Shown: positions 1 to 64,000 of the stretch, in pieces
How the letters are laid out: every line of letters begins with the position of its first letter
Position numbering within the stretch: position 1 is the first letter of the stretch
Assembly: GCA_964187785.1 (NCBI GenBank)
Contig: OZ076409.1
Location: forward strand, 2,668,001 to 2,732,000
Direction of reading: 5' to 3'
DNA from: Amphiscolops sp. MND2022
Taxonomy: Eukaryota
Length of the DNA stretch: 64,000 bases
Made by a program: the position numbers and the translations under genes
The notes under the pieces: generated by a model
Told to the model about the DNA's origin: nothing
The model's database searches: none
What the model saw: the letters and a program-made list of their open reading frames with translations, nothing else

Positions 1-921
1 TCCGTTTTCTTTGTTCACTCAAATGTAATCCTTTCATGCATTAAAAAGTTTACAGAGTCTGCATTTGGAAGTTATTTCGCGTGATTAAATGAATGATCAC
101 AAAACGGAAGCGAGCTGAAGAAAAGCGTGAACCAAGTTCCTGATTTACATTTTCATCCAATATCGTCGTGAACAAGGAAAAGTGTAGAAGGGGATTTGAA
201 TTACCTTCGTGTTCCTGGGTTCGAATTACGTCACATTTATCTCATGTTACGTCATACCAACGATTGATCAGGAAAAGAAATCGACCGTGATGAATAATTA
301 ATGAGGAAGCCGACGGGATTCACATTTATCTTAGACTTGGATGGATAAGACCTTGATAAATTGTCATGATTTATTGACGCTGATAGAAGCTAAACACAAA
401 TTTCACGAAAGTTCAAATTGACAGCATGCTTTATGGTTGTATTAACAGCCTTAAAGTGAGCAATCAATTCGAACTTTTTCGTGACAAGCTAAGACAAGTC
501 TAGACTATTCAATTTCATTGAGAAAAAAGTTCTAATAAATGTAGTTTGATGAAAGAATAGAAAATCTGAATAATGAACATTAATGAAAAATATCAATCTG
601 AAAATGAATTTATATAATTTCGTTTCCAGATTGATATGTTTTTTCTTTGTTATTCTTGTTATTTTTTCCGTATTGTATCACAAAATGTTGCCATTCCAAA
701 AATTCATTTTTTGGAAAGGCTAAAGCGCTTTTTTCTTTATAAATTACACAAAATCTCGGTTCCACAAAACTCGCATACGGGATTTTTCAGGCCAGTAAAC
801 AATTTCCTTACTTAACCGGAAACAAAAAAAAACGACCGAATACTCTAAGAAAATGAGCAAAATTTCGATAAAAATTTGCACAATTCCAAAAAACAGCCCA
901 TTTTGAAATCGTTTAGATTTG

Positions 922-1201
922 AAAATTTCTGATTAAGCGTGGGCCCAAGCGATTTTTCCTTATTAAGTGTAGTCCCTATTTTAAAATTGTGGTCCCTGCA
1001 TATTTTGTTGGAATTATTATTATAACGTCGTCAGCTATGTTCACATACCGGCAGTGACTTAAACGCAGGAGCGAAGCGAAGCGGAGCGACGTGCCATATG
1101 GCCATGCCTCAATGTTGCTACTTGGCGAAGGGAGCGAACCAACCGAGCCATACAACAAATGTGCCAACCTCTTCTGGGGACCACACTTAGTCAGGAGTAC
1201 C
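922..1201. mobile_element. Merlin-like MITE, decayed copy
   Basis: Similar to 18552-18879. Right TIR GGGACCACACTTAGTCAGGAGTACC, degenerate left TIR, flanks TAGATTTG/TAGACTTG (8-bp TSD, 1 mismatch). Confidence 0.7.
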
Positions 1202-1575
1202 TAGACTTGTAAACAGCGTGAAATTGTTTTGATAGCGACTACTCATATAAATTAGGAAAAAGGGAGAACTGATTTCAAGTTGGTTAACAGGTTACAAGTT
1301 TTACCTAAATTTCACTTCTCGAACAATTCATACTTAACACCCATTAGAACCTCAAAAAGTGATCTGTATTTATATTCGCATTTTATGCGCTCTACTTACA
1401 ATTATTTTCTCTGCAACCCTATGGACGTAGGTGTGATAATGGAATGTGATTATCCATACACTGACATCTTCATAAATCCTTGTTAATGTTTTATTTCCAA
1501 TAACTACCTATCAATTACCAATTTGTTTCTAACTATCTAATGAATCATTCATTCGAACTATTTTTTTAGATACAG

Positions 1576-2662
1576 CAGGTTGGTAAATTATGTATTCTAC
1601 ATACAATATATGTACATATATGCATGTACATTATGTATTACGCCAAATTTACAAATGTACATTATGTATTGAACGGTTTTACATTATGTACAATTACCAA
1701 TAATTAATAAGCCAACATTTTAAGAAATAATTAAGTACAGTTATAGCAAACTATATTCAAACTGTTGATGATCTTTTTCGACCTTCAAATTTTTGCCGGA
1801 CATTTCAGAATATTACGTAACCCACATATCACTGACTTATCAACGAAAACACTTAAAAAATATATGACGCTAGTGACTCAAAAAGTTGAATTACAGAATT
1901 ACTACACTAAAAGGGGCCACAAAATTACGCCGTATTACAAATTTACGAGCGTCTCTTAGCAATGAAACTCGGTGGTCATCTGTTTTTAAAATGGTGGATC
2001 GTTATATCGAAATCATGGATTTTATTGGGGATTTAACAGATCCTGATTTTATACCACTTCTGTCTCCCGGAGAAAACGCGACTGTTCAGCAGCTTCAGAA
2101 AAAACTTCAGGACCTAAATTCAATTACAATGGAGCTTCGAAAGGACGACATGGATCTTTCAAAAGTTCGCAAATTATTCAACGCCGTTGTCGAAGATTTT
2201 CCAATAATGTCGAAGTATCTATTGGAAAATTCTGAAATTATTCAAAACCCAGAATTTGAAAATGCAATTGTTAAAGCCATTGATTCAAAACCCCTAGATG
2301 GAAATGAACAAATGTTGTGAAAAGATTTCAAGAAAACATCAGATATATCAGTGGTTTCCGTTGCCAGCACTACAGAAAGCTACGCTGAAAGAGTTCTGTC
2401 CAACTTCACTAGAAGAAACCATGTTTTTGAATTATAATTCTTCATTATGGAATTTAAAAACAGTTGAAAGTGTAATATAATTAAATACATGAATAAAAGT
2501 TTCTGAAAATAACATTTTTTCTTCACTTAGAACAATAGAGGATTTTTACCATTATGGAAATTTTGTACATTATGTATTTTGGGTGTTTCAAATATGTACA
2601 TAATGTATGGGGACATAAAATAGACCTTACAATATATGTACATACAATTTTTCCCAACCCTG
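1576..2662 (+). mobile_element. Internally deleted hAT DNA transposon
   Basis: TIRs CAGGTTGGTAAA / TTTCCCAACCCTG, perfect 8-bp TSD AGATACAG (1568-1575, 2663-2670), subterminal TACATTATGTA repeats, internal transposase fragment. Confidence 0.85.
1886..2320 (+). pseudogene. hAT transposase fragment
   Basis: NETRWSSVFKMVDRY (hAT TRW motif) followed by an LNSITMELRK helix; truncated at both ends. Confidence 0.75.
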
Positions 2663-2834
2663 AGATACAGGTTTCAATTTTCTGATAAGAGTTTTGATTG
2701 ATATGAGTTGTCACTTGACACGAGACAAATTTAGTCGCCGATCGGTGCTGTTCATTTTCAGTTTTGCTCCGCGACTTCATGAAACGACCTTGACTAAATA
2801 GAACACACAGTAAATGCTCGTGACTATTCAAATT

Positions 2835-2957
2835 GTAGAATATTCAAAACGTCGAGCGTGTATTACGTGTATTTTATTGAAATTTGGTTGGCTCATTTAA
2901 TGCAATTTTGGTCACGTGACTGCGTGTAAACTGCTTTCGACGCTTTGAATATTCTAC
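2835..2957. repeat. Short inverted-repeat element (MITE-like)
   Basis: GTAGAATATTCAAAACGTCGA ... TCGACGCTTTGAATATTCTAC. Confidence 0.55.
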
Positions 2958-5376
2958 GTGAATGCTACCCCCGTGAAGTTCCCCCGTGAATGCTACCGTG
3001 TGATAAGGAACATTAGTCACTGGATAGTCGTGCAGACTTGGTTTTTTGTGGATAATTTTTCAACAATAAGTTATTTAAAAGTAATTCGAATATGTATATT
3101 CGAAAATAATTTATTTTTCAGAAATTAAAATTTTTTTATTTGTTCTTGGTATATTCAAACTTATATTTCTACAGTTGAGGTAACCTACATTGCGCGTGGA
3201 TAAACATTGAGTATCTCCTACTTCCAACATTGCCGAACGACTATTCAGCTCTGCCAAGCTCAGTTTCGCTGATACTCCCAAGCGGCTATCGCCAACTTCA
3301 CTGGAAAACTTGTTATTTTAAAAACCAAATGATGCATATTGGAGTGAATTTGTTGTAAATGAAAATGTGACAAATTGAAATGTTCCAGAAATTATTTTTA
3401 CGGTCGAAAATTATTCAATTATTCATTTTTAAGAATCGACACATGAAATAGGTTAGTTTTTGCCGGAAATATTTTTAATATTAAATTGTATATCCCTGGA
3501 GCCGGCAAAATGTGATTATTTATCGCTGGGCTAAAAGCATGGAATTAAATTTAAAATACTCTTTTATACAGGAAAACGTTCTTGCAGGAAAGAATTTGAT
3601 TAGTCACATACACTTATCTCTAAAGCTGTTTTGACATTTCGATTTGATACATTTTACCGCAATTTTTGATATTATTTTCCACAAAATAAAGTTCGATCCC
3701 TAGAACAAGCCAAAATCGCATAGACAGGCCCTGGTTTCAATGCAACGTTTAAATGTCAATCAATGTATAAAAGATTATCCCGACATCAAATATTTCGATG
3801 GACCAAAATTTATCTCATATGTCGGCATATTGGTGTTTGAACTTCGTTTCTTACCCCCATCCCGCAGCGTGGTGGTAGGAAAATAGGAAACGTGGTCCTT
3901 GAAAGTGTTAGAAACGCAGGAAATCATTAAAAACTAAAAAGTGACTACAATTTTTCCTACTTTTTGAGTATTCCGATTCTTTGAAGAACAATTTTTCATT
4001 TGTTTAACTGTTTCATTTGAACTGTTTCTTGATGTAGCTGGTAGGCGGTTCGAAAGGCAAAAATTCGTTTACACAATGTTTTTCATCATTTCTTCACACT
4101 TTTTTCTCACGTGGGTTGAAAGCCATTCAATAAACTGTCAGCTGTGAAAACTTCCTTCAAGGTGTTAAAGCAAATTTGGATGTGACATTTTTGGGTTTGA
4201 TCACGCGCTAAGGGTTTAGGTTGTCACTGGGTTGATTCTCATTTTTGTACTTGGACTCCGATGACTTTAGGTAATTTGTCTTTCATCATTTTTTGCCCAT
4301 GTTCCATATTTTTGCCCAAGTCCACCCAATTTGGCTACCAAAAATTTTAAACTTTAAATTGTTTTTTAATCTAGTCATTTTATAGGAACGTCGCAGATGC
4401 AAATGTATCTCAAATTTTGATCACAATTTAAACGGTGCTTTTTGCTTCGAAGTAAAGTGGAATCAAAAATTCAAAAGTTTTAATATCACATAGTATTTTA
4501 GGGAGTTTTGGAATTTTTCCAACAATTATGACGCAAGTGGTCGAAAAAAATGGTTTGGTGATCATCTTGTGGTGTAATTTCAAAAGAAGGACATTTTCAG
4601 AAAAAGCGTGAACGTCAAAAGTTAGAGATCTGAATCAAAGCTACAAGTTTGTTGGATGCATTTTCAGCTGCGAACAGCGGTTTTCGAGATATTGCATGAT
4701 GAAATTTGGGAATGCCTATATCAAGAAGCAGGCAAAGTGTTAAAAGTTTTGTAATATCGGTTCGAATTCAAAACTAAATGCGTCGCTGTAGCTTTGATCA
4801 AAATTTGAAAATGATTTCCTCGCAGTTCATGTAACTTTTGAAATTTGGTTGTGGTTTAGTCTTTTGGGCACCGTAGTGCCTTTCACGCACAAAACGAATT
4901 TCCGAATTATAAAGCAAAGTGAAAAGTTTGAGCAAAGGTTTAATTTACATTATTTTCACAAAGATAGCTAGCATTCAAACTGTATTCAAACGCTTTACTT
5001 GCATTACTCAGCTTTATATACGTTCCGAAATGATAAACCCAAGCAACAAAATTTCAAGGGTGCAAAAAAGTATACTGTCATTCATTTTGCGTAAATTATG
5101 TTCTGATACCAATTCAAATATCTACACCGGCAACAAAGTGTTGTCCAATAGAAGAAGTACCATTGAAAAAGCCAAAATGACATCACGAAACAATCAAACA
5201 GTTTGTTCAAAAGGCGTCCAAAGTCAGATCGTGAAGTGCACATAGGCAACTTGGGAATATTCTAATTTACTTAACTACCGTTTCTGAAAACTTGGGGACT
5301 ACTTAGGTTAAAAGCAAATTCCCGTATAGAAAAAAAAACAAGTAAATTGCGATAAGTAACAGTCTGATGTCCGAAT

Positions 5377-5750
5377 TTGAACCTATCAGCATCTACACTT
5401 GTAAAAAAATTTCCAAAAGAACTGGACGCTTGTAAATCTTTAGGGCCGTCCAAAATACCAGCTTGGGCTCTTAAAGATTCTATCAGCACGATTGCTGAAC
5501 CACTGTGCTTTTTGATAAATGCTTTCTTGGATGAAGGTAGGTTCTTTTTCTGCAACTGACGCAATAGTATATGCTACGGAAAAAAATAAGGAAAGAAATT
5601 GATTGCAATCAATTGTTATAGCTGCTCTACTGGATTTATAAAGGCTTTTGACTCTATTCCACATGAAATTCTACTAGAAAAACTGAAGGAACTTCATTTC
5701 GATAAAAAAAGTAGTGTCTCTAATAGAAAGTTTCCTGATTGGACAATTCA
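5377..5750 (+). pseudogene. Non-LTR (LINE) reverse transcriptase fragment
   Basis: KSLGPSKIPAWALKDSISTIAEPLCFLINAFL and, further on, DLxKAFDSIPHEILLEKL; contains stops and a deletion. Confidence 0.75.
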
Positions 5751-7023
5751 ATAGGTTTGAGAGATAATATGGATAACCGACATGTTCAACGAAGTGAAGG
5801 TTTGTAGAATATGGTTCACGAGCTGCTTCAAGGAAGTTGAAGACAACAAACCGAGATCTATTTCAAAGCAAGTTTAGCCTAACAAACGTTTACCAACCGC
5901 GTAGACTCTAGACTTCGCGTGTTAACGAATTTGGTCAGTTTCAGGAACTGGAGAAAGTTTTCAAAGTGAACAGGTTGTTGGAAGAAAAGTACCCAAGAAT
6001 AATACGCAAGAAAGATTATACCTTCTTAACATTTGTTCAAATGATTAGGAATTTTTCGTGGATCGTTTTTCAACAAAATTAAATTGACATTTTTGGCCGT
6101 TAGCAGCGACAACTACTTTCGGCGGTGTGTTTTTTGTTGAAGATAATCAGTGTCTTGTGATTCATATTCCCAGAAAGTTGAGTGGAAGTTTCCTTAGCCG
6201 TACTGATTTTTTCCGTGAAGCTTTGGGTTGAGAGAAAAGCTACATATCTGAGGTGAATTTGCAATCTTCACGACATCGATTATGTCATTGAAAAATCTTT
6301 CATCAGTTTGTTGAATGACTAACTCTGCTCTCGGTCAGCAAGGTTTTGTTCTCACTGCTCATCCGTTGCACTCTCAGGAAACTAGATTCCCACTACCTCA
6401 TTGGCAATTGCCACAATTGGAGCTACAAGTAAATCATCACGTTTAGCAGCTTCTGACAAATTCAAAAATCATTCGTTTGGGTTATCTAGTCAAGTTTAAA
6501 GAAACTTTTATTGGCTGAATCTGTGATCTAAAAAACCGTTTAGTGCGAGTAGATCCTAGGGATCAACGAATCTGTCGTTTTTAGGGAAGAGTTCGGATTA
6601 GATGTCGAACCGACCAATAAATGAGGCAAGAAGTAGTTTTTTTCGGTTACAGACCCGCCGCTGTTAAAGCACAGCTTGAGTTGAAAAATAACAGTCGAAA
6701 TGCGAATGATGTGTACTCCGAGTCGGAGGAGAAAAAGAGTAAGTTAAAGTCCAAATTATGAAGATGAGATTCTTTACAGTGTCAGTGATCATGAAGTAGT
6801 CAACGCAAGAACTAATAAATTGATGAAACGTTACGCGAATGATATTTCAAATTCAAAAATTGAATATAATCAAGGTCATAAAGAGCCACCGTATAGTAGT
6901 CTTCGCAGCTCATCAAAACGGTTCGGGAATTTTTGGAATTGGTATTTTTAGAGAGAATGCAATACGTGTGAAAATTTTCTTCAAATGAGAGATGATCAAG
7001 TTAATTGGAGCACAATTTACTGA

Positions 7024-7930
7024 TTGAAAAACTCTTTTATTAATCTTTTCGAAAGCATCTGTGTTGATCTTTTTGGGCCGAAAGAAGTCAATGTTTGCTT
7101 CAGAAAAACACCAGGGACGAAAGCGTATGCAGTTATTTGTATATGCTTGTTTTCTAGAGCTGTTTACGTGGACCTATTCTTTGTTCAACAAAAACTTTCT
7201 TTCAATTGATTAGAAGATGCGTTATTCTAAGGGTTACCCTAATGTATTAGATTCAGATTCTACCACGCAGTTCGTTGGTTCAAACAGGCATCAAGGTGCT
7301 GGTCTTGTTCTCGATCAAGCAATTTGATCGAAAGAACTTCTTTTCAGGGCGTTAGATGAAAGTTTGTCTATCTCAAGCTGTGCACTCTGGTGTCAAGCAT
7401 GAATCCTTAATTACCTCTATGAAAAATGCCTGTTCTTGCATTTCTGGCGGTCACATTTTAACCCTCATTGAAGAGAGCTGTTTCACTGAATGATCGTTCA
7501 TTTGACTTGGATCACAATCAAAATGAAGTGGTTTTTATTTTTCTAATAGTGTATCTACTTGGTCGAACATTGAACCATTTGTTATCTACTTATCTATGTT
7601 AAGCGAGCAATGACTACGCGATATATGCTAGTAGATACGATTATGAGTTCATTCCGCAGAAGTGGCAGGAGTCTTTTTTGCCTCATGTGGCTCATTATAA
7701 GGCCTGTAAAAAGGAGCGGAAGAAAGTTCAAGATAGCCATGTAGTATTGATAGATCAAAATGCAATTCGAGGTAATTACAGTGGTTTTGTCAGAAACGTC
7801 TACGCTGGACGTGATGATCTTGTCAGAGATGTTAAAACTGGAGCTGTGAGTAAAGATCGTTCTAAGACCGTTTTTTCTCCTTCAATATAGGAAAAAGCCG
7901 TTCTTGTGTCAAAGGATGAGCCTTGAGAAT
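7024..7930 (+). pseudogene. Decayed BEL/Pao LTR retrotransposon integrase and C-terminal region
   Basis: FESICVDLFGP...KAYAVICICLFSRAVYVDL and VVLIDQNAIRGNY...VYAGRDDLVRDV resemble BEL/Pao integrase motifs; frameshifted. Confidence 0.75.
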
Positions 7931-10900
7931 GCAATCTTGTCAACCCAGACATGAGTTTATCATTCAAGAAGTCCATAAATGATTTTTTGGTGAAACAATC
8001 GAAGTTGTGATGATTAACAATTGACTTAGGTTATGTGGTTTTACTTTCAAGTCGAATAAGAATTACGAGAAAATTAGCACGAAGAAGTGTTTACTTGGGT
8101 TCTGGGAAAATGAAGAATAGTCAAAGCTGAGGGCATTGTAGACGTGAATCAATTCAACTGAAAATTTACAAAGAGAGTTTTTCTGCTACAAAATTTCCGC
8201 AACGCCTTACTGTAGACGCCTTACTGTTACAAGATTCAACATTGATATCAAAAAGGTTTCATTACAAGTTTCATGATTCATAAACAGTTTTTGAAAATCT
8301 GTTTTGCACACCAGTTTTTGAGGTGTTACCGTTTTTCGAAAATTTGTTAAAGGTGAATGATTATTCTTGCCAAGTTTCAAAATTGATTTTGAAATTTTGT
8401 TTCTTGCTTTTCATACTTTTTTGAGAATTATACCTTGCAGGGTTTTTTTGGGTTGTTTGGGGGGGTAACAACAAGTAATTGCCCTCAATAGAGGCTTAAT
8501 AATTGGGGCGGTTGAGAGATATTCATCTCAAAGCGTCTGCAGTCCAAAAATTTCTAGCCTCGTTATCAAATGCTTTCTTCTTAGTTTTCAAAGTCTGAAA
8601 TAATCACAGAGTACAAGTGATGAAACTTCAACCTTTTCAGTTCATAAACTTGTTCATAGAGCAATTAAAATCAACGTTGATTGTGACATTTTTCCTAAAC
8701 ACTTTTACTCATCATGTTTTGACACTGGTCTCTATAGAAAGATGAATACTTCAGATTGATACGAGTTGAGACAATTTTCAATATCGATCAAAGTTTGAAA
8801 TCTACATAATAAGTTTTACAAAATCAACTTATTCGACCAATTCAAAAATCCATTTTCAAAAAGTTAATACCCCCAATTACGTTCGTGAAAGCCTAATGAA
8901 ATGTAATTCATATGTACGTTCATTCGATTGAAGCGTACAATTCGATTGAAACAATTTTGCTCCATTGTTTACGTTTCGTAGTCGGAAAAATGAAGGTATA
9001 GCTTTTGACTCATCTTAAGTTGGTTGGCGTCATGAAACTATTTTTATCTGCGAAATCCTACCCAATTGTTTCGCCAGTACCTTCATTCACTTTATTCAAA
9101 AACTACAACGTTCAGATTGACATGAGCGAAGCAAAGCTTCGAAAGCAGTTTTTTGAACAATACTTGATTAAAAGTAGCAGAAGATTTCTAGTATACCTCA
9201 AAATTTGAGACTGTGACGTCTCAAAAACGTGACGTTTTTTCTCTAGTTCCATTCATTCCTTTTCGAATAGATCAAGTTGAAAAATGTTACATTTGTTTTA
9301 TTTGCGCAATTTGACATGAATTTCAAGTTATTCCCATGTTGAGCTTTCCTTGAGAAACTGTAAAGATCTGTGAGCCAATTTTCCTTGAGGATCTGTAAAG
9401 ATCGTGCCACTGCTACGTAAGGACAACTGCAGATCTGTAAGGATCTTTACAGATGTTCAAAGATTTTCTGTACAGATTTCTCAGGAATTTTTTTCCGGAC
9501 CTTCTAGTGAAACCATGCATTTCATTTTTTAGCTTCTTCAGTAAGTATTTTCGCTCACCAAGGCTCAGTCAGTTGAAGCTCTCCATCACTCAAAATTCTT
9601 GAGCAGGAAATTTTGTCCCCATCACGGTAATTTTGGTGTCTGGGGAATGTTCGGTGTTGGTTATACACTGTAATTTATCCTTTTCACTTGAACTTTCCAG
9701 GAGTGGTTTTTCAACTTCGAGAGGCTCGTTTGCCATATTGACTTCATTTTGACGGATGAAATTTGACATGTGACAACCTTTTGGGTTGGTGGAGGTGTTG
9801 ATAGAGTGCTGTGGTTGTAATATTTCGGAAACATGGTTTGCTGGAGTAGTTTTAGTAATTGCTGGAAACTCGGAATACGTTATAGTAATTTATTGGTATG
9901 GTTAATTTTTAACAAATCCTGGAATATCTGCAAGGATCTGTACAGATATGTACAGATTCGCACAGAAACTTTTTTAAAACTTCAAATAAGAGGTGGGTGT
10001 TTTCCGTAGAGCTTTTTAAAACTAACTATTTTTTTCGAAAACTGAATTTATGACTATTCAATTTTCGAACAATCCTGGAATATCTGTCAGGATCTGTGCA
10101 GAACTGTACAGATTCGCAGGGAGTGCTCAACATGGGTTCTGGTTGGCAAAAAATGTCGAAATAGTTTGGTTCACAAAAGCGTTTACATCTGTAGCTTTTC
10201 ACTCATGTTTTTTGTTAAAGGGTTCATTTGAAAGTATTTTGAAATTGAATCTAATGCTGCTGATTTCCGATTATCTTGATTTCCTAAAAATACTTTTTTT
10301 TGAAAACAGTGACTTTTCAATTTTTTCAAAGATAGGTTTTTGCTCAATTGGTCGACGCAACCCAGCGCAAAACATCGTGAAACACTTTCAAGTCTTGCAT
10401 ACTTTTGCATACTTTAGCATATTCCTGTTCTTAAGATCTTGTTTGTTTTTGCTTCGAACCAACCTTTAGAAACTCTCAGGATGAATTTCGGTAAGAGTTT
10501 TTTTATCAACGTTTTTTATCAAGTTTTTTATCAACGTTTATCAAGTTTTTTATCATTTTATCAACTTGCCAAGATTAATATTGGTAAAGATCAATTTTGT
10601 ACTGTTCAATTGTTTATGTGTTGGTTATGAGACACCACAAAGTGATGAAATTCAAGATGTGATATGTAACGTTCCCCTGTCATAGCAACTCTTCTGAAAA
10701 TTTGAAGAAATCCAAATGACTATAATTTTATTCATATTCCGCAAATGGTGTCAGTGTCAGCTCAAAGACCTGTCCCGAGAATTGCAAAGGACGAAAACCA
10801 CAATTGCCACGCAGGAGAACCCGAAAAACAGACAGAGAAAACGCCACGTTTGTGCAAAAAAGTCTCCATTAGCCAAGTGCTAAATACGCCAAGACGTAAT

Positions 10901-13206
10901 TCAAACTGAATCATGTGCTTTCTTTAGCATGATGCTACTATATGTTGTATTTGCCCAAATTGAATCATTCTGCTTAAATAAGCCTCTGGTGTTTGTGTCT
11001 TTTTTTAATCACCGTGCAATGCTGTACATGGCTGTATTTCCTTGATGTCTTAGCTCGTGAGCTACTAATTTGTACTCTCCTACAACTTAATTGAAAAAAT
11101 TCATCGTTGACACCACCACCCACGTTTTTAAAGGCTTTCTAAGCTGTGACCGTAAGAGAAAAAGCAAGATGCCTGTTGCTGATAGAAAATTACAGACTTG
11201 AACAGGTCGGCAAGTGCTCCTTAGAAGCGGAATCCTCTCCTGACGGGACACGTTTCACCTCTAGGAGGCAAAATGGACTTGTGGCTATGGACGCCTGTCC
11301 CAGGCAAATACCAGATACAAATATATCAAAAGTTGCTCCATCTTCATTGACTGAGAAGCGACAATTATGGATTGTCGTTACAATAGCTAGGTTGGTAGCG
11401 TGAACGGCTACGGTATAAAAGGTAAGCTGATCAAGCTGCAGCTAACGACTGTTTTGTTTATTTTCAGTCGGATTTGATTGCTTTTTTCTTGAAAATCTTG
11501 GCAAGACTGGGTAAGATTGTACATATTGTTGGCGCTCTTAAGAACCTTGCAAAGTCTTACCAAGTGTTTCACGGAAATGCAAAGCTTGTATCAAAGGTTT
11601 CAAGAGATTTCACTTGTGAATCCTTCAAGATGAAGACTAATTTAAATCATAGGAGTTGTAGATTAAATTAAGCGAACAAATGTCAGACCGTTTTTTTTCA
11701 GTTCATCTCTTGAATTCCTCAAAAACCATCGTCATTCAAATAAAAATAAGTTTTGAGGAAGAAAAAATGTTCCGGGAAACTTTTTGAACGTACAATTTTT
11801 TGGGCTCGCGTTCAATTCTTTCGACTAGTAGTCAATTCTTTTGGCAAGCAATCAATGGTTAAAGAACATTTTGCCCTAGTTATAACAAGGTGTTTGTATT
11901 AGAACTGAAATAACTTGTCTGAGCTCTGATTTGAGAAAAAGCTGAGTCTAAGTCTGAATTTCCGTGCAACATCTACAGTGGACAACATAAATTTGAGCTT
12001 AAATATCTGCTAGGATTTCATAAAATTTAGCAACATTTTCAATGCGAAACAGTATTTATAGTGCTCTAAGTATCAAAAGTTCGGAAACTAACAAAATAAG
12101 ATTAAGTGCTTCTTTTTCACTTTTTTTTCTTCAATATTTCTAATCTTTTTTGCAGAATAATTAAAAGCATGAAAGTATACATGAGTAATCAAAGCAACCT
12201 AATTATGTTTCAATTGCATCAAATCTCTGAAAAACAACAAATTTACAAAAAATGGATAATGAAGGAGCTACCAGAATATCTAATCTAACAATGATAACTT
12301 TGAGATTCCCACAAAATATAGGCAAGGCGAATAATACAATCCAACGTCATTAACTTACATTTCTAAATCGGATGTGGAAACAATTTTGTCAGATATTTTA
12401 GGGTCAAAATTTTTTTTTCATAGTGGAACCCTCGGATGCAATTTTGTTTAATCAAAGTTGTTTTAGTTACGTACTTTCTTTTCATCCATGTTTAGAGAAC
12501 GAACTAAGAAAAATATCATGAAAATTATTCTTCAGGCAAATTCCCATGAAGGAAAAATATCTCGATGTTTTCCAAAGTATTTCAGGGTTTGTGCGATAAA
12601 TTTTTTCATTTTCTCCAACAACTTTGATTGCACAATTGAAAAATCACAAATTTTTAATTGAAAATTCTTAACTTTTGAAACTGTACAGAGTGAAAGGGTT
12701 GCTTGAAACGAAGCAGATTATCAAAAAATTGCTCTTATTCCCCCGCACCCACACTTTTTTGAAAATAAAAAATCAACTTAAGGGACTCTATTTTACAATA
12801 TCTGTCAAACTATGAAGAACCATTTCAGAATCACAGTTTGGACACTTTCTTGTTTCGAATGACATGGAATAATCCTGAAGGAATTTTATTGCTGCATTTT
12901 TTCATTCACGTGAACGTACAATTTCGCAAAATTCAGTTTTTTCAACCGGAAGTGATGTGAACAAAATCAGAAAAAAGGCAATTATTTCATTAACATGCCT
13001 GAACAACCTTGATTGAAATGAGCAGCATTCTGATTTTGTGTTGCCTGAACAAATTCAATTGATAAAAGCAAGCGTTCTGATAGCATTTTCAGGAGCCAAA
13101 AAAGTGTGTGTGTGTGGGGGGGGTTGTAGGAATAAATTCCCAGAACAGAACGGCACAAAAATGGAACGGATTCAATCTCGATAGATCTTGAAAGGTGTTG
13201 GTTGGA

Positions 13207-13443
13207 TCATCTGATGATCTGTGATTGGTTAGAGATCAACAGTGTTGGATCCAAAAAGCTTTCTAAAGCTGGAAGTGTTGTTTCTGGCCACTGCGCCTTG
13301 GCCGTTGCTGTTATTGGCTGCTGGAGTCCTATGTGATTGCATCCTTCTGCAAACTCTTCGAAATCGCGTCTGAAAAAATCACGTTTCATCAGGAAAAGGA
13401 AGAAGCAAACAAGAGCAGAGTGTTTCAAACACTCAATGGACAC
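13207..13443 (-). CDS. GPCR-like gene, C-terminal exon
   Basis: Acceptor ...agtag|GTG joins in phase 0 after TFK of the TM7 exon; ends in a stop codon. Confidence 0.55.
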   Translation of the reverse strand: MSIECLKHSALVCFFLFLMKRDFFRRDFEEFAEGCNHIGLQQPITATAKAQWPETTLPALESFLDPTLLISNQSQIIR

Positions 13444-13843
13444 CTACTGTGGAACTTTTGAATTACCAAACACTGCTGAAAATGTTGAGAGGTACACTTG
13501 AGACTCGAAAACAGCTTTTTTTTTAAACTGGAAACATCAGAAAAACTCAGATTTTTGAATGTTTGAAATTTTTTTCTTTCAAAAATGTTGCATAGTGCCC
13601 GAAAAACCCAAAAAGAGATCCTTAAGTCTCGCTAAACCCGAAAAACTCTTAATACTGAAAAATCCCTAATTGGGGACCATTTGGTCTCAGATAGTTCCGA
13701 GGATACCATAAGTTATGAAAAACTTAAGAACACAAAAGAAGTTTTACACTCTTTAGATTTTTCAGGTCCTTCAGGTCACCCTTAGATTTAAGGTGAGATT
13801 TACGGAAATTGATGAAAGTGGACGTTTCACGGTGACCGATGAA

Positions 13844-14447
13844 AACAAGTCGGGAACGGCTCCAGTCGGCGCCCCGAACAAAAGTGTACCCGGGAACGTG
13901 GTTTTAGTTTCAATCCTTGAACAAAGATTTTTCGAATTTCCAAAAAAGTCCTATAGTACTGAAAACCTGACCCTGAAGCTTTCCATTGAACGCAAATTAT
14001 GAGCAATTTTGGGAAAAAATCATTAACGTTATACGAGAAATGGAAACGTTATAACCGAACTTTGAAAATGATACATCCGAACTTTCAAAACGTTTTATCC
14101 GAATATATGTACGTGTTAGATGTTATGTATGTTCTTAGGAAGCGCCGAAACATTTTCGGAATAAAAGTCTCACAGTGCCGAAAAAATCAAAGTTAAAAAC
14201 ACCAAGGTAGCCGAAGGGGGACCCTTGGTATGTTTGCGAGGTTCTAGTTCGTTCGGTATGTCAGTAGGTCACTTGTCTGCAAGTTGAACAAAATGAACAA
14301 AATTCAAATAAGTTTATAAAATCTGGCATTTCGTCGGTCTTAAAAAATATCCACTACTATAGTCTGCTCTTTTCAAGAAAGCGCCTACTAAAAAAACTTA
14401 CCACTGTAAGAGTTGTGGACTTTTTTCCAAGAAGCGCGGACTAAAAA
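13844..14447 (-). mobile_element. HINE-like (Helentron-associated) repeat
   Basis: AACAAGTCGGGAACGGCT..AGTCGGCGCC at one end and AAGCGCGGACTAAAAA at the other; same family as 17036-17530. Confidence 0.6.
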
Positions 14448-16259
14448 TTATAGTTTGTTTAGAAGTTACCCAAAACGGTAGCCTTTTTTAGGATGGGAAC
14501 AACTCCGGAGTGAATCAGTGGCTTTCCATGAACTATCCACATCAACCTTATTGATGACCGGTGCGGTATTCATGATATTTTACGCTGCGGTCACCAGTGG
14601 GACCAATCCATTCGTACTAGTTTCCGCAACTTTGGTTTCCTTTCTTGAGTTGACAATACAATTACCACGAGTGATGACAACTGCCCATATAAGGGTATCA
14701 TTGAATTCTGAATGATCGATGTATCGGACGACCATCGATCGATAGCTCGTTCGACTACAGCAATGATTTTTCTAAGAGTATCATGACCACTACTGAGACT
14801 GCAGTGAAGAATCACACGCTTTCAATCACCACCCTTTGTTAGCGTTGTGTTGCCAAACTAAAACAACTGTATTTTGCCAAAAACTTGCATTTCATTTCGG
14901 AAGCAAGCGTGTAAATCATTTTGATTACAAAAAGTTGATGTATTTCTTATGAGCATGATACCTAATGTGCTAAAACCGAATGACAATGCAGTTAAGCGAG
15001 TTTCTCCGTGTACTTGGGTTCGAGTCCCGCACTGGAGCAAAGTTTTTATGCTTGGAAACGAAGATGGTATACCGAAGGGTCCCACCTTTGGCGTTTTTCG
15101 ACAATGTGCGATTTTTTATATTTTTTCAAAACACCGAGGGCAGGAATTCTTAGCGTTTTGCCAGCATAGAGGGACCCTTCAGGGATTTTCGGCACTGTGT
15201 GACTGAACGAACAAAATATGAAAAAATACTCGAAAAACATTTTCGAAATTTCTACACTTTTCGGTTTGTTCTCAATAACTGTGGACAATACTTACGGTTT
15301 TATTCGGCTCTAAGCGACTTTTTATGAAATTTTTTTCATATCATCAGAGGTTGGCTGCTTCAATTTTCCTTGTTATTTCCAGTTTTGTGAGCCTAAGGGG
15401 TCCCACATTCTGGTACTATTTGTGCTGTGCAATTGAAGTTCGGTTTTTCAGAGAAAATCAAAAATATCGGTTTTTGTGATATCTTCAGTTGGAAAAAGTT
15501 TTTTTTTGAAACCGGAAAGATCCCCGGGGATTTCGTCCTGTTGTAATAATAAACAAAAAATATCGCAGTACCATTTGTTGCGCCTTCTGACAGCATCAAC
15601 AAAGTTTGTTGTTTGTCAATGCGCTCTCCATGTTTACATGCACAATTTTTTTTGTCAAAAGAGTTTTCAACAGAGCCGTTAGATTGGCCAACCGATAAAG
15701 TAACCGAATGAGTATATAGATGTAATTTCATACATACATGTGTTTTACTCGAGTCTAGCTCAATTGGACGACCGCTCAACTAACCGATTGATCAATTGGA
15801 AGACTATCTGTTTCTAAAATATTATTGGTTGATTCATCTTCGCTGACAGACTCCGATTACGTAATCATTACAAGTTGTGAGCGGAACTGAAAATGGAATG
15901 CGTGCAAAATCGATCAATTGCACAGTCGTCTAACGGAGCGGTCGTCCAATTGACTTCGTTACCGACGCGATCACTTTGTATTCACGCTTTCTCAATTATT
16001 CTGATATAAACAGTGCTTCTCAAATAGCACCCTGAAGATGACGTTAGTTGGCAATATATAAAGTGACTGCGGTTATTTTGCATTAAAATGGGGGTAAAAT
16101 GGTAACATCTCGGTTGCATATAAAAAAGAACTGTTTTTCAATGCAACCTGCAAAACGTTGATGCTTCTTTCAAGCAGCTTGATAAAAGTTTAATACAGGA
16201 GGGAAGTACTGTGAAAGTTCTATGAAAGTTTCCATAAGAGTTTTAGAAAATGATGATGG

Positions 16260-16372
16260 AAGTTGCATGCAACTTGGAAGAACATGCATGCAACTTGGAA
16301 GAACATGCATGCAACTTGGAAGAACATGCATGCAACTTGGAAAAACATGCATGCAACTTGGAAGAACATGCA
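16260..16372. repeat. 21-bp minisatellite, about 5 copies, intronic
   Basis: Unit GCATGCAACTTGGAAGAACAT. Confidence 0.9.
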
Positions 16373-16399
16373 AAAAGTAGCAGGGTGGCTGCTGCTGAC

Positions 16400-16577
16400 C
16401 TTGAAGGTGCTGCTCCGGGTGTAGATGATGGGGTTGAGCACGAATTTGAGCTGCAGGATGAGATTGGTGAGCAGCCGCAGGGTGGCGTTGTTGGTCAGAT
16501 TCACGAAGTTCAGCACGTAGTAGATTGTGAACGGCGTCACACAGCACACATACACTATGCTACACAAAAACATGTTA
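16400..16577 (-). CDS. Class A GPCR-like exon (TM6-TM7)
   Basis: NMFLCSIVYVCCVTPFTIYYVL...KFVLNPIIYT contains CxxP and NPxxY motifs; tttag acceptor, gtcagc donor. Confidence 0.8.
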
Positions 16578-17035
16578 CTAAAGTGGCTTGTTTCTGTAAT
16601 CCCCCCACCACCACCAAACATTTTTGAAATTGAATTTCCTTTAAAAAGTTCAGACTAGCCTAATTAAATGTAAAACTTTCTTCTTTTGTAGCCGGAAGTT
16701 AGCATCTATTAGAATAATTTTTTATTTAAAAAAAAACGTTTTTCACACATTTTGGCTATAATTACGTTCTTAATGACTGTTTGTTGTCATTCAAAACAGG
16801 AAGTTGTTGATTTTATTATCAAGAATGCGTGACTTCATGCGAAAAAATAGTGTGAACAAAGTTTGTATCTCAATTCCAAACTGTCACATTGGAAAAAAAT
16901 AAAATTGAAGGTTTCATCTTTGTATTCTTCAAGTCGTTTTGTTATTATATTACCACTGCTTTTTCAAAAAAAAAATTGGTCGTGGGGGGACAGAAACGAG
17001 CCGCAAAAGTTAATACCAAATTATTATTTATATTT

Positions 17036-17530
17036 TTATTAGTCGGCGCTTTTCTAGTGAAAAGTGCCCGACTCTTACAGTTGCTAGTTTTTTTTCTTTT
17101 TTTTTCGTCAGACCACAGACCTCATCGCGTAGGTACCCCTTTTTACAGAAACTGATAAAACTACTCAGGCCAAGTCCGGCCAATGCAAACTTAGTGCAAA
17201 GGGTTCTCCCTTTCATTTTTAACCTTTTTTACGTAACCTACAAAACCAGAAGAGACTAAAGGGTCCCCCTTTCAATTTTTTTCGGCACTGTGCGACTTTT
17301 TTCGAAATTTTTTTAATGTCTCAAAAAAGTCCCCCTTTCGAGTTTTTTAAATATTTTGCAACAGAATATATGTTAATAAAGCCCCAAGTGTCCCCCCTTT
17401 TACATTTTTCGGCACTATGCGACATTTTCTGAAAGAAAAAAAATCAAAAATTTCATGTTTTTTTAAAAAAAGTCTTTTGCGCTTTTTGAGCCTTAGATAT
17501 AACGCCGACTTTAGACGTTCCCGTCTTGTT
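17036..17530 (+). mobile_element. HINE-like repeat
   Basis: T-rich start, 5' subTIR AGTCGGCGC, nearby partial IR GCCCGACT, 3' subTIR CGCCGACT, hairpin AGACG-TTCC-CGTCT, TGTT end. Confidence 0.7.
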
Positions 17531-18551
17531 ATTGTATTGTATTGAGGGATGTAAAAATGTATTGTATTCAAACTGGAGAAACATGTCTTCGTCATCAACG
17601 TTGAGCTTCATTCTGAATCCCACTGTCAGAGTTTAACGCGTGTTTCGATAGTTTTGTGAGGAGGGATGCGAAAAATTATAATGTCTTTAAATATCTTGAC
17701 AATAAATGGATAAACTATATTTATTTTCAGTTTTGTTCAATATAGAATGTATTTATTTTTTTGTTCCAATGTATTTGTGTTTTGGGCCAAAAAATGCTGA
17801 TAGTCATTTCAAGTTTAGCAAGTATTGACTTAATTGTGGTATTGTGATAGCTTAAACGAAATACACGAAAGGCACTTCAATTTCTCGGTCAACTTTCATA
17901 AATATTCGGATTTAGTTACTAGTTGTGTAGAACAATCGATTCAGGAAATTTGGTAAAATTATTGATGTTTATAAATACAGTCCAAGAAGTGTACAGAGGG
18001 AATCTTTGTTCGAACAAAATATTTGTTTCTTCGCTCAATATGGACAATGTTTTTATTATATTTTTGTTGGCCAGCATCAAGTAAATAAATTTATATATAT
18101 TTTAAAAGAAATATTCAAATACAATATTTTTCATCCCTGATTGTATTTGTATTGTTGATTGTCCGGTATTTAAATTTTGAATATATGGAATGCTTGGTAA
18201 GAACCATGATACATCTTTGGGTACCCTCCCTAAGGTTGTGTCATGATCTTACTGTAATAGCGATGAGCAAGTTCAAAAAGAGGGTGAGATTAAAAACTGT
18301 ACTTCAATTTACTCAGACCTTAATGGCGGTTTTCACTCTTTTGATTTTTCCCCTCTATCTATATCATGGATCTTCGTCATCAATCAAGTGCCATGTGTAT
18401 CATCATGTTGGGGGGGAGAAGACACACACCCCATGATTTTTCATCAACTGATGAATTTGGGCAACTAATGAATTGTTCATTGGGAGACCGAATGTTTTCA
18501 AACTTCTCGACAATATAATTCTGATTCGCTCAAAAATTTGAACGACAAAAA

Positions 18552-18879
18552 GGTACTTCTGACTAAATGTGGTCCCAAGTGATTTCTCTTTACTAAGTGT
18601 GGTCCCTATTTTATAGGTGTGGTCCCTGCATAGTTTGTCGGAATTTTTATATTACTTCGTCAGCTATGTTCACATACCCCTAGTGCCCTAAATGCAGGAA
18701 CGAAGCGAAGCGGAGCGACGTGTCATATGGCCATGCCTCAATGTTGCTACTTGGCGAAGGAAGCCAAGCGACCGAGCCATACAACAAATATGCCAACCTC
18801 TTCAAGGGACCACACTTAGTCAGGAGTTTTCAGGCCGGCTGCATAAGTTTTGTAGGGACCACACTTAGTCAGGAGTACC
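18552..18879. mobile_element. Merlin-like MITE
   Basis: 25-bp TIRs GGTACT(T/C)CTGACTAA(A/G)TGTGGTCCC, perfect 8-bp TSD GACAAAAA, TIR core repeated internally. Confidence 0.8.
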
Positions 18880-18922
18880 GACAAAAATTGGGTTTCTAAA
18901 AATTTGTTCTTTTTCGACGTAC

Positions 18923-19098
18923 CTTATAAGGAGAAGGGAGATTGAAACTTCTCTAGAGTAGTGATATCGACCCTTGTGGATGTTCTTGTCCATTTGTTTG
19001 AGGGGGGCAGGACTCGCCTGTTTGCAGGGGTTCGAACCTTTGGAGGTGCCCGAATCTGTCTTGCCGACATTTTCTTTGTTTTCTACGTCTCTTTTCAC
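18923..19098 (-). CDS. GPCR-like exon (ICL3 into TM6)
   Basis: VKRDVEN...REVSISLLLI; phase-2 donor gtacgt matches the phase of exon 16400-16577. Confidence 0.55.
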
Positions 19099-19475
19099 CT
19101 TCACACAAACGCACAATCAACAGAGAAGCCCTAGTTTTTGGCTTAAAGAAAACAATGAACGGAACTGGGTTAAATCCTGGGTTAAATAAAGTAAATACAA
19201 GACAACAAAAATAAGAAAGATGTAAAAAAATTGAGGGAACTAAAGAAATTTTGTACAATACAGAGGGTTGTTGTATTCATTCATGATAAATATAAAAACA
19301 TCATTGTTTAACTTTTATTCTACAGTTTTTCAATCAGAAAATTTGTGACTTTAGGTCATCAAAAGGTCAATTATGCAACAATTTCTCGCTTTCTATTTCC
19401 TAGGGTTGATTTAAATACCCCTAAAATTAACAAAAAACACTGAATTCCTTTTCGTAGTTACAATATATAAAAAAA

Positions 19476-19619
19476 TTCCATTCATGCTACAGAAAAGGCA
19501 GTGTAGTTATTGAATTATAATTACTAGGGTTACCATGTAGTTATTGAATAATTGATAGTAAAATCATTTGATTTCAAATAATTACTAACTACACTACTTT
19601 TTCTGTAGTATGAATGGAA
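19476..19619. repeat. Inverted-repeat element (MITE-like)
   Basis: TTCCATTCATGCTACAGAAAAGGCAGTGTAGTTA ... TAACTACACTACTTTTTCTGTAGTATGAATGGAA. Confidence 0.6.
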
Positions 19620-19835
19620 AATATACTTTTTCTATACAGTACTTTCAAATTTACAGATAGTTACTTTTTGAATTTTATGGTATTAATTCTATAAAATTTA
19701 ACAATAATACTCACTTAAACTTGTAGGTGTTCCAACATTTTTTTGCTTTACCAATTTCTAGGTTTTTCCCCGAAAAAAGCATTTTGAAAAATATTTTTTC
19801 ATTATGTGGTTGATTATCCACCTCCCCGTACGTAC

Positions 19836-19983
19836 TTTGTCGCAAAGCTGGGCGTCCACGGCTGAGGGAAGCCTGGAACAGGAATAGGGACACTCAGAGA
19901 CGGTCACAGTGAGTCTGTCTGCAGCCGAAGACTGCTTCCGGTTGTCTGGAAAAGTCAGCAGTGTGTGCTTCATCGCCGGCTCC
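19836..19983 (-). CDS. GPCR-like exon (ICL3)
   Basis: Strong T-run ccag acceptor, gtacgt donor, open frame, phase 0 into 19098. Confidence 0.5.
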
Positions 19984-20053
19984 CTGGAAAAAAAAAACAA
20001 TCAAGGATGTTAACGACTAACGATCTTTGCTGAATGTAGAGAAGGGAAATGCC

Positions 20054-20421
20054 ACTAGGTGAACCAAAAAACGGAACGCACAAAAATTTTATGCTCTCAA
20101 AATGTCAAATATTTGTCAACAAGTTTTCAAAACAACTTTGAACGCTGAAATTCAGCTTGTCAATCTTTCAGTTTGACAACATTGCTTTCACACATTCGAG
20201 TGTCAAAGAACTTTCACACTTCAGAAGTGCAAACAAAGTGACTGGTAAAGATGTCTAGAATTTCACCGAGGGTTCAAATCATCTTTTGGTGAAGATTCGA
20301 ATACGTAATAGGAGCTCCGATTTGAAAGATTGACTGGACAATGTTCTGAGCCTTGTTTACAAATATTACAATTTTGAAGAGCGACATTTTTTGTGCGTTC
20401 CGTTTTTTAGGTTCATCTAGT
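20054..20421. mobile_element. MITE with ~33-bp TIRs
   Basis: ACTAGGTGAACCAAAAAACGGAACGCACAAAAA ... TTTTTGTGCGTTCCGTTTTTTAGGTTCATCTAGT. Confidence 0.7.
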
Positions 20422-22241
20422 AGCAAGTGTTAATTTGTACAAACTCTACACTAGTGATATTTCTAAAAGCAACAAAAGGCAAATCTCAAAATCGAATATC
20501 TCTAAAACAGCAGCGATTTTTAACCAAAATGGCGATAGGCCATTTTAAACCAAATTTAGAACAAAATTGAGGTTTTTCTCACTTTTAGTCAACTTTTGCT
20601 TGGAATTTTAGAGAACATTTATGTTTATGTGCAATCGACTCCCCTGATTTAACTAAAGCTCTGGATATGTTTTCATTTACAAATCATCCTAAAATGGTAG
20701 AAAAAATAAATACGCTGTAAAATTAGACTTTTTCGAAAATACATGTATTAAGATACGATTTCGAAGTTTAACAACTTAAAACAAGCTCATACTAATGCAA
20801 TTTAGAATATTCTCGGGAAAAATGATATTGTCAGACTCGAAATGTTTGGGAGAATTTTCCTGCAAAAATTAATTTGAAATCAAAAAATTGTAAGTGGGTC
20901 AAAAATTCAAAAAACTAAAAAATGTTATTTTGGAAATCGCTCCCGACCAATGAAATGATCGCGTGAGACCTTGATTAGTCAAAGATAATTGTTTATTTGC
21001 TTTCTTTCCGCGTGCTATGTTGCGTCTTCTAGAATCACTACCGCATTTCATCGCAAATTTTCGACAGTTTGTTCTGTTTTGCAAGTTCCCTTTAATTTGA
21101 CAGGTTGTTTAGTAATTACGTAATTTAATCTTTTCGCACCAGCAACTTTCTCACAGTGCTTGATCAGTTACATCAGCTATATAACAAAAGAAATATCCAA
21201 CTTGGTTCCAAAGATATTTTGAGAATATTGATTATTCGGACCATGTTTTTTATCCGCCCAAACGGCGCGGAGGGGGTTAAAGAGAGAAGTTTCAAATACC
21301 ACCGAGTCGACACCGCTTGCATTGAAATTTTGGTCCAGTAAAATAATTGATGACGACATAATCCTTTGCGTTGATTCTCAGTTGGAAGATTCGAAACAAG
21401 GTGTACCTTTTGGCTGTTAGAAAAGCGGTCCAAAAACTTTTATATTAAAAAATTTGTAACTTTCCTGTATTGATATCGTACCCTGTATTGAGAATAAAAA
21501 TTTAAATTTCCAGTTTTTCTAAAAGCGAATATGTTCATTTTCGTTGAAGATTGAAGAGTGAAAGAATTCTCAAATTTTTTTCCAAATTGTTATCATACTT
21601 TTCTATATTGACATACTTTCTTCAGTTTTGGGTGTTTTTTAAGAGTCGGAGCAAATTTTCGACTACTTACGCACTCGTACATTTTTTTTCTCTCCCGACC
21701 TTTCGATGAAAAAGTCAAATTGCTCAAAAACTGTCCATTGCATTTTTAAAATAGATTTTAGCACAGTCCTTTCACACCCAAGGTACTCGTGAGACCGCAA
21801 TGACTTCAAGATCATATGACTGGGATCTGAAAAAGATAGCCGAAATTATTATCAATTCTTTATTCTGTTTCCGACTCCTTTACCGCACATGCGGCTCCGG
21901 CTTTTCATAAAAATTAGCCTAAAATTCTTGTCACTTTTCTACAAATGGCGGCAGACCATTAAGACAATTTCGTTCGAAATACATGTATGGTGACAGTAGT
22001 TTTCACAAATGATAATTGAAATGACAATAATGGCGCAATTCTTCAGCTCATGTTATTGTATCCTATCCTCTCTCCTTCACGAAATAAAAGTATCTTCTTT
22101 TGATGAAAGAAACAAGTTTTAGTATTCTTCATTGGTACTTTAGAAATCTTACAATCTTAGATTAGTAGTTAGTCTTGAGCAATTAGAAGAAGTTTCGTTT
22201 TATTCTCCAGTTTTTTTGAGTAATTTTGATGGAAACCATAC

Positions 22242-22385
22242 TCAGGTTAACACATAACCCTAAAGAACTGGTTTCATGACAGCTGTTACTTTTTTGTAAA
22301 ATCATATAAAATTGTGCAGAATTATGTGAGAATCTTGAAAAATTGGCAAAATCAAGTAGCTGATTGTATAAACAACTATAGAGAG
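22242..22385 (-). CDS. Candidate GPCR-like exon (end of TM4/ECL2)
   Basis: 144-nt open exon, phase 1 to 1, compatible with the exon 1 donor; Cys-containing; weak acceptor. Confidence 0.35.
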
Positions 22386-22482
22386 CTTCATGAATTGTTA
22401 AAAAAGTAATTTCAGTTTGGATCATAAGGATCATCATCATTCAATTTATTTAACGTGTGAAGGAAAAAGGAAGAAGACCCAA

Positions 22483-23006
22483 TTTTTAGTCGACGCTTTT
22501 ATTAATAAAAGAGCCCGACTATTACAGTCACTCGTTTTTTTATATTTAAGACAGACTCGAAGCGATGAACGTTAAAATTAACGTTCAACTACTAAATACA
22601 GTACTAAACTACTGGACCGGCAAAGGCAAACGGGGAGCGCATTTAGGATAGTGCAAAGGGTCCCTCCTTTCAGTTACTCCATTTTTATCGTAAGATACAA
22701 AACAGGACGAGACTATAGGGTTTGAGTTTTTTTTCGGCACTGTGCGACTTTTTCTCGAAATTTTTTTGTCTCCCAAGGGTCCCCCCTTCAAGTTTTTTGA
22801 TATTTTACAGCAAATTGAAGTTTCAAAAAGCCCAAAGGGTCTCCCCTTTCAAGTTTTTCGCCACTATGAGACTGGCTCAAAATTCTTATTTTTCGATTTT
22901 TCTTTTTTTTCAAAAAACCCAAAGGGTCCGCCCTTTCACAATTTCAAAAAGTTTGAGATTTTTGAGCCTTAGATATTGCGCCGACTTTAGACGTTCCCGT
23001 CTTGTT
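22483..23006 (+). mobile_element. HINE-like repeat
   Basis: Same subTIR, IR and hairpin architecture as 17036-17530. Confidence 0.7.
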
Positions 23007-23625
23007 TGCCAAAAAGTTAACTATAAATTCAATTGAATTTATATTAAATTTCTACTCACAAGTTTTGTTGAGGGTTGTTCTGAACTCCGTTGAGAGCAAG
23101 TCGAATGCGTAGTTTGCGGAACTTTCGGATAACTTTGAGATAAACGAGAAACATGGTAACTGAATCGAAAATGAGGAAAAAGGACAAAACTATTGCGAAC
23201 TCGTAATCCACTATTTGTCGCAATATGTTCGGGATCCACAGAAAGGAGCCGTTCAAAGTACCTTTAAAGAGATGTTGAACATGCATTTATACTTATCATT
23301 ATTTTCTGCTTTCTTAGTTATATATATTTTTTGAGTTTTCGAAAAAGTCTCTCATTTTGAGCCAATCTTTTTCAATTTTCAAAAAATCCTCAAAATTTTT
23401 CGAATAAGTTTTTGAGAATTCTTCTTCTATGTAATGGAAAAAATTTCGAAATACTTAGAAAGTTTTATTGAGAAAATGAAAAAATATATATAGAAATTGT
23501 TGTACAAAGTTAAGGAAGTGATTCTGGTATTGAAATAATTTCCTTCTCTTTAACTTTAAGATCAGCTTCGCTTTTAATCAAAAGTTTTTTTTGATTTTGT
23601 CCATGGATAATTCCACATCTCTAAC

Positions 23626-24175
23626 CTTGCAATAGTCCAGAAAGAAAAGCCAGTGCAACCAGACGATTAACTCTGGATTTATTGAAAGCTCGTTTGAACT
23701 CGTGGATTCGGCAGATTGCATAATAACGACTGATTGTCGCCGTTAGAATGAGCAAATACGAAGAAATTACGCAAAAGCCGAACAAGAAATAATTTATGGA
23801 TTCAAATAACATCATGGTTCGGCTTTCCTTTTTCGCTCCTTTCAGCATAAAAAAGCGCTGGGCCAAAACGACGCCGATGTAGCATACGTTGAAGAAAACC
23901 TCGGAAAACGAAAGTCCGACCACCAAACGCTCGCTTGCGGAGGGTTTCCTTCGGTAGCTGAGAACAAGGATTACCAAACACCCGACGGTTATCCCAAGCG
24001 ATCCCAAAACAATGGTGAAAACTACCTCGACCGCGTTGTAACCAATGTAGGACTCCATACCTCCGTTATTTGTAATAACTTCCTGGTTATTACGGGCTGA
24101 GATTCCCGCTTCTGAGGGAAATGTAGCCAAGTGTGTATTGAAGGAGTCATTGATGTGTGAACTTTGGGATAACAT
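23626..24175 (-). CDS. Class A GPCR-like gene, first coding exon (TM1-TM4)
   Basis: Four hydrophobic helices; LSFSE (LAxxD-like) in TM2; ISRYYAIC (DRY-like) after TM3; donor CAAG|gttag. Confidence 0.85.
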
Positions 24176-27166
24176 TTTCGAGGCGGTCAATTAAGGAAAT
24201 ATGGAAAAGATAAGGTATATTATAACCAATAAAGGTCGCAGCGTGACGAAAAGCAAAGTTGATGAAATCTCATATTTGAATTCAGATACCGAGTGAAAAA
24301 TCTGGATACTTCTTTTTTTTTCATTCAGCTACGTCCGTAAGTTTCACACTTTATAAATAAATAAGGCCTAAATTATTCCCTTGAACGGAAAAAATTCAGC
24401 ACTACGCTTATTTTTCATGGCATCTTTTTTCCTATTGGCGCAAAATGCTTGGATTTATTTTCCTCAGCGAAACAAGACGAATAATAGGCTTGGACTGAGA
24501 TGAAAAATATTATTCATTTTCCAAAGTGGTTAAACAATTCCTTGGAGAAAATTTCGGACAGAAAATGCCCTCTTTTTCTGGAATATATTGACTGCAACGA
24601 TGCTCTGAAAACAGCTTTGTTAGTAATTTTAATGGCTATTTGAGTGTGCACAATCTATATTGCACGCTAGCAGTTGTTCACGAGGTAGAAATATATTGAA
24701 TGTATATTGAAAAACAAGTAAATACAGAAGGGGAGGTACCTTAATATTTATGGGAAGTGGGGAAGATTATCAATCGATGGAAAATTTTGACAGTTCGCCT
24801 TTGAAGAGTGACTAAACCGCCCTCACCACTAAATTTTACTGTTCCTAGAACCACCGATACTTCAGGATTACATATCTTAATATTACAAGCACTGCAGATT
24901 TTAGGAGTGAAAAGGAAACATTCTCAAGAGGCAATTAACGCCGTCAGACTTTTTATCTATAGAAACCGAGATGATTTAGGTCACACGAATTTAGGTAGCC
25001 TCGAATATTGTGAAATAGCATCACTACTGTATTTCTTTTATAGCGCAACACTCGTTACTTTTATTACACCATACTTTTTTCTCTCAATGACCTAGATTTT
25101 GACACATGAGCCCCCTGATTTTGGGGAGATTTTGACAATTAATTTCAAGCTTCTAAGAAAGAATTCTACACAGCGAATCCAATAAAAACACTGGAACAAG
25201 CTATTGTTGAAGAGCGATCAACCAAACACTTATTTCGTATGACGTGTGTACTTAATTCAAGAAAAAACAGTGTCACATTTCTACCGGATTTGACTCAGTT
25301 TTTCAGTACAGTTATTCAGTACCAAAATGGGAATTGCCCGAATAACTTTTATAGCTTCTTTTATTTCATGCACCGTCGCTAGGAAGCTAAACGTGGCATC
25401 ATTAGGTTATACAAAATGACATTACTCATGGTAAACAAGCCGGGAATGGCCCAAGTCGGCGCCCCGCTCAAAGTTAAAAAAACAAGTCAAGTTTTACAAA
25501 TATGAAAAAGGACACATTGTGAAAATTTTATCAAAATTCCAGTGCCGAAAAATAGCCCAAGAGATACCCATAAGACTCGAAAACGACTTTTTATCCTACT
25601 GGAAACATCAAAAAACATTTTTTCGAAAAAAGAAATTTTTCGGTAAAGTTTTTTTTTCGCAAAAGTCTCATAGTGGTGACAAAGATCCTTGAGCTAGTCA
25701 AACGATTTTTTTTAGTCGAAAACATTGATGGAAGTGAAAGGGTACCCTTTACCCGAATGAAACATTTTTCGCGAAAAAAATCGAAAAAGGGCCGCCGAAA
25801 GAAGCTAGGCCTTTTCCACCAGGAGTGAGAAATTCTATAGGATCGAAAAATAGTTAAAGAGGTCATCCGCATGACTCGGAAAAAATTTCCTCACAGAAAA
25901 TTTCCAATAAAAAACAAAAATTCTGTGAAAAAAATGTTTTCGGTAAGTCACATTGTGCGGAAAAAACATAAAATCCTAAATGCTTGCAAAACTCTTTCAA
26001 AGAGCAAAAAACTTTTTGGTAAAAAAACTTCAGAAAGAAGGGATTTCTTGGTCTCCCATCTACCTCTGGCAAGCATAAAATTATTTTTGTTAGTGCGAGA
26101 CTCGAACCCACGTACACCTGCTTCTCAGACATCGGAAAATACGGGTTTACCTCTAGGCCATTTGGCAGTTAGAAGTTACAACCTATAGAAATGCTTACAG
26201 AAACGTGTCAGTTCGTTGGTTTTAAAAATCCAAAACCCGGATAGGGTGCGATATTTTCGAACTTTTAGAACGCATTTTCTTTTGGATTTAACGTCAAAAG
26301 TTCGGATACAGCGTGCTGAGCCACCTATTTTATTGACAAAAATATTCATTTCCGAGAATTTTTTAGTCTCGTCTAGTTTTGTATGTTACGTTAAAGAATT
26401 AAAAAACGAAAGGGCACCCATTACACAAACTTTGATGCGCTTCCGAGGTTTTCGTTTAGTTGAACAAACTGAACAAAAACTTCAAATTTTGTATTCTCAC
26501 CTGTCTTGAAAAAAGCGAGCGACTGTAATATTCGGACTCTTATTCTAAAGTCGTCGACCAAAACTACCACAAACAGTTTCCGGACAAGCCTTCATTTTTC
26601 TTCACATGTAGCTGGTAGCGCAAAAAGTTCAGAAAAGCAGCCAGATAAAACTTTTCCTTTTTCCCTATACGAACGCAATTGCAATCAACGTTTGCGTTTA
26701 ATAATGAGAAACAAACCTGTGAAAAACGTTGTTCCAAGACGTTTCTGCAGACGAAAGAGTGAGGAGGAAGTCAGATGAACTTTCAAGACGTCTTTGAAGG
26801 ACGGATTGGAAAACCTTTGCTTAGTGAAAAATGCAGGGAAACGTTTCATGCGGCTTGCAAGTGATACGCTGAAAAGTTCTCGAAAACAAGTCGCCGAGTA
26901 CAACCAGTTGAGAACAGTTTGTCGATATTAGAAGCCCAAAACTGGTCAAAAATTAACTCGTCGATAATTTCTTAGGCTCGAATTCGTTGAAAGTATACAG
27001 ATTACTAATTGGCCGCTATAAACGCACCGGAAAAGTGCTTCTTAGAAATTTCATTTCAAACTGCTAGGTATTGATTAATTTTTCCTAATAGAAAGAAAAT
27101 GTCAAAACTCGAGTTTTCCGCATAATTACAGTTTTTATAGTTGTAAAACTGCTAGGATTGTCCTAC

Positions 27167-27541
27167 TTTAGTCGGCGCATTTTAGTAGAAAAATGTGCCC
27201 GACTCTTACAGTGGGTAGTTTTTTAGACACGAAAGGTTCATTTTTTTGTTCAGTTCATTTGTTCAACAACTTCGGAGAGGCTCAGAACGCGGAGGTTCAA
27301 AACACTCGAAATCTCAGAACCTTGTTTTCAGTTCACACTGAATGGTCCACTTTGTTGTTCATTTGTTCAACTTTTCAGCCGAGATATTCTAGTTCCGATA
27401 TAACATTTCAAAGTTCGGATATGACGTTTTGAAAGTTCGGATATAACGTTTTCTTTTCTCGTATAGCATTATTTTTTCCCCAAACTTCAAAACTTGTTGA
27501 ACCTTGGATATGGCGCCGACTTGGGCCGGTCCCGGCTTGTT
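27167..27541 (+). mobile_element. HINE-like repeat
   Basis: AGTCGGCGC ... GGCGCCGACTT, hairpin GCCG-GTCC-CGGC, TTGTT end. Confidence 0.7.
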
Positions 27542-28676
27542 GTAGTTAAGTTTTTTTACTTTTGTTTGTAGTAAACATGAATCATCATAAAAATTGACAT
27601 TATTTTTGACTAAAAAATTTTAATTTCACTTGCGACGAGTTTTCGGAAAACTTTTCCGAATTTTTTCTTTCCAAAATTCGGAAAAGTTTTGGAAGCCTGC
27701 TTGGAAAAGCTTTGAGGGATTCAAATTAAGCGACCACTTTCAAAAATTGTTCCAATACATCATCGTCTCGAACAGTTTGTTTGCACACTTAATTTTGCAA
27801 GTGCCCAACTGTGTTATCATCTTCATTCAAAATGCTAGGCGAATATGACAGTACTTATGTGACTGAAGTTGATTTGCAATAGAATGGCTGTAACATTGAT
27901 AACGTCTCAGCTGCATTTAAAAGTAGAACAGATGCTTATTGAAACTTTAGAACTTTTTGACTTAAAACTGCCGCCAAATTTTGAATAATTTTTTAAGCAG
28001 CCTTTTTGAAAAGTCGGTTACAACAGGGGAAAAGCTTCGTCTGAAAGTTTGCGTACGAGTTATAGAAAATCATAGTTAAATTTGTTGCCAGCTTTAAAGC
28101 ACGTGTATAAAAAACAAAAAATTTCAACAAGCGAAGCGTTCAAATAATGAATTGTTGAAACGGATAAAATGAAAAGGTTTTCTTTCATCAATTCGTTTTT
28201 CTGGTTCGAACAAGAAATTGACGCCCGCGTGGTATTCAAAAATCACAAAGGCTATTGAATTTGTTTAGGAAAGGAGGAATCATAGGAATTGAGAAATTTG
28301 AAAGGGGCTTTCTTTGAACACAAAACATCCCATTGTTATTAGAAAAAAATCAAAGAAAAACAGAAAGGGGCCCTTTCAGGGTTTCCCAGTTTATCCGGTC
28401 ATGGATATGTTTTCACGACGTCTTGAACTGAGATGTCATTTACAAAAGTGGGTATTTCGTGAAACATACCTGAATCATGGATGATTTTCCATGAAATTCC
28501 AAGAATCAGCGAATAAAAATAATGTAGCCAACTTTTGATACATCACCATTGCTGGCCAAATATTTGATGGTAGACTGCTTTCAAAAGAATATTCTCTCAA
28601 TAATTACAAACAGCGTCATTATTTGCTTTTCCTTTCACAAGAAAGAAGGAATCGCAAACCTCTGTTGACTTTAAAT

Positions 28677-29103
28677 AACAAGACGGGAACGTCCCAAGTC
28701 GGCGCCATATCTAAGGCTCAAAAATATTTAGGTTTTTTTTAAAAGTCGCAAAATGCCGAACAACTCAAAAAAAGGCCATTTAGTCTCATTAAGCGTTTTT
28801 AAAAACCGAAAAACTTCAAAAAATGCAAGGGAGTACCCTTTGATAGTCGAATAGTGCCGAAAAAATCCCAAAGGAGGGACCCGTTGGTCTCGCCTCTACT
28901 TTTGGAAGCACAAAATAATTGTGGTTTAGTGCGAGAATCGAACCCACGATCTCCTGCTTCTCAGAAAATTAGTTGAACAAATGAATAAAAAATTGTAAAA
29001 AAGTGGACTATTCAGAGTGAGATTGTAGGCTGAAAAAGAAACAAAACTAGCCATTGTAATAGTCGGGCTTTTTTCCTTAAGGGAGAAGGCGCCAACTAAA
29101 AAA
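28677..29103 (-). mobile_element. HINE-like repeat
   Basis: AACAAGACGGGAACGTCCCAAGTCGGCGCC ... GGCGCCAACTAAAAAA; contains a tRNA B-box-like segment near 28930. Confidence 0.7.
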
Positions 29104-29755
29104 CAACTGTTGAAAGATGATCAATTTTATCTGCTCTATGGACCGATTGTACCATGAAAATCAAGTCTGTTTTGAATTCTAGACAAACTAAAGTCAGAAA
29201 ACCCAAAGACGGATCCTTTGATGTTATGCAGGGTTTCTAAACATTTGTAAACATTCACAGGTCCCTTCAGATCTTGGGCAAAAGTCAAGTAAAAAAGAGG
29301 TATCATTCAGTTATATGTGATCTTTAGAGAAACTCTAAGAGAAAAAGTAGTCAATTCAAAAGTCGAAATATTTGTGTATATAGAACTTGAAGTGTGTTAA
29401 ATTTATCTATACCGTTCTTTGAAGCGTAGTGTTTTGGGGGTGTCCACTTTTCGAGTCAAATAGTTCTTGTTTGTTAAGGACAAAATCATGATTAGCAAAA
29501 AATAACCTGATTTTTTTGCTGTTCAATGACCCGAGTATTTTTAACAGGTTCGTCATAGTTTTAGCCATATATGGGCACCGCGCAATTCAACTTTTTATGC
29601 CGTGCTTGTCATTTTTGACGCAATCATTTATAAAGTTGCTGAAAGTTTGTTAATGAAAGTTTATATTGCATTATTGAGCAATCATGGAAATTCTCACTGA
29701 AAACTTCTGTCAGTTATTACTGGGAATTTGATGAATCAAATATATGCATATACAA

Positions 29756-30079
29756 CAGAGTTTCGACACCGCTAAATAGCGATTTAGCGAATTAGCCGCC
29801 GCACAGAACCTTTTCAGCGATTTTAGCTATTCAAATTAGCGGCAACTAATGAACTGTTCATATTCAAAAGTTCCTCGCAGTACAGACCTAGTTTTAACAT
29901 GAGCTAAAAAAAGTCCAACTCAGCCGTGTAAAACAATTATAGAACATACTTGAAGTAAAAAACATTTAATAGTTCGCACAAAAAGTTTTTCAGCTCGAAG
30001 AAATGTTTTTCAGCGAAGTAGCATTTTTGAAATTAGCGGTTTAGCTATTAGCGAAAAAATTAGCGATGTCAAAACCCTG
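29756..30079. mobile_element. hAT-type MITE
   Basis: TIRs CAGAGTTTCGACACCGCTAA / TTAGCGATGTCAAAACCCTG, TSD ATATACAA/ACATACAA, TTAGCG subterminal repeats. Confidence 0.75.
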
Positions 30080-30175
30080 ACATACAAGTATTTTCAAAAA
30101 TTACGATCGCCCATAAAAATAAATAACCCCTCTTCATTTTTAAACTGCATTTTAAGCTTTCCCCAAACTAATAGT

Positions 30176-30396
30176 TTAAATTTTGAAAGGAAGTGAAATA
30201 ATTTGTTGATAATACGGCTGACACAGTTTAATGGCTTCTACCATTGCAGGCTGGGTTTTTGCCAAGTCTTCCAAATCAATCTCTCGTTCTTTCGAATCTT
30301 CGAATCCAGTTGAATTCTGTGCCTTTGAAAAGAATCCCATGACTTTGTTCACGGTTAGCAGGCACTGAGGAACGATCCATTTCTCGTCAAACGTAT
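30176..30396 (-). CDS. Sulfotransferase-like host gene, exon 5 (last)
   Basis: Acceptor tgcag at 30397; ...AQNSTGFE...AIKLCQPYYQQI* matches the STGF C-terminal motif of the Sulfotransfer_5-type family. Confidence 0.75.
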
Positions 30397-30808
30397 CTGC
30401 ATTGTTTTTCAAAATCCCACCTGTCATGCCAGCATGATGGAAATATAATCTACTAAATATCTGTAATGTAAATATTATGTCTTATGTACTTAGATATGGG
30501 CAATATGGTGTCATATAATAAGAGCCATGGTTGTGAGCAACCCTACGTTACTTGTACTTTAATCCCTATCCCCCCTGAGTTTGAGCTATATATATTTACT
30601 TAATACTGAGCGCTCTAATTCCGGTGTCCGCACAAATGATCTTGCCAATAGCTTTTAATGTGCTATCTTATTCAATATTGGTTTGTCACGATAAGGGAGA
30701 GAAGTTTTCCGGTCAGACTGGACCGAGAGATGTAAAATAATGGAATCTGTAACTTCTACTAGCTCCCTCGCCTCAGGACTTGTAGTCGTGACGAAATTCA
30801 GAAAAGTT

Positions 30809-31696
30809 CATCACTAATCCATCAGCGGACTTAGTGATCCTACAACTTGATCTATTAGTGAAATTACAGTGCTATATTATCAAGGTTCATCGCAATCACA
30901 TCGCCAAGATTGCGGGTGAACAAAGTGTAGGACATTTAATTGATTTCATTTAATGATCCATCAGCGGATCTCACGGGACTTTAAAATGCATGAAAAACCA
31001 TCCTATACTCATCGTCGCTTTGTGATTATTAACTTTCATTGTGCTTCTCATTTCTTAACAAGAGCATGACACGTCTATATTTCATCATCCTGACTAGCAA
31101 CTACAAGGAATGAGAAAGTACATCCTTAATTCATCCTAAAAAAGAGTGAAGTGCTGGATATCTGTTTTATTAGATTAACTCATCACTAGTTCATCGTAAA
31201 TTCATCGCTAGTTCGACTTGTGTTAGAATTAGCCGAATTTTTAGTTGAGTTCATCCTAAACTCATCGTTGGAATTTCATTCATTAGATTTTGCTGTTTTA
31301 TTGAATGTATTCATCCTAAAGTCATCGTATATTTGTCTTCACTGCAGAATTAGCTGTTTCACCTGTTTTATTGACTGAATTCATCCTGAATTCATCGTCA
31401 ATTTCACTAGTACTGGAAATTAGTTATTTTCGAGGAGAGTTCATCCTTTTACCATCGTTGATTTAAATTGTGCTGGAAATCATTCATTTTGAAGACGAGT
31501 TCATCCTTTTATCATCGTCAGTTTATATCGTGTTGATTTTCGAGCTAAAAGACCACCATTCATCGCATTTTCATCCAGAGCTAAACCAGACTTGAAAAAT
31601 CAGCAAATATTCTGACGAATTCATCGCGTTTCCATCTTTAGTTTTGAAGTATTGATTTTAGTGCTACAATTAGTTGGAAAACATCGTTTTCTCATC
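30809..31696 (+). promoter_or_regulatory. Phased CATC-N7-CATC motif array in LTR
   Basis: Pairs start at 30809, 30888, 30999, 31121, 31192, 31252, 31312, 31382, 31442, 31502, 31561, 31622, 31682. Confidence 0.75.
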
Positions 31697-31753
31697 CTGT
31701 GATGCAGTTTACTCTGGTTTGACTCGAAATTAGTATATTATTGAATGATTTGA

Positions 31754-31975
31754 GTTGCTATAGAAACCATGACACTGCGTGCAGGCAATTGCGACATTGT
31801 AAAGTGATGATTAGTCATAATTAGCGTATGTAGATGTATCATGTGGTTTGGCCAACTTGCGGCAGTTCACAACACCGGTCACGTGACTTACCAATTAGCA
31901 CCAACTGGCAACAGCCAATAAGAGTCGGCTGGTAAGAGATTTAGCGTCTTACCAGCCTGAAAAGACACGTGAACT
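31754..31975 (+). promoter_or_regulatory. Candidate LTR promoter module
   Basis: X-box-like GTTGCTATAGAAAC, E-box GTCACGTGAC (31878), two CCAAT boxes, 11-bp stem hairpin 31927-31957, second CACGTG. Confidence 0.4.
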
Positions 31976-32349
31976 GCTGAATTTTGGACCGCCATTAGAG
32001 ATTACTCAGACAAAAAATTGCGATTAGCTACTGTCCAGTTGGACGAATTACGACAGACTTGAACCAGAAAACACATCTCTTATTCATCGTAAATAACGCT
32101 ACCTCCACAACTCTGAGTAATTTCTTGATTGATATCTATCCGATGAAATTTGGATGAACTCTACTTAATCCTCGCTAACTATTTCTCGTTCGTTACTAGT
32201 ATCCTTGTCTTACTGTAAAACTCATCGCATTTACATCTCAAGTTCAGAAATAGTGAATTTGAGTTTCGAATAACAGTATAAAATAGAAAAATACATCGAA
32301 AATCATCCAGAATCCAGTCTTCACTCATAATTCCTTTTCTCCCACCTCT

Positions 32350-33855
32350 ATGAACCCAGATCTAGGCACTGAACTCAGAAGCGGAAGAATTATTAGTTCC
32401 TCATTAGAAACACCCGTTCAAACGGATCCAGACATGGCTCAGTCTTCTGCCAATGACTCTGATAGTAACGAGACTTCTGATATCTCGTCTCAGTTGTCTG
32501 AAATAAAAGAGAGTTATGAGAGAAAGATAAACGAACTACAGAATGAGTTCAGTCAACTGAAGGACTTAATGATGGCTGTCATAAGTAAGACAGACACCGA
32601 AAACCGACAGTCAAGCTCGAAAGGTCCTTCAAAGCCGACCCACACGGTTGGGCTCGACATGGTGACAGGAGCTACAGAAACCCGCTCCAACCGCCCAACA
32701 ACCAGCTTCACCAACTTCAGAAGTTACCAAGAAGACGATTCAGACGAAGGAGAATCAACCCCCAGAAGCAATGAGGAACGACTACTCAATGCAATCGAGA
32801 CGATCCCCCAACGGATCAAAAACACAACCACCAACACGAAGCTTCTGCAGACACACGTGCCAAATTTCAGAGGCCAAAAAGACAAATTCGTCGAATTTGA
32901 GCACCTTCTCCTCAACCACCTTAGCCCGCTTGCCAACAAAATCACCGAGGAGAACAAACTACACTTCTTTCAAAGCCTTTTGAGAGATGACGCAATAGAA
33001 TACTGGCAATCCATCCAGATAACGCCAATGACAACACTAAAGGACGTACTCGACCTCTTCAGAAAAGAATTTGCAAAAGAGGATCTAAAGGAAGTGGCCC
33101 GTTACAAATGGGATCAAGCACGCTATGATCCCACAACAGAAACATTCGGCGATTTCCTCAAAAATCTCAAGAAGACTGCCAAACAAGCCTTCGGCAATGA
33201 GGCCGACAGAATAATCAAAATGTTCCTGTTTGGAAAACTGCCAGTCGAGATTCAACAAGAGCTCACCATGGCAAACAAAGAAGAGAGCTCCCCAGAGGAA
33301 ATCAAAACCTACCTAATGCGAAAATACCAGTACCAGCAGTACGTCGCGCCACCCACGGCAATCCAACCATTCAACGCGGTCACCTCCTCAGCACCACCTA
33401 CGATTACAACGACGAAGCCTACAACAACAACGACGACCGCACAACCGACAGAACGAAAACGATTTGAGGGACAATGTTTCTACTGCGGAAAGACAGGACA
33501 CCGCAAAACGGAATGTCGCGCCCGACAACGAGACGAAGCGAACGGCATAAAGAAGGAGGATGCAATCCCAATGAAGAAAGCAGCCGATCCAGATAAGCCG
33601 AAATACAATCCAAAATTGGTCTGCCAGATTTGCGGTTACACAGGCCACTCAGCAAGGGATTGCAGACGACGTGTCCCTAAAGAAAGCAGTTCTGCATATG
33701 GAAAGATTCCATACGCAACGAATTCACAAGATGACAACAGAACTAGAAGACAAGACTTAAAACGACAACAAAAGCCGATGAATCCTATGCAAGCAGTCAC
33801 CGAAGAAGAAGACCAAGAAACCTACTCTGATGAAGACATAAATCAGGGTTTTTGA
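32350..33855 (+). CDS. gag: Gag (501 aa)
   Basis: Capsid-like region and two CCHC knuckles (CFYCGKTGHRKTEC, CQICGYTGHSARDC); the ORF starts inside the LTR. Confidence 0.93.
   Translation: MNPDLGTELRSGRIISSSLETPVQTDPDMAQSSANDSDSNETSDISSQLSEIKESYERKINELQNEFSQLKDLMMAVISKTDTENRQSSSKGPSKPTHTVGLDMVTGATETRSNRPTTSFTNFRSYQEDDSDEGESTPRSNEERLLNAIETIPQRIKNTTTNTKLLQTHVPNFRGQKDKFVEFEHLLLNHLSPLANKITEENKLHFFQSLLRDDAIEYWQSIQITPMTTLKDVLDLFRKEFAKEDLKEVARYKWDQARYDPTTETFGDFLKNLKKTAKQAFGNEADRIIKMFLFGKLPVEIQQELTMANKEESSPEEIKTYLMRKYQYQQYVAPPTAIQPFNAVTSSAPPTITTTKPTTTTTTAQPTERKRFEGQCFYCGKTGHRKTECRARQRDEANGIKKEDAIPMKKAADPDKPKYNPKLVCQICGYTGHSARDCRRRVPKESSSAYGKIPYATNSQDDNRTRRQDLKRQQKPMNPMQAVTEEEDQETYSDEDINQGF
32660..32671 (+). 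other. Primer-binding site
   Basis: TGGTGACAGGAG directly after the LTR terminal CA; TGG is complementary to tRNA CCA; cognate tRNA not identified. Confidence 0.75.
33846..33852 (+). other. -1 ribosomal frameshift slippery site
   Basis: G GGT TTT (X XXY YYZ) immediately before the gag TGA; pol is in the -1 frame. Confidence 0.85.
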
Positions 33856-36800
33856 TTCCGCCACGATTTCCACCCGCTAGAAACACAACGCGCGACCAAC
33901 GACTTTCGACTCAACCGACTACACACGACCGTCCAATGAAGAAATGGCAGCCTTCACTGGACAAACGACTAAAAGCTGACGACGTCTATCAGCGAAGACT
34001 TTCCAACGATGAAAAAGCGATGAGAAATGCACGTCAACTCAACGGCAGCCGCTTTTCTCCACTCGCTGAAATCAACGATGAACAAACGCTGAACTGGCAA
34101 CCAAACACCATGAGGCAGGTGGAAGATGCCAAAGAGATGGAAACCCACCATCTAGACGACGACTCGACTTCACACTCAACAATCGACAAACGGCTTAGTA
34201 TTAAAAAACATGCAAAACAGAGTAGTATTAACGTTTCAAAAACTAAAAAACATGCAATTAAAACAGAAATTCACGTTCTCAGTCCCACTTTACATTTAAA
34301 CAAGAAAGATAAAATGCTGTACGTCCCTCTTCAGTTTGACAAATACGAAAACAGCGCACTTTTAGACACAGGCGCAATACAAAGTGCAATGTCTGAAGCC
34401 GAACTGCGAAAAATAACAACGGCTCATCCAGAAGCCATCCTTCAAGAATTCCCCCCTCCGAATTTCAAAATTCAAATAGCAAACGGGAACTTAGTCCCAG
34501 TGCGTAAGCAAGCCTTACTTAGATTTTACGTTGCTGGAAAAGTATTCGAAGAAACGTTCCTAATCCTTCCAACAATGGGAACAATTTTAATTGGAATGTC
34601 CTTTTTTGAAAAGTACTCAGTCAACTTAGACATCAAAAACCACCTTGTCCACTTCCCTAATCACATGATGTCCATGCAAGTTAGACAGCAAAAGAACAAC
34701 AGATTCAAGACTGGTTTAATTGATTTGTGTTCCAGTACTAGAACAGTGATCCCTCCTCTCCATCAAGTGATGATACAGGTCCACAGTGACGCGGACATCT
34801 CACTTACAACTGGTACAGTTGAGGGCTCACCTGGATTCATGCGAAAGACGTGTTTGCTTGTTTCTCCAGCTTTGGTTGACCTAGACGAGGGCAAGACGAC
34901 AATCCAGGTCACCAACCCAAACAACCACACGTACACACTTGAAGCCAACACCACTCTGGCACACTTTCGCATCCCGACACCACACCAGGCGGCAAACATC
35001 ACGCCCATGCCAGTGGAACACTTGAACTTGATCACCAAGTATCCAGATGAAGCCGAAGCAGTGATCAACCAACTGTTCGTGAACCCTGAAATGAAGTCAA
35101 CCAAGTGGTACCCAACTCCCGAGACGTGCAGTGAGCCAGACAAACTCAACGCAATTGAGCGACGGATTTATGATGAGATTCTGGCAACGCGAGAGCTCGA
35201 GAAGCTTGACCCGTCCCAATCCGATGAACAACGGATGAACTTCCTGAAGAACTTCAACTGGGACGACTCGCTTCTTACTCCGTCCCAACGGTTACAGGTA
35301 GAGGAGTTGCTGGTAAAGTACAACTCCATTTTTGCTAGACACCGTTTTGATATTGGCATGAACACTGATTTTAAAGTTAAGTTAACACCTCAACATGAAG
35401 AACCTGTTTATTCACAAAGTCTCCCGACTTCGACAAATTTGAAGGACGATTTGCTCGTGGAGTTAGCCCTAATGCAAGAGTACGGGATTATAACTACTTT
35501 GCCTCACAGCAAATACTCTTCCCCGATATTTGCTCAGCGTAAACCTAATGGTAAATTGAGGATTTTAGTTGACTTGAGAAGAATAAACCACCTGATCAAA
35601 AACGATTACGGTGAGCACAATCATCCCGTAACAACAATTGCTGACGCTGCCCAACACATGGCCGGGAAAAAGTACTTCTGCAAACTTGATTGTTCCCAGG
35701 CCTACCATTGCATTCCAATGGCCGATGAGCAATCTGTCCAACTGTTATCGTTTAATTTTGGGTCTAGAACTTTTGCATTTTTACGTCTAGCACAAGGTCT
35801 TAATCGTTCTTTGTCAGCATTTACAGGAGTAATCCGTGAGTATTTGGACCCCTTGGTCAAAGCGGACCGCTGTGCCCAATATGTTGACGATATTGGAATT
35901 GCAGCACACTCACCCGAAGAATTGATTACCAACCTTGAACTTGTTTTTCAACAATTGCACAAAGCTGGTCTTAAACTTAGCATGAGTAAATGTGAATTTG
36001 GACAAAAACAAATTGAGTACTTGGGAAAAACCATTTCTAGCACTGGGATTGCTCCCATTGAAAAACGCGTAACAGACTATTTAACGAAGTTGAAACCCCC
36101 CAATTCAGTGAAAGCGTTGCAACGTTATCTTGGTTTTGTAAACTTTTACAGGTCTTATATTCCCCGTCTAGCTGATAAAACTTGTTGTTTACAGGAACTC
36201 ATCAAGAAAGACGTCCCTTTCAAGTTGAACCAACAACATAAAGATGCTATTTTTGAAATTAATGAAAGTTTGTTAAAAGCAACAAAAGTGTCTCTGAAAT
36301 TGCCATTACCAGATAAACAACTGGTAATCATGTGTGACGCCAGCGAACACGCTGCAGGCTATGTGTTGTTAATCGAGGATTATGCAGACCCGTCAGTCAA
36401 ACATACATACGCCCCTGTTGCATTTGGATCTAAGAAATTTCAGGGCGGCCAGATGTCTCTAACAATGTATGCCAAAGAGTTTTTAGCTATGCACTTTGCC
36501 TTCGATGAATTTGGCCACATTTTGTGGGGTGCGAAAAAACCCATCATTGTTATGACTGACAATAAGGCCTTGACTAGATTTTTCCAGGCGAAGCATATCC
36601 CGCCTTCACTTTGGAATTTTTGCGATCAAACCCTTCAGTTCAATTTTCTATTAGCACATGTTCCAGGAGTTGAAAATCCCCCAGCGGATTACTTATCTCG
36701 GCTTGAGATTAGACCCGAAGACCGTGTACATTTAAAATTGACTGATACTATTCCAATTCACAGGATCGAGATCGACATCGCCTCCCGTACACCAAAACAG

Positions 36801-38945
36801 GAGGAAGACGAGCCTGATTACTTCCCCGCGAGCGAACCACTCAGATGCAAACGCCAGAAGGATGTCAAAGAGATGAAATTGGCAACTGGCACTGACGTGG
36901 CTCATGACGATGGGAAAGGGATGAAGTTCACCAACTGTGAGAGAACAGCGGCCTCAGATGACTTCGCGACTGACAACCATCTGACGTACCGCCTCACAGA
37001 CGTGGACGAGCCGATTCAACTCTCGCAATTCATCCGTAAAGTATCATTATCACACCCGGTAATGAGTCAGGTTAGCCCCGCCGAGGGGATCGATCTAATT
37101 CAGGTCCAGAAAAATAACTGGGTTATCCAAAAAATGATTAGATTTGTAGCAGGTACTGAAATTTTGCAACACCCAGTTAATATGCAAGACCAGTTTTTTC
37201 AAAAGTTGTACAAAAATCGAAAACGCCTACAAGTTGTAAACGGCGTCTTGTACAGACAGTTTTTTGATCACACGGGACTAGAGTCTCACAAGCAGTTAGT
37301 CGTTCCTGAAGACTGTATTTTGAAAATAATTAGGACTCTACATAACAGCCCGGTACAAGGACACCCTGGTTTAAAGAAAATGTTGTATGAACTTCGTAAA
37401 AGATATTACTCTCCTAACTTAGCCTGTAAAGTTCAAAAAGTCCTTGACGGATGTGAAAACTGCATGAAGTCTAAAAGTGTAAAAGAAACGCAACTACGTC
37501 CACCGTTACAAAAAATCTACGACCCGTGCGACGGACCAGAAGACCTGCTGGAAATAGACACCGTTGGTCCACTCCCGGCATCGAACGGTTTTACACACAT
37601 TCTGACGGCTGTTGACGTTTTTTCGCGCTACCTGTTCGCCGTTCCGCTGAAGAGACCTGACACACATTCCGTAGTCAGAGGACTACTGTCGATCTTCACA
37701 AAACACGCGTATGTGCCCAAACACATTCTGACCGACAAAGGCACGGCGTTCACGGCTGAACTTCTGTCTGAAATCGCGAAAGCGGCTGATATTCACATCT
37801 CCCATGCCACGATAAAGCACGCGCAGACAATAGGCATGGTGGAGAGAACGCACGCGAAACTGAAAAAGATCCTTAAGATTAGTGTAAACGCAGACAGACC
37901 ACAATGGGACCGCTATGTCGACATAGCAATCATGGCCCATAACACAACGTATCATGATTCACTGAAATGTTCACCAACTGAAATTTTCCACGGAAGAACA
38001 CCATACAACTCACTAGATCTGCAATTCCGAAACGCAAACAAACCGGCTGAAACAAAGTGCAAAGACGTGAACGAAATTCTAGACAAAATGAATTTTATCT
38101 TCAGAGACAATCTAGACAACATCATTTCCGCCTATCACAAGTACAAAACGTACTATGATAGAAAAGCACGAGCACAGCCACTGAAGGTGAATGACTTTGT
38201 GTTCCTACTAGACCCTAAGTACGACTCTCAGAGAAGCAAAGAAGAGTTTAAAACTTTCCACTGGAAAGGACCGTACAAGGTGATTGAAGTGCTATCCGAT
38301 AGCAACTACATCATCCGCAAAGTAGGCACACACCAAACTCAGTGCGTACATCGCATGCGACTGAGATTGTTCAAACCGGAATTTCCGATTGACGACATCA
38401 ACGTGTCCAAACATCTCTACCCAGATACCGAAAGGGTTGAAGACACGGACATTTTCGACTCGAATATTCCGACGACCGACGAAGTAGATCAGAATGAGAA
38501 TGACAATCTAGATCAAGACTTGGTCGAAGAAGAGCCTTCAGAAGAAACAATTCCTCGGGTACAAGAACAACACACTCCACAAGTAATTCCACCAGAAATA
38601 ACCACGAGAATAGACTATCAGCAAGTAGAAACTGATCACAACAACTTTAGACCACCTACAGTTAGATTTGGAACGCGAGAAGAAATTATTCTACCGCCTC
38701 CCCGCGATGAAAGTAGGATAAGAGTACCTCTGAGAGACGAACAACACGAAAACCAGTCACAACAGACAAACACGCAAAACGAAAATGAAGAAAGGATGAG
38801 TTCTAGACCGTCTAGATCAAATCAAAGTAGGTACAGGTTACGTGAGAACCCTACACCGAAAACGTATCCAGACTTCCTCATTCATGAGATTACTTCAGCT
38901 AGAAACGCACTGAGAAAGACCAACAAAATAGACGTAACGATTTAG
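33852..38945 (+). CDS. pol: Pol polyprotein (PR, dUTPase-like, RT, RNase H, integrase)
   Basis: LLDTGA protease; LDCSQAY and YVDD in RT; CDAS/KEFLA/TDNK in RNase H; HHCC, IDTVG/TDKG/VER and WKGPY in integrase; uninterrupted 1697 codons. Confidence 0.97.
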   Translation: MIPPRFPPARNTTRDQRLSTQPTTHDRPMKKWQPSLDKRLKADDVYQRRLSNDEKAMRNARQLNGSRFSPLAEINDEQTLNWQPNTMRQVEDAKEMETHHLDDDSTSHSTIDKRLSIKKHAKQSSINVSKTKKHAIKTEIHVLSPTLHLNKKDKMLYVPLQFDKYENSALLDTGAIQSAMSEAELRKITTAHPEAILQEFPPPNFKIQIANGNLVPVRKQALLRFYVAGKVFEETFLILPTMGTILIGMSFFEKYSVNLDIKNHLVHFPNHMMSMQVRQQKNNRFKTGLIDLCSSTRTVIPPLHQVMIQVHSDADISLTTGTVEGSPGFMRKTCLLVSPALVDLDEGKTTIQVTNPNNHTYTLEANTTLAHFRIPTPHQAANITPMPVEHLNLITKYPDEAEAVINQLFVNPEMKSTKWYPTPETCSEPDKLNAIERRIYDEILATRELEKLDPSQSDEQRMNFLKNFNWDDSLLTPSQRLQVEELLVKYNSIFARHRFDIGMNTDFKVKLTPQHEEPVYSQSLPTSTNLKDDLLVELALMQEYGIITTLPHSKYSSPIFAQRKPNGKLRILVDLRRINHLIKNDYGEHNHPVTTIADAAQHMAGKKYFCKLDCSQAYHCIPMADEQSVQLLSFNFGSRTFAFLRLAQGLNRSLSAFTGVIREYLDPLVKADRCAQYVDDIGIAAHSPEELITNLELVFQQLHKAGLKLSMSKCEFGQKQIEYLGKTISSTGIAPIEKRVTDYLTKLKPPNSVKALQRYLGFVNFYRSYIPRLADKTCCLQELIKKDVPFKLNQQHKDAIFEINESLLKATKVSLKLPLPDKQLVIMCDASEHAAGYVLLIEDYADPSVKHTYAPVAFGSKKFQGGQMSLTMYAKEFLAMHFAFDEFGHILWGAKKPIIVMTDNKALTRFFQAKHIPPSLWNFCDQTLQFNFLLAHVPGVENPPADYLSRLEIRPEDRVHLKLTDTIPIHRIEIDIASRTPKQEEDEPDYFPASEPLRCKRQKDVKEMKLATGTDVAHDDGKGMKFTNCERTAASDDFATDNHLTYRLTDVDEPIQLSQFIRKVSLSHPVMSQVSPAEGIDLIQVQKNNWVIQKMIRFVAGTEILQHPVNMQDQFFQKLYKNRKRLQVVNGVLYRQFFDHTGLESHKQLVVPEDCILKIIRTLHNSPVQGHPGLKKMLYELRKRYYSPNLACKVQKVLDGCENCMKSKSVKETQLRPPLQKIYDPCDGPEDLLEIDTVGPLPASNGFTHILTAVDVFSRYLFAVPLKRPDTHSVVRGLLSIFTKHAYVPKHILTDKGTAFTAELLSEIAKAADIHISHATIKHAQTIGMVERTHAKLKKILKISVNADRPQWDRYVDIAIMAHNTTYHDSLKCSPTEIFHGRTPYNSLDLQFRNANKPAETKCKDVNEILDKMNFIFRDNLDNIISAYHKYKTYYDRKARAQPLKVNDFVFLLDPKYDSQRSKEEFKTFHWKGPYKVIEVLSDSNYIIRKVGTHQTQCVHRMRLRLFKPEFPIDDINVSKHLYPDTERVEDTDIFDSNIPTTDEVDQNENDNLDQDLVEEEPSEETIPRVQEQHTPQVIPPEITTRIDYQQVETDHNNFRPPTVRFGTREEIILPPPRDESRIRVPLRDEQHENQSQQTNTQNENEERMSSRPSRSNQSRYRLRENPTPKTYPDFLIHEITSARNALRKTNKIDVTI

Positions 38946-38972
38946 CCAAGAAAAGTCTCATTTTAAATCTGA

Positions 38973-41201
38973 GATGTATTACGGATGAACAAATCACAAA
39001 ACGAACGAATTACATGCAATTTTAACTTAAAAGGTACATGAAGATGTAAAATGGATGAAAAGTTACTAAAAATCACATGAAAACCGCATACAAACAAAAC
39101 GAGATGTAAAACGGATGAAAAACGATCAAAAAACCAGAAAACACAACACACAAAAATTTGAGATGAAAAAAGGATGAAACCACACGAAAATTTAGCTCAG
39201 ACACACGAGAGATGAAAAAGTGATGAACTCAGCCAAAAAATCGACCAATCAACATGCAATATTTACTAGCGATGCATTTGAGATGGAAAAATACCATCAG
39301 AATGCAAGGGCACCCACGTTCATGCTATTACAAGACTCTAGCTCGGCCAGAGGATGAAATAGCGATGAACTCGATCCAATTATTCATAAATTACATGAAA
39401 TCAATTAACGAGATGAATTTGTGATGGACACTACCATCAAATCGCGACCGAATTTATCGTTAACCTGACACAATACTCTAGCTTCGCTGGAGGATGTCAA
39501 AACGATGAATTTAGTCTAAATGGAAATTCGAAAATATTAAATGACTTACCAACACCTCTTTGTGAGGGGAAACACCATCAACATAACATCACAATAAATC
39601 AGCTAATTCGCAAACAACATGTAACTCCACGAAACGATAAAAAACAACCGACCTTATTTCGAATCATGCAACGAAATTATGCGACACAAAAATGAAATGA
39701 TCAATACATGTAAAGTTCAAAGACCTGCCAAATCAATGACGTCACGAAAGCAATTAACAATTCCAAACTACATGCAATACAAATGAGCAACGCACGGAAA
39801 TATACATGTACCGTTCAAGAATGAATGAGATAATATATGCAATTCACACCAAAAACATCCGAACCTAGACGAATAAAAATGAAACAAACGATCGAAAATA
39901 CATGAAGTCTACTAACTTACATGCAAAATATAAGAACTGACGAAACACCTACAAAACTAATAAAGGAGTGAGCACCCCCCAGTAAACATCAGCTCATAAC
40001 ATACAAAACACCCCTATCGAAAAGCTAAAAACATTCCTTCGTGCTGGCTGGCATTTTCTCTGAAAAGAGTGCTGGTTAGTTGAGGCGGGGAGCTCACAAC
40101 CATATTCGGATGAAGCTTGCTGCGTTGGTTATCCAGCGGCTAGTGGATTCTCAGTTAGTTTTGTAGGGGCTTTGTGACGACAAAGCCCTGTCCAAATGAA
40201 CGAAAATAAAATTAGAAAACAGGAAACTACCACCGAACATATAACGACATGTCAATAATGGGGCAACCCATTTAAAAGAGCACATCATGTAACAATCCAT
40301 ACATGCAAATACAAGAAACAGATAGTCTAAAACTGGACACATGCATAACCGTAGATGTCAATCACATTGATTGATCGGACTGACCGTCGAATGGACAAAC
40401 CCATTTCGACGAATAATGGCAAACAACCAACCGAAAAATTGACATATAGACTATATATAGCCCGAAACTACGAGATTCCATTTATCTGAAAGGAGCGGAG
40501 CAGCTCCACTCACCCAGCTCTGGACTGAAGCCACTAGTACCTTGCACGCCTACAGGCTATCAGTACCACTGCTGAGTGAACTTATTTTCGACTGCCACGC
40601 AAGCGGCGGTCACCAGAATTCGAACTAAAAATACATGCAATGACGTTCCGAAGTTGACAAATTAGAAACATGACGACGATGATCAAAACACATGTACCAT
40701 AAAATTCATGCAAATTCAAAAACACGACAAATGGTTATAACCGTATAACGCTAAAATACATGAAGAAAACAATCCGAAACACCGCAATATTAATAAAAAT
40801 TTCCTCCGGACATGAAAAATGCAACCCCCGCTTACGTTATAGCCAAATAACATCGAAAACACGCAAAAATCCGTACATTTCAACGCACGATGAAAAGAAG
40901 ATGAACTATACAGCAGAAACTGGACAAGACAAACTTGCGATACAAAAACGATGAACTATAGCAAATAACGCACGAAAGTGCTGAAATCAAACGCAAGATG
41001 AAAAAACGATGAAATACGTAGAAAAACCACATGTAACAACATGCAATATTTCTGACGCACCGAAAGATGTAAAAACGATGACAAAAACAGTTTTCACGAC
41101 GTCGCTTGGTCGACCGAGGAAAACGTGATGAAAATGAGATGAGAAATCAAAAATCAAACGCTGACGAATTACTTACACTACCACGAGATGTAATAACGAT
41201 G
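38973..41201 (-). promoter_or_regulatory. GATG-N7-GATG (CATC on minus strand) arrays downstream of pol
   Basis: Pairs at 38973, 39043, 39103, 39162, 39211, 39271, 39353, 39412, 39493, then again from about 40889 to 41187. Confidence 0.7.
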
Positions 41202-41542
41202 AATACCATAAAAGCGATGCGCGACCGATGATCTATGATACAAAAATACCGAGGACAATGCTTCAAGTGAACTGTTGGACGAACTTGTTGATTTACGCGT
41301 ACTTAATATCCTCTGTAACTATCACTAACAACTCAAAAGGAAAACAGATGTTGGGCACCAAAATAACTATTGTTGTAAATACACTGCTACCGATCTTTCC
41401 GACGTAGCAGAATTTTCTCTCTCTCTCCCCTCTCTATCCAGAGGCTGTACCCAATGTTGACAAATCATTAAAGAACTAATACTACAAAAACAATAATATA
41501 AACAATACAAATCTAAATCAACTGAGTTTGCACCATTCAAAG

Positions 41543-42480
41543 TTAATTGCCGATCTCTGGGCTCATTGCTCGCTCTCCATCCACTTCATATCCTAACTGT
41601 TCATAGATATGACGCCGGTAATCTTCATTCGCGACGATGCCAATGTCATCCCATAGGAGCTCCTCCGTGAAATCTGACAGATCCGTGATACGCCCAACTG
41701 CTTCTGAGACTTCATCCAAAAGCGGCCCTTCAACACTCTCGTACAAGCGTATTCGATGTGCCTTCAAGTAACTGACGACCGTAGCGCACACACTGCTGGT
41801 CACATCACTAGACATGTGACCCACTTGCACACACTTCGTTTCCAACGGAAACTGCGGACTTTCACACAAGCATAACAAGAATCGAAGGAAGCGAACTGAC
41901 GATTCACTAGCACACGCCCGGAACAGGTCGATCTCAGTACCAGCCGTAGCTAATACTTCAGGGCTCACAAGACTGCGATACTTGGCCACAAAGTTCGGCA
42001 TGTCGCGATCCATCCGTCTCCGCTCAGCTGACGTGATTCGCTTGAGTTCCAGAAGTAACTCCGTGAAACGGCTTGCCTCCTGAACCACAAGTTCTGTCTC
42101 TGCCTCTGCTAGAATGACCGGACAACAGATACTGAGGTGGAATGTCACCTCATCCTTCAGTCCCTTCACATTGAGAACTTCCTCAACGACCGCAAGCAGG
42201 AACTTCTGCACTCGCACTAAATCCTCTTCAAAATGGGCTAGATTTGCATAGTCGTCGGAGTGCACTGCAAACCGCCCCCGCAACCACTCTAATTTGGGTC
42301 CACTCAACTCCAATTCAGACACAACCAAGCTCAGGAAAGCACGTACATCTGTCACTGGAGGTAGAACAGACTCATCCACCACATAGACCAACAGGGCTCG
42401 TACAAAACAGGCGCTCTCATATGCCCAGTGACACCCGCGAATTGCACTGTCACTGAAACTCCACTGGTATGCAGTCACTA
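41543..42480 (-). CDS. Antisense hAT-transposase-derived gene, last exon
   Basis: tttcag acceptor, phase 1; KFLLAVVEEVL...LSICCP, RFLLCLCES and PLLDEVSEA resemble a hAT C-terminal half. Confidence 0.75.
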
Positions 42481-42619
42481 CTGAAACAACAAAAAGCGAC
42501 AAAGAATTGTACACACGTTTCACACGATACTCACAAACCAATCCAACCCCCCCCTGCACACAATACTGACTTAGCCGCCCGAACCAAACACACGAAATAA
42601 ATAATACAAGAATACTCAC

Positions 42620-42815
42620 GAGCACGGAGAACAAGACTCAAGACATGAAGCCGCATCGCAACGCCAGGATCACCACAGAGCACATAGTCTAGCGGATCAA
42701 CATCTCCCTCGTCATCAGGTGTCCTCAGTAAACCGCAAATGAAAGGCCATTTCTCACGCAATTCAGAGAGAACGTCAGGCACGTCCCACAAAGACACCTC
42801 GCCTTCTAAGACCGA
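42620..42815 (-). CDS. Antisense hAT-derived gene, exon
   Basis: ttgtag acceptor, gtgagt donor, phase 0 to 1; SLWDVPDVLSELREKWPFI resembles the TRW...WP segment. Confidence 0.75.
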
Positions 42816-42945
42816 CTACAAAAACAAATCACAAGTTAAAACAGTTTTATTAACGGAAAGATACCACCCCCCCCCGCAAAACATAATACATAGCGAGCCC
42901 ATTACAACCATAAACTTCGATAAAACAAAACTCTATGACACTCAC

Positions 42946-43431
42946 CCGCAACAGTTTGGGACAGGACAACAACAGATCATCTTTCACATAGGGTTTCAGT
43001 CTAGACTGCAAGTGATTAAGGATAACATGAACGTCGGTGCCCCCAAGAACTCTCGCGCTCGCAGCCACTATAAGTCGATTGATGTCAGCCAGTCGAACGG
43101 GTACTAAGCTAATCGTCCCAATTCCGGCACTTGAGCACAAGACACGATTTAACGGCGGGAACAGCTCACAATTTAGGCCGAGGGGACAGATCTCACTCAG
43201 AGCACCACAAAGCAGGTTCACAATCCACGAAACTAATCGCGGCTCCCAATCCTGCGTGTAGCTAAAGGAAAACAGGATATACTGCGAGACCCCTTCTGAG
43301 CTACACATGCTCACTCGCCCAACGACCCTGTCCGCCACGATGCCAATGGAGAAGCTACTGAACGTCGACTCACTCCACAAAGCAATCAGACGCCGCATGA
43401 CGAAGGGCCACAAACCCAAAATGATCACGCC
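42946..43431 (-). CDS. Antisense hAT-derived gene, exon (degenerate RNase H-like core)
   Basis: ttttag acceptor, gtgagt donor, 486 nt, phase 0 to 0; GLWPFVMRRLIALWSESTFSSFSIG. Confidence 0.75.
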
Positions 43432-43565
43432 CTAAAACACAAACGTAATACTGTACATAAAGCAAATCTGCAAACTCAGAAACATATACAAACTACATAA
43501 TTCAAATCTTATATTTGCCGCCCATTCGCTACTAGCTACAACTAATAAAATAAAAATATAGTTAC

Positions 43566-44128
43566 CACAATATCATCAAGTCGACACCTCCGTCCAAACA
43601 TGGTCACGTGCTGCGCATCGGTCGCCACCATTAGCTCCCATAATCCACATACACTCAGCAGGTCACAGTCCCGGTACAGAGCATCAATCACCAGACACAG
43701 GAACAGCCGCACAGTACGTTCCTGGCCTTCCGATTCGTCCTGTTCTAGATCTTCCCAGACAGGTTTCCCTGCGAGTTCCATCTGGAAAACTTCTGCTGGG
43801 GTAACATCTGGGCAACGCTCAACAATAGGCACAGTCACTCCTTCCAACAAAGCTGATTGAGCCACACTGTCCGACACTGACATCAGATTGCCGTCACGAT
43901 CCCGCAATGCTAGCCCGCGTCTAAGCCGAACCAGACAATCGAGGCGGTGATGTTGGACGCCCCGACAATGCTCCATAAAAGTCGTGATACCACGACTTGC
44001 AACCTTTATGTCCCGCTTGCACAACAAGCACCTCACATAAGATTCACGGGACTGATGATATTTCGCGTATCCAATAGCTAAACCACAATACACGTGATTG
44101 AACCAGCTCCGAGCGATCCGTTTCCGCT
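43566..44128 (-). CDS. Antisense hAT-derived gene, zinc-finger exon
   Basis: aacag acceptor, gtaact donor, phase 1 to 0; W...CLLCKRDIKVASRGITTFMEHCRGVQH (BED-like C2H2). Confidence 0.8.
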
Positions 44129-44786
44129 CTGTTTTAACACAACAGCATACATATCAGACACCATAGAAATGCACACAGCAACGTACCACATCTTATGAAC
44201 ATCCTCAAAAACCGAAAAATGCAAAAGTAAAACGACAAATCAAAAAGTTCACCCGGAGTGATGAAAAAATGATGTAAAATAACATTTTCATCGGGAAATA
44301 TAAGCGAAAACGAAGAAAAAACAAAAAATGAAAAAGAGATGTAATTGTAGACCACCAGGATGAAAAATGGAAACTTTAAAGAATGAAAGCCTCGAACGAT
44401 GAAAAAGAGATGAATAGAACAACTTTGAACCAAAATTGAGATATTCTAGAGCGAAAACAACTTAACGATGAAGAAGAGATGTAAACTGAAAAGAAATCAC
44501 TGAAAGATAGCGAAAACCCAAACGAGAAATTTTAAAGATGTAAAAGAGATGAAAAGTTCCAAAAAACGACCAGAGAGCGAAAAGACTATTGTCCAAAACT
44601 TTTGACGATGAGAAAACGATGGAAAATGAAAAACTGCGGAAAACATATAGTGAAAACAGAAAAAACGATGGAAAATGGATAGAAAAGAGAAAACGTGAAA
44701 AATGCTAGCGAAAGTAAAAACGAAAAGGGAAACGAATGAAAATCTACTGATCAGATACTTCACCGGTTTAAAGCTGTTTAGTTAAC

Positions 44787-45458
44787 CTGGCAGACGAGAT
44801 GCAATGGGCTCGTCATCGGAGTCCAACAGGCTGGGTCCCATTGGAGACGTCTCGAGGTCGACAGTACCCACATTGGACACAATACTTCCTGGAGCTGACA
44901 TGCCAGATGGAGGACTATGCAATGAGAGATCATCAGGAATTTCCAGTCGGGTCTCGGTGGTACCAGCTGAGGGAACTTCGGACGGGTCAACGTCAACGTC
45001 AAATGCCCCTGGAACATCAGCAACCGGTGGAGGAGGAGAAGCAGACAGGGAAGTCTCCACCTGGGGTTCATAAAACGTGGAACCATCTGCTGTCTCAGTA
45101 ACGGCTTGGACCTCCTTGTCCGCAGTATCCACACAGGCATCACTGGCTGCATCTATGCAAGCAACAACGGCATTTGCAGCGGTGTCAACTGTGACGCGAG
45201 GTGGAGGAAGAGGACTCCTGGGAGAGACACTGGCGTTGAGGTACCGATGGAAGCTCGGTGAGAGGACGGAAGCGGAAGCCCTCATCACAGGAGAACTCAC
45301 TGCACCTAGTGACAGGTCCTCAAGGAAAGAAGACAACTCTAGTGGAGGGGGCCCTCCTTGAGTGCTAGCATCAGCACTAGTTGCGGCGAAATCACTCGTC
45401 CCTACTCCTACGGAATAGCTGATGGGACGAGGCCTTGGTGCGTGGATCGGTGTGGGGC
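44787..45458 (-). CDS. Antisense gene, acidic S/P/D-rich exon
   Basis: tttcag acceptor, CAG|gttaac donor, 672 nt open, phase 1 to 1. Confidence 0.7.
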
Positions 45459-45701
45459 CTGAAAGAAGAAACAGTTACTGGACGACGACGATTAGAGAAG
45501 AAAGAGCGCGTACGCCGCGCGAAGAAAGAAAACCGGAGAAGAATACATCCAAAACTCATCTTCAAAAAATGGGATTTACAGCGAGTCAGTCATGGAGAGC
45601 TGTGAATGTTCATGACACATCCTAAATTCATCTCGAAGGTGAATTACATGGGTAATCGACCGCAAAGGACACTACATGCAGATAAGATGTTTACATCGGA
45701 A

Positions 45702-46240
45702 TCACATCGGAGTGTTCGGACGATAGCCTAGAGAAGTGAAAAGGAAATTGACAAACTCACTGTACTGCTGGATGCTATCCCGCAGCATGTCCCGCATGTG
45801 GCGGTCATACCACCCGAAGGTGATGCTGCCTAGGGAGGCATACCAGGGGTAGTGGTCTGAAACACCATACGAAAAGGAGTCAGCTACTGGACGGAGTAAG
45901 GATGAGATATGAGGGATTCGAAGACTGAACTGAAGAATGGAAGGATAGTACTTACACTGCGGAAGATACGGGACGTTAGGGGCCTGTTCAGTTTGCTGCT
46001 CAGGTTGATACTGAGGTACGTGAGATGCTGCAGGGATCGGAGCATCTTGAGGCGGAACTGTCTGCAACGTAGTCAGTTCGGAAATTATGCCGACAGAGTG
46101 AACGGAGTCCGCTAAAACCAAGACACGCCTTCAATTCCTAATTATTCCCCGGCCCGTTTGTGAAGAAGAGAAAAAATAGTGCACTTACTTTCTGTGACCT
46201 CGGTCTCTGGTAACGAATAGATGGAGTTGATATCCGACAT
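45702..46240 (-). CDS. Antisense gene 5' exons (46240-46189, 46111-45956, 45856-45761, optional 45727-45702)
   Basis: ATG at 46240; gtaagt, gtaagt and gtgagt donors, all phase 1, with matching acceptors. Confidence 0.55.
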
Positions 46241-47362
46241 CGCGAAGAATTGCAAAACAATCTGAAAAGAATGGAAGACGGTGAAAGAAGGAAAGAAATC
46301 GAAGAATCCAAGAGCAGAGAATTTGATCAGTAATTAAATGGCCTGATCAACCATGATTACAGAAGAACAAATTCAATAGAAGATTTCAAAGAGCGCGACG
46401 CAGCTTGAATGCCATGTTAATCAAATACTTGAATTCAGAAGATGAAAAATCGATGAAAAATCTCCGATTTCAAATACTGACAGCACTTTTCTTCCCAGTA
46501 CAACCAACTCAAGCTTTCTCTGAGAATGGATCGTCCTCTCCTAGGACTTGACAAAAAAAACTTCAAGTATTTGATTTGTCGACAGCTGCCAGTCTCAGAT
46601 CAATACCGACGAAGTTGAGCGGAAACGCGCAAAGGAAATCGTGGCGATTTCAAACCGACTTAAATGGAGGATGATTTATGGATGAGAATGCTACTGACAA
46701 CCGGTTGTAATTTCCTTCAGTTATAATTCAGTCTCAACCAATCAGATCGAGCAACAGTTACTATGGCGACGAATTCATCTCTTTCTCATCCACTCAAAAG
46801 TCGAGCAGCGGAAGTAACTTTTGACAGTTGCTATGGCGACGATTCATCTTCTTTCCATCGCGAGTAAACAAAGCGGCGGCGCCAGCCATTCCGCTAAACA
46901 GCATCGATGTCTCGTTGAGCAAACAATTCATCGTTCATTCATCCCCGACTCGTTGCCAATTTGTCAATGAAGCTAATCGAATTGTTTATTCAGCGTAGGC
47001 ATTTTGGAGGGAAACTTTTCTCCGAGAAATCAGCTTCTACCGAAAATAACCAGCCGAAACTCCCGTCAAAAGCATGACAACCAATAAAATGCAGATCAGC
47101 GGACATTCGATGGACCAAGAATTAGAGTTGCCGCGTCGAAAATTTTAACCGAAATCACCCAGGATGATGCCAGAAAAGACGATTACCGAAGGTCCTCTTC
47201 TCAGAGAAGCTCTCACAGGACAGAACAAACGAAGGACATGCCAGTTCAGAACTAACGAAGGCCATTTTCTCACCAACCAAACGAAGGACCAGTCGAAGCC
47301 AACGCCGAGACAACCATCCTCTGCACATTTGGCCCCTGCACTCTCAGTCCAAATCCCGCCCC

Positions 47363-47368
47363 GGGGAG
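47363..47368 (+). other. Short polypurine tract
   Basis: GGGGAG abutting the 3' LTR TG. Confidence 0.55.
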
Positions 47369-49605
47369 TGTCATGCCAGCATGATGGAAATATAATCTAC
47401 TAAATATCTGTAATGTAAATATTATGTCTTATGTACTTAGATATGGGCAATATGATGTCATATAATAAGAGCCATGGTTGTGAGCAACCCTACGTTACTT
47501 GTACTTTAATCCCTATCCCCCCTGAGTTTGAGCTATATATATTTACTTAATACTGAGCGCTCTAATTCCGGTGTCCGCACAAATGATCTTGCCAATAGCT
47601 TTTAATGTGCTATCTTATTCAATATTGGTTTGTCACGATAAGGGAGAGAAGTTTTCCGGTCAGACTGGATCGAGAGATGTAAAATAATGGAATCTGTAAC
47701 TTCTACTAGCTCCCTCGCCTCAGGACTTGTAGTCGTGACGAAATTCAGAAAAGTTCATCACTAATCCATCAGCGGACTTAGTGATCCTACAACTTGATCT
47801 ATTAGTGAAATTACAGTGCTATATTATCAAGGTTCATCGCAATCACATCGCCAAGATTGCGGGTGAACAAAGTGTAGGACATTTAATTGATTTCATTTAA
47901 TGATCCATCAGCGGATCTCACGGGACTTTAAAATGCATGAAAAACCATCCTATACTCATCGTCGCTTTGTGATTATTAACTTTCATTGTGCTTCTCATTT
48001 CTTAACAAGAGCATGACACGTCTATATTTCATCATCCTGACTAGCAACTACAAGGAATGAGAAAGTACATCCTTAATTCATCCTAAAAAAGAGTGAAGTG
48101 CTGGATATCTGTTTTATTAGATTAACTCATCACTAGTTCATCGTAAATTCATCGCTAGTTCGACTTGTGTTAGAATTAGCCGAATTTTTAGTTGAGTTCA
48201 TCCTAAACTCATCGTTGGAATTTCATTCATTAGATTTTGCTGTTTTATTGAATGTATTCATCCTAAAGTCATCGTATATTTGTCTTCACTGCAGAATTAG
48301 CTGTTTCACCTGTTTTATTGACTGAATTCATCCTGAATTCATCGTCAATTTCACTAGTACTGGAAATTAGTTATTTTCGAGGAGAGTTCATCCTTTTACC
48401 ATCGTTGATTTAAATTGTGCTGGAATCATTCATTTTGAAGACGAGTTCATCCTTTTATCATCGTCAGTTTATATCGTGTTGATTTTCGAGCTAAAAGACC
48501 ACCATTCATCGCATTTTCATCCAGAGCTAAACTAGACTTGAAAAATCAGCAAATATTCTGACGAATTCATCGCGTTTCCATCTTTAGTTTTGAAGTATTG
48601 ATTTTAGTGCTACAATTAGTTGGAAAACATCGTTTTCTCATCCTGTGATGCAGTTTACTCTGGTTTGACTCGAAATTAGTATATTATTGAATGATTTGAG
48701 TTGCTATAGAAACCATGACACTGCGTGCAGGCAATTGCGACATTGTAAAGTGATGATTAGTCATAATTAGCGTATGTAGATGTATCATGTGGTTTGGCCA
48801 ACTTGCGGCAGTTCACAACACCGGTCACGTGACTTACCAATTAGCACCAACTGGCAACAGCCAATAAGAGTCGGCTGGTAAGAGATTTAGCGTCTTACCA
48901 GCCTGAAAAGACACGTGAACTGCTGAATTTTGGACCGCCATTAGAGATTACTCAGACAAAAAATTGCGATTAGCTACTGTCCAGTTGGACGAATTACGAC
49001 AGACTTGAACCAGAAAACACATCTCTTATTCATCGTAAATAACGCTACCTCCACAACTCTGAGTAATTTCTTGATTGATATCTATCCGATGAAATTTGGA
49101 TGAACTCTACTTAATCCTCGCTAACTATTTCTCGTTCGTTACTAGTATCCTTGTCTTACTGTAAAACTCATCGCATTTACATCTCAAGTTCAGAAATAGT
49201 GAATTTGAGTTTCGAATAACAGTATAAAATAGAAAAATACATCGAAAATCATCCAGAATCCAGTCTTCATTCATAATTCCTTTTCTCCCACCTCTATGAA
49301 CCCAGATCTAGGCACTGAACTCAGAAGCGGAAGAATTATTAGTTCCTCATTAGAAACACCCGTTCAAACGGATCCAGACATGGCTCAGTCTTCTGCCAAT
49401 GACTCTGATAGTAACGAGACTTCTGATATCTCGTCTCAGTTGTCTGAAATAAAAGAGAGTTATGAGAGAAAGATAAACGAACTACAGAATGAGTTCAGTC
49501 AACTGAAGGACTTAATGATGGCTGTCATAAGTAAGACAGACACCGAAAACCGACAGTCAAGCTCGAAAGGTCCTTCAAAGCCGACCCACACGGTTGGGCT
49601 CGACA
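47369..49605 (+). repeat. 3' LTR (2237 bp)
   Basis: Copy of the 5' LTR, followed by TSD CCACC. Confidence 0.96.
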
Positions 49606-50219
49606 CCACCTTTTTATTAGTCGGCGGTTTTCGGTGAAAAACGCAAACTATAGTAGTGACTTTTTTTATAGTGACAGATTTTATAAGACCAACGAAGTGA
49701 CAGAATTTATAAGCTTTATAAGCTGACTTGAACTAACACTAAATGCCACACTACTTCTACTGGCACTTGAGATAGAGGTTAATTAGGCTTTTTTGAGGCC
49801 CCTTTCACATTTTTCGGCACTATGAGACTTCCTGGGGACCGAAAAATTGAAAACTTGTAAATATGTTGTCGCTGAAAAAGTTTTATGCGGAGTTGCTAGC
49901 AAATTTTTTGCTCCATTTTCGCTTGTCGAGCTTTAATTTCCAGTTCCATTAAAAGAAGTTTAAATTAAAGTTTTAGAGACGTCTATTGGTGATTTTTTAA
50001 TGATGAATGGAAAAAACTTTCGTGACAATGATGGTAAAATGTACGATGTGGTGAGAATGTAAATAACATGTAACTAAACTTGAAAACTACCAAAAATTCT
50101 GAAATTGAGCACCAGAAATTACAAGTGAAAAAATTAACACAGTTTTCTAAGATTTACTCGAAATTTGTGTTCCATTTTTTTTAAAAAAAGGCGGATTGGA
50201 AGCAAAGAGAGGGTTGGGG

Positions 50220-50648
50220 CAGTGAATTGTCGTGTATCGAGTTTTTCGTGTATCGCGTATTTCGTGTAATTGCAAAAGCAGTTACGTGTAATCGTGTATT
50301 TTAAAAAATTGTGTATTTTTGTGTATAATCGTGTATATTCATGTAATTCCTTTTCGGAAAAATAAAAAAAGAACTTCCAAGTTTTTCGGCTAAAAACGGT
50401 TTCTTCTATTTGCGCATCGTAAGTTGCATTTAGACTGCTCCTGAGCTTGCTGGAACGGCTAAATTTTAAGGATCAATTTTTTGAACAATACTGGCACATT
50501 TTCTGCGTCCCAAATTTCCGCGCTCAATTTAATTTTTGTAATTTTGTGTATTAGTGTATTTTTGGTGTGTATTCCAAAAAATCATAGGTTCGTGTATTTA
50601 AAGAGCAAAAAATCGTGTATCCTGTCCTGTATCGTGTACATTTTACTG
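50220..50648. mobile_element. hAT-type MITE
   Basis: TIRs CAGTGAATTGT / ACATTTTACTG, perfect 8-bp TSD GGTTGGGG, many CGTGTA subterminal repeats. Confidence 0.8.
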
Positions 50649-50674
50649 GGTTGGGGTATTGAAAAAGTGGATGC

Positions 50675-50782
50675 CTTCGTTAGCCGGCCAGGCGAGAAAA
50701 GATGGAGAGAATTCGATCCCAGCTGCGTCGCAAATGGCCTTCACAGCTTTCGCTGCGCCTTCTTTTGTCGCCAACGAACTTC
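50675..50782 (-). CDS. Sulfotransferase-like gene, exon 4
   Basis: ttacag acceptor; KAICDAAGIEFSPSFLAW motif; needs a GC donor at 50674. Confidence 0.75.
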
Positions 50783-52115
50783 CTGTAAATGAAAATTATG
50801 AGCGAAAGAAAGAGTTGAAAAAACTCGGAACTGTTAAATCTGAAGTTATCTCAGAATATATGTGAAAAGTGATAAAAATTGCGTTTTTCAACAAATTGCA
50901 AGCAAAAAAACTTCCACCAAAAAAATTCCAGCACTCGCTGACTATTTGTTTGCGTGATGTTATAGCGTCTGTGGTTACAAAATTTGAGGCATTTCCGACA
51001 AAAACCCATAAAATTTTGCGGGGAATTCGGTTTTGATTTCCTTGATGTTGCTGTGAAAACCCACCTAAGTTTTGAGAAAAACTAGTAAATACCTGGAGAA
51101 ATAGCATTGCATCACGATAATTTTTAGAATTAATGATTTTTCATGAAACTCCCAAAATCATGCTAAAAGTGCTTGGTAGCCTATAAAATCTTGTAAAAGT
51201 TTGAAGCAGTTTCAACTAGTGTTATGAAAGCTATTGTTTCTTAAAAAACTTGTTTCAACTTTAAATCTCCTTGAACATTCCAATGTAAATTATTTGGTTG
51301 TATTATTAAACGTAGCTTTTGTGGTTCATTATCTATGGATGGTTAAGTATGGGAAATGATAGACAATACAAATGGATGACGTCATTTTACAATTATGTTT
51401 TCGCAAATGAATGTAAAAAAACCGTTTGATGCCATTTTTGATCTATTCGGAATTAATGAGTAGTTTGTTATTTTTTGGACACTAGTTTAGCTTAGCTCGT
51501 AACATGTCTCATTTATCGCCTTTGCAGCGTTTTCCGACTGATAGGCTGCAGTAATCATATTCATTAACAATTTTTTAAACGAAATGGACTTTTTCCAAAG
51601 CACAGCTAAATGCAGTCAAAAGTTTCCAAGCTGCAGGGAAGTTTCATAACACTTTTCTCTGCACGGTTCCTGAAATTTCCGTCTTTCATTCAGAATTTGC
51701 CTGCATGCATACGTTTGTTTCACCAGGAATGAGTTTTGATCTGGTCATTTTGAAAAGTTCATCGAATCTAGGAAAAGTCAAAAACAACTGGTCGAAAATA
51801 ATAGTGTAGTGGAAAACTCGTCGAAAAGCAACTCGTCGAAAATTCTTCGATGGTGAGCTAGGCGAAAGTACAGAAAATTGTCTCAAAAAAATATTGTGCT
51901 AACTTTGATCGTAGTACTGTGTTATGAAGTTCTGTTACGAAGTATTGCATTTCAAGCAACTATATAACCTGAAAAACTAAATCGTGAAACTTTCACGCAG
52001 ATTTTGGGAAAATTAACCCATAATTAGCACTGGGTAGTACCTGTGGGTAATCTGTAACTTTTCGACGAATTGATTTTTGTCCAGTTTTCCGCCCTTTAAT
52101 TTCGACGAGTTGTTC

Positions 52116-52745
52116 CCGAGAGTTTTCCGCATACCGTGTTTACCCTAGTAGTACTCCCATACATTTCTTGCAAGAATCTTGCAGAAGTGGAACATATCGG
52201 ACATTATATGCCTGCAATAATCTTCCAAGCATCTTACATTTCAGACAAACATGTCAGATTCTGTCAGATCAGACATTTCTTGCAGGTTCAGATCCGTCCA
52301 AGAATTTTGCAAGACAAAGAAATTATGCAAGAGAATATTCGGAATGTACGGTGATTGTTTTTTCAATTTTATACCAAAGTGTTCGAATTGCTTGACCGTT
52401 TTTATATATATAAAAACACGGTCATGCAATTTGAACACTTTGGTATAAAATTGAAAAAACAATCACCGTACATTCCGAACATTCTCGTGCAGAATTTCTT
52501 TGTCTTGCAAGATCCGTCCAAGTATCTTGCAAGAAATGTCTGGACTTACAAGAATCTTACAAAAAACTTCCGAATCTGCAAGAAATGTCTGATCTGACAG
52601 AATCTGACATGTTTGTCTAAAATGTAAGATGCTTGTAAGATTATTTCAGGCAGATAATGTCCGATATGTTCCACTTCTGCAAGATTCTTGCAAGAAATGT
52701 ATGGGAGTTCTACTAGGGTAAACAGGGTATGCGGAAAACTCTCGG
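52116..52745. mobile_element. Foldback/palindromic element (~630 bp)
   Basis: Arms of about 290 bp are near-perfect inverted repeats around a TATATATA centre. Confidence 0.85.
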
Positions 52746-52790
52746 ATTGTATATCAAACAAACAATAAAGGAAGATCAGTTGCGTAGTAC

Positions 52791-52995
52791 CGTCGATGAC
52801 GATCGGCTGTTTGGTGCAGTTGTTTGTCACCCAGTCGATTCCCTGCAGCAGGGCCTTGTAGTGAATGGTGATGTCAGGGTCGTTCAGCTTGACAGCCTCG
52901 TAGTAGTACGTCTGAGAGACCTTCAAGTAGGAAGTAAAGACGTACTTGGGATCTCGAAACAGAAACACGTTCACCGAAGACTCCTTGTCAATGAT
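52791..52995 (-). CDS. Sulfotransferase-like gene, exon 3
   Basis: VFLFRDPKYVFTSY (3'-PB RxP...S motif) and PIVID; tgcag acceptor, gtacta donor. Confidence 0.85.
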
Positions 52996-53038
52996 CTGCA
53001 ATTCAATTGAATAAAACTCAAAAGCTGTCACGCGAGAT

Positions 53039-53196
53039 ATTTTCCGCCCTCATCATTTACCGCCCTGATCATTTACCGCCCTGATCATTTTCCGCCCTGT
53101 TGATTTTCCGCCCTGTTGATTTTCCGCCCTGTTGATTTTCCGCCCTGTTGATTTTCCGCCCTGATCATTTTCCGCCCTGTTGATTTTCCGCCCTGA
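53039..53196. repeat. 16-bp minisatellite, about 10 copies
   Basis: Unit GATTTTCCGCCCTGTT and variants. Confidence 0.85.
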
Positions 53197-54130
53197 TGAT
53201 TCTGATCAAGTTTTGAGTTCGTACTTATAGTTGAATACGATGGGTATTGTTGAACTCGTTCGTTCGTTCGTTCGTTCGTTCAGATGACCATATACGGTCT
53301 GGTGCAAAACTTTTTTCTATCAGTCGCCAATTCGGAGGCGTTTTTACTGCCACTATCCTGCGCGAACTAAGTTATTGATGGGTAAAAAAACCATGGCGGT
53401 TGTAGAGAATCGAACCACTGCTCATCTCTCGTCTTACTCACACAAAGTAGGAATTGAGCCTCTGATTGTAAAAATTGATTTGGACTCGAGACCAAAATTT
53501 CTGAACGAAAAGTATTTTCGCAAACCGTAAAATAAAAGTTGAAAAATTTTAAATGTTGATTACAAACATTTTTCTTCGAAAATTCTGAGACCAAAATACA
53601 AAATTTAGAAACTATGCATATTACAACTGATTTCGTTTCTAACTTATTTTAGTTGAAATTTCGAAAGCTCCTAGATTAGGATTCAGTAGTAAATACAAGT
53701 TGTTGAATGTGATAATACGAAGTTACATACAAAATTGTTTGCAAAACTGATTCTGAAGTGTTTTCACAAATTTAATAATACTCGATCAAGTATTTTTAAT
53801 TACCTCCAAAATCACTCGGGTTTCGAGCTAATTTTATTTTCAGTCCAAATCCTTATTTACAATCAGGGGTGCAATTCATTGATTACAGTGTGGTAGTTTC
53901 AGTGAAAAAAAAAAGAGAAAAAAAGCAACCTCATCGTGTCTTCCTTTGGTTCTGCTTGCTTCATTTTTGTATGCACATATTATGTACAACTTTATTGCGA
54001 TTTGAGATTTGAAGTAAGTATCTTTAGCTTTTTGGTTTGTGCCTAGTTTGTACTTAGACTGTTTTTAGAAAACTCTGTGTTTCCTGACCATTAGTCTTAA
54101 TGCAGAACTACACTGCAAGGTCAAGGTAAA

Positions 54131-54738
54131 AACAAGCCGGGAACGGCATGAGTCGGCGCCATATCTAAGGAGGCTCAAATATAGCAAAAGGACTTGAAAG
54201 TGTCAAGAAAACGTTTTATCCGAACTTTGAAAACGTTACACTTGAACGTTGAAAACGTTACATCTGAACTTTGAAAACGTTGTATCCGAACTTTTAAAAC
54301 GTTACATTTGAACTTTGAAAACGTTACATTTGAACGTTGAAAACGTTGCATTTTAACTTTGAAAACGTTACATCCGTACTTTGAAACGTTACATCTGAAC
54401 TTTGAAAACGTTACATCCGAACTTTGAAACGCTACATCTGAACTTTGAAAACGTTGTATCCGAACTTTTAAAACGTTACATTTGAACGTTGAAAACGTTA
54501 CATTTGAACTTTGAAAACGTTACATCCGAGCTTCGAAACGTTATATCCGAACTTTGAAACGTTATATCCGAACTTTAAAAACGTTACCTGGGAATTTTAT
54601 ACATGCGAAACGTTTTATCCGAACTTTGGAAACGTTCGAACTAAAGAACAAAAAAGTGAACCGTTCAGAGTGAACAGAAAAAAACTACCCACTGTAAAAG
54701 TCGGGCCCGTTTTCTAGGAAAAGCGCCGACTAAAAAAA
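54131..54738 (-). mobile_element. HINE-like repeat with expanded internal 22-23-bp minisatellite
   Basis: Family termini; AAAACGTTACATCTGAACTTTG tandem array at about 54207-54635. Confidence 0.75.
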
Positions 54739-54749
54739 GGAAAGTCAAC

Positions 54750-54909
54750 CTCGTCGTGTCTTCCTTTCAGAGTGAAGATGAACTCTTTCAAGATGGTCAC
54801 TTTGGCGTCGCTCTCTTTGAACTGTTTGAGGACGGAGTTGAAGTTGAATCCAGGCACCACATGCGCTTTCGCCTCCTCGGGAACCAAGTCCGGGTAGTTC
54901 TTCACTATG
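54750..54909 (-). CDS. Sulfotransferase-like gene, exon 2
   Basis: Phase 2 to 0; FNFNSVLKQF...VTILKEF. Confidence 0.75.
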
Positions 54910-56976
54910 CTGATGACGTCACACAGAAAAGGCGAAAAAGAAGTTTATAGTTTCGAACAAATCAGGGATCTCTTTCACTATGTCCCCCTCCGGTACAGCA
55001 AAAAAAGGGGGGGCAAAGTGAAACACTATTAAGTACATGTATTGCACATTCTGATAGCGCAGATACGATCTTATTTAACACCCTGGTTGTAACTGCTTGA
55101 ACTTTTTACAAGTTTTTGTAGGCTACCAAGCTAATTTTTCATGATTTCATAAAATTCTCAAGGAAACGTCCATGCATTAAAACTTCTTTTAAAACTTCGC
55201 TGAAGCAATTTAAAGTTATCAAGCTGCCTAAAAGATGCATCTTAAATTTGGCGGCAATTCCGAGCCGCGACGTTTTGCAGGTTCCATGAAGACGCCGTTC
55301 TAATTTTGAAAACAGCTGAGACCTTCATCAATTTTACCGCAGTTTCAATACAAATAAATTTCAGTCACATTATAAGTTTCAAAGTAGCGTCATATTCAGC
55401 GTGCTTTTTGACTAACGGTGTTTCCATAAGCTACTTACTTGAGAAACTTACGCGTGAAAACAAAGTGATCGCGGAGGTGAAGAAGTGGAAATATTTTCAG
55501 TTTTAACTCAAATAGTGAAAGGTGCATAGTAATCCTACAAAATGTTTCCATGCATGATCCCTGAATTTTCCATGTTTTTTTAAAAATTAGCCGGCATTTT
55601 TTGAAAGTGACCGTAAAACTCCGCGGCAACGTCGACTAGGGCAGCGCTTCTGATTGGCTGAGTGGGGATTTTGATAATAACAGCCAATAAAAAGTGTGGA
55701 TAGTTATGACGAGATCAATTGATTGACAGAATAGCATGAGAGATTAGCCAATAGGAGATGAATATAAATGAACCATAAACATTCTTTTTCTCAAGGGGGG
55801 ACATAGTGTAACGAGTGATAAAGGGGGGACATCCCAAATTAGAATTGGATTTAAAAGGGTCCGACCTGCTATTAGACGAAGTAACACATTAGATGTAGTT
55901 CCAAAAAAATCGAAGTTCCAAAAAACCCTTAGGATCTAACGCCTGAGACCTAATTAACGGTTTTTTAAAAAAGTATCAAAGATGGTTTTAAACAATATCT
56001 CCTGGGTTGCAAAAGTTGGGATAACTGTTGCATTCGCGCTCATTGGCAAAAAATTAGCATCGTTTGAAGCAACTCAAAATTCTTTAGAACTAAACAATTT
56101 CAAGTTCAACCGAAAACACAATGGTGGTTGGAATTTCAGACGTTTCGGTCAATAATTGATCTATTAGACAGTATATGCCTCAATTCGAATTAGTTTTTTG
56201 TTCATCTAACTAAAGTCAACATTTACTTGAAATTGCCACTAAAATTGCCACTAAAAATTGCCACTAAAAATTACCGGAAATGCTATCAGACAGTTCATTG
56301 GAAAACTCTTATAGTCTAGTAAAGTGAACAAATGACTTGGCATTCAAATCTAAAAAACACACTAGAAGGTTGATTTTGGATTTTTTGAACAGGATTAAAG
56401 GACAGTGAATTGAATTGCGGTGAATGAAACAGCAGCGAATTAAAAAACTGCGAATTACATTACATTCTATTTTTGGTTATGTCGAAAATAAATTATTTTA
56501 ATGCATTTTTTGTTCTAAGTAAGAGGATCGGAATCAAAATTTTGAAAATCAGAAAGAAATCCGAAATTATGGCCGATAGGAATGAGTCGGAATTAACGAA
56601 TTCAATTTACCATATATGAGACATAACTACACTATCGTGATTAAAAACAAATAATTAACTTATTAACAACCTTCTAATTAAAAATTGTTATAATATTTAT
56701 TTACTGCTCATGACATACCTAAACGTTCTTGCTGGCGAAATGCTGATTTACAAAGAAAGGGGCGCCGTTTAGGCTGTATGACTCGGACTTTCTTGTTCCA
56801 TGAGTCACCGTAAGGTTGATTTTCGGACAATGCCCATCAGTTTTTAGGAGTCGAAAAAAATTTCGACTACCTTTTTTTCAAATCATACCTTTTTTCTCCC
56901 GACCTTTCAATGGAAATTTCAAGTTTCTCAAAAACTGTCCATACGAATTTTACAAGATTTAGTACAGTCGTTCTAT

Positions 56977-57624
56977 CCCAGGTTAACCATCATGGCTAAT
57001 TCATGGATATTCGTCCATGATTCATCAATGATTCATCCATGATTCATGGATCGCCATGTCATGAATCATTCCATGATCTTGGAAAGATATCCATGATTCA
57101 TGGATGATTCATGGATGGAAACGCATGATTCATGGATTAAATCCACAACGCCGAGGATGATCATCGATGCAAATTAATGCGAAGGTCCAGTTTTTGAACT
57201 GGCCGTTAAACTGGATATACCAGATTCGATGAGTTATGAAAAGAATAGTACCATAAAATCTAGTTTTTGGATTGATAAATTCCGAAAAGACCCTGAAAAG
57301 TGATGAAAACACCTAAAAAGAGCACAAATTAGGTGGATATCATGGGATTTGACATCCATCGAAACAAACAAATCAAATAAACCTCAGACCTCGGTTTATG
57401 AGAACCGACACGCACAGAAAATTTTGCCTAATTTGAACATTTGAACGAATTTTTCAACATAGTAAATCATGGATGAATCATGGATGACAATCATGGATGA
57501 AAATCCATGAAGCGTCACTCTGCCATGGATCATCGATGTTTTTCCATGAATAAGTATGTATTGTGTTGAAAAATCCATGATCATGGATGAATATCCATGA
57601 AATAGCCATGATGGTCAACCTGGG
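56977..57624. mobile_element. MITE with 11-bp subterminal repeats
   Basis: TIR CCCAGGTT(A/G)ACCATCATGGCTA; many ATTCATGGATG-like repeats. Confidence 0.8.
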
Positions 57625-57918
57625 ACACCATTGCGTGCGCAATGGCATTAAAATTGTAAAACGGGAATCTAAGAAACACCCGAAATTAGCCCAAAAATGA
57701 CCAGAAACAGCCATTTTCGTTTTTCTCAAAACCTGTCATTACGATTCGAACGAAGTTTTTCCCAATCATTCTACTCCATATTAGGGTTCTATTTGTGCAA
57801 TGATATCAAAGTCGTATGACTGGGGTCTGAGAAACATTGCCAAAATTAGACCAAAAATGACCAAAACCCGGTCTGACAATCATAATAATCTTCTTTATCA
57901 TTCATTCTTTCAACTCAC

Positions 57919-58058
57919 CTGTCTTCATCGCCCAGGTAGAATGCGTAGAGGAAGTTCTCGAAAAAGGTCTTGGAATCGGGAATCTGGGAGAGACATCTGA
58001 TCAGGGCTGTGGATCGGGATCTGGGAACGAACCAGACGTTGATCTGCTTTTGCGCCAT
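57919..58058 (-). CDS. Sulfotransferase-like gene, exon 1
   Basis: MAQKQINVWFVPRSRSTALIRCLSQ (5'-PSB loop PRSxST); gtgagt donor. Five exons total 834 nt = 277 aa plus stop. Confidence 0.85.
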
Positions 58059-58976
58059 TGCCACACTTCAGCTTAGTGTGCACGTTTAGTTGTAATGGAA
58101 TGACTGGTTGCTTCTGTTCAAGTTTTGATTTTGAAGAATTTCATTGGAATCAAAACGTTTTCAAACAGCGTTTAGCTGTTTGATAATTTAGTTTAGAAAG
58201 AAAAAGAGTTTGGAACATCAATGTCAGCGGAAAACCGACGGATCCATGCACACAACTAAATGTTCGAAATGGTAAGTTTGACGACTTTTTTAAGCGGTTA
58301 CCAGGTACCGCGTTTTTGAGTTCAACTTCGAATGATTTCAGTACTCTTCATTTTCTTCGATTTGTAGCTGAGGGTCATTTACTGGAGGGGCAAATACTCT
58401 TATCATTGCAATTTTAGGTGTATTTGTTTGCGATTATCGTGTTTCCTGAACACTGATTTTTTATCGTTGCGCATTTTTCCGTTCTTAACGCAAACAAAGT
58501 TCTCGGCAATCTTTATATTTCTTTCCATTGTCCACTCTCGTATCTGCAGGTAATCAATCATTGAATCCGTTCTACTTTCCAAGTTCCCTGAAATCATTTG
58601 GAGAACAGACTGTGTGTTTAATGTGATTTCTTCTACGAAAATTTCGAACATTTCACTTTTGAATGCCGTTCGCGGATCCGTTTCCACCCAATTTGGATAT
58701 ACATGCATTGATTTATACTCTGCTAAACCTTCTAGAACCCTGTATGTGTTACAACCTTAGTTGTTATCTACCATATCATAAGCTGGTTTGTCATGTGCAG
58801 CGTTTTGAAACAGCAGCAGAAACGACGTCTAACAAAACTTCATCATTCGGTTTTTTGTCGGCGCTTCATGAAGCGAAACGCGACTATACTAGTAATTTTT
58901 TTTGAATCCACACGAACTGACCAAAATGGATCTTAAAGGTTCTACGATAATTTAAGGTGTCATATTGGACCATTAG

Positions 58977-59642
58977 ATTACCAGAAATTTCGTCGGCGGA
59001 AATTTCGTCGTCAGAAATTTCGTCGCAAGAAATTTCGTCGTCAGAAATTTCGTCGTCGGAAATTTCGTCGTCGGTGATTACGTTCTATAAAACGTTGCAT
59101 TTTCTTTAATCTATTAGGAATCGTCTTATTATTGAGTCTTAATAATTATCAATAATTGTGCAATAATTACTATCATTGACTACTTTTTGTTATGGTTTTG
59201 AGAAAAAAAGTTTCGGACCTTATAGCTCCCCATATACACCTTGTTTGTTATCCCCCCAACACGAAGTTGTTCCGACACTTAAAGCAAAAATTTCCATTAC
59301 CAGAGGATTTTTTGATAAATTTCTGACAAATAAGTAAAAATTCCTCCAGGAGCAAGCTTGAATTGTATTGTAAAGCCCCGGTAAAGTTTCACCGGTAGGA
59401 CTGAAAATATACCATTGCTTAATAAGCGTCTTGATGAGTTGATTGAATGCAATTAACTTTTTGACTCAATTTTGGTGTCAAAATGAAACTTGTTCTTAAG
59501 ATCTCATTTTAATAATTAAGTAATTGTATAATTCAAATGATATCTTTTGGTGAACGCTGTTATTCTAATCAATAAGACGAAATTTCTGACGACGAATTTT
59601 CTGATGACGAATTTTCTGGCGACGAAATTTCCGCCTCCCGAT
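58977..59642. mobile_element. MITE-like element with inverted 15-bp tandem arrays
   Basis: GAAATTTCGTCGTCA about x6 on the left, reverse complement about x4 on the right; CATTAG on both flanks. Confidence 0.55.
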
Positions 59643-60689
59643 CATTAGGCCCAAGGAACTTAACCCAAAGAGTTGTTCCTTTTTTTCCAGCGCTACATAC
59701 AAACCGGGCGTTTCTAAAGTCCCCTTTCCAGTTTTTTCTACAATGAGACTTTTCGAAGATTTTTTCACCAAAGGGACCCCCTTTATTTTGTTGGATGTTT
59801 TGCGACCGAATTAATGTTGGAGCATCCCAAAGGGTCCCTTTTCAGTTCTTTTTCGGCATTGCGACTTTTTTCTTGAAAGTTTTAATGACTTCAAAGGGTC
59901 CCCCTTCAATTTTTTCAATGTTTTGCGTGAGAAATGTCAAAAAATCCGAAATGGTTTTCACTGGCGCGCTAATTCGGTCCATTTTTTTGGGTTTTTCGGG
60001 TACTGTAAAAGAGAATACTTGACATAATTGGGTTCTTTAGCAATTTTTGAGCCTTAGATATGGCATCGATTTATGTCGTTTCTGGCTAGTTCTGCTACTG
60101 GTAATTTTCCCAATTCTTTTTGAGATTTTCAACGTTTTGAAATTTTATCTGCCTGGCAATATTGGGGTAGTTGTTAGAATATTAGAATCACTGCATTGAG
60201 CCCTGTGTTCCAAATTTACAATTTTGAGGCTTAGATATGGCGCCGACTTTGGCCGTTCTCGGCTTGTTGTTCATTTATTCGGTATAACCAAACGTTCGGC
60301 AAGCTAAAGTAAATATTGCCATATAAAGTAAAGGAATTGAATTTGTATTCGTGTGCCCTTCCAAGTATGGTGTCTGGGCTGTGACCTCCTTCTGCAAGTT
60401 TTTCTACAAATTCGCGACTCGATGATATATCTACCACTTTCTGCTTGCTCGACGTTCTTGGCTGTTTCGCTAATACTACCAAGTTTATCAAAATTGCGGT
60501 TTGTCCTTTCATGGCCACTCTGCTTGAGTACCGTCTCTTAGATACTCTCGCCTCAGTTTGTGCTTGGTTATTTTCCGCCCCCACAATTTATTGTGTAGAG
60601 GGGGATAATCATCATCTGTGTTGCATTTTTCCAAATTCTGCCAAATATTCATGCTAGTTGCTCTCTCAATTAACTACTATTTGAGTTAC

Positions 60690-60752
60690 GATGGTTCAGT
60701 GTGTAGTGCACCCGGCTATCAATCAGTAGATAGTGGGTTCGAATCTCCCTTC
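60690..60752 (+). other. tRNA-derived SINE-like head
   Basis: A-box-like TGGTTCAGTGTG and B-box GGTTCGAATCT; no complete cloverleaf. Confidence 0.4.
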
Positions 60753-62202
60753 ACCGAATTTTTTTGAAAAGGAGGAAAATATCCCGGTGGTTAGCCGGCG
60801 TCTTGTTGGTTGGCTCACTTTTGAAATTGATTAGCTACCTTCTTTTTGCGTAAATTACTTCGTCTAATTCTGTGGTGAATGCAATATTACATTGATTATA
60901 AACCAATTTATCTTTGGACAGATGGATACATGCTTTGTCAAGTAATCTACCATTGCCAAAATTTTTCCCAGAGTAGGACTAACGAAAAATCAAACATCTG
61001 TTGTATTAGCCATTTCACGCATCTTTTTAATGTACCAGAGGACTTTCGTTTCTTCGTTTGCTTTCAATACTTTTCCATTTTTTTTGGCTGAAACAATTTC
61101 TAATTCAATGAAATAAGATTTAGTAATTTTGAATGATTTTTGAAATGTTCTACCAACCACTCGCCTGTTAACAATTCCACTTCAATAATGTAGTATTGTG
61201 ACTCAAACTCTGCTGAAAAGCTTGATGCGTACGCAATAGGTTTTCAAATGTTTTGTTCCAATTGCTGTTTCGCTGTCATTGATTGTTGTTTCCATGTGTC
61301 ACATTATTCACAAAGGTCAATTTCCTCTGAAATGTTTGACCTCAATAAGATTTCTGACTTCGTTAAAAACATTTTCGAACGCCTTTTAATGCTCGTCGCA
61401 CAATTTCCACATTGGGCCTTTCTTAAGAATGTTAGAATCCTAGAAGTCTTAAGAATCGAATTCTAGCCGCACTATTTGTTCATACCCAAACATTCTCTTT
61501 CCTGTCTTTAACAAAAGCGTTGTCTTCCAAAATCCCTTCGTTACAATTAAAATAGGGTCAAAAAACAATCATTTCTCTAAATTCAGCTAATAATTTTTTT
61601 TCGATATTTTTTGTATTTTTGTCGACATAAGTGTACCATATTTCTGAAAGGGGCTCTATATTGAGATAAGATTGAGATTGTAAAACTGAATAAATGAAGA
61701 AATAAAGCAGATTAAAACAGAAATAAAGAAACTCTTTTCTAAGGAAAAATAAATGTCGCTTTCCAGGTTATCCAGCACTAAACTGACTATCAAGCTGTTT
61801 CTGTAAAAATAGAAAAAAAATGCACTTTGTAACAAAAAGTATGAATTGTTGGAAAGTTCATCAACAGCAAAGGTTCAAATTTTAAATTTAGTTAGACAAT
61901 GGTGGTAACTTGGTTGAGAAATTCTCTCGCATTCTTCAGAATCAAAACGTTTCGTGGGCAACTTAATCCGGTACGCAAGAAATGAGGCGATGCTAAATTG
62001 TGTACGACCTTAACCTTCAATGCGCTGAGTTGGTAGTTGAAACAAACGAACCCAAACTTCACATTGAGGATTGCTGAGCCTCAGATAAAACTCACGTTGG
62101 TTCAGATAAAGATTAGAAAGTTATTCTAAATCTTTAGCATGCTGTTCATTCCATTGAGGGTGTATTTGTTCCAATAAAACAGATTAGAGGTGAACTTAAA
62201 GT

Positions 62203-64000
62203 TAGGGCCAGCATAAAATCACGCGTGAACATGCCCTAAAATCACGCACTTATTCACGGTATTTTGAATCGAAAATCACGCTAAATTCACGGAAGAAAAA
62301 TTGGAGCAAAAGCTGAATTCAATTCATTTTTTACAGAATTTATATCCAAAAAAGCAGTCGTTTGATAATTTCGGGGTCCAAACCTTGGCGGTTTGAAGTG
62401 ACAACATTTGAAAACTAGAATAGTTACTTCAAAACCATCATATTTCGACGATTTCTATTCTTTTCTTGTTCTATATTATTCCATTTTCTGGAATGTTCTA
62501 GAATAGTTTTTTCAAAACCATCATATTTCGACGATTTCTATTCTTTTCTTGTTCTATATTATTCCATTTTCTGGAATATTCTAGAATAGTTACTTCAAAA
62601 CCATCATATTTCGACGATTTCTATTCTTTTCTTGTTCTATATTATTCCATTTTCTGGAATATTCTAGAATAGTTTTTTCAAAACCATCATATTTCGACGA
62701 TTTCCATTCTTTTCTTGTTCTATATTATTCCATTTTCTGGAATATTCTAGAATAGTTACTTCAAAACCATCATATTTCGACGATTTCTATTCTTTTCTTG
62801 TTCTATATTATTCCATTTTCTGGAATATTCTAGAATAGTTACTTCAAAACCATCATATTTCGACGATTTCTATTCTTTTCTTGTTCTATATTATTCCATT
62901 TTCTGGAATATTCTAGAATAGTGTTTTCAAAACCATCATATTTCGACGATTTCTATTCTTTTCTTGTTCTATATTATTCCATTTTCTGGAATATTCTAGA
63001 ATAGTTACTTCAAAACCATCATATTTCGACGATTTCTATTCTTTTCTTGTTCTATATTATTCCATTTTCTGGAATATTCTAGAATAGTTACTTCAAAACC
63101 ATCATATTTCGACGATTTCTATTCTTTTCTCGTTCTATATTATTCCATTTTCTGGAATATTCTAGAATAGTTTTTTCAAAACCATCATATTTCGACTATT
63201 TCCATTTCAGTTCTAAAATCACGCCTTGTCACGGAGCACTCTAATTGGCTAGAAAATCACGCACTTATTCACGGTATTTTGAATGGAAAATCACGCTAAA
63301 TTCACGGAAGAAAAATTAAGGCAATAGCTGCATTCAATTCATTTTTTACAGAATTTATATCCAAAAAAGCAGCAGTCGTTTGATAATTTCGGGGTCCAAC
63401 CCTTGGCGGTTTGAAGTGACAACATTTGAAAACTAGAATAGTTACTTCAAAACCATCATATTTCGACGATTTCTATTCTTTTCTTGTTCTATATTATTCC
63501 ATTTTCTGGAATATTCTAGAATAGTTACTTCAAAACCATCATATTTCGACGATTTCTATTCTTTTCTTGTTCTATATTATTCCATTTTCTGGAATATTCT
63601 AGAATAGTTACTTCAAAACCATCATATTTCGACGATTTCTATTCTTTTCTTGTTCTATATTATTCCATTTTCTGGAATATTCTAGAATAGTTTTTTCAAA
63701 ACCATCATATTTCGACTATTTCCATTTCAGTTCTAAAATCACGCCTTGTCACGGAGCACTCTAATTGGCTAGAAAATCACGCACTTATTCACGGTATTTT
63801 GAATGGAAAATCACGCTAAATTCACGGAAGAAAAATTAAGGCAATAGCTGCATTCAATTCATTTTTTACAGAAATTATATCCAAAAAAGCAGCAGTCGTT
63901 TGATAATTTCGGGGTCCAACCCTTGGTGGTTTGAAGTGACAACATTTGAAAACTAGAATAGTTACTTCAGAACCATCATATTTCGACGATTTCTATTCTT
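62203..64000. repeat. Higher-order tandem repeat of 83-bp monomers plus spacer
   Basis: Monomer starts at 62415, 62498, 62581 and onward; higher-order units at 62238, 63253, 63773; runs off the window end. Confidence 0.9.

Follow-up and report, generated by a model that had tools for sequence, protein, structure and literature searches.

An LTR retrotransposon with an antisense zinc-finger gene and about fifty protected dyads resembles a built-in protein and docking-site system

Can a retrotransposon carry both a DNA-binding protein and the sites at which that protein would dock? The question is raised by a locus within a 64-kb stretch of an animal genome (the window), for which the preliminary description had proposed that a "dead hAT protein" with a zinc finger binds arrays of the motif CATC-N7-CATC in the non-coding DNA of its own element. 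Positions 30422–49605 are occupied by a single copy, young and complete in structure, of a 19-kb, Ty3/gypsy-type LTR retrotransposon in which a multi-exon gene lies antisense. These are the true element ends, as described earlier, with CCACC duplicated on both sides. An alignment of the two LTRs over 2238 columns gives 99.78% identity, the differences being 4 substitutions and 1 indel. The element is organized as follows:

30417–30421, no strand: target-site duplication CCACC, 5′ copy, 5 bp, partner at 49606–49610 (read from alignments)
30422–32657, plus strand: 5′ LTR, 2236 bp, TG...CA (alignment of the repeat pair)
32350–33855, plus strand: gag, 501 aa, two CCHC zinc knuckles (ORF; Pfam zf-CCHC, E 1.7e-7)
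32658–32675, plus strand: primer-binding-site-like sequence, beginning TGG and adjoining the 3′ end of the 5′ LTR
33834–38945, plus strand: pol, ~1700 aa, open frame, −1 relative to gag (Pfam and ORF frames)
41543–46240, minus strand: antisense multi-exon gene, proposed ATG 46240–46238, stop 41543–41545
46241–47368, no strand: region upstream of the antisense gene, with polypurine-like GGGGAG at its 3′ end (47363–47368)
47369–49605, plus strand: 3′ LTR, 2237 bp

The gag ATG (32350) and the first 103 gag codons lie inside the 5′ LTR, which also contains the U3 dyad array, CCAAT-like boxes and, as read off the sequence, a putative TATA-like box (32277–32283) and a putative AATAAA signal (32502–32507). 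The pol frame encodes, in order, protease-like, RT, RNase H and integrase domains (Pfam RVT_1 E 1.6e-23, RT_RNaseH 3.7e-16, Integrase_H2C2 2.9e-13, rve 2.9e-13, Integrase_p58_C 1.1e-7). The family is very abundant in the host genome; the primer-binding-site-like 16-mer occurs 577 times (287 forward, 290 reverse) and its reversed control 0 times.

The dyad CATC-N7-CATC has 73 matches on both strands of the window, against 1.61 ± 1.14 expected (maximum 4) from 100 dinucleotide-preserving shuffles of the window. Inside the element lie 70 of the 73; the other three are unrelated 11-bp microsatellites at 57009–57505, and the 44.8 kb of flanks held nothing else. Scanning gaps from 0 to 20 gave 70 matches for N7 and at most 2 for each other gap. 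The consensus, TTCATC[C/G]-(T/A-rich)-(T)CATC[G/T], is a direct repeat with a fixed half-site distance of 11 bp, close to a full turn of the helix. Counting one LTR, the element carries ~53 dyads, with array spacings across it of 49, 60, 70 or 81 bp, distributed as follows:

5′ LTR to gag ATG, U3 array 30809–32237, plus strand: 17 dyads (16 plus, 1 minus)
gag: 0 dyads
pol, 34008–36923, minus strand: 6 dyads (1 plus, 5 minus), starting at 34008, 34125, 34425 (plus strand), 35223, 36861 and 36909
post-pol region 38946–41542, two arrays at 38973–39590 and 40889–41230, minus strand: 16 dyads (1 plus, 15 minus)
five antisense coding blocks: 0 dyads
658-nt intron of the antisense gene: 6 dyads (1 plus, 5 minus), 5 of them in gene sense
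next intron upstream (x1–x2): 3 dyads (all plus)
upstream of the antisense gene: 5 dyads, at 46441 (minus), 46670 (minus), 46776 (plus), 46845 (plus) and 46929 (plus)
3′ LTR, 47756–49183: the same 17 dyads as in the 5′ LTR

The motif therefore occupies both LTRs, the post-pol region, the 658-nt intron and the upstream region, as the preliminary description had it. Its further statement that arrays are absent from gag, pol and the exons stands for gag and the antisense exons but not for pol, where the dyads sit at offsets shared by all nine sister families considered below. The five minus-strand pol dyads translate as D-x-x-x-M in the pol frame, and the most diverged family keeps their GATG cores while the linkers are altered, including amino-acid changes. 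By our reading of the sequence, all 17 LTR dyads are upstream of the TATA-like box. Ten consecutive U3 dyads (31121–31682) are spaced 59–71 bp apart, the overlapping pair 31181/31192 being taken as one site, and TRF found in the U3 array just degenerate 60- and 70-bp periods with 78–79% matches. Spacings in the post-pol arrays are 49, 59–60, 70 and 81–82 bp.

The dyad and its compartments recur in nine diverged sister families of this genome. All nine full-length representatives (antisense last exon 42–100% identical; two are degraded copies) contained 41–76 dyads per ~20 kb sampled, with the same compartments and strand bias. Their flanks held 0 dyads in 9/9 (a 12.9-kb sample for the other copies), gag 0–1 and each antisense exon block 0–1. 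One family with barely alignable non-coding DNA (53–63% identity) keeps the dyad pattern. Comparison of family A with D gives identities of 0.89 in the CATC cores, 0.70 in the 7-nt linker and 0.65 in the spacers; comparison with F gives 0.64, 0.48 and 0.43. The cores are far better conserved than linker and spacers, and the dyad sites are therefore under selection. Selection maintains the CATC cores, and the dyads are confined to the element, almost all of them in non-coding DNA.

The candidate binder is encoded by the antisense gene, which is laid out as follows (slashes within sequences mark splice points):

46189–46240, minus strand: x0, putative, read off the sequence
within 45761–46121, minus strand: x1, internal boundaries predicted from the sequence
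45459–45760, minus strand: ~302-nt intron x1/x2, phase 1, donor A/GTGAGT, acceptor TTTCAG/GC, read from the sequence
44787–45458, minus strand: x2, acidic low-complexity, net charge −21 (composition)
44129–44786, minus strand: 658-nt intron x2/x3, phase 1, donor CAG/GTTAAC, acceptor ACAG/AG
43566–44128, minus strand: x3, zinc-finger exon
43879–44046, minus strand: zinc-finger core, x3 residues 27–82, coordinates computed from residue numbers
from 43431 down to a donor between ~42856 and 42946, minus strand: x4
41546–42481, minus strand: x5

The gene has at least five introns, which outlast retrotransposition because it faces the wrong way in genomic RNA; its putative start codon was read from the sequence. 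A same-phase, same-donor, frame-compatible GT-AG intron of 599–672 nt occupies the x2/x3 position in 7 of 8 families, bearing out the 658-nt intron described earlier. At x1/x2, a phase-1 intron of 296–301 nt with the same acceptor type was detected by script in families B, E3 and E2; in family A the script picked a different, weaker donor than the sequence reading. Each of the five coding blocks has an open frame. Measured against eight sister families, their dN/dS is 0.06–0.34 wherever dS was estimable, and matches to the gene occur at no fewer than 127–150 genome places, mostly without stops. By these comparisons, the predicted gene is real and under purifying selection.

The predicted protein is acidic and of low complexity in its N-terminal part; a BED-like C2H2 finger and a basic stretch come next, and the C-terminal part is helical and without known relatives. 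The zinc finger of the preliminary description is thus present, with the core pattern C-x2-C-x16-H-x5-H(H) and a W-F pair ~24 residues upstream; C-x2-C...H-x5-H and the upstream W-F are kept in relatives down to ~20% identity. The finger is the best-conserved part of the predicted protein, its core being 80–96% identical across families versus 44–94% for the remaining x3, and staying in that range even where the remainder drops to 44–50%. Pfam zf-BED stayed sub-threshold in three family members (13.0, 15.0 and 17.4 bits versus a cut-off of 20.6), the window copy giving E 0.11 and 13 bits. A language-model search (Atlas) with the finger exon returned CGGBP1-like and SPIN-DOC/ZBED5-type fingers at 0.91–0.93, a lead only, and the AlphaFold model of this exon was unusable (pLDDT 43). 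In the antisense protein of the window copy no Pfam family at all passed the threshold, and no hAT-related family matched any of its exons even at E ≤ 10, or at E ≤ 5 in 26 last-exon and 17 finger-exon relatives. In profile searches of PDB sequences, x3 and x5 had no match at E ≤ 10 and x4 had two weak, unrelated ones; the last-exon model brought up no transposase in fold searches. The designation "dead hAT protein" is unsupported.

Taken together, the finger gene and some fifty protected dyads look like a built-in system of a protein and its putative docking sites. We hypothesize that the dyads would be DNA-level docking sites for a dimeric or higher-oligomer protein, that the binder would be the element-encoded finger protein, and that it would mark all family copies in trans, either switching on the LTR and antisense promoters or keeping copies free of silencing chromatin. 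Binding of the dyad arrays by the element's own finger protein, in the manner of VANC or a retroviral transactivator, is a tentative reading to which we give somewhat less than an even chance. The earlier interpretation as a whole is partly supported, binding of the arrays by the protein being its candidate component.

The distribution of fingers and dyads among relatives bears on this reading. Where the finger core is at least 65% identical, 1.3–3.8 dyads per kb were found in 12/12 samples, and where it is 30–34% identical, 3/4 samples had 0 dyads; a pol relative at 40% identity in the same genome had 1 dyad in 8 kb. One distant relative has the gene and 0 dyads in 18 kb; the gene family therefore needs no such arrays. 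This co-occurrence tracks phylogenetic distance and is therefore not independent evidence. That arrays accompany close finger variants would fit binding by the element's own protein, without separating it from binding by a host factor.

The arrays may be explained equally well by a conserved DNA-binding protein of the host, exploited by the element as an enhancer, insulator or chromatin factor, much as Drosophila gypsy carries sites for Su(Hw); the finger protein would then have another task, for instance in nuclear import, in the export of RNA or in interfering with the defences of the host. Motif and protein, whose co-variation the preliminary description proposed to examine across related families, do not co-vary inside the clade. 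The dyad is constant in all families as the protein diverges, even where the finger-bearing block x3–x5 is 42–58% identical and synonymous sites are saturated, which a conserved host factor explains at least as simply. In the relative L037 (finger core 34% identical), the junctions of a fresh 31-bp x6 tandem repeat create 5 CATC-N7-CATC dyads, which suggests that the dyad is of use irrespective of the finger variant. Sites in U3 upstream of the TATA-like box occupy the usual place for host enhancer factors, and core selection is compatible with any binder. However, non-element DNA, though a small sample (44.8 kb and 12.9 kb of flanks), lacks dyads except for the three microsatellite matches; sites in the gene's own introns, just upstream of it and within pol are awkward for a simple enhancer; and the dyad goes unused in a more distant pol family of this genome. 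We consider the host factor possible, at a slightly lower probability than binding by the element's own protein.

That the dyads act in RNA or in a reverse-transcription intermediate (packaging, dimerisation, nuclear export or stability), read by the Gag zinc knuckles or by the antisense protein, appears improbable. Strand bias within compartments is strong (LTR 16 plus/1 minus, post-pol 1/15, 658-nt intron 1/5), the CAUC form falls mostly on one potential transcript per compartment (sense in U3, antisense in the post-pol region and intron), and Gag carries two CCHC knuckles. Yet the upstream region mixes orientations (3 plus, 2 minus), and both orientations inside one region argue for DNA recognition and against RNA recognition. 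Moreover, the x1–x2 intron dyads are oriented opposite to those of the 658-nt intron, sense genomic RNA would hold 25 CAUC-type and 29 GAUG-type dyads, no Rfam family matched, and an exact 11-bp, one-turn spacing with a variable linker is what recognition of double-stranded DNA typically shows. An origin of the arrays as neutral by-products, through minisatellite expansion of a 60-bp unit that contained the dyad by chance, is strongly disfavoured and very improbable: degenerate 59–70-bp TRF periods in parts of the LTR and post-pol region, the dyad-generating 31-bp repeat of L037 and ~11-bp steps between spacings that could come from half-site slippage stand against core conservation far above linker and spacers, one dyad in at least six separate arrays of both orientations with unrelated spacers, retention at fixed pol codons, and the same pattern in 9/9 families, including the one with non-coding DNA 53–63% identical.

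Binding by the element's own protein has its closest parallel in VANDAL21 of Arabidopsis, whose protein VANC21 binds a short motif that is dense in introns, intergenic and terminal non-coding parts, as demonstrated by ChIP-seq and EMSA (PMC5735166). Like the present element, it is a mobile element with an accessory protein and dense short-motif arrays formed by tandem repetition, which lie in non-coding parts (introns of its own genes, upstream and terminal), the motif being rare elsewhere (PMC5735166). VANC targets, by that account, differ among related families and shift with the protein (PMC5735166), whereas one dyad is common to all families examined here. VANDAL is also a plant Mutator-type DNA transposon, in contrast to an animal LTR retrotransposon whose protein is a candidate binder with no detected Pfam family.

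In where it lies and which way it faces, the extra gene resembles the additional antisense ORFs that some LTR retrotransposons of plants, namely Grande (gene23), RIRE2 and Retand, carry downstream of pol and before the 3′ LTR (PMC7264820). Conservation across copies, a protein without clear database relatives and a promoter of its own, which is putative here, are further similarities. For some of those plant proteins the review reports nuclear localisation; it calls their functions unknown and, in its account of them, describes no cognate motif arrays, and it also mentions an HTLV antisense promoter (PMC7264820). Fungal Boty elements are reported to have an antisense gene, brtn. Unlike the plant and fungal cases, the present gene is interrupted by at least five introns and encodes a BED-like finger.

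Oligomers of hAT transposases bind short subterminal repeats, and these transposases and their BED-finger derivatives (Hermes, ZBED proteins, CGGBP1) have at the N-terminus a C-x2-C...H-x(3-5)-H finger preceded by aromatic residues. The present finger is similar in its C-x2-C...H pattern, upstream aromatics and language-model neighbours; it differs in that Pfam, PDB sequence profiles and fold search revealed neither an RNase H-like transposase core nor the C-terminal dimerisation domain of hAT proteins, zf-BED being sub-threshold. Among complex retroviruses, the foamy-virus Tas/Bel1 protein is a DNA-binding transactivator acting on U3 and an internal promoter, and HBZ is an antisense gene of HTLV-1. 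The present element shares with them an accessory gene located after pol and before the 3′ LTR and, as proposed, an action of its product on U3 and an internal promoter of the same element; antisense coding in a retroelement has a precedent. Those are vertebrate retroviruses with env, without sequence relationship, and with few response elements against arrays of ~50 sites here. Drosophila gypsy has one array, 12 sites within its 5′ untranslated region, and Su(Hw), which binds them, is a host protein. Both are LTR retroelements with regularly spaced sites for a zinc-finger protein in non-coding DNA, putative sites in the present case; unlike gypsy, the element described here has several arrays (LTRs, introns and post-pol region) and encodes a candidate binder of its own.

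The stretch at 30422-49605 of the window (also called copy A) is one complete LTR retrotransposon, with the target-site duplication CCACC on both sides and two LTRs separated by five differences (four substitutions and one indel). Its terminal features, including two signals read from the sequence of the 5' LTR, are as follows.

30422-32657: 5' LTR, 2236 bp, TG...CA ends
32277-32283: TATA-like box (5' LTR)
32502-32507: AATAAA (5' LTR)
32350-32657 and 49296-49605: first 103 gag codons, within the LTR
47369-49605: 3' LTR, 2237 bp, TG...CA ends

The TATA-like box and AATAAA would give the LTR its usual U3-R-U5 order. The LTR takes in the start of gag (103 codons), so the ATG of that gene, at 32350, falls inside it; for the same reason a 113-aa ORF (a "gag fragment") is found after the 3' LTR, and a truncated second element was rejected as its explanation. 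A TGG-initiated, primer-binding-like sequence (TGGTGACAGGAGC...) directly follows the 5' LTR, and GGGGAG, a candidate polypurine tract, immediately precedes the 3' LTR. The gag protein comprises 501 aa with two CCHC knuckles (Pfam). The pol protein (~1700 aa, in a 1697-aa ORF) lies in the -1 frame relative to gag and matches, in order, the Pfam domains RT, RNase H, integrase zinc-binding, integrase core and integrase C-terminal, with a sub-threshold protease-like match (E 0.006) ahead of RT; integrase after RT is the Ty3/gypsy arrangement. Protein searches with pol returned 143 relatives, all unnamed and thus giving no clade name, and in its own genome only copies at least 99% identical. An Rfam search of 29000-51000 matched no family.

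The clade of elements bearing the CATC-N7-CATC motif (hereafter the dyad: two half-sites 11 bp apart) is a major repeat of the host genome. That genome is 1.07 Gb in size and includes Wnt genes above the Pfam cut-off, which identifies it as that of an animal. A genome-wide count of the 16-mer that adjoins the 5' LTR gave 577 occurrences (none for the reversed control), and from these exact matches we judge the young copies to number several hundred; 1482 sequences belong to a single pol cluster at 99% identity. Between pol and the 3' LTR lies an antisense gene (exon blocks x0 to x5), whose DNA has at least 40 genomic copies at 91-100% identity and whose exons match at least 127-150 genomic places, mostly without stop codons, along an identity ladder from 100% to ~50%. 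We compared copy A with eight further full-length representatives from the same genome (B to F), of which two, E3 and F, are degraded, their antisense gene being interrupted by stop codons. LTRs, gag-pol and antisense gene share an identical layout in all nine.

The dyad occurs 73 times in the window, compared with 1.61 +/- 1.14 times in shuffled sequence, and 70 of the 73 lie inside the element. When the gap was varied from 0 to 20, N7 gave 70 matches and any other gap at most two. Oriented, the motif reads TT-CATC-[C/G]-(T/A-rich)-(T)-CATC-[G/T], a direct repeat of the half-site at 11 bp. Within compartments the dyads strongly favour one strand: plus/minus counts are 16/1 in each LTR, 1/15 after pol, 1/5 in the 658-nt intron of the antisense gene and 1/5 in pol, the three dyads of the x1-x2 intron are all on the plus strand, and both orientations occur upstream of the antisense gene. 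All 17 LTR dyads stand upstream of the TATA-like box. Neighbouring dyads are spaced at 48-49, 59-61, 69-72 or 80-82 bp, values that rise by ~11 bp at a time, and TRF detects only degenerate 59-70-bp periods (76-79% matches), so the spacers have drifted and the dyads have stayed. Both LTRs also carry a CATC-N6-CATC variant, CATCGAAAATCATC, located in the 5' LTR at 32293-32307, past the TATA-like box but ahead of where transcription presumably begins. The three off-element matches are short 11-bp (ATTCATCCATG)n microsatellites and their complement at 57009-57505, which have the half-site TTCATCC and a period of 11 bp in common with the element dyads; BLAST found no similarity between them and any family member.

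The same compartment pattern recurs in all nine representatives, which carry 41-76 dyads per ~20 kb sampled, with N7 as the sole enriched gap.

Dyads per representative in nine families, by compartment (range; strand counted)
LTR: 10-18; plus
After pol: 6-15; minus
Long intron: 4-7; minus
x1-x2 intron: 1-3; plus
pol: 5-7; minus
Flanks: 0
gag: 0-1
Any antisense exon block: 0-1

The preliminary description had seen no arrays in gag, pol or the antisense exons. This holds for gag and the exon blocks, whereas pol carries dyads, at offsets common to the families (156, 225, 273, 573, 1371, 3009, 3057 and ~4930 nt).

The antisense gene has five open blocks on the minus strand. Against the eight sister families each block has a dN/dS of 0.06-0.34 wherever dS is estimable, so that all five are coding. 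Two of the predicted introns are placed in the window as follows.

44129-44786, minus strand: x2-x3 intron, exactly 658 nt
45459-45760, minus strand: x1-x2 intron, ~302 nt

The first, described from the outset as a 658-nt intron, is thus borne out, with a counterpart in seven of eight families (599-672 nt): it is a frame-compatible GT-AG intron of phase 1 with the donor CAG/GTTAAC or CAG/GTTACC. The x1-x2 intron is also phase 1 and about 300 nt long; the x3-x4 intron is phase 0 and measures 126-148 nt in six of eight families and 192 nt in a seventh. The x4 donor chosen by the splice-site script for the window copy is implausible. By established reasoning, antisense introns would be left unspliced in the sense genomic RNA and so survive retrotransposition, which would explain how a retroelement keeps a gene with introns.

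The predicted protein carries a finger in exon x3 with the pattern C-x2-C-x16-H-x5-H(H), preceded at ~24 residues by a W-F pair and followed by a basic stretch; the pattern persists in relatives only about 20% identical. Between families, the 56-residue core of the finger keeps 80-96% identity, and the remainder of the exon falls to 44-50%. Pfam assigns no family at threshold to any exon (even at E <= 10) or to 43 relatives (E <= 5); zf-BED scores sub-threshold in three members (13.0, 15.0 and 17.4 bits, cut-off 20.6). In Atlas, a language-model protein search, the finger exon falls beside CGGBP1-like and SPIN-DOC/ZBED5-type finger clusters (0.91-0.93), a placement that serves as a lead and not as a test. 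The AlphaFold model of the finger exon from eight sequences is unusable (pLDDT 43). A profile of x3 run against 1.84 billion representatives gave 100 matches; nine of the ten looked up were unnamed ENA proteins. The tenth, XP_041969314.1 from the butterfly Aricia agestis (1591 aa, lipocalin repeats), matches positions 91-134 of the finger-exon profile six times at E 1.6e-9; we regard it as spurious and repeat-driven, and it is otherwise unexplained. Exon x2 is an acidic, low-complexity stretch (net charge -21; 56% S/T/P/G/A/Q/N), from which we infer only a resemblance to an activation region.

The protein had been called a dead hAT protein, a label for which no hAT match emerged in Pfam, PDB sequence or fold searches; the ligand pattern of the finger with its upstream W-F, the sub-threshold zf-BED scores and the Atlas lead are all that point that way, and a hAT origin is unsupported. 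Dimer_Tnp_hAT matches none of 27 last-exon (x5) sequences (window copy at E <= 10, 26 relatives at E <= 5). PDB sequence profiles match neither x3 nor x5 at E <= 10 and return two unrelated weak rows for x4, which is also unrecognised by Atlas (0.76). In the x5 model, residues 17-204 are confident and entirely helical, and the C-terminal 108 residues are of low confidence and of no use for fold comparison. Fold searches with this model found no transposase among the matches to the confident residues: Foldseek gave nothing in the PDB at E < 0.5, and the highest VIA-align score in wide mode was Z 6.0, for PadR-type and designed helical proteins in an arrangement classed as common. A homologue search with x5 at "longer" lengths found none, and its profile at "near" lengths found 46 unnamed ENA proteins with no Pfam domains.

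Divergence is spread unevenly along the element. We compared window positions 33852-46130 with loci L009-L024; the values below are for the window copy against the E-type families.

Divergence of the window copy from E-type families
pol: dS 0.15-0.16; 96-97% amino-acid identity
gag: dS 0.40-0.88
x1: dS 0.39-0.60
x3-x5 block: synonymous sites saturated; 42-58% amino-acid identity
Two internal introns of the x3-x5 block: unalignable, 52-56% identity
Dyad-bearing introns and upstream region adjoining x3-x5: 80-95% identical

By these divergences the element is a mosaic, which suggests either exchange of an x3-x5 cassette between lineages or recombination homogenising the rest of the element.

A check proposed with the preliminary description was whether the motif co-varies with the finger. 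Finger-core identity was compared with dyad density in 16 samples. At 65-100% core identity (the nine families and L028-L030, three loci of one family whose x3 is 42% identical), all 12 samples carry the same dyad at 1.3-3.8 per kb. At 30-34% (H-type families, distant relatives of the antisense gene whose finger matches at least 150 genomic places), three of four samples have no dyad and the fourth has the same one; co-variation was not what we found. One dyad-free sample, the 18-kb L032+L025+L031 (G000:C4:31755221-31773269), shows the gag-pol-antisense layout of the window. Its pol is 37-65% identical to the window pol, and a homologue of the antisense finger exon lies ~4.7 kb downstream, so the antisense gene is older than the dyad-rich clade. 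The fourth sample, L037 (G000:C9:22041112-22050111), contains a 31-bp tandem repeat of six units (99% matches; reverse-complement coordinates 3202-3387) about 2.2 kb upstream of the finger exon, and the unit junctions form its five dyads; H1, an older copy of the L037 family, carries just one degenerate unit and lacks the dyad. Inspection of another abundant family, whose pol is 40% identical, extended 1.5 kb past pol; over 8 kb it shows one dyad, and the final 1.5 kb contain none. A search of 18 kb and 9 kb for a second motif belonging to the H-type finger (same-word dyads, 6-8-mers, TRF) found nothing comparable.

The distribution of dyad density fits equally well a rule of "close finger, same arrays" and plain phylogenetic distance. 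The element's own finger protein is a plausible but tentative candidate for the binder of the dyads, the pairing put forward in the preliminary description. That a host protein binds them instead seems to us a little less likely. The dyad stays invariant despite the deep divergence of x3-x5 and recurs in the H-type tandem repeat of L037; these two observations point rather towards an unchanging binder, for instance a host factor.

Whichever protein is involved, the exact one-turn spacing of the half-sites, the free linker, the use of both orientations and the position upstream of the promoter make recognition of the dyads as double-stranded DNA, by a protein dimer or oligomer, highly probable. 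A role at the RNA level appears improbable, less likely than binding by either the element's own or a host protein. Constraint on the dyad was measured over the eight CATC core positions by aligning non-coding compartments between pairs of copies, with the adjacent 7-nt linker as a control against the aligner anchoring on repeats.

Identity in pairwise alignments of non-coding compartments (CATC cores; linker; spacers)
A vs D: 0.89; 0.70; 0.65
A vs C: 0.90; 0.73; 0.77
A vs E3: 0.82; 0.71; 0.70
A vs F: 0.64; 0.48; 0.43

The cores are far better conserved than linker or spacers. In frame, the pol dyads read D-x-x-x-M, and in the most diverged family their linker is altered, sometimes with the amino acid, while both GATG cores are kept. 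From this excess core conservation and the retention of cores in pol we conclude that the dyad itself is under purifying selection; neutral minisatellite drift as the origin of the arrays is very improbable, and again less likely than either protein binder.

If the element's own protein is the binder, the following mechanism can be put forward as a possibility, held with some reserve. The spliced antisense gene of this animal LTR clade would yield a protein with a BED-like finger. As an oligomer, this protein would bind some 50 selected dyads per copy, distributed over U3, the introns and promoter of its own gene, the region after pol and pol itself. So bound, it would activate all family members in trans or shield them from silencing. 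Lineages may swap the x3-x5 finger module as a cassette, with the pol backbone staying almost constant, and such exchange would suggest a host conflict that acts on the protein outside its finger.

The system is defined by a 15-bp dyad, a 56-residue finger core, several hundred young copies and at least nine varying families, and is thereby testable. Binding of the dyads by the element's protein would reveal retrotransposon self-regulation or self-protection independent of host factors, and would show why the clade grew so abundant. Should a host factor bind instead, the arrays would represent a regulatory module, strong and under selection, that has reached hundreds of places in the genome.

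Complex retroviruses have transactivators, and a full-text literature search found no animal LTR retrotransposon described with a pair of own finger protein and motif array. In plants, extra antisense ORFs are documented in the interval from pol to the 3' LTR, and a review calls their function unknown (PMC7264820). For self-binding by the element's protein, the closest documented analogue is VANC21/VANDAL21, in which a plant DNA transposon protein recognises arrays of its element's own motif: VANC21 is found on VANDAL21 at introns, intergenic stretches and non-coding termini, regions with a high density of YAGTATTAY in tandem repeats (PMC5735166). The Amphiscolops element resembles this system in having a short motif dense in its non-coding DNA, introns included, and rare elsewhere; it differs in that a VANC-like protein and its motif would change together between families, whereas here every dyad-bearing sample has the same dyad.

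What the first reader, a model, noticed from the sequence alone, without database searches (positions are those of the whole stretch)
30809..31696. Helically phased bipartite CATC-N7-CATC array in the LTR
Seen: two CATC tetramers exactly 11 bp apart recur at intervals of 60, 60, 70, 60, 60, 59, 61 and 60 bp (31192-31682), while the intervening sequence has diverged strongly. A triple occurs at 31181/31192/31203. Inference: conserved spacing against diverged spacers suggests selection for a multimeric protein binding one face of the helix, rather than simple decay of a 60-bp repeat.
Basis: partly seen in the sequence, partly recalled or inferred. Interest (0 to 1): 0.85.

Follow-up and report, generated by a model that had tools for sequence, protein, structure and literature searches.

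The report
Retrotransposon coated with phased binding sites
A young 19-kb retrotransposon carries dozens of copies of a two-part DNA word, spaced in steps of about one helical turn through its ends, its introns and even its polymerase gene, and it also holds a predicted zinc-finger gene whose product likely binds these sites to keep the element active.

Summary
CATC-N7-CATC is a feature of the whole element, not just the LTR. It occurs 53 times in the 5' LTR plus internal region of a 19.2-kb Ty3/gypsy-type element (1.4 expected), in both orientations, only at k=7, against 3 times in 45 kb of flank. In the ten LTR units only the eight motif bases are invariant. Neighbouring sites in all non-coding clusters lie about 49, 60, 70 or 81 bp apart, steps of one B-DNA turn. 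Six sites sit inside pol (0.5 expected from synonymous shuffles). Their peptide imprint is kept, gained and lost in a sister family and absent from more distant ones. Neutral repeat decay is excluded. The element also carries a predicted 7-exon, 1085-aa antisense gene with a disordered N-terminus and a conserved CCHH finger, weakly BED-like; its two long introns hold motif clusters, its exons none. Best reading: a self-targeting array likely bound cooperatively by this element-encoded protein to keep the element active, working like plant VANDAL/VANC or Spm/TnpA. Binding, expression and function are untested; a host binder remains possible.

The parts
30422..32659 (+). 5' LTR, 2238 bp, TG...CA, preceded by 5-bp target-site duplication CCACC; holds 17 motif dyads (16 on +, 1 on -)
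   Evidence: 4 substitutions and 1 indel against the 3' LTR
30809..31696 (+). LTR motif array: 14 exact CATC-N7-CATC dyads (one triple) plus one 1-mismatch site at 31072, spaced 49-111 bp
32074..32237 (.). Three further dyads in the LTR upstream of gag, both orientations
32342..33855 (+). gag with two CCHC knuckles; first ATG lies inside the LTR and the frame runs through the LTR end and the primer-binding site (TGG at 32660); no exact motif
33834..38945 (+). pol, 1703-codon open frame, protease-RT-RNase H-integrase order; 6 exact dyads (34008, 34125, 34425, 35223, 36861, 36909)
38973..39590 (-). Motif cluster directly after pol: 10 dyads (9 on -, 1 on +), spaced 49-83 bp
40889..41230 (-). Motif cluster downstream of the antisense gene: 6 exact and 2 one-mismatch dyads
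41543..46240 (-). Predicted antisense accessory gene, 7 coding exons (46240-46189, 46111-45761, 45458-44787, 44128-43566, 43431-42946, 42815-42620, 42480-41543), 1085 aa, all six introns GT-AG, no internal stop
   Evidence: similarity of relatives ends at the predicted donors of exons 4 and 5; splicing not shown by RNA
43566..44128 (-). Exon 4: C-x2-C-x16-H-x5-H finger followed by a helical region; candidate DNA-binding domain
   Evidence: ligands kept in 35/39, 32/39, 36/40 and 33/40 aligned rows; Pfam zf-BED E 0.11, under cut-off; model pLDDT 85.8
44189..44681 (-). Motif cluster in the 658-bp intron 3 of the antisense gene: 6 exact and 2 one-mismatch dyads
45546..45708 (+). Motif cluster in the 302-bp intron 2: 3 exact dyads
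46441..46943 (.). Motif cluster upstream of the antisense gene: 5 dyads, both orientations
47369..49605 (+). 3' LTR, 2237 bp, same 17 dyads, followed by CCACC

Best explanation
The CATC-N7-CATC array is one part of an element-wide, helically phased set of double-stranded DNA sites that is likely bound by the element's own predicted antisense zinc-finger protein, which would coat its cognate copies and keep them active. Shown from sequence: the sites are selected (exact core, fixed 11-bp half-site period, AT-rich spacer, neighbour spacing in steps of about 10.5 bp), work in either orientation, fill LTRs, intergenic gaps and long introns, and have entered variable linkers of pol. Inferred: (1) two fingers read the two 4-bp half-sites one turn apart on one helix face; (2) neighbouring dimers 5 to 8 turns away contact each other, so only dense phased clusters are bound, which gives family specificity from a tiny motif; (3) the binder is the 1085-aa accessory protein (finger plus large folded C-terminal part, possibly a dead transposase core); (4) its Ser/Pro/acidic N-terminal 350 residues would recruit activators or exclude repressive chromatin. 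My odds: selected protein-binding platform 0.9; binder is element-encoded 0.65; role is activation or anti-silencing 0.7 of that.
For: Motif selection: 53 observed against 1.44 expected, k=7 only; 47 exact against 8 one-mismatch sites in the six non-coding blocks, but 3 against 23 in the flanks; star-model chance of 8 invariant columns below 1e-9 at the observed linker identity. DNA-level action: 25 sites on +, 28 on -. Phasing: classes 49.3, 59.8, 70.1, 81.5 bp, fit d = -4.0 + 10.6n; 0 of 3000 controls reach the score with or without the LTR array. Pol: 6 sites against 0.53, 0 of 3000 synonymous shuffles reach 6; the D-x-x-x-M imprint is 45 against 5.8 expected in 14 own-family members and 33 against 3.8 in 14 sister-family members, 0 against 3.7 in 14 members of the next family; imprint spacings of 16, 17 and 23 codons equal 48, 51 and 69 nt. 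Candidate binder: intact 7-exon frame, 0 motifs in 3258 exon bases, 9 in its introns; conserved CCHH finger in a family of 77 proteins; weak BED hits by Pfam, PDB profile and Foldseek. Precedent: VANC binds short motifs in introns and intergenic tandem repeats of its own element (PMC5735166, passages); Hermes BED reads a 4-bp core plus AT-rich flank cooperatively (PMC10368747, passages).
Against: No direct link between protein and motif was tested. The BED assignment never reached significance (Pfam E 0.019 at best among 57 rows, Foldseek E 1.2 to 4.1). Relatives at 51-59% identity in exon 5 exist while the pol family at about 60% identity has no imprint: if these belong to the same elements, the gene exists without this motif in pol, which needs a changed motif or no coding sites; I could not fetch their DNA. 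CpG is not depleted anywhere in the window (o/e 0.92-1.12), so the VANC mechanism of DNA demethylation is unlikely to carry over. Spacings within a cluster share ancestry by duplication and are not independent; with unique values only, p is 0.0097; the period is poorly bounded (R 0.73-0.77 from 10.0 to 11.0). The post-pol cluster region folds better than shuffles (z -4.06).
Confidence: 0.45

Rival explanations
1. The sites recruit a host-encoded oligomeric DNA-binding protein (a germline or stem-cell activator, or a Sap1-like head-to-tail binder), and the accessory gene does something else.
For: All motif statistics fit any multimeric binder. Fission yeast Sap1 binds direct repeats head to tail and acts at Tf2 LTRs (PMC6053445, passages).
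Against: The motif is almost absent from 45 kb of flanking host DNA (3 matches, all in one small TIR element), is restricted to two sister families by the pol imprint, and is spread through introns and pol rather than concentrated at a promoter.
Confidence: 0.2
2. The binder is the element's own protein but the purpose is not activation: copy-number self-repression, or tethering of cDNA, circles or integration complexes to chromatin.
For: Same anatomy. Sites cover the full length including pol, more than a promoter needs, as a coat on the whole DNA copy would.
Against: The N-terminal exons are Ser/Pro/acidic-rich with few basic residues (exon 3: S 0.15, P 0.14, D+E 0.13, K+R 0.04), as activation regions often are (own knowledge). 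The family is very abundant (pol cluster of 1482 sequences) and young, which does not suggest strong self-repression.
Confidence: 0.22
3. The motif acts in RNA: CAUC dyads of the LTR pair with the complementary GAUG dyads of the internal clusters, or form hairpins for packaging or splicing control.
For: LTR sites and post-pol sites are on opposite strands, so they are complementary in the sense RNA. Region 38950-39600 folds at z -4.06 with two hairpins that contain a dyad.
Against: The LTR array folds no better than shuffles (z -1.18, 3 of 20 as good). Orientation is mixed within clusters. Linkers of LTR and internal clusters are unrelated (0.47-0.49, like shuffles). Long-range spacing in 10.5-bp steps has no clear meaning for single-stranded RNA.
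Confidence: 0.05
4. The phased sites position nucleosomes or bend DNA on their own, with no specific protein.
For: With zero phase offset the best period is 10.0 bp, close to nucleosomal DNA; spacers are AT-rich.
Against: Positioning signals tolerate substitutions, whereas here all 8 core bases are exact; AA/TT autocorrelation of the masked linkers shows no clear 10-bp period (values 1.04-1.05 at lags 9-10).
Confidence: 0.05
5. Neutral decay of an old 60-bp tandem repeat.
For: Tandem Repeats Finder sees 60- and 70-bp periods over part of the array, 78-79% matches; adjacent linkers reach 0.71 identity, so duplication did build the array.
Against: Only the 8 core columns are invariant in 10 units; the same dyad occurs in unrelated linkers on both strands and in pol beyond synonymous expectation.
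Confidence: 0.01

Closest known systems
VANDAL transposons and VANC proteins of Arabidopsis (PMC5735166 and PMC10398659; passages read)
   Same: Element-encoded extra gene; short motif accumulated by tandem duplication in introns, intergenic and terminal non-coding regions; motif differs between related families.
   Different: VANDALs are plant Mutator-like DNA transposons with 8-9-bp contiguous motifs and act on DNA methylation. Here: an LTR retrotransposon in an animal-like genome without CpG depletion, a bipartite 4+4 motif, strict helical phasing, sites inside pol, binding unshown.
Spm/TnpA and transposases as sequence-specific activators (bioRxiv 10.64898/2026.08.24.746577; abstract and passages)
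   Same: A transposase-derived, element-encoded regulator acts only on dense motif clusters of cognate copies.
   Different: Plant CACTA elements, HTH domains, 8-10-bp motifs; the whole word 'retrotransposon' had 0 occurrences in that text. Transposase ancestry of the present protein is not established.
Retand/Grande/RIRE2 plant gypsy elements with antisense ORFs (PMC11963269, passages; PMC7264820, first third)
   Same: Gypsy element with a long pol-to-3'LTR region, antisense gene predicted to bind DNA, tandem arrays of unknown role.
   Different: Plant lineage with TRP28 domain (no such hit here); no shared recognition motif or phasing reported in the passages seen; gene here is spliced and has a CCHH finger.
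hAT transposase BED domains and subterminal repeats (Hermes; PMC10368747, passages)
   Same: Zinc finger reading a 4-bp core with AT-rich flank, cooperatively, on repeats scattered along the element; oligomeric protein.
   Different: There the sites assemble a cut-and-paste transpososome at the ends; here they cover a retroelement, and the BED match is below significance.
Sap1 at Tf LTRs in fission yeast (PMC6053445, passages)
   Same: Head-to-tail protein binding to direct repeats associated with LTR elements.
   Different: Host-encoded, replication-fork barrier and integration guide; not spread through the element's introns and pol.

Membership tests
Ty3/gypsy LTR retrotransposon | Two LTRs with TG...CA ends and a short target-site duplication | tested here: met
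   2238/2237 bp, 4 substitutions and 1 indel, 5-bp duplication
Ty3/gypsy LTR retrotransposon | gag with CCHC knuckle; pol in the order protease, RT, RNase H, integrase | tested here: met
   Pfam zf-CCHC, RVT_1, RT_RNaseH, Integrase_H2C2, rve in that order; protease hit weak, E 0.006
Ty3/gypsy LTR retrotransposon | Primer-binding site and polypurine tract | tested here: inconclusive
   TGG follows the 5' LTR; priming tRNA not identified; only a short purine run before the 3' LTR
VANDAL/VANC anti-silencing system | Host element is a Mutator-like DNA transposon | tested here: not met
   The element is an LTR retrotransposon
VANDAL/VANC anti-silencing system | Short motif accumulated in tandem in introns, intergenic and terminal non-coding regions of the element | tested here: met
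   47 of 53 sites in six non-coding blocks, 9 in two introns, 0 in accessory exons
VANDAL/VANC anti-silencing system | Motif specific to a family and different between related families | tested here: inconclusive
   Pol imprint in two sister families, absent in others; DNA of relatives could not be fetched, so a different motif was not seen
VANDAL/VANC anti-silencing system | Element-encoded protein binds the motif in vitro and in vivo | not testable with these tools
   Needs EMSA or chromatin profiling
VANDAL/VANC anti-silencing system | Loss of DNA methylation over cognate copies | tested here: inconclusive
   No methylation data; CpG o/e 0.92-1.12 in element and flanks suggests little methylation to remove
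Retand-type plant gypsy elements | Long pol-to-3'LTR region with antisense gene and tandem arrays | tested here: met
   8.4-kb region, 7-exon antisense model, motif arrays
Retand-type plant gypsy elements | TRP28 (PF04195) domain | tested here: not met
   No hit in the six antisense frames scanned at E up to 1 nor in alignments A1, A3
BED finger / hAT transposase derivative | CCHH or CCHC zinc finger of BED type | tested here: inconclusive
   Ligands conserved; zf-BED in 3 of 57 rows, best E 0.019, under cut-off; ZBED2 profile E 0.76; Foldseek ranks Hermes first at E 1.2, ZBED2 and ZBED1 at E 3.0 and 4.1
BED finger / hAT transposase derivative | RNase H-like catalytic core and C-terminal dimerisation domain after the finger | tested here: inconclusive
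   Exon 5 model has strands then helices but pLDDT 39.9; fold and profile searches gave nothing significant. Likeness in domain order is recalled, from no call
BED finger / hAT transposase derivative | Terminal inverted repeats and 8-bp duplication around the gene (nested DNA transposon) | not tested
   Not searched specifically; no long inverted repeat in this region among the 25 longest of 31 listed

The most novel reading that the evidence does not exclude
An animal LTR retrotransposon lineage captured a hAT-type transposase gene, disabled its catalysis and turned it into a self-recognising oligomer that wraps the whole element on a helically phased lattice of 4+4-bp sites, even rewriting its own pol codons to host them, and so shields its copies from host heterochromatin: a retrotransposon-encoded, sequence-specific anti-silencing system in animals.
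Probability: 0.3. Interest if true: 0.9.

Novelty: new variant of a known kind. Interest (0 to 1): 0.76.

Why it matters
Sequence-specific, element-encoded anti-silencing is described for plant DNA transposons; the papers found on antisense genes and tandem arrays in gypsy elements call their function unknown. This element offers an unusually clean test: a candidate binder, an exact motif, a spacing rule and family-specific turnover, in a family with over a thousand pol sequences on record. If true it would show how a retrotransposon can mark its own copies against host silencing, how a 4-bp word gains specificity through phasing, and that DNA-binding constraints can shape pol protein sequence. 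Searches for such a system in LTR elements listed none by title or abstract start; the library lacks most subscription papers.

Full report
1. Observation. They lie in the 5' LTR (30422-32659) of a 19.2-kb element whose 3' LTR (47369-49605) differs by 4 substitutions and 1 indel and which is flanked by a 5-bp duplication. gag and a 1703-codon pol with protease, RT, RNase H and integrase in gypsy order are open; the pol cluster holds 1482 sequences. It is a young member of a large family. The host is not identified; a receptor-like frame in the flank and spliceosomal-type introns point to an animal.

2. More than chance. The window has 73 matches against a shuffle mean of 1.61 (0 of 100 reach it). 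In the 5' LTR plus internal region there are 53 against 1.44 expected, the top of all tetramer-spacing pairs (z 42.9); other spacings from 0 to 30 give at most 3 each, inverted arrangements at most 2; 44,866 bp of flank give 3. In ten motif-anchored LTR units the eight core columns are the only invariant ones of 59, the rest average 0.38 identity, and a star model puts the chance below 1e-9 even at 0.52 linker identity, 4e-4 at 0.70. The units were chosen by the motif, but no slot of the 60-bp register is empty. Exact sites outnumber one-mismatch sites 47 to 8 in the six non-coding blocks and the ratio reverses in the flanks, 3 to 23. Tandem duplication built the array but neutral decay cannot explain it.

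3. The motif is element-wide. Of the 53 sites, 17 are in the LTR, 0 in gag, 6 in pol and 30 in five clusters between pol and the 3' LTR; 25 are on + and 28 on -. Half-sites prefer T at the two preceding positions (0.68, 0.65 against 0.32, 0.34 for unpaired CATC) and the spacer centre is A/T. Linkers of the internal clusters are no more like LTR linkers than shuffles are (0.47-0.49 against 0.48). Same-orientation neighbours fall into classes of 49.3, 59.8, 70.1 and 81.5 bp; the fit is d = -4.0 + 10.6n and the best free-phase period is 10.5 (35 spacings of 40-130 bp, one-mismatch sites included; spacings of 29 and 229 and all opposite-orientation pairs left out). One-mismatch sites fill the apparent gaps in register. 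With exact sites only, 0 of 3000 jittered controls reach the score for all 33 spacings or for the 24 outside the LTR array; with the 18 unique values p is 0.0097. Caveats: spacings share ancestry, and the period is flat between 10 and 11.

4. Imprint on pol. Six sites in pol compare with 0.53 in synonymous-codon shuffles (0 of 3000 reach 6). Five are read in one frame as D-x-x-x-M. This peptide pattern lets proteins stand in for DNA I could not fetch: 45 against 5.8 expected in 14 listed members of the own cluster (of 1482), 33 against 3.8 in 14 of a sister cluster (of 153; 71-89% identical), 0 against 3.7 and 4 against 4.7 in 14 members each of two farther clusters, 58 against 50.4 in 117 proteins under 60% identity. 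Members are not independent, and the imprint in relatives is inferred to reflect the DNA motif. The sister keeps D and M while middle residues and linkers change, lacks one site and has two others. Neighbouring imprints are 16, 17 and 23 codons apart, 48, 51 and 69 nt, the in-frame values nearest the non-coding classes. Two more positions where own-family members show the imprint are one base off the motif in this copy.

5. A candidate binder. The minus strand of the extra region supports a 7-exon gene, 1085 aa, six GT-AG introns, no stop (my first coordinates were off and out of frame). Relatives lose similarity at the predicted donors of exons 4 and 5. Exons 2-3 are Ser/Pro/acidic-rich. Exon 4 has 77 relatives at E up to 0.001 (a few of the weakest are unrelated); in the 57-row alignment (56 of the 77) the ligands C, C, H, H are kept in 35/39, 32/39, 36/40 and 33/40 rows. 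Pfam, a PDB profile and Foldseek each point weakly to BED fingers, with Hermes transposase ranked first, none significant. Exon 5 has 20 relatives at 51-100% but its model is poor. That the domain order resembles hAT transposases is recalled, not shown. The exons contain no motif in 3258 bases; the two long introns contain 9, and clusters flank the gene on both sides.

6. Mechanism. Shown: a selected, orientation-independent, bipartite site with an 11-bp half-site period, repeated at 5 to 8 helical turns along the entire element. Inferred: a head-to-tail pair of fingers per dyad, contacts between neighbouring pairs, hence binding only to dense phased clusters; the binder is the accessory protein; its N-terminus keeps copies transcribed or free of repressive chromatin. 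CpG is not depleted, so the opposing silencing is more likely histone- or piRNA-based than DNA methylation (inference). Confidence 0.45; rivals: own protein with a repressive or tethering role 0.22, host binder 0.20, RNA pairing 0.05, intrinsic DNA structure 0.05, neutral decay 0.01.

7. Comparison. It works like VANDAL/VANC, where an element-encoded protein binds short motifs in introns and intergenic tandem repeats of cognate copies (PMC5735166, PMC10398659; passages), and like Spm TnpA, which needs dense clusters (bioRxiv 10.64898/2026.08.24.746577; abstract and passages). It is not a member: the element class differs. Its layout resembles plant Retand elements, whose antisense genes and arrays have no known function (PMC11963269 passages, PMC7264820 first third), but TRP28 is absent. 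The motif logic matches Hermes BED binding to a 4-bp core with AT-rich flank (PMC10368747 passages). Sap1 is the precedent for a host binder (PMC6053445 passages). Five literature searches (listings only) showed no LTR element with this combination; coverage is partial. One earlier AI note (e1-9828017) describes antisense introns in another retroelement; unchecked and not used as support.

8. Verdict. Real, strongly selected and larger than reported. New variant of a known kind; interest 0.76. The missing link is direct binding of the accessory protein to the motif.

Noticed in passing
window 39300-39560 (+): Two hairpins just after pol in which a motif dyad pairs with a degenerate inverted copy; 38950-39600 folds at z -4.06, 0 of 20 shuffles as good.
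   Followed up: partly
window 39000-41200 (-): Ten TGCATG words and extra splice-donor-like sites (41176, 40513, 39920, 39549) on the minus strand: possibly a spliced 3' UTR or a second small antisense transcript. TGCATG as a Fox-type splicing signal is recalled.
   Followed up: partly
window 32342-32660: gag begins inside the LTR and reads through the LTR end and primer-binding site, so about 100 codons are repeated in the 3' LTR. A TATA-like word at 30587 would put the array downstream of the start site (untested).
   Followed up: no
window 56976-57625: Small element with 20-bp terminal inverted repeats and 11-bp subterminal repeats; holds the only 3 flank matches of the motif. Could be chance from its 11-bp period or a DNA-transposon family with a related binding logic.
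   Followed up: partly
window 53039-53201, 54207-54587, 58982-59631, 16264-16372: Further short-period arrays (16, 22, 15, 21 bp), some in inverted pairs, typical of non-autonomous DNA transposon ends.
   Followed up: no
window 62415-64000: 83-bp satellite-like tandem array, 96-98% matches.
   Followed up: no
window 23624-24190 (-) and 7603-7887 (+): A 7tm_1 receptor-like frame (E 3e-06, under cut-off) and a DUF5641 fragment (E 8.6e-05); the only Pfam hits among 82 of 89 flank frames scanned.
   Followed up: no
P0273 and P0052: P0273 joins exon 5 sequence directly to the end of exon 7, a likely internal deletion in another copy; P0052 carries a low-complexity stretch, an intron-like stretch and the finger in one frame, supporting the exon 3-4 link.
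   Followed up: partly

Follow-up and report, generated by a model that had tools for sequence, protein, structure and literature searches.

The question raised by this locus is why a short motif, the dyad GATG-N7-GATG, is repeated at near-regular intervals between two convergent genes of a retrotransposon, and what may read it. The window, i.e., the whole stretch of 64,000 nucleotides of Amphiscolops sp. MND2022 that was analyzed, contains at 30422..49605 (+) a Ty3/Gypsy LTR retrotransposon of 19,184 bp, assigned on the basis of two LTRs, TG...CA ends, a 5-bp target duplication (CCACC, within the 4-6 bp range), and a gag followed by a pol in the order PR-RT-RH-IN. The 5' LTR (30422..32659, +, 2238 bp) and the 3' LTR (47369..49605, +, 2237 bp) differ at five positions, which corresponds to 99.8% identity; the retrotransposon is young, and its gag and pol frames are open. 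A primer-binding-site-like TGG... sequence lies directly 3' of the 5' LTR (32660..32672, +), and the search for a polypurine tract returned a short purine run ahead of the 3' LTR. The gag frame, with two CCHC knuckles, extends from stop to stop at 32287..33855 (+), and overlaps the 1703-aa pol (33834..38945, +), which is read in another frame and belongs to a cluster of 1,482 member sequences. As the gag frame starts within the LTR (32287-32659), approximately 100 gag codons are found in both LTRs, upstream of the primer binding site.

The gap between the pol stop at 38945 and the antisense gene (38946-41542, 2,597 bp) contains the dyads exactly as the first-pass annotation had described them, with starts at 38973, 39043, 39103, 39162, 39211, 39271, 39353, 39412, and 39493 on the plus strand (intervals of 70, 60, 59, 49, 60, 82, 59, and 81 bp), the first being 28 bp past the pol stop. 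These nine dyads form cluster 1 (38973..39507, +). The second cluster that had been placed at 40889-41201 is also present, with one additional dyad at 41216, so that cluster 2 (40889..41230, +) comprises six exact dyads together with degenerate ones at 40939 and 41116. The 15 plus-strand dyads of the gap are to be compared with a mean of 0.06 and a maximum of 3 in 2000 dinucleotide shuffles, and with a mean of 0.46 and a maximum of 5 when the 35 GATG of the gap are placed at random. Thirty of these 35 GATG are parts of dyads, and when spacer lengths of 0-20 between GATG pairs were compared, the enrichment was found at 7 alone.

The regularity of the intervals was likewise borne out, given that seven of the eight intervals in cluster 1 lie at most 1 bp from a multiple of 10 (p 0.0013), and only 3 of the 33 non-coding intervals of the element end in 3-7 (p 7e-7). 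The intervals fall into groups centered at 49.5, 59.8, 69.7, and 80.4 bp (n = 2, 16, 10, and 5), with a step of 10.2±0.3 bp that is fitted about equally by 10n and by 10.5n-3. A strict period of 10.0 bp was set aside, as a 10.5-bp period with an offset fits as well. The consensus of 45 aligned non-coding copies is (A/C/G)GATG, an A/T-rich N7, and GATG, followed by AA.

A second, strand-biased motif was observed in the same region, where CATGCA occurs ten times on the plus strand and never on the minus strand (window 39013-41040; Markov-2 mean 1.6, maximum 7), its broader form ACATG is found 21 times in the gap, and the motif is retained in the relative P0269. In the antisense RNA, CATGCA corresponds to UGCAUG, an RBFOX-like site; alternatively, it may be a variant half-site.

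One simple view of such a region would be that tandem repeats, or an inverted duplication of the LTR, left neutral remnants here. The dyads of the gap do face the opposite way to the LTR array, in which each LTR has 16 minus and one plus dyads, and some of the units are related, as shown by the spacer pairs with z>3 (7/45 within the LTR and 1/80 between gap and LTR) and by the 60- and 70-bp units reported by TRF at 76-79%. However, a plain inverted duplication with uniform divergence is excluded by the comparison of the spacers, which agrees with the earlier view that they are not an obvious inverted copy of the LTR: in-register identity between gap and LTR is 0.37 against 0.31 for shuffled spacers, the order of the dyad intervals in the gap is unlike that in the LTR, and the best blastn match is a single 66-bp unit (73%, E 4e-4), the remaining matches being motif-sized. 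This one weakly shared unit leaves room for an old common origin of some gap and LTR units. Nevertheless, the bases of the motif are invariant and the spacers are close to random, a non-uniform divergence that contradicts neutrality, and sites are retained both in the linkers of pol and in relatives that have diverged, so that the neutral explanation is scarcely credible. The arrays may have begun as tandem duplications, but their present state cannot be accounted for in this way.

The motif grammar proposed in the first-pass annotation is thus real, but its reach is wider than was noted there, covering the whole element and even the coding sequence of pol. Exact dyads number 70 inside the element and three in the 44.8 kb of flanking DNA, all three being located in or beside 11-bp tandem repeats, and the GATG dyad ranks first in an unbiased count of direct-repeat dyads (53 vs 3). 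The longest site-free stretch in the element is 2,973 bp. The densest arrays are those of the LTR and the surroundings of the start and introns of the predicted antisense gene. Each LTR carries an array of 14 minus-strand dyads, mostly 60 bp apart (30809..31696 and 47756-48642), and, near its end, three dyads of alternating orientation (32074..32237 and 49020-49183). Within the antisense gene, intron 3 has a mainly plus-strand cluster of one minus and five exact plus dyads approximately 70 bp apart (44189..44681), intron 2 has three minus-strand dyads 72 and 76 bp apart (45546..45708), and both orientations are found upstream of the start codon, with two plus and three minus dyads (46441..46943).

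Inside pol, five exact dyads (34008, 34125, 35223, 36861, and 36909), all of which read D-x-x-x-M, are found where 0.41 would be expected under synonymous resampling, with none of the 5000 replicates reaching five, and degenerate dyads occur at 34077 and 38784. These sites are located in linkers, and neighboring ones are 69, 48, and 48 nt apart, the codon multiples near 70 and 50. Conservation was read from the amino-acid footprints of the motif in the proteins of relatives. The seven sites recur among the 15 listed members of the pol cluster to which this element belongs. In the sister cluster (74-89% identity; 15 members), D and M are retained at five of the seven sites, two sites were unseen, and two others are present, while the identity around the retained D and M is 27/73 and 15/41 (~37%). 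In two pol clusters at ~60% identity, the footprint is found in 2/15 and 0/15 members, and in 112 more distant pols it is at chance level (0.33 vs 0.29 expected). In one member of the family, in which the reading continues past the pol stop, the first dyad of the gap is retained, with its middle bases changed and indels on both sides.

As the motif and its spacing are retained while the surroundings diverge, selection acts on the motif as DNA, even inside pol, where a putative binding code would be superimposed on the coding sequence, with sites gained and lost between families. This supports the suggestion that the grammar is maintained independently. A broader search of sequence collections with a triple-dyad DNA pattern returned 118 loci, of which 106 were metagenomic and 12 viral, and neither tblastn nor blastn matched any of them to the element; the six loci with 11-bp runs that were most specific for gap 7, and two others with 31/62-bp units, were rejected as relatives, being plain tandem repeats. 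A bacterial promoter scan, a type of scan that is not applicable here, gave results at chance level.

The motif might instead act independently of a protein, through DNA shape or nucleosome positioning, with phased A/T tracts at a 10-bp period keeping the element open, for which the periodic An/Tn clusters of nematodes would be the model. The LTR array, cluster 1, and intron 3 do each show an AA/TT power peak at a period of 10.0, and A/T peaks are found at +6, +16, and +26 from the start of the motif. On the other hand, much of this periodic power comes from the spacing of the motif itself, and the eight invariant bases, with their exact 11-bp offset, persist in coding sequence even though D and M are thereby fixed, which implies base read-out by a protein. 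An explanation by shape is therefore considered very improbable.

The motif could also be a signal at the RNA level, for packaging, export, or stability, on one transcript. The fold of the entire cluster 1 has z -3.3, and a hairpin at 39420-39540 (plus, z -6.2) includes its last dyad, which is paired with a degenerate inverted copy upstream. However, in the remaining cluster windows z is mostly near 0 and goes no further than about -3 to -3.6, the motif lies on either strand and is found in introns and LTRs alike, and helical phasing is a property of DNA, all of which makes an RNA signal less probable still than an effect of DNA shape. Between the two clusters, a structured RNA candidate was recorded at 39948..40190 (+), with z -3.16 on the genomic strand and -1.51 on the minus strand and a hairpin of ~20 bp at about 40038-40087, as well as a GC-richer folded patch at 40500-40620 (z -3.8, plus). 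The Rfam search gave no match at the gathering score, and one chance match at E 4.1.

If the motif is read by a protein, the element itself encodes a candidate. The antisense open reading frames, which had been noted as separate genes, are in fact exons of one predicted gene (41543..46240, -) with GT-AG introns and a single open frame of 1085 aa in seven exons, at 46240-46189, 46111-45761, 45458-44787, 44128-43566, 43431-42946, 42815-42620, and 42480-41543. For exon 5, a donor at 42864 was replaced by 42945, which matches the point where the conservation among homologues ends. Exon 4 (43566..44128, -) encodes a BED-type zinc finger (C-x2-C...H...H) followed by a helical region, exon 5 (42946..43431, -) a helix-strand-strand-strand-helix that may begin an RNase H-like core, and exon 7 (41543..42480, -) an all-helical region. 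Exons 5 and 7 match the Hermes transposase (8edg_A) weakly but in order, at residues 150-262, the top VIA match of exon 5, and 368-594. The residues of the finger are conserved (C33 in 43/46, C36 in 45/46, H53 in 44/46, H59 in 43/47, and H60 in 46/47), its helix is nearly invariant among relatives, and in Atlas exon 4 matches CGGBP1-like and zf-BED clusters at 0.93; the Pfam zf-BED domain is recognized in 16 of the 47 members of the exon-4 family, with the protein of the window falling below the cut-off. This family comprises 75 clusters at 90%, down to 47% identity.

The signatures of an active transposon were also sought. With the expected positions of the catalytic aspartates taken from the residue numbering of Hermes and from a weak model, D is present in only 7/18 sequences at the end of strand 1 in exon 5 and, at best, in 8/33 over the stretch expected for the second, and an invariant hAT D-D-E was not found. 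Around the antisense gene, the search for TIRs with an 8-bp duplication returned 56 short inverted matches, all with at least four mismatches in the flanking 8-mers. No DUF1985 or DUF287 match was found by Pfam in the five antisense frames scanned, and TRP28 (PF04195) is absent from the antisense frames. There was no usable match to exon 7 in Atlas, and nothing significant in the Foldseek PDB and viral searches or in a second VIA look; the exon-4 alignment gave 598 pattern matches in metagenomes, none of which was confirmed.

The remainder of the protein presents features of its own. Exons 1-3 (window 44787-46240, minus) place 358 residues ahead of the finger, largely Ser/Pro/Asp-rich and of low complexity, and this extension is a candidate activation or interaction region. 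The C-terminal tail, G-E-R-A-x-S-P-E (window 41546-41580, minus), has its R, S, P, and E in 15/15 sequences, and may be a phosphorylation site or an echo of a hAT motif, the possible counterpart being, presumably, the hAT 'ERxFS' motif. Three sequences that possibly come from one contig (P0278, P0146, and P0126) are 92% identical to the window in pol, 83% in exon 4, and 74% in exon 7, a hint that divergence is faster in the antisense gene than in pol.

The association between this gene and the motif can be followed in its relatives, in some of which the gene callers continued into intron 3. Of the 89 exon-4 relatives examined, 21 were usable, with at least 18 upstream residues, and the amino-acid footprint of the dyad was found in 8 of these 21, which represent about 2-3 subfamilies only, where 0.29 would be expected. 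A pair of opposite-facing dyads with the 71-nt distance of the window is retained in three relatives (58-61% identity), and the four sites of a further relative, at 89%, are separated by 69, 83, and 70 nt. The motif thus travels along with the antisense gene across considerable divergence, which fits binding by the invariant finger, and also by a fixed host factor.

In the latter case, the dyads would be sites of a host transcription or chromatin factor, arranged as homotypic enhancer clusters, and the antisense gene would have another role. LTRs commonly collect sites for host factors, and the conservation across subfamilies at 58% identity is what a fixed host factor would produce. However, a profile of the motif, which was trained on the element itself, found nothing above 11 bits in the 44.8 kb of flank, and the footprint fades in the ~60% pol families and is at chance level in the distant ones. 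The consensus also differs from the C/EBP-ATF element, TGATG-AA, in that T rarely precedes GATG (3 and 5 of 45). A host factor is therefore regarded as unlikely.

The reading that is preferred here, and held to be somewhat probable, is that the dyads are candidate cis-acting binding sites for the element's own hAT-derived antisense protein, with the activation or protection of the element as the outcome. This protein would descend from a hAT transposase that lost its catalysis, and the introns of its gene would survive because the genomic RNA, the template of reverse transcription, carries them in antisense orientation. An oligomer would set two BED fingers on two half-sites, each formed by GATG and A/T-rich DNA and lying one turn (11 bp) apart, and dyads spaced by 50, 60, 70, or 80 bp would allow cooperative, phased loading of neighbors. 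With clusters at most ~3 kb apart, the whole 19-kb element would be marked as self, and the element, together with related copies in trans, would probably be activated or shielded from chromatin silencing. CpG o/e is near 1, with no depletion, so that any anti-silencing would probably not operate through DNA demethylation. The inferred loading of an oligomer on phased dyads draws on the form of the dyad, which is that of a Hermes BED site: according to PMC10368747, the Hermes BED finger binds its tetranucleotide only with A/T-rich DNA next to it, in a cooperative manner in which exact phasing matters.

The same protein and sites might serve another purpose, either repression, as a copy-number control, or the coating of the double-stranded cDNA for nuclear entry or the choice of the integration site. 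The sites run over the full length of the element, in both orientations and including pol, an arrangement that suits the coating of DNA as well as the control of a promoter. It may be added that transposases recognize their own DNA for integration. On the other hand, the arrays are densest in the LTR and around the start and introns of the antisense gene, and the TE-encoded, transposase-derived binders described in bioRxiv 10.64898/2026.08.24.746577 activate their cognate copies. These purposes are given about the same low probability as a host factor.

A wider reading is offered more tentatively than activation or protection through the element's own protein: in a large Gypsy lineage, a class II (hAT) transposase would have been taken over as a spliced antisense gene, with its subterminal binding code extended over the whole element, including pol, and the catalytically dead oligomer would coat or wrap each copy by way of the helically phased dyads, so that the lineage stays active in the face of host silencing. 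It would be an animal, retrotransposon-borne counterpart of VANC or TnpA that arose through the capture of one transposon class by the other. Element-encoded accessory proteins that regulate their own LTR are represented by foamy virus Tas and HTLV Tax/HBZ, which are not derived from transposases; these retroviral trans-activators, compared by description only, would resemble the antisense protein in being accessory regulators. HTLV antisense genes are also mentioned in PMC11963269 and PMC7264820.

In PMC5735166, VANC of the Arabidopsis VANDAL elements (Mutator-like) is a TE-encoded protein whose short motif forms dense arrays of one orientation in the non-coding regions of its own element, namely introns, intergenic, and terminal regions, as is the case here. 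Unlike VANC, this system belongs to a class I element of an animal, its candidate binder is BED/hAT-like, without DUF1985 or DUF287, and its motif, which also occurs in coding sequence, consists of a spaced dyad phased along the helix, with no CpG depletion; whereas VANC motifs turn over in a family-specific manner through tandem repeats, the footprint here is shared at 58-61% identity and the spacers are near random, not tandem copies of recent date. TnpA of Spm/CACTA is also a regulator that evolved from a transposase, recognizes clustered cognate motifs, and activates related copies, the loss of catalysis being the proposed route to such regulators; it differs in serving its own DNA transposon and in binding its termini through HTH motifs (bioRxiv 10.64898/2026.08.24.746577). 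The words 'retrotransposon', 'LTR', and 'BED' have no occurrences in this text. The mode of working thus appears to be like that of VANC and TnpA, and the comparison places the element in neither group.

The likeness to Hermes consists of the BED finger followed by the weak in-order structural matches (PDB 8EDG) and, from PMC10368747, of subterminal repeats with a 4-base site and A/T-rich DNA, phasing, and opposite orientations on the two sides of the gene. It is accompanied by differences, as the protein here lacks conserved catalytic aspartates and carries a low-complexity N-terminal extension of 358 aa, TIRs and an 8-bp duplication are absent, and the AAGT site of Hermes is replaced by GATG in an 11-bp direct dyad. 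The antisense ORFs of the plant elements Retand, Grande, and RIRE2 and of the fungal Boty share the layout (PMC11963269 and PMC7264820), but this element has no TRP28, its antisense gene has seven exons, and its motif is phased and element-wide, rather than one tandem array. The plant antisense ORFs are described in PMC7264820 as having no similarity to other TEs, with a nested-TE origin unsupported.

A literature search by title and the start of the abstract, in a collection with most subscription journals outside its coverage, returned no LTR retrotransposon in which phased sites accompany a spliced antisense gene of hAT origin. VANC and TnpA, as self-recognizing regulators, belong to plant DNA transposons, whereas the present case is an animal retrotransposon, and the function of the antisense genes of LTR retrotransposons is treated as an open question in PMC7264820 and PMC11963269. 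A candidate protein, an exact candidate site, and a spacing rule were found together here. With its large protein family and a pol cluster of such size, a system of this kind could help to explain a large LTR expansion. The genomes of acoel worms are LTR-rich.

Finally, the DNA that flanks the element presents features of its own, such as a fragment of a rhodopsin-family 7TM receptor (window 23621-24190, minus), which points to an animal, a 22-bp tandem repeat (window 54207-54587) with dispersed copies in both orientations at 14044-14103 and 27391-27453, and an 83-bp tandem array (window 62415-63726).

Follow-up and report, generated by a model that had tools for sequence, protein, structure and literature searches.

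Downstream of pol, a Ty3/gypsy retrotransposon of Amphiscolops sp. MND2022 contains fragmented open reading frames on the strand opposite to gag-pol. Do these frames form a gene, does this gene belong to the element, and what is its product related to? The locus lies in a stretch of 64,000 nucleotides of contig OZ076409.1 (positions 2,668,001 to 2,732,000), which is called the window here and to which all coordinates refer. The initial annotation joined the frames into a spliced gene and took the product for an apparently catalytically dead hAT transposase, domesticated by the retrotransposon as an accessory DNA-binding protein.

The carrier element and its antisense gene

The carrier is a young and intact Ty3/gypsy LTR retrotransposon of 19.2 kb (30422-49605). 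Its LTRs are direct repeats with TG...CA ends and a short target-site duplication outside, and they are 99.777% identical over 2238 bp, with 4 mismatches and 1 gap (blastn, 30422-32659 against 47369-49605). The assignment to gypsy is based on a gag with a zinc knuckle and on the order of protease, reverse transcriptase, RNase H and integrase in pol. The corresponding Pfam matches are gag-asp_proteas (residues 166-259, weak), RVT_1 (569-734, E 1.6e-23), RT_RNaseH (826-930, E 3.8e-16), Integrase_H2C2 (1157-1215, E 2.9e-13) and rve (1235-1325, E 3e-13). The element consists of the following parts:

30417..30421, no strand: target-site duplication CCACC, left copy; the identical 5 bases abut both element ends
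30422..32659, plus strand: 5' LTR (2238 bp, TG...CA), from blastn against the 3' LTR, ends read
32287..33855, plus strand: gag open frame, 522 aa (zf-CCHC, E 1.9e-07)
32660..32677, plus strand: putative primer-binding site, starting with TGG directly 3' of the 5' LTR; sequence read, role suggested by position
33834..38945, plus strand: pol, a frame of 1703 aa with protease, reverse transcriptase, RNase H and integrase (Pfam matches)
47363..47368, plus strand: short purine run directly 5' of the 3' LTR, putative polypurine tract by its sequence
47369..49605, plus strand: 3' LTR, from blastn against the 5' LTR
49606..49610, no strand: target-site duplication CCACC, right copy, the same 5 bases as on the left

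The first ATG of gag (32350) is located within the LTR, which also contains repeats of 60-70 bp at 31293-31525. The putative primer-binding site lies in frame inside gag.

Between the end of pol (38945) and the start of the 3' LTR (47369), the minus strand carries a predicted gene (46240-41543) of eight exons and seven GT-AG introns (77, 99, 302, 658, 134, 130 and 139 nt) with a stop-free frame. The position is that of the antisense genes known as aORF-3R in plants. The full spliced model comprises 3159 nt, or 1052 codons and a stop.

46189..46240, minus strand: exon 1, with the ATG at 46240; read from the sequence, frame checked
45956..46111, minus strand: exon 2; read from the sequence, frame checked
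45761..45856, minus strand: exon 3; read from the sequence, frame checked
44787..45458, minus strand: exon 4, acidic Ser/Pro-rich low-complexity region, from splice flanks, frame and composition
43566..44128, minus strand: exon 5 (187 aa), BED-like finger and conserved region; 124 relatives, rough dN/dS 0.10
43935..44105, minus strand: BED-like zinc finger (WF...CxxC-x16-H-x5-HH...C); zf-BED match below cut-off, C/H invariant in three lineages
42946..43431, minus strand: exon 6 (162 aa), the most constrained part; 20 relatives with identical exon borders, rough dN/dS 0.086
42620..42815, minus strand: exon 7, with identities of 65% and 37% in two further lineages
41543..42480, minus strand: exon 8 (aa 741-1052 and stop), predicted all-helical C-terminal domain; 63 relatives, AF2 pLDDT 77, rough dN/dS 0.18

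The five-exon join of the initial annotation (exons 4 to 8) holds, with AG/GT flanks throughout. The joined exons give 950 codons with the sole stop at the end, and the other two frames contain 53 and 64 stops. The three 5' exons, which extend the product to 1052 aa, were also found, all with GT-AG borders, and all quoted motif strings are present in the translation. The splicing of the seven introns is predicted from these signals and from the comparison with other copies. No AATAAA or ATTAAA polyadenylation signal is found within about 290 bp 3' of the stop codon.

Conservation, selection and exchange among copies

The gene is shared by other copies of the element. Candidate loci number more than 1000 per query in the 1.07-Gb genome, and at least 40 copies were scored among 193 candidates. 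The gypsy context was checked in three lineages, with 13, 1 and 1 copies. The collinear order of pol, antisense gene and 3' LTR is found in all 13 fetched copies of the first lineage, and the gene stands tail-to-tail with pol in all three, the pol of the other two being 98% and 70% identical to that of the window. Exon borders and splice signals are common to the three lineages. As with aORF-3R genes, the distribution over 13 of 13 copies and two further lineages is not that of a one-off transduction.

The 13 other genomic copies keep 90 of 91 GT-AG splice-site pairs, and ten of them retain an intact spliced frame. Tallied over these copies, 22 of 25 exon indels have a length divisible by three, compared to 4 of 241 in introns. 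Judged from this pattern, the conservation of frame and splice sites is far beyond chance, and chance open reading frames cannot explain it.

A comparison of copies by dN/dS, as the initial annotation had proposed, gives values of 0.17-0.24 for the gene in 12 of 12 comparisons (overall about 0.2, and 0.09-0.10 in exons 5-6), which are not neutral, although among transposon copies the ratio is a rough measure, because selected changes in active lineages are mixed with neutral decay after insertion. Shifted-frame controls give 1.37 and 1.51. In a second lineage, substitutions are distributed over the codon positions as 408/346/710, and exons 5-8 are open in 25 of 29 copies. Very probably, then, this is a real gene under selection, and by the comparison of copies the element contains it as an integral part kept by selection. 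Selection in replicating lineages would mean that the element needs the gene.

The 3' part of the gene behaves as a unit of exchange. Its extent follows from the DNA comparison of the window with one other copy (L052+L022):

41411..44207, minus strand: exchangeable cassette, running from the final 80 bp of intron 4 through exons 5-8 to about 130 bp beyond the stop codon

Outside the cassette, the identity to this copy is 97% over 36104-41357, 94% over 41358-41410 and 96% from 44208 on, whereas inside it is 65-71%, in short patches only. In 29 of 30 loci, the break on the upstream side lies at 44207-44209; the remaining locus has it at 44200. In one lineage, exons 5-8 are swapped for a version that is about 55% identical, in a backbone that is 96-97% identical. 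Across lineages, pol is 70% identical and the accessory exons are 25-55% identical. By these alignments, the cassette of exons 5-8 diverges at a much higher rate than pol, and recombination passes it from one element lineage to another.

The product and its possible origins

As far as its sequence tells, the 1052-aa product is a large zinc-finger protein with a core that matches no known family. The N-terminal third is acidic, rich in Ser and Pro, and probably disordered (aa 1-325: S 14%, P 13%, 42 D+E versus 12 K+R). It is followed by a BED-like CCHH zinc finger and by a core of about 660 aa without recognisable family, which is predicted to consist of a strand-rich part and then a long helical domain. 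The finger matches zf-BED (PF02892) with E values of 0.11 and 0.066 in two lineages, at 13-14 bits compared to a Pfam cut-off of 20.6. Among the exon-5 relatives, 7 of 47 reach an E value of 1 or less, the best of them 0.0022, and the C and H positions of CxxC...H...H do not vary between the three lineages. DUF7830 (PF25169) was considered as well. It matches 9 of 47 exon-5 relatives weakly (best E 0.015), in the two inspected cases within the N-terminal part that bears the finger, and was taken to add nothing. Conserved positions of exon 6 include D/E, DWE and DVH..N. The AF2 model of exon 6 (computed alone, with 18 relatives) is unusable at pLDDT 36.5; that of exon 8 is all helical, with pLDDT 77.

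Searches with the core found little. Foldseek gave no match below E 0.7, and the BFVD viral fold library none below E 0.47 for the exon-8 model. Single-sequence PDB searches with exons 5, 6 and 8 had no match below E 0.13, and the Protein Atlas no usable match to exon 8 or exon 6. The database relatives of the gene are, each one, exon-sized fragments, and at least two of them lack a close copy in this genome. Longer, fused homologues of exon 8 were sought and none was found, which is weak evidence.

The proposed hAT identity would make the core (exons 5-8) a transposase captured by the retrotransposon, and kept either as a DNA-binding module, if dead, or as a nuclease, if alive. The expected layout is a BED finger, an RNase H-like DDE domain interrupted by a helical insertion, and a dimerisation region at the C-terminus. 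Like hAT transposases and their derivatives (ZBED proteins, DAYSLEEPER), the product carries a BED-type finger N-terminal to a large core, comparable in size to theirs (about 725 aa). The order of finger, strand-rich part and long helical part is also similar, with the strand-helix pattern taken from a low-confidence model, and exon 8 is all helical. The finger is the sole positive profile signal against the hATs of the same genome: with the exon-5 profile, the BED finger of one such hAT reaches 9.2 bits and the best reversed control -1.2, and in hhalign, too, the top match lies on the hAT BED finger. For exon 8, hhalign places its top match in the C-terminal block of hATs. D/E34, D/E117 and the start of the DVH..N helix are conserved in three lineages, and we take them to resemble the D, D and CxxH..LN blocks of hATs. 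A conserved acidic residue is present 4 residues past the Gly that the initial annotation had aligned to the first catalytic Asp.

In contrast to the finger, core and C-terminus have no detectable profile or fold similarity to these proteins, and TIRs are absent. At E up to 1-10, Pfam hAT families (Dimer_Tnp_hAT, DUF659 and others) match no family member, out of 22 for exon 8, 18 for exon 6 and 47 for exon 5, while five of five hAT transposases of the same genome, used as a positive control, match Dimer_Tnp_hAT at E 7.6e-15 or better. For the dimerisation domain PF05699 in particular, the count is 0 of 22 exon-8 members (E up to 1) and 0 of 5 distant ones (E up to 10). Profile searches of the PDB matched no hAT. 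In hhalign runs against the genomic hATs, probabilities are 0.2-0.6% (exon 6 0.2%, exon 8 0.3%), and the scores of 16.8-20.9 are hardly above the 13.4-16.3 of reversed hAT profiles. With hmmsearch, the exon-6 and exon-8 profiles score hATs no better than reversed hATs. The structural and hhalign registers of the C-terminal part differ by about 60 residues, and exon 8 lacks an acidic residue that is invariant among its relatives.

No signal for hAT ancestry thus reaches significance. What stands of the assignment is the BED-like finger, below threshold yet conserved in three lineages; the fold and profile check, with hhalign probabilities under 1% and the Foldseek result above, gave it no support. 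Similarly, the domestication proposal keeps its selected, integral and spliced antisense gene of a gypsy element, but the class II origin, descent from a hAT transposase, is not supported by these comparisons. We consider a captured hAT core rather unlikely. It is unlikely, too, that an animal Ty3/gypsy clade recruited a hAT-derived protein (a BED finger with a much-diverged RNase H-like/helical core) and diversified it as a swappable cassette. If true, a class II protein would serve a class I element, and every element lineage would possess a DNA-recognition module of its own, which might serve to activate LTRs, or to target integration, in a lineage-specific manner.

That the gene is a passenger, acquired a single time from the host and of no use to the element that transports it, is very improbable. 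The G+C content of the core cassette (48.8% at 42-44 kb, compared to 43-45% in gag-pol and about 35% in the host flanks) and the introns, which suggest capture at the DNA level, would fit such a passenger. However, according to PMC11963269, transduced passenger genes are typically limited to one or few copies. Here, the gene occurs in lineages with pol diverged to 70% identity, is open in the large majority of copies in the two tallies above, and is under purifying selection in two lineages, so that a one-off transduction is rejected.

A hAT DNA transposon nested in this particular gypsy copy can be dismissed, because the arrangement is shared by copies and lineages, nothing except the BED-like finger speaks for it, and none of the 9 ten-base inverted pairs around the gene (shuffles: mean 2.1, at most 8) has an 8-bp duplication at up to 1 mismatch. 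The initial annotation had likewise seen no TIR or target-site duplication there; as their lack is expected for a domesticated gene, it counts only against a nested insertion.

A probable accessory gene and comparable systems

The gene is probably a genuine accessory gene of an autonomous Ty3/gypsy clade, with eight exons that lie antisense to gag-pol in the region from pol to the 3' LTR. Known retrotransposition mechanisms suggest how seven introns would outlast each round: they would survive, since in the genomic RNA they stand in antisense orientation and are hence never spliced from it. The preferred role, argued from architecture and analogy, is that of a nuclear DNA-binding regulator that the element makes for its own use. 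It would act on the element's LTR as a transactivator or as a chromatin/targeting factor, in analogy with the antisense and accessory proteins of retroviruses. This function is tentative, with the chances somewhat short of even.

The closest parallels come from plants. In plant Ty3/gypsy elements (Grande of maize, RIRE2 of rice, Retand of Silene), aORF-3R genes are antisense, occupy the interval from pol to the 3' LTR, persist in most copies and in different species, and encode proteins with a TRP28 / Transposase_28 domain (PF04195) and a suspected nuclear or DNA-binding regulatory role (PMC11963269, PMC7264820). On this account, the gene described here shares the orientation, the position and the conservation in most copies, but differs in its animal host (the genome abounds in rhodopsin-type GPCR genes), its seven introns, its 1052-aa product and the documented cassette exchange. 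Pfam searches found no TRP28 match in any of its exons or relatives. In fungi, the Boty-like Ty3/gypsy elements of Botrytis cinerea reportedly have an additional antisense gene, brtn (Zhao et al. 2011, Virology 417:248). The likeness is the extra antisense gene within a gypsy element; the differences are the animal genome and the large protein with a BED-like finger. HBZ of HTLV-1, which begins in the 3' LTR and also exists in a spliced form, is a small bZIP protein with one intron, unlike the unrelated 1052-aa protein with seven introns. The antisense layout is therefore already known from plants, fungi and retroviruses. The full-text literature searched, outside of which most subscription journals lie, describes no gypsy element of an animal that has a spliced antisense gene, and no retrotransposon that carries a hAT or BED protein. 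The animal case with this protein family appears new, and a hAT relative aboard a retrotransposon would be without precedent in that literature.

Little is understood about the antisense accessory genes that LTR retrotransposons carry, and those in the searched literature are from plants, one fungal group and retroviruses. The gene of Amphiscolops is an unusually clear animal case, as a large multi-intron gene under purifying selection, and the clade that hosts it is very successful and diverse in this genome, judging by its candidate loci. Its protein family is recognised by no domain library, and gene callers miss such genes, their database relatives all being fragments. The sharp edges of the cassette indicate that the element handles the folded part of the protein as a module that can be exchanged and whose rate of evolution is much higher than that of pol. 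Such a pattern points to lineage-specific recognition or to a host conflict.

Structure of the element and its antisense gene

The host DNA in the window is AT-rich (about 35% G+C), with a block richer in G+C at 30-50 kb. This block is a single LTR retrotransposon of 19,184 bp (30422-49605), with direct LTRs of 2238 bp each that are 99.78% identical (4 mismatches, 1 gap), start with TG, end with CA, and are flanked by CCACC on both sides. The plus strand of the element contains a gag frame of 522 aa with a zinc knuckle, and a pol frame of 1703 aa with the domains in the Ty3/gypsy order (protease, reverse transcriptase, RNase H, integrase). The genome is that of an animal, as is apparent from its abundant rhodopsin-type GPCR genes (of 1133 candidates, 147 were scored, and 75 of these matched at E ≤1e-10).

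On the minus strand, 3' of pol, the initial annotation had placed a spliced gene; it lies between pol and the 3' LTR, and this observation is borne out by the gene model. The five exons proposed 3' of pol are all preceded by AG and followed by GT, and when joined by their coordinates yield 950 codons with a sole, terminal stop; the remaining two frames contain 53 and 64 stops. The three proposed 5' exons are also present, with the ATG at 46240 and subsequent GT-AG introns. The eight exons add up to 3159 nt (1052 codons). Intron 2 (45857-45955) is 99 nt long, in frame and stop-free, and its retention would add 33 residues and leave the frame intact.

Exons of the antisense gene (all minus strand), with dN/dS between the window and L010 (a copy from the same genome), and protein identity between the window and the P0018-type element
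Exons 1-3, from 46240: dN/dS 0.15
Exon 4, 45458-44787: dN/dS 0.27
Exon 5, 44128-43566: dN/dS 0.10; identity 55% in the finger part, 40% in the remainder
Exon 6, 43431-42946: dN/dS 0.09 (most constrained part of the protein); identity 26%
Exon 7, 42815-42620: dN/dS 0.44; identity 37%
Exon 8, 42480-41543: dN/dS 0.18; identity 25%
For comparison, pol (plus strand): identity 70%

Several other features of the region were recorded. The gag frame starts within the LTR (32287-32677, first ATG at 32350, LTR end at 32659), which puts the putative primer-binding site in frame within gag. This recalls Ty1, the gag of which likewise begins in the LTR. At the 3' LTR (49233-49637), the same 124 gag codons are followed by a continuation of the frame into host DNA. 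Each LTR carries two short tandem arrays (31293-31525 and 48240-48471; unit 60-70 bp, about 2 copies each), which are possibly enhancer-like repeats or binding sites. An A-rich tandem repeat (39042-39179, unit 60 bp, 2.3 copies) directly follows the pol stop, and the spacer between pol and the antisense gene (40285-41226) is unalignable in 4 of 5 copies of the 88-90% subfamily. Outside the element, nested inverted repeats at 52116-52745 and 53007-53230 (177-nt arms 95% and 119-nt arms 88% complementary), next to about 10 copies of a 16-bp unit, are probably a separate foldback-like repeat element.

Conservation among copies and lineages

The 3' portion of the gene (1.9 kb) is present in at least 40 scored places at 90-100% identity, of 193 candidates in the genome. 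Thirteen genomic copies were fetched with flanks, and the exon model was projected onto each. In every copy, collinearity with the window extends from the pol end across the gene and into the 3' LTR. The GT-AG signals are retained at 90 of the 91 introns (the exception is an AT-AG in intron 5 of one copy), and the spliced frame is intact in 10 copies, with one stop in copy L009 and frameshifts in copies L012 and L013. By our tally, 22 of 25 indel events in exons have lengths divisible by three, versus 4 of 241 in introns, where indels are about 20 times denser, with the qualification that the events are not independent because of the common ancestry of the copies. The dN/dS ratio of the window copy versus the 12 others is 0.17-0.24, compared to 1.37 and 1.51 in a shifted-frame control on the same columns. 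As judged from these comparisons, the antisense gene is real, integral to the element, kept open, and under purifying selection in replicating lineages.

With exon 8 as the query, a HMMER search of the whole library retrieved 63 cluster representatives (22-89% identity), of which 62 have at most 367 aa, corresponding in length to one or two exons. Exon 6 has 20 relatives and the exon-5 profile 124, and none of these has a recorded Pfam domain or a name. Identical start and end residues in all exon-6 relatives, followed by GT-initiated read-through, indicate that the intron positions are conserved. Among the relatives, P0073 is 56% identical to the window exon 6 and has 1257 candidate loci in the genome, which fall into classes at approximately 99, 80, 75 and 64% identity. 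P0003 and P0018 (38% and 25% identical to the window exon 8) occur in this genome at 99-100%, each with its own series of diverged classes. The best identity of P0013 and P0017 is only 32% and 31% here, and they therefore derive from other genomes.

The gypsy context was checked in three lineages, namely the window type (13 copies), the P0018 type and the P0073 type. In the P0018 type, pol is located 1.9 kb downstream of exon 8 on the opposite strand, and is 70% identical to residues 518-1697 of the window pol. Exons 5, 6 and 7 lie upstream of exon 8, with borders and splice signals as in the window. By sequence comparison, the accessory protein diverges much faster than pol. In the one P0018-type copy that was read (L059:511-514, G000:C12), the frame of exon 5 shifts just past the zinc finger, due to either a copy-specific frameshift or an additional small intron. 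Same-strand pairs at 2-8 kb spacing, of accessory-gene exons (G000:C13:53575747-53584550 and C4:10763103-10766095) and of hAT domains (G000:C12:42821787-42824136), suggest tandem or nested copies.

Copy L052+L022, of the P0073 type, is made up of two neighbouring stretches, which were analysed separately. Its pol protein is 98% identical to that of the window, and its DNA 97% over 36104-41357, 94% over 41358-41410 and 96% from 44208 on. In the block 41411-44207, there are only patchy DNA matches of 65-71%, and the proteins are 52-65% identical. The block comprises exons 5-8, about 130 bp beyond the stop codon and the final 80 bp of intron 4. The cassette thus carries the folded part of the protein, and the acidic N-terminal exons stay with the backbone. 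Of 30 loci with this cassette type, 10 have an upstream flank that is 93-96% identical to the window and 20 have one at 79-80%; the upstream break is located at 44207-44209 in 29 of them and at 44200 in the other. The presence of the cassette in differing backbones with a sharp break indicates that it has moved between element lineages, for which template switching during reverse transcription would be the obvious route. Purifying selection is seen again in the P0073-type lineage, as judged from substitutions by codon position (408, 346 and 710), from single-change codons (553 synonymous versus 396 non-synonymous), and from exons 5-8, which are open in 25 of 29 copies.

Protein features and the question of hAT ancestry

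Residues 1-325 are Ser/Pro-rich and acidic (D+E 42 versus K+R 12). At its N-terminus, exon 5 encodes a finger (W-F, CxxC, 16 residues, H, 5 residues, HH, then C), the pattern of which is invariant across the three lineages. Exon 6 positions that are kept in all three include acidic residues 34 and 117, DWE/EWE at 61-63, DVH at 133-135 and Asn 139. The predicted fold of exon 8, based on a 22-sequence alignment, is all-helical, with a mean pLDDT of 77 and values >85 over most of residues 20-200; the exon 6 model was of unusable quality.

The initial annotation had interpreted the protein as an apparently catalytically dead hAT transposase, domesticated by the element as a DNA-binding accessory protein. 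Candidate hAT dimerisation domains number at least 2215 in this genome, which also has several intact frames of 597-697 aa. It is thus rich in bona fide hAT transposons, so that a BED finger donor was certainly at hand. Five intact hAT transposases from this genome served as a positive control. They all match Dimer_Tnp_hAT (E ≤7.6e-15), zf-BED exceeds its cut-off in two, DUF659 is matched in three (in one above its cut-off), and their alignment has invariant D-x-W, D, C (of CxxH), R-W and E positions. In the antisense protein (every exon, three lineages; 22, 18 and 47 relatives), Pfam detected nothing besides zf-BED below the cut-off (E 0.11 and 0.066; 7 of 47 relatives, best E 0.0022), and PDB profile searches returned no hAT. 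With hhalign against the control alignment, exon 5 was placed on the BED finger (probability 0.6%) and exon 8 on the C-terminal block (0.3%), and exon 6 reached 0.2%. The scores for exons 5, 6 and 8 (20.9, 16.8 and 19.8) are nearly equalled by those against the reversed hAT alignment (16.3, 16.3 and 13.4). In hmmsearch, one hAT received 9.2 bits from the exon-5 profile on its BED finger (best reversed control -1.2), and the exon-6 and exon-8 profiles scored hATs no higher than reversed sequences.

These results make a finger of BED type in exon 5 plausible, even though zf-BED stays under the Pfam cut-off. Outside the finger, the proposed hAT identity is undetectable by these methods. The weak matches follow each other in the expected order along the protein, and this keeps an origin from a hAT transposase alive as a rather unlikely possibility. 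The initial interpretation is partly supported: the gene stands as part of the element, and its hAT ancestry is unproven. A nested transposon, already doubted in the initial annotation, can be dismissed, since no inverted repeat with 8-bp duplication was found around the gene and diverged lineages have the same arrangement.

Known antisense genes and possible function

Antisense accessory genes between pol and the 3' LTR of gypsy elements are already known. The layout is the same as that of the antisense additional ORFs in plant Tat/Retand-type elements (Grande, RIRE2, Retand), and also resembles that of brtn, reportedly the antisense gene of Boty elements in Botrytis. The animal-side counterparts are antisense proteins of retroviruses, for example HBZ. 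For the plant proteins, a frequent TRP28 domain and a supposed DNA binding function are described (PMC11963269; PMC7264820). Full-text searches, in a library with few of the subscription journals, found no animal gypsy element with such a gene. Apparently new here are the animal host, the large size and seven introns of the gene, the protein family, which is unrecognised and has a BED-like finger, the scale of the radiation, and the documented cassette exchange.

Given what is known of the life cycle, the introns would persist through retrotransposition because the genomic RNA is the opposite strand. The architecture, with an acidic tail, a finger of DNA-binding type and a large globular core, would suit a nuclear DNA-binding factor that the element makes for itself. 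Such a factor may act as a transactivator of the element's own LTR, or as a chromatin or targeting factor. Lineage-specific recognition, or conflict with host repression, would be in keeping with the fast divergence and the exchange of cassettes.
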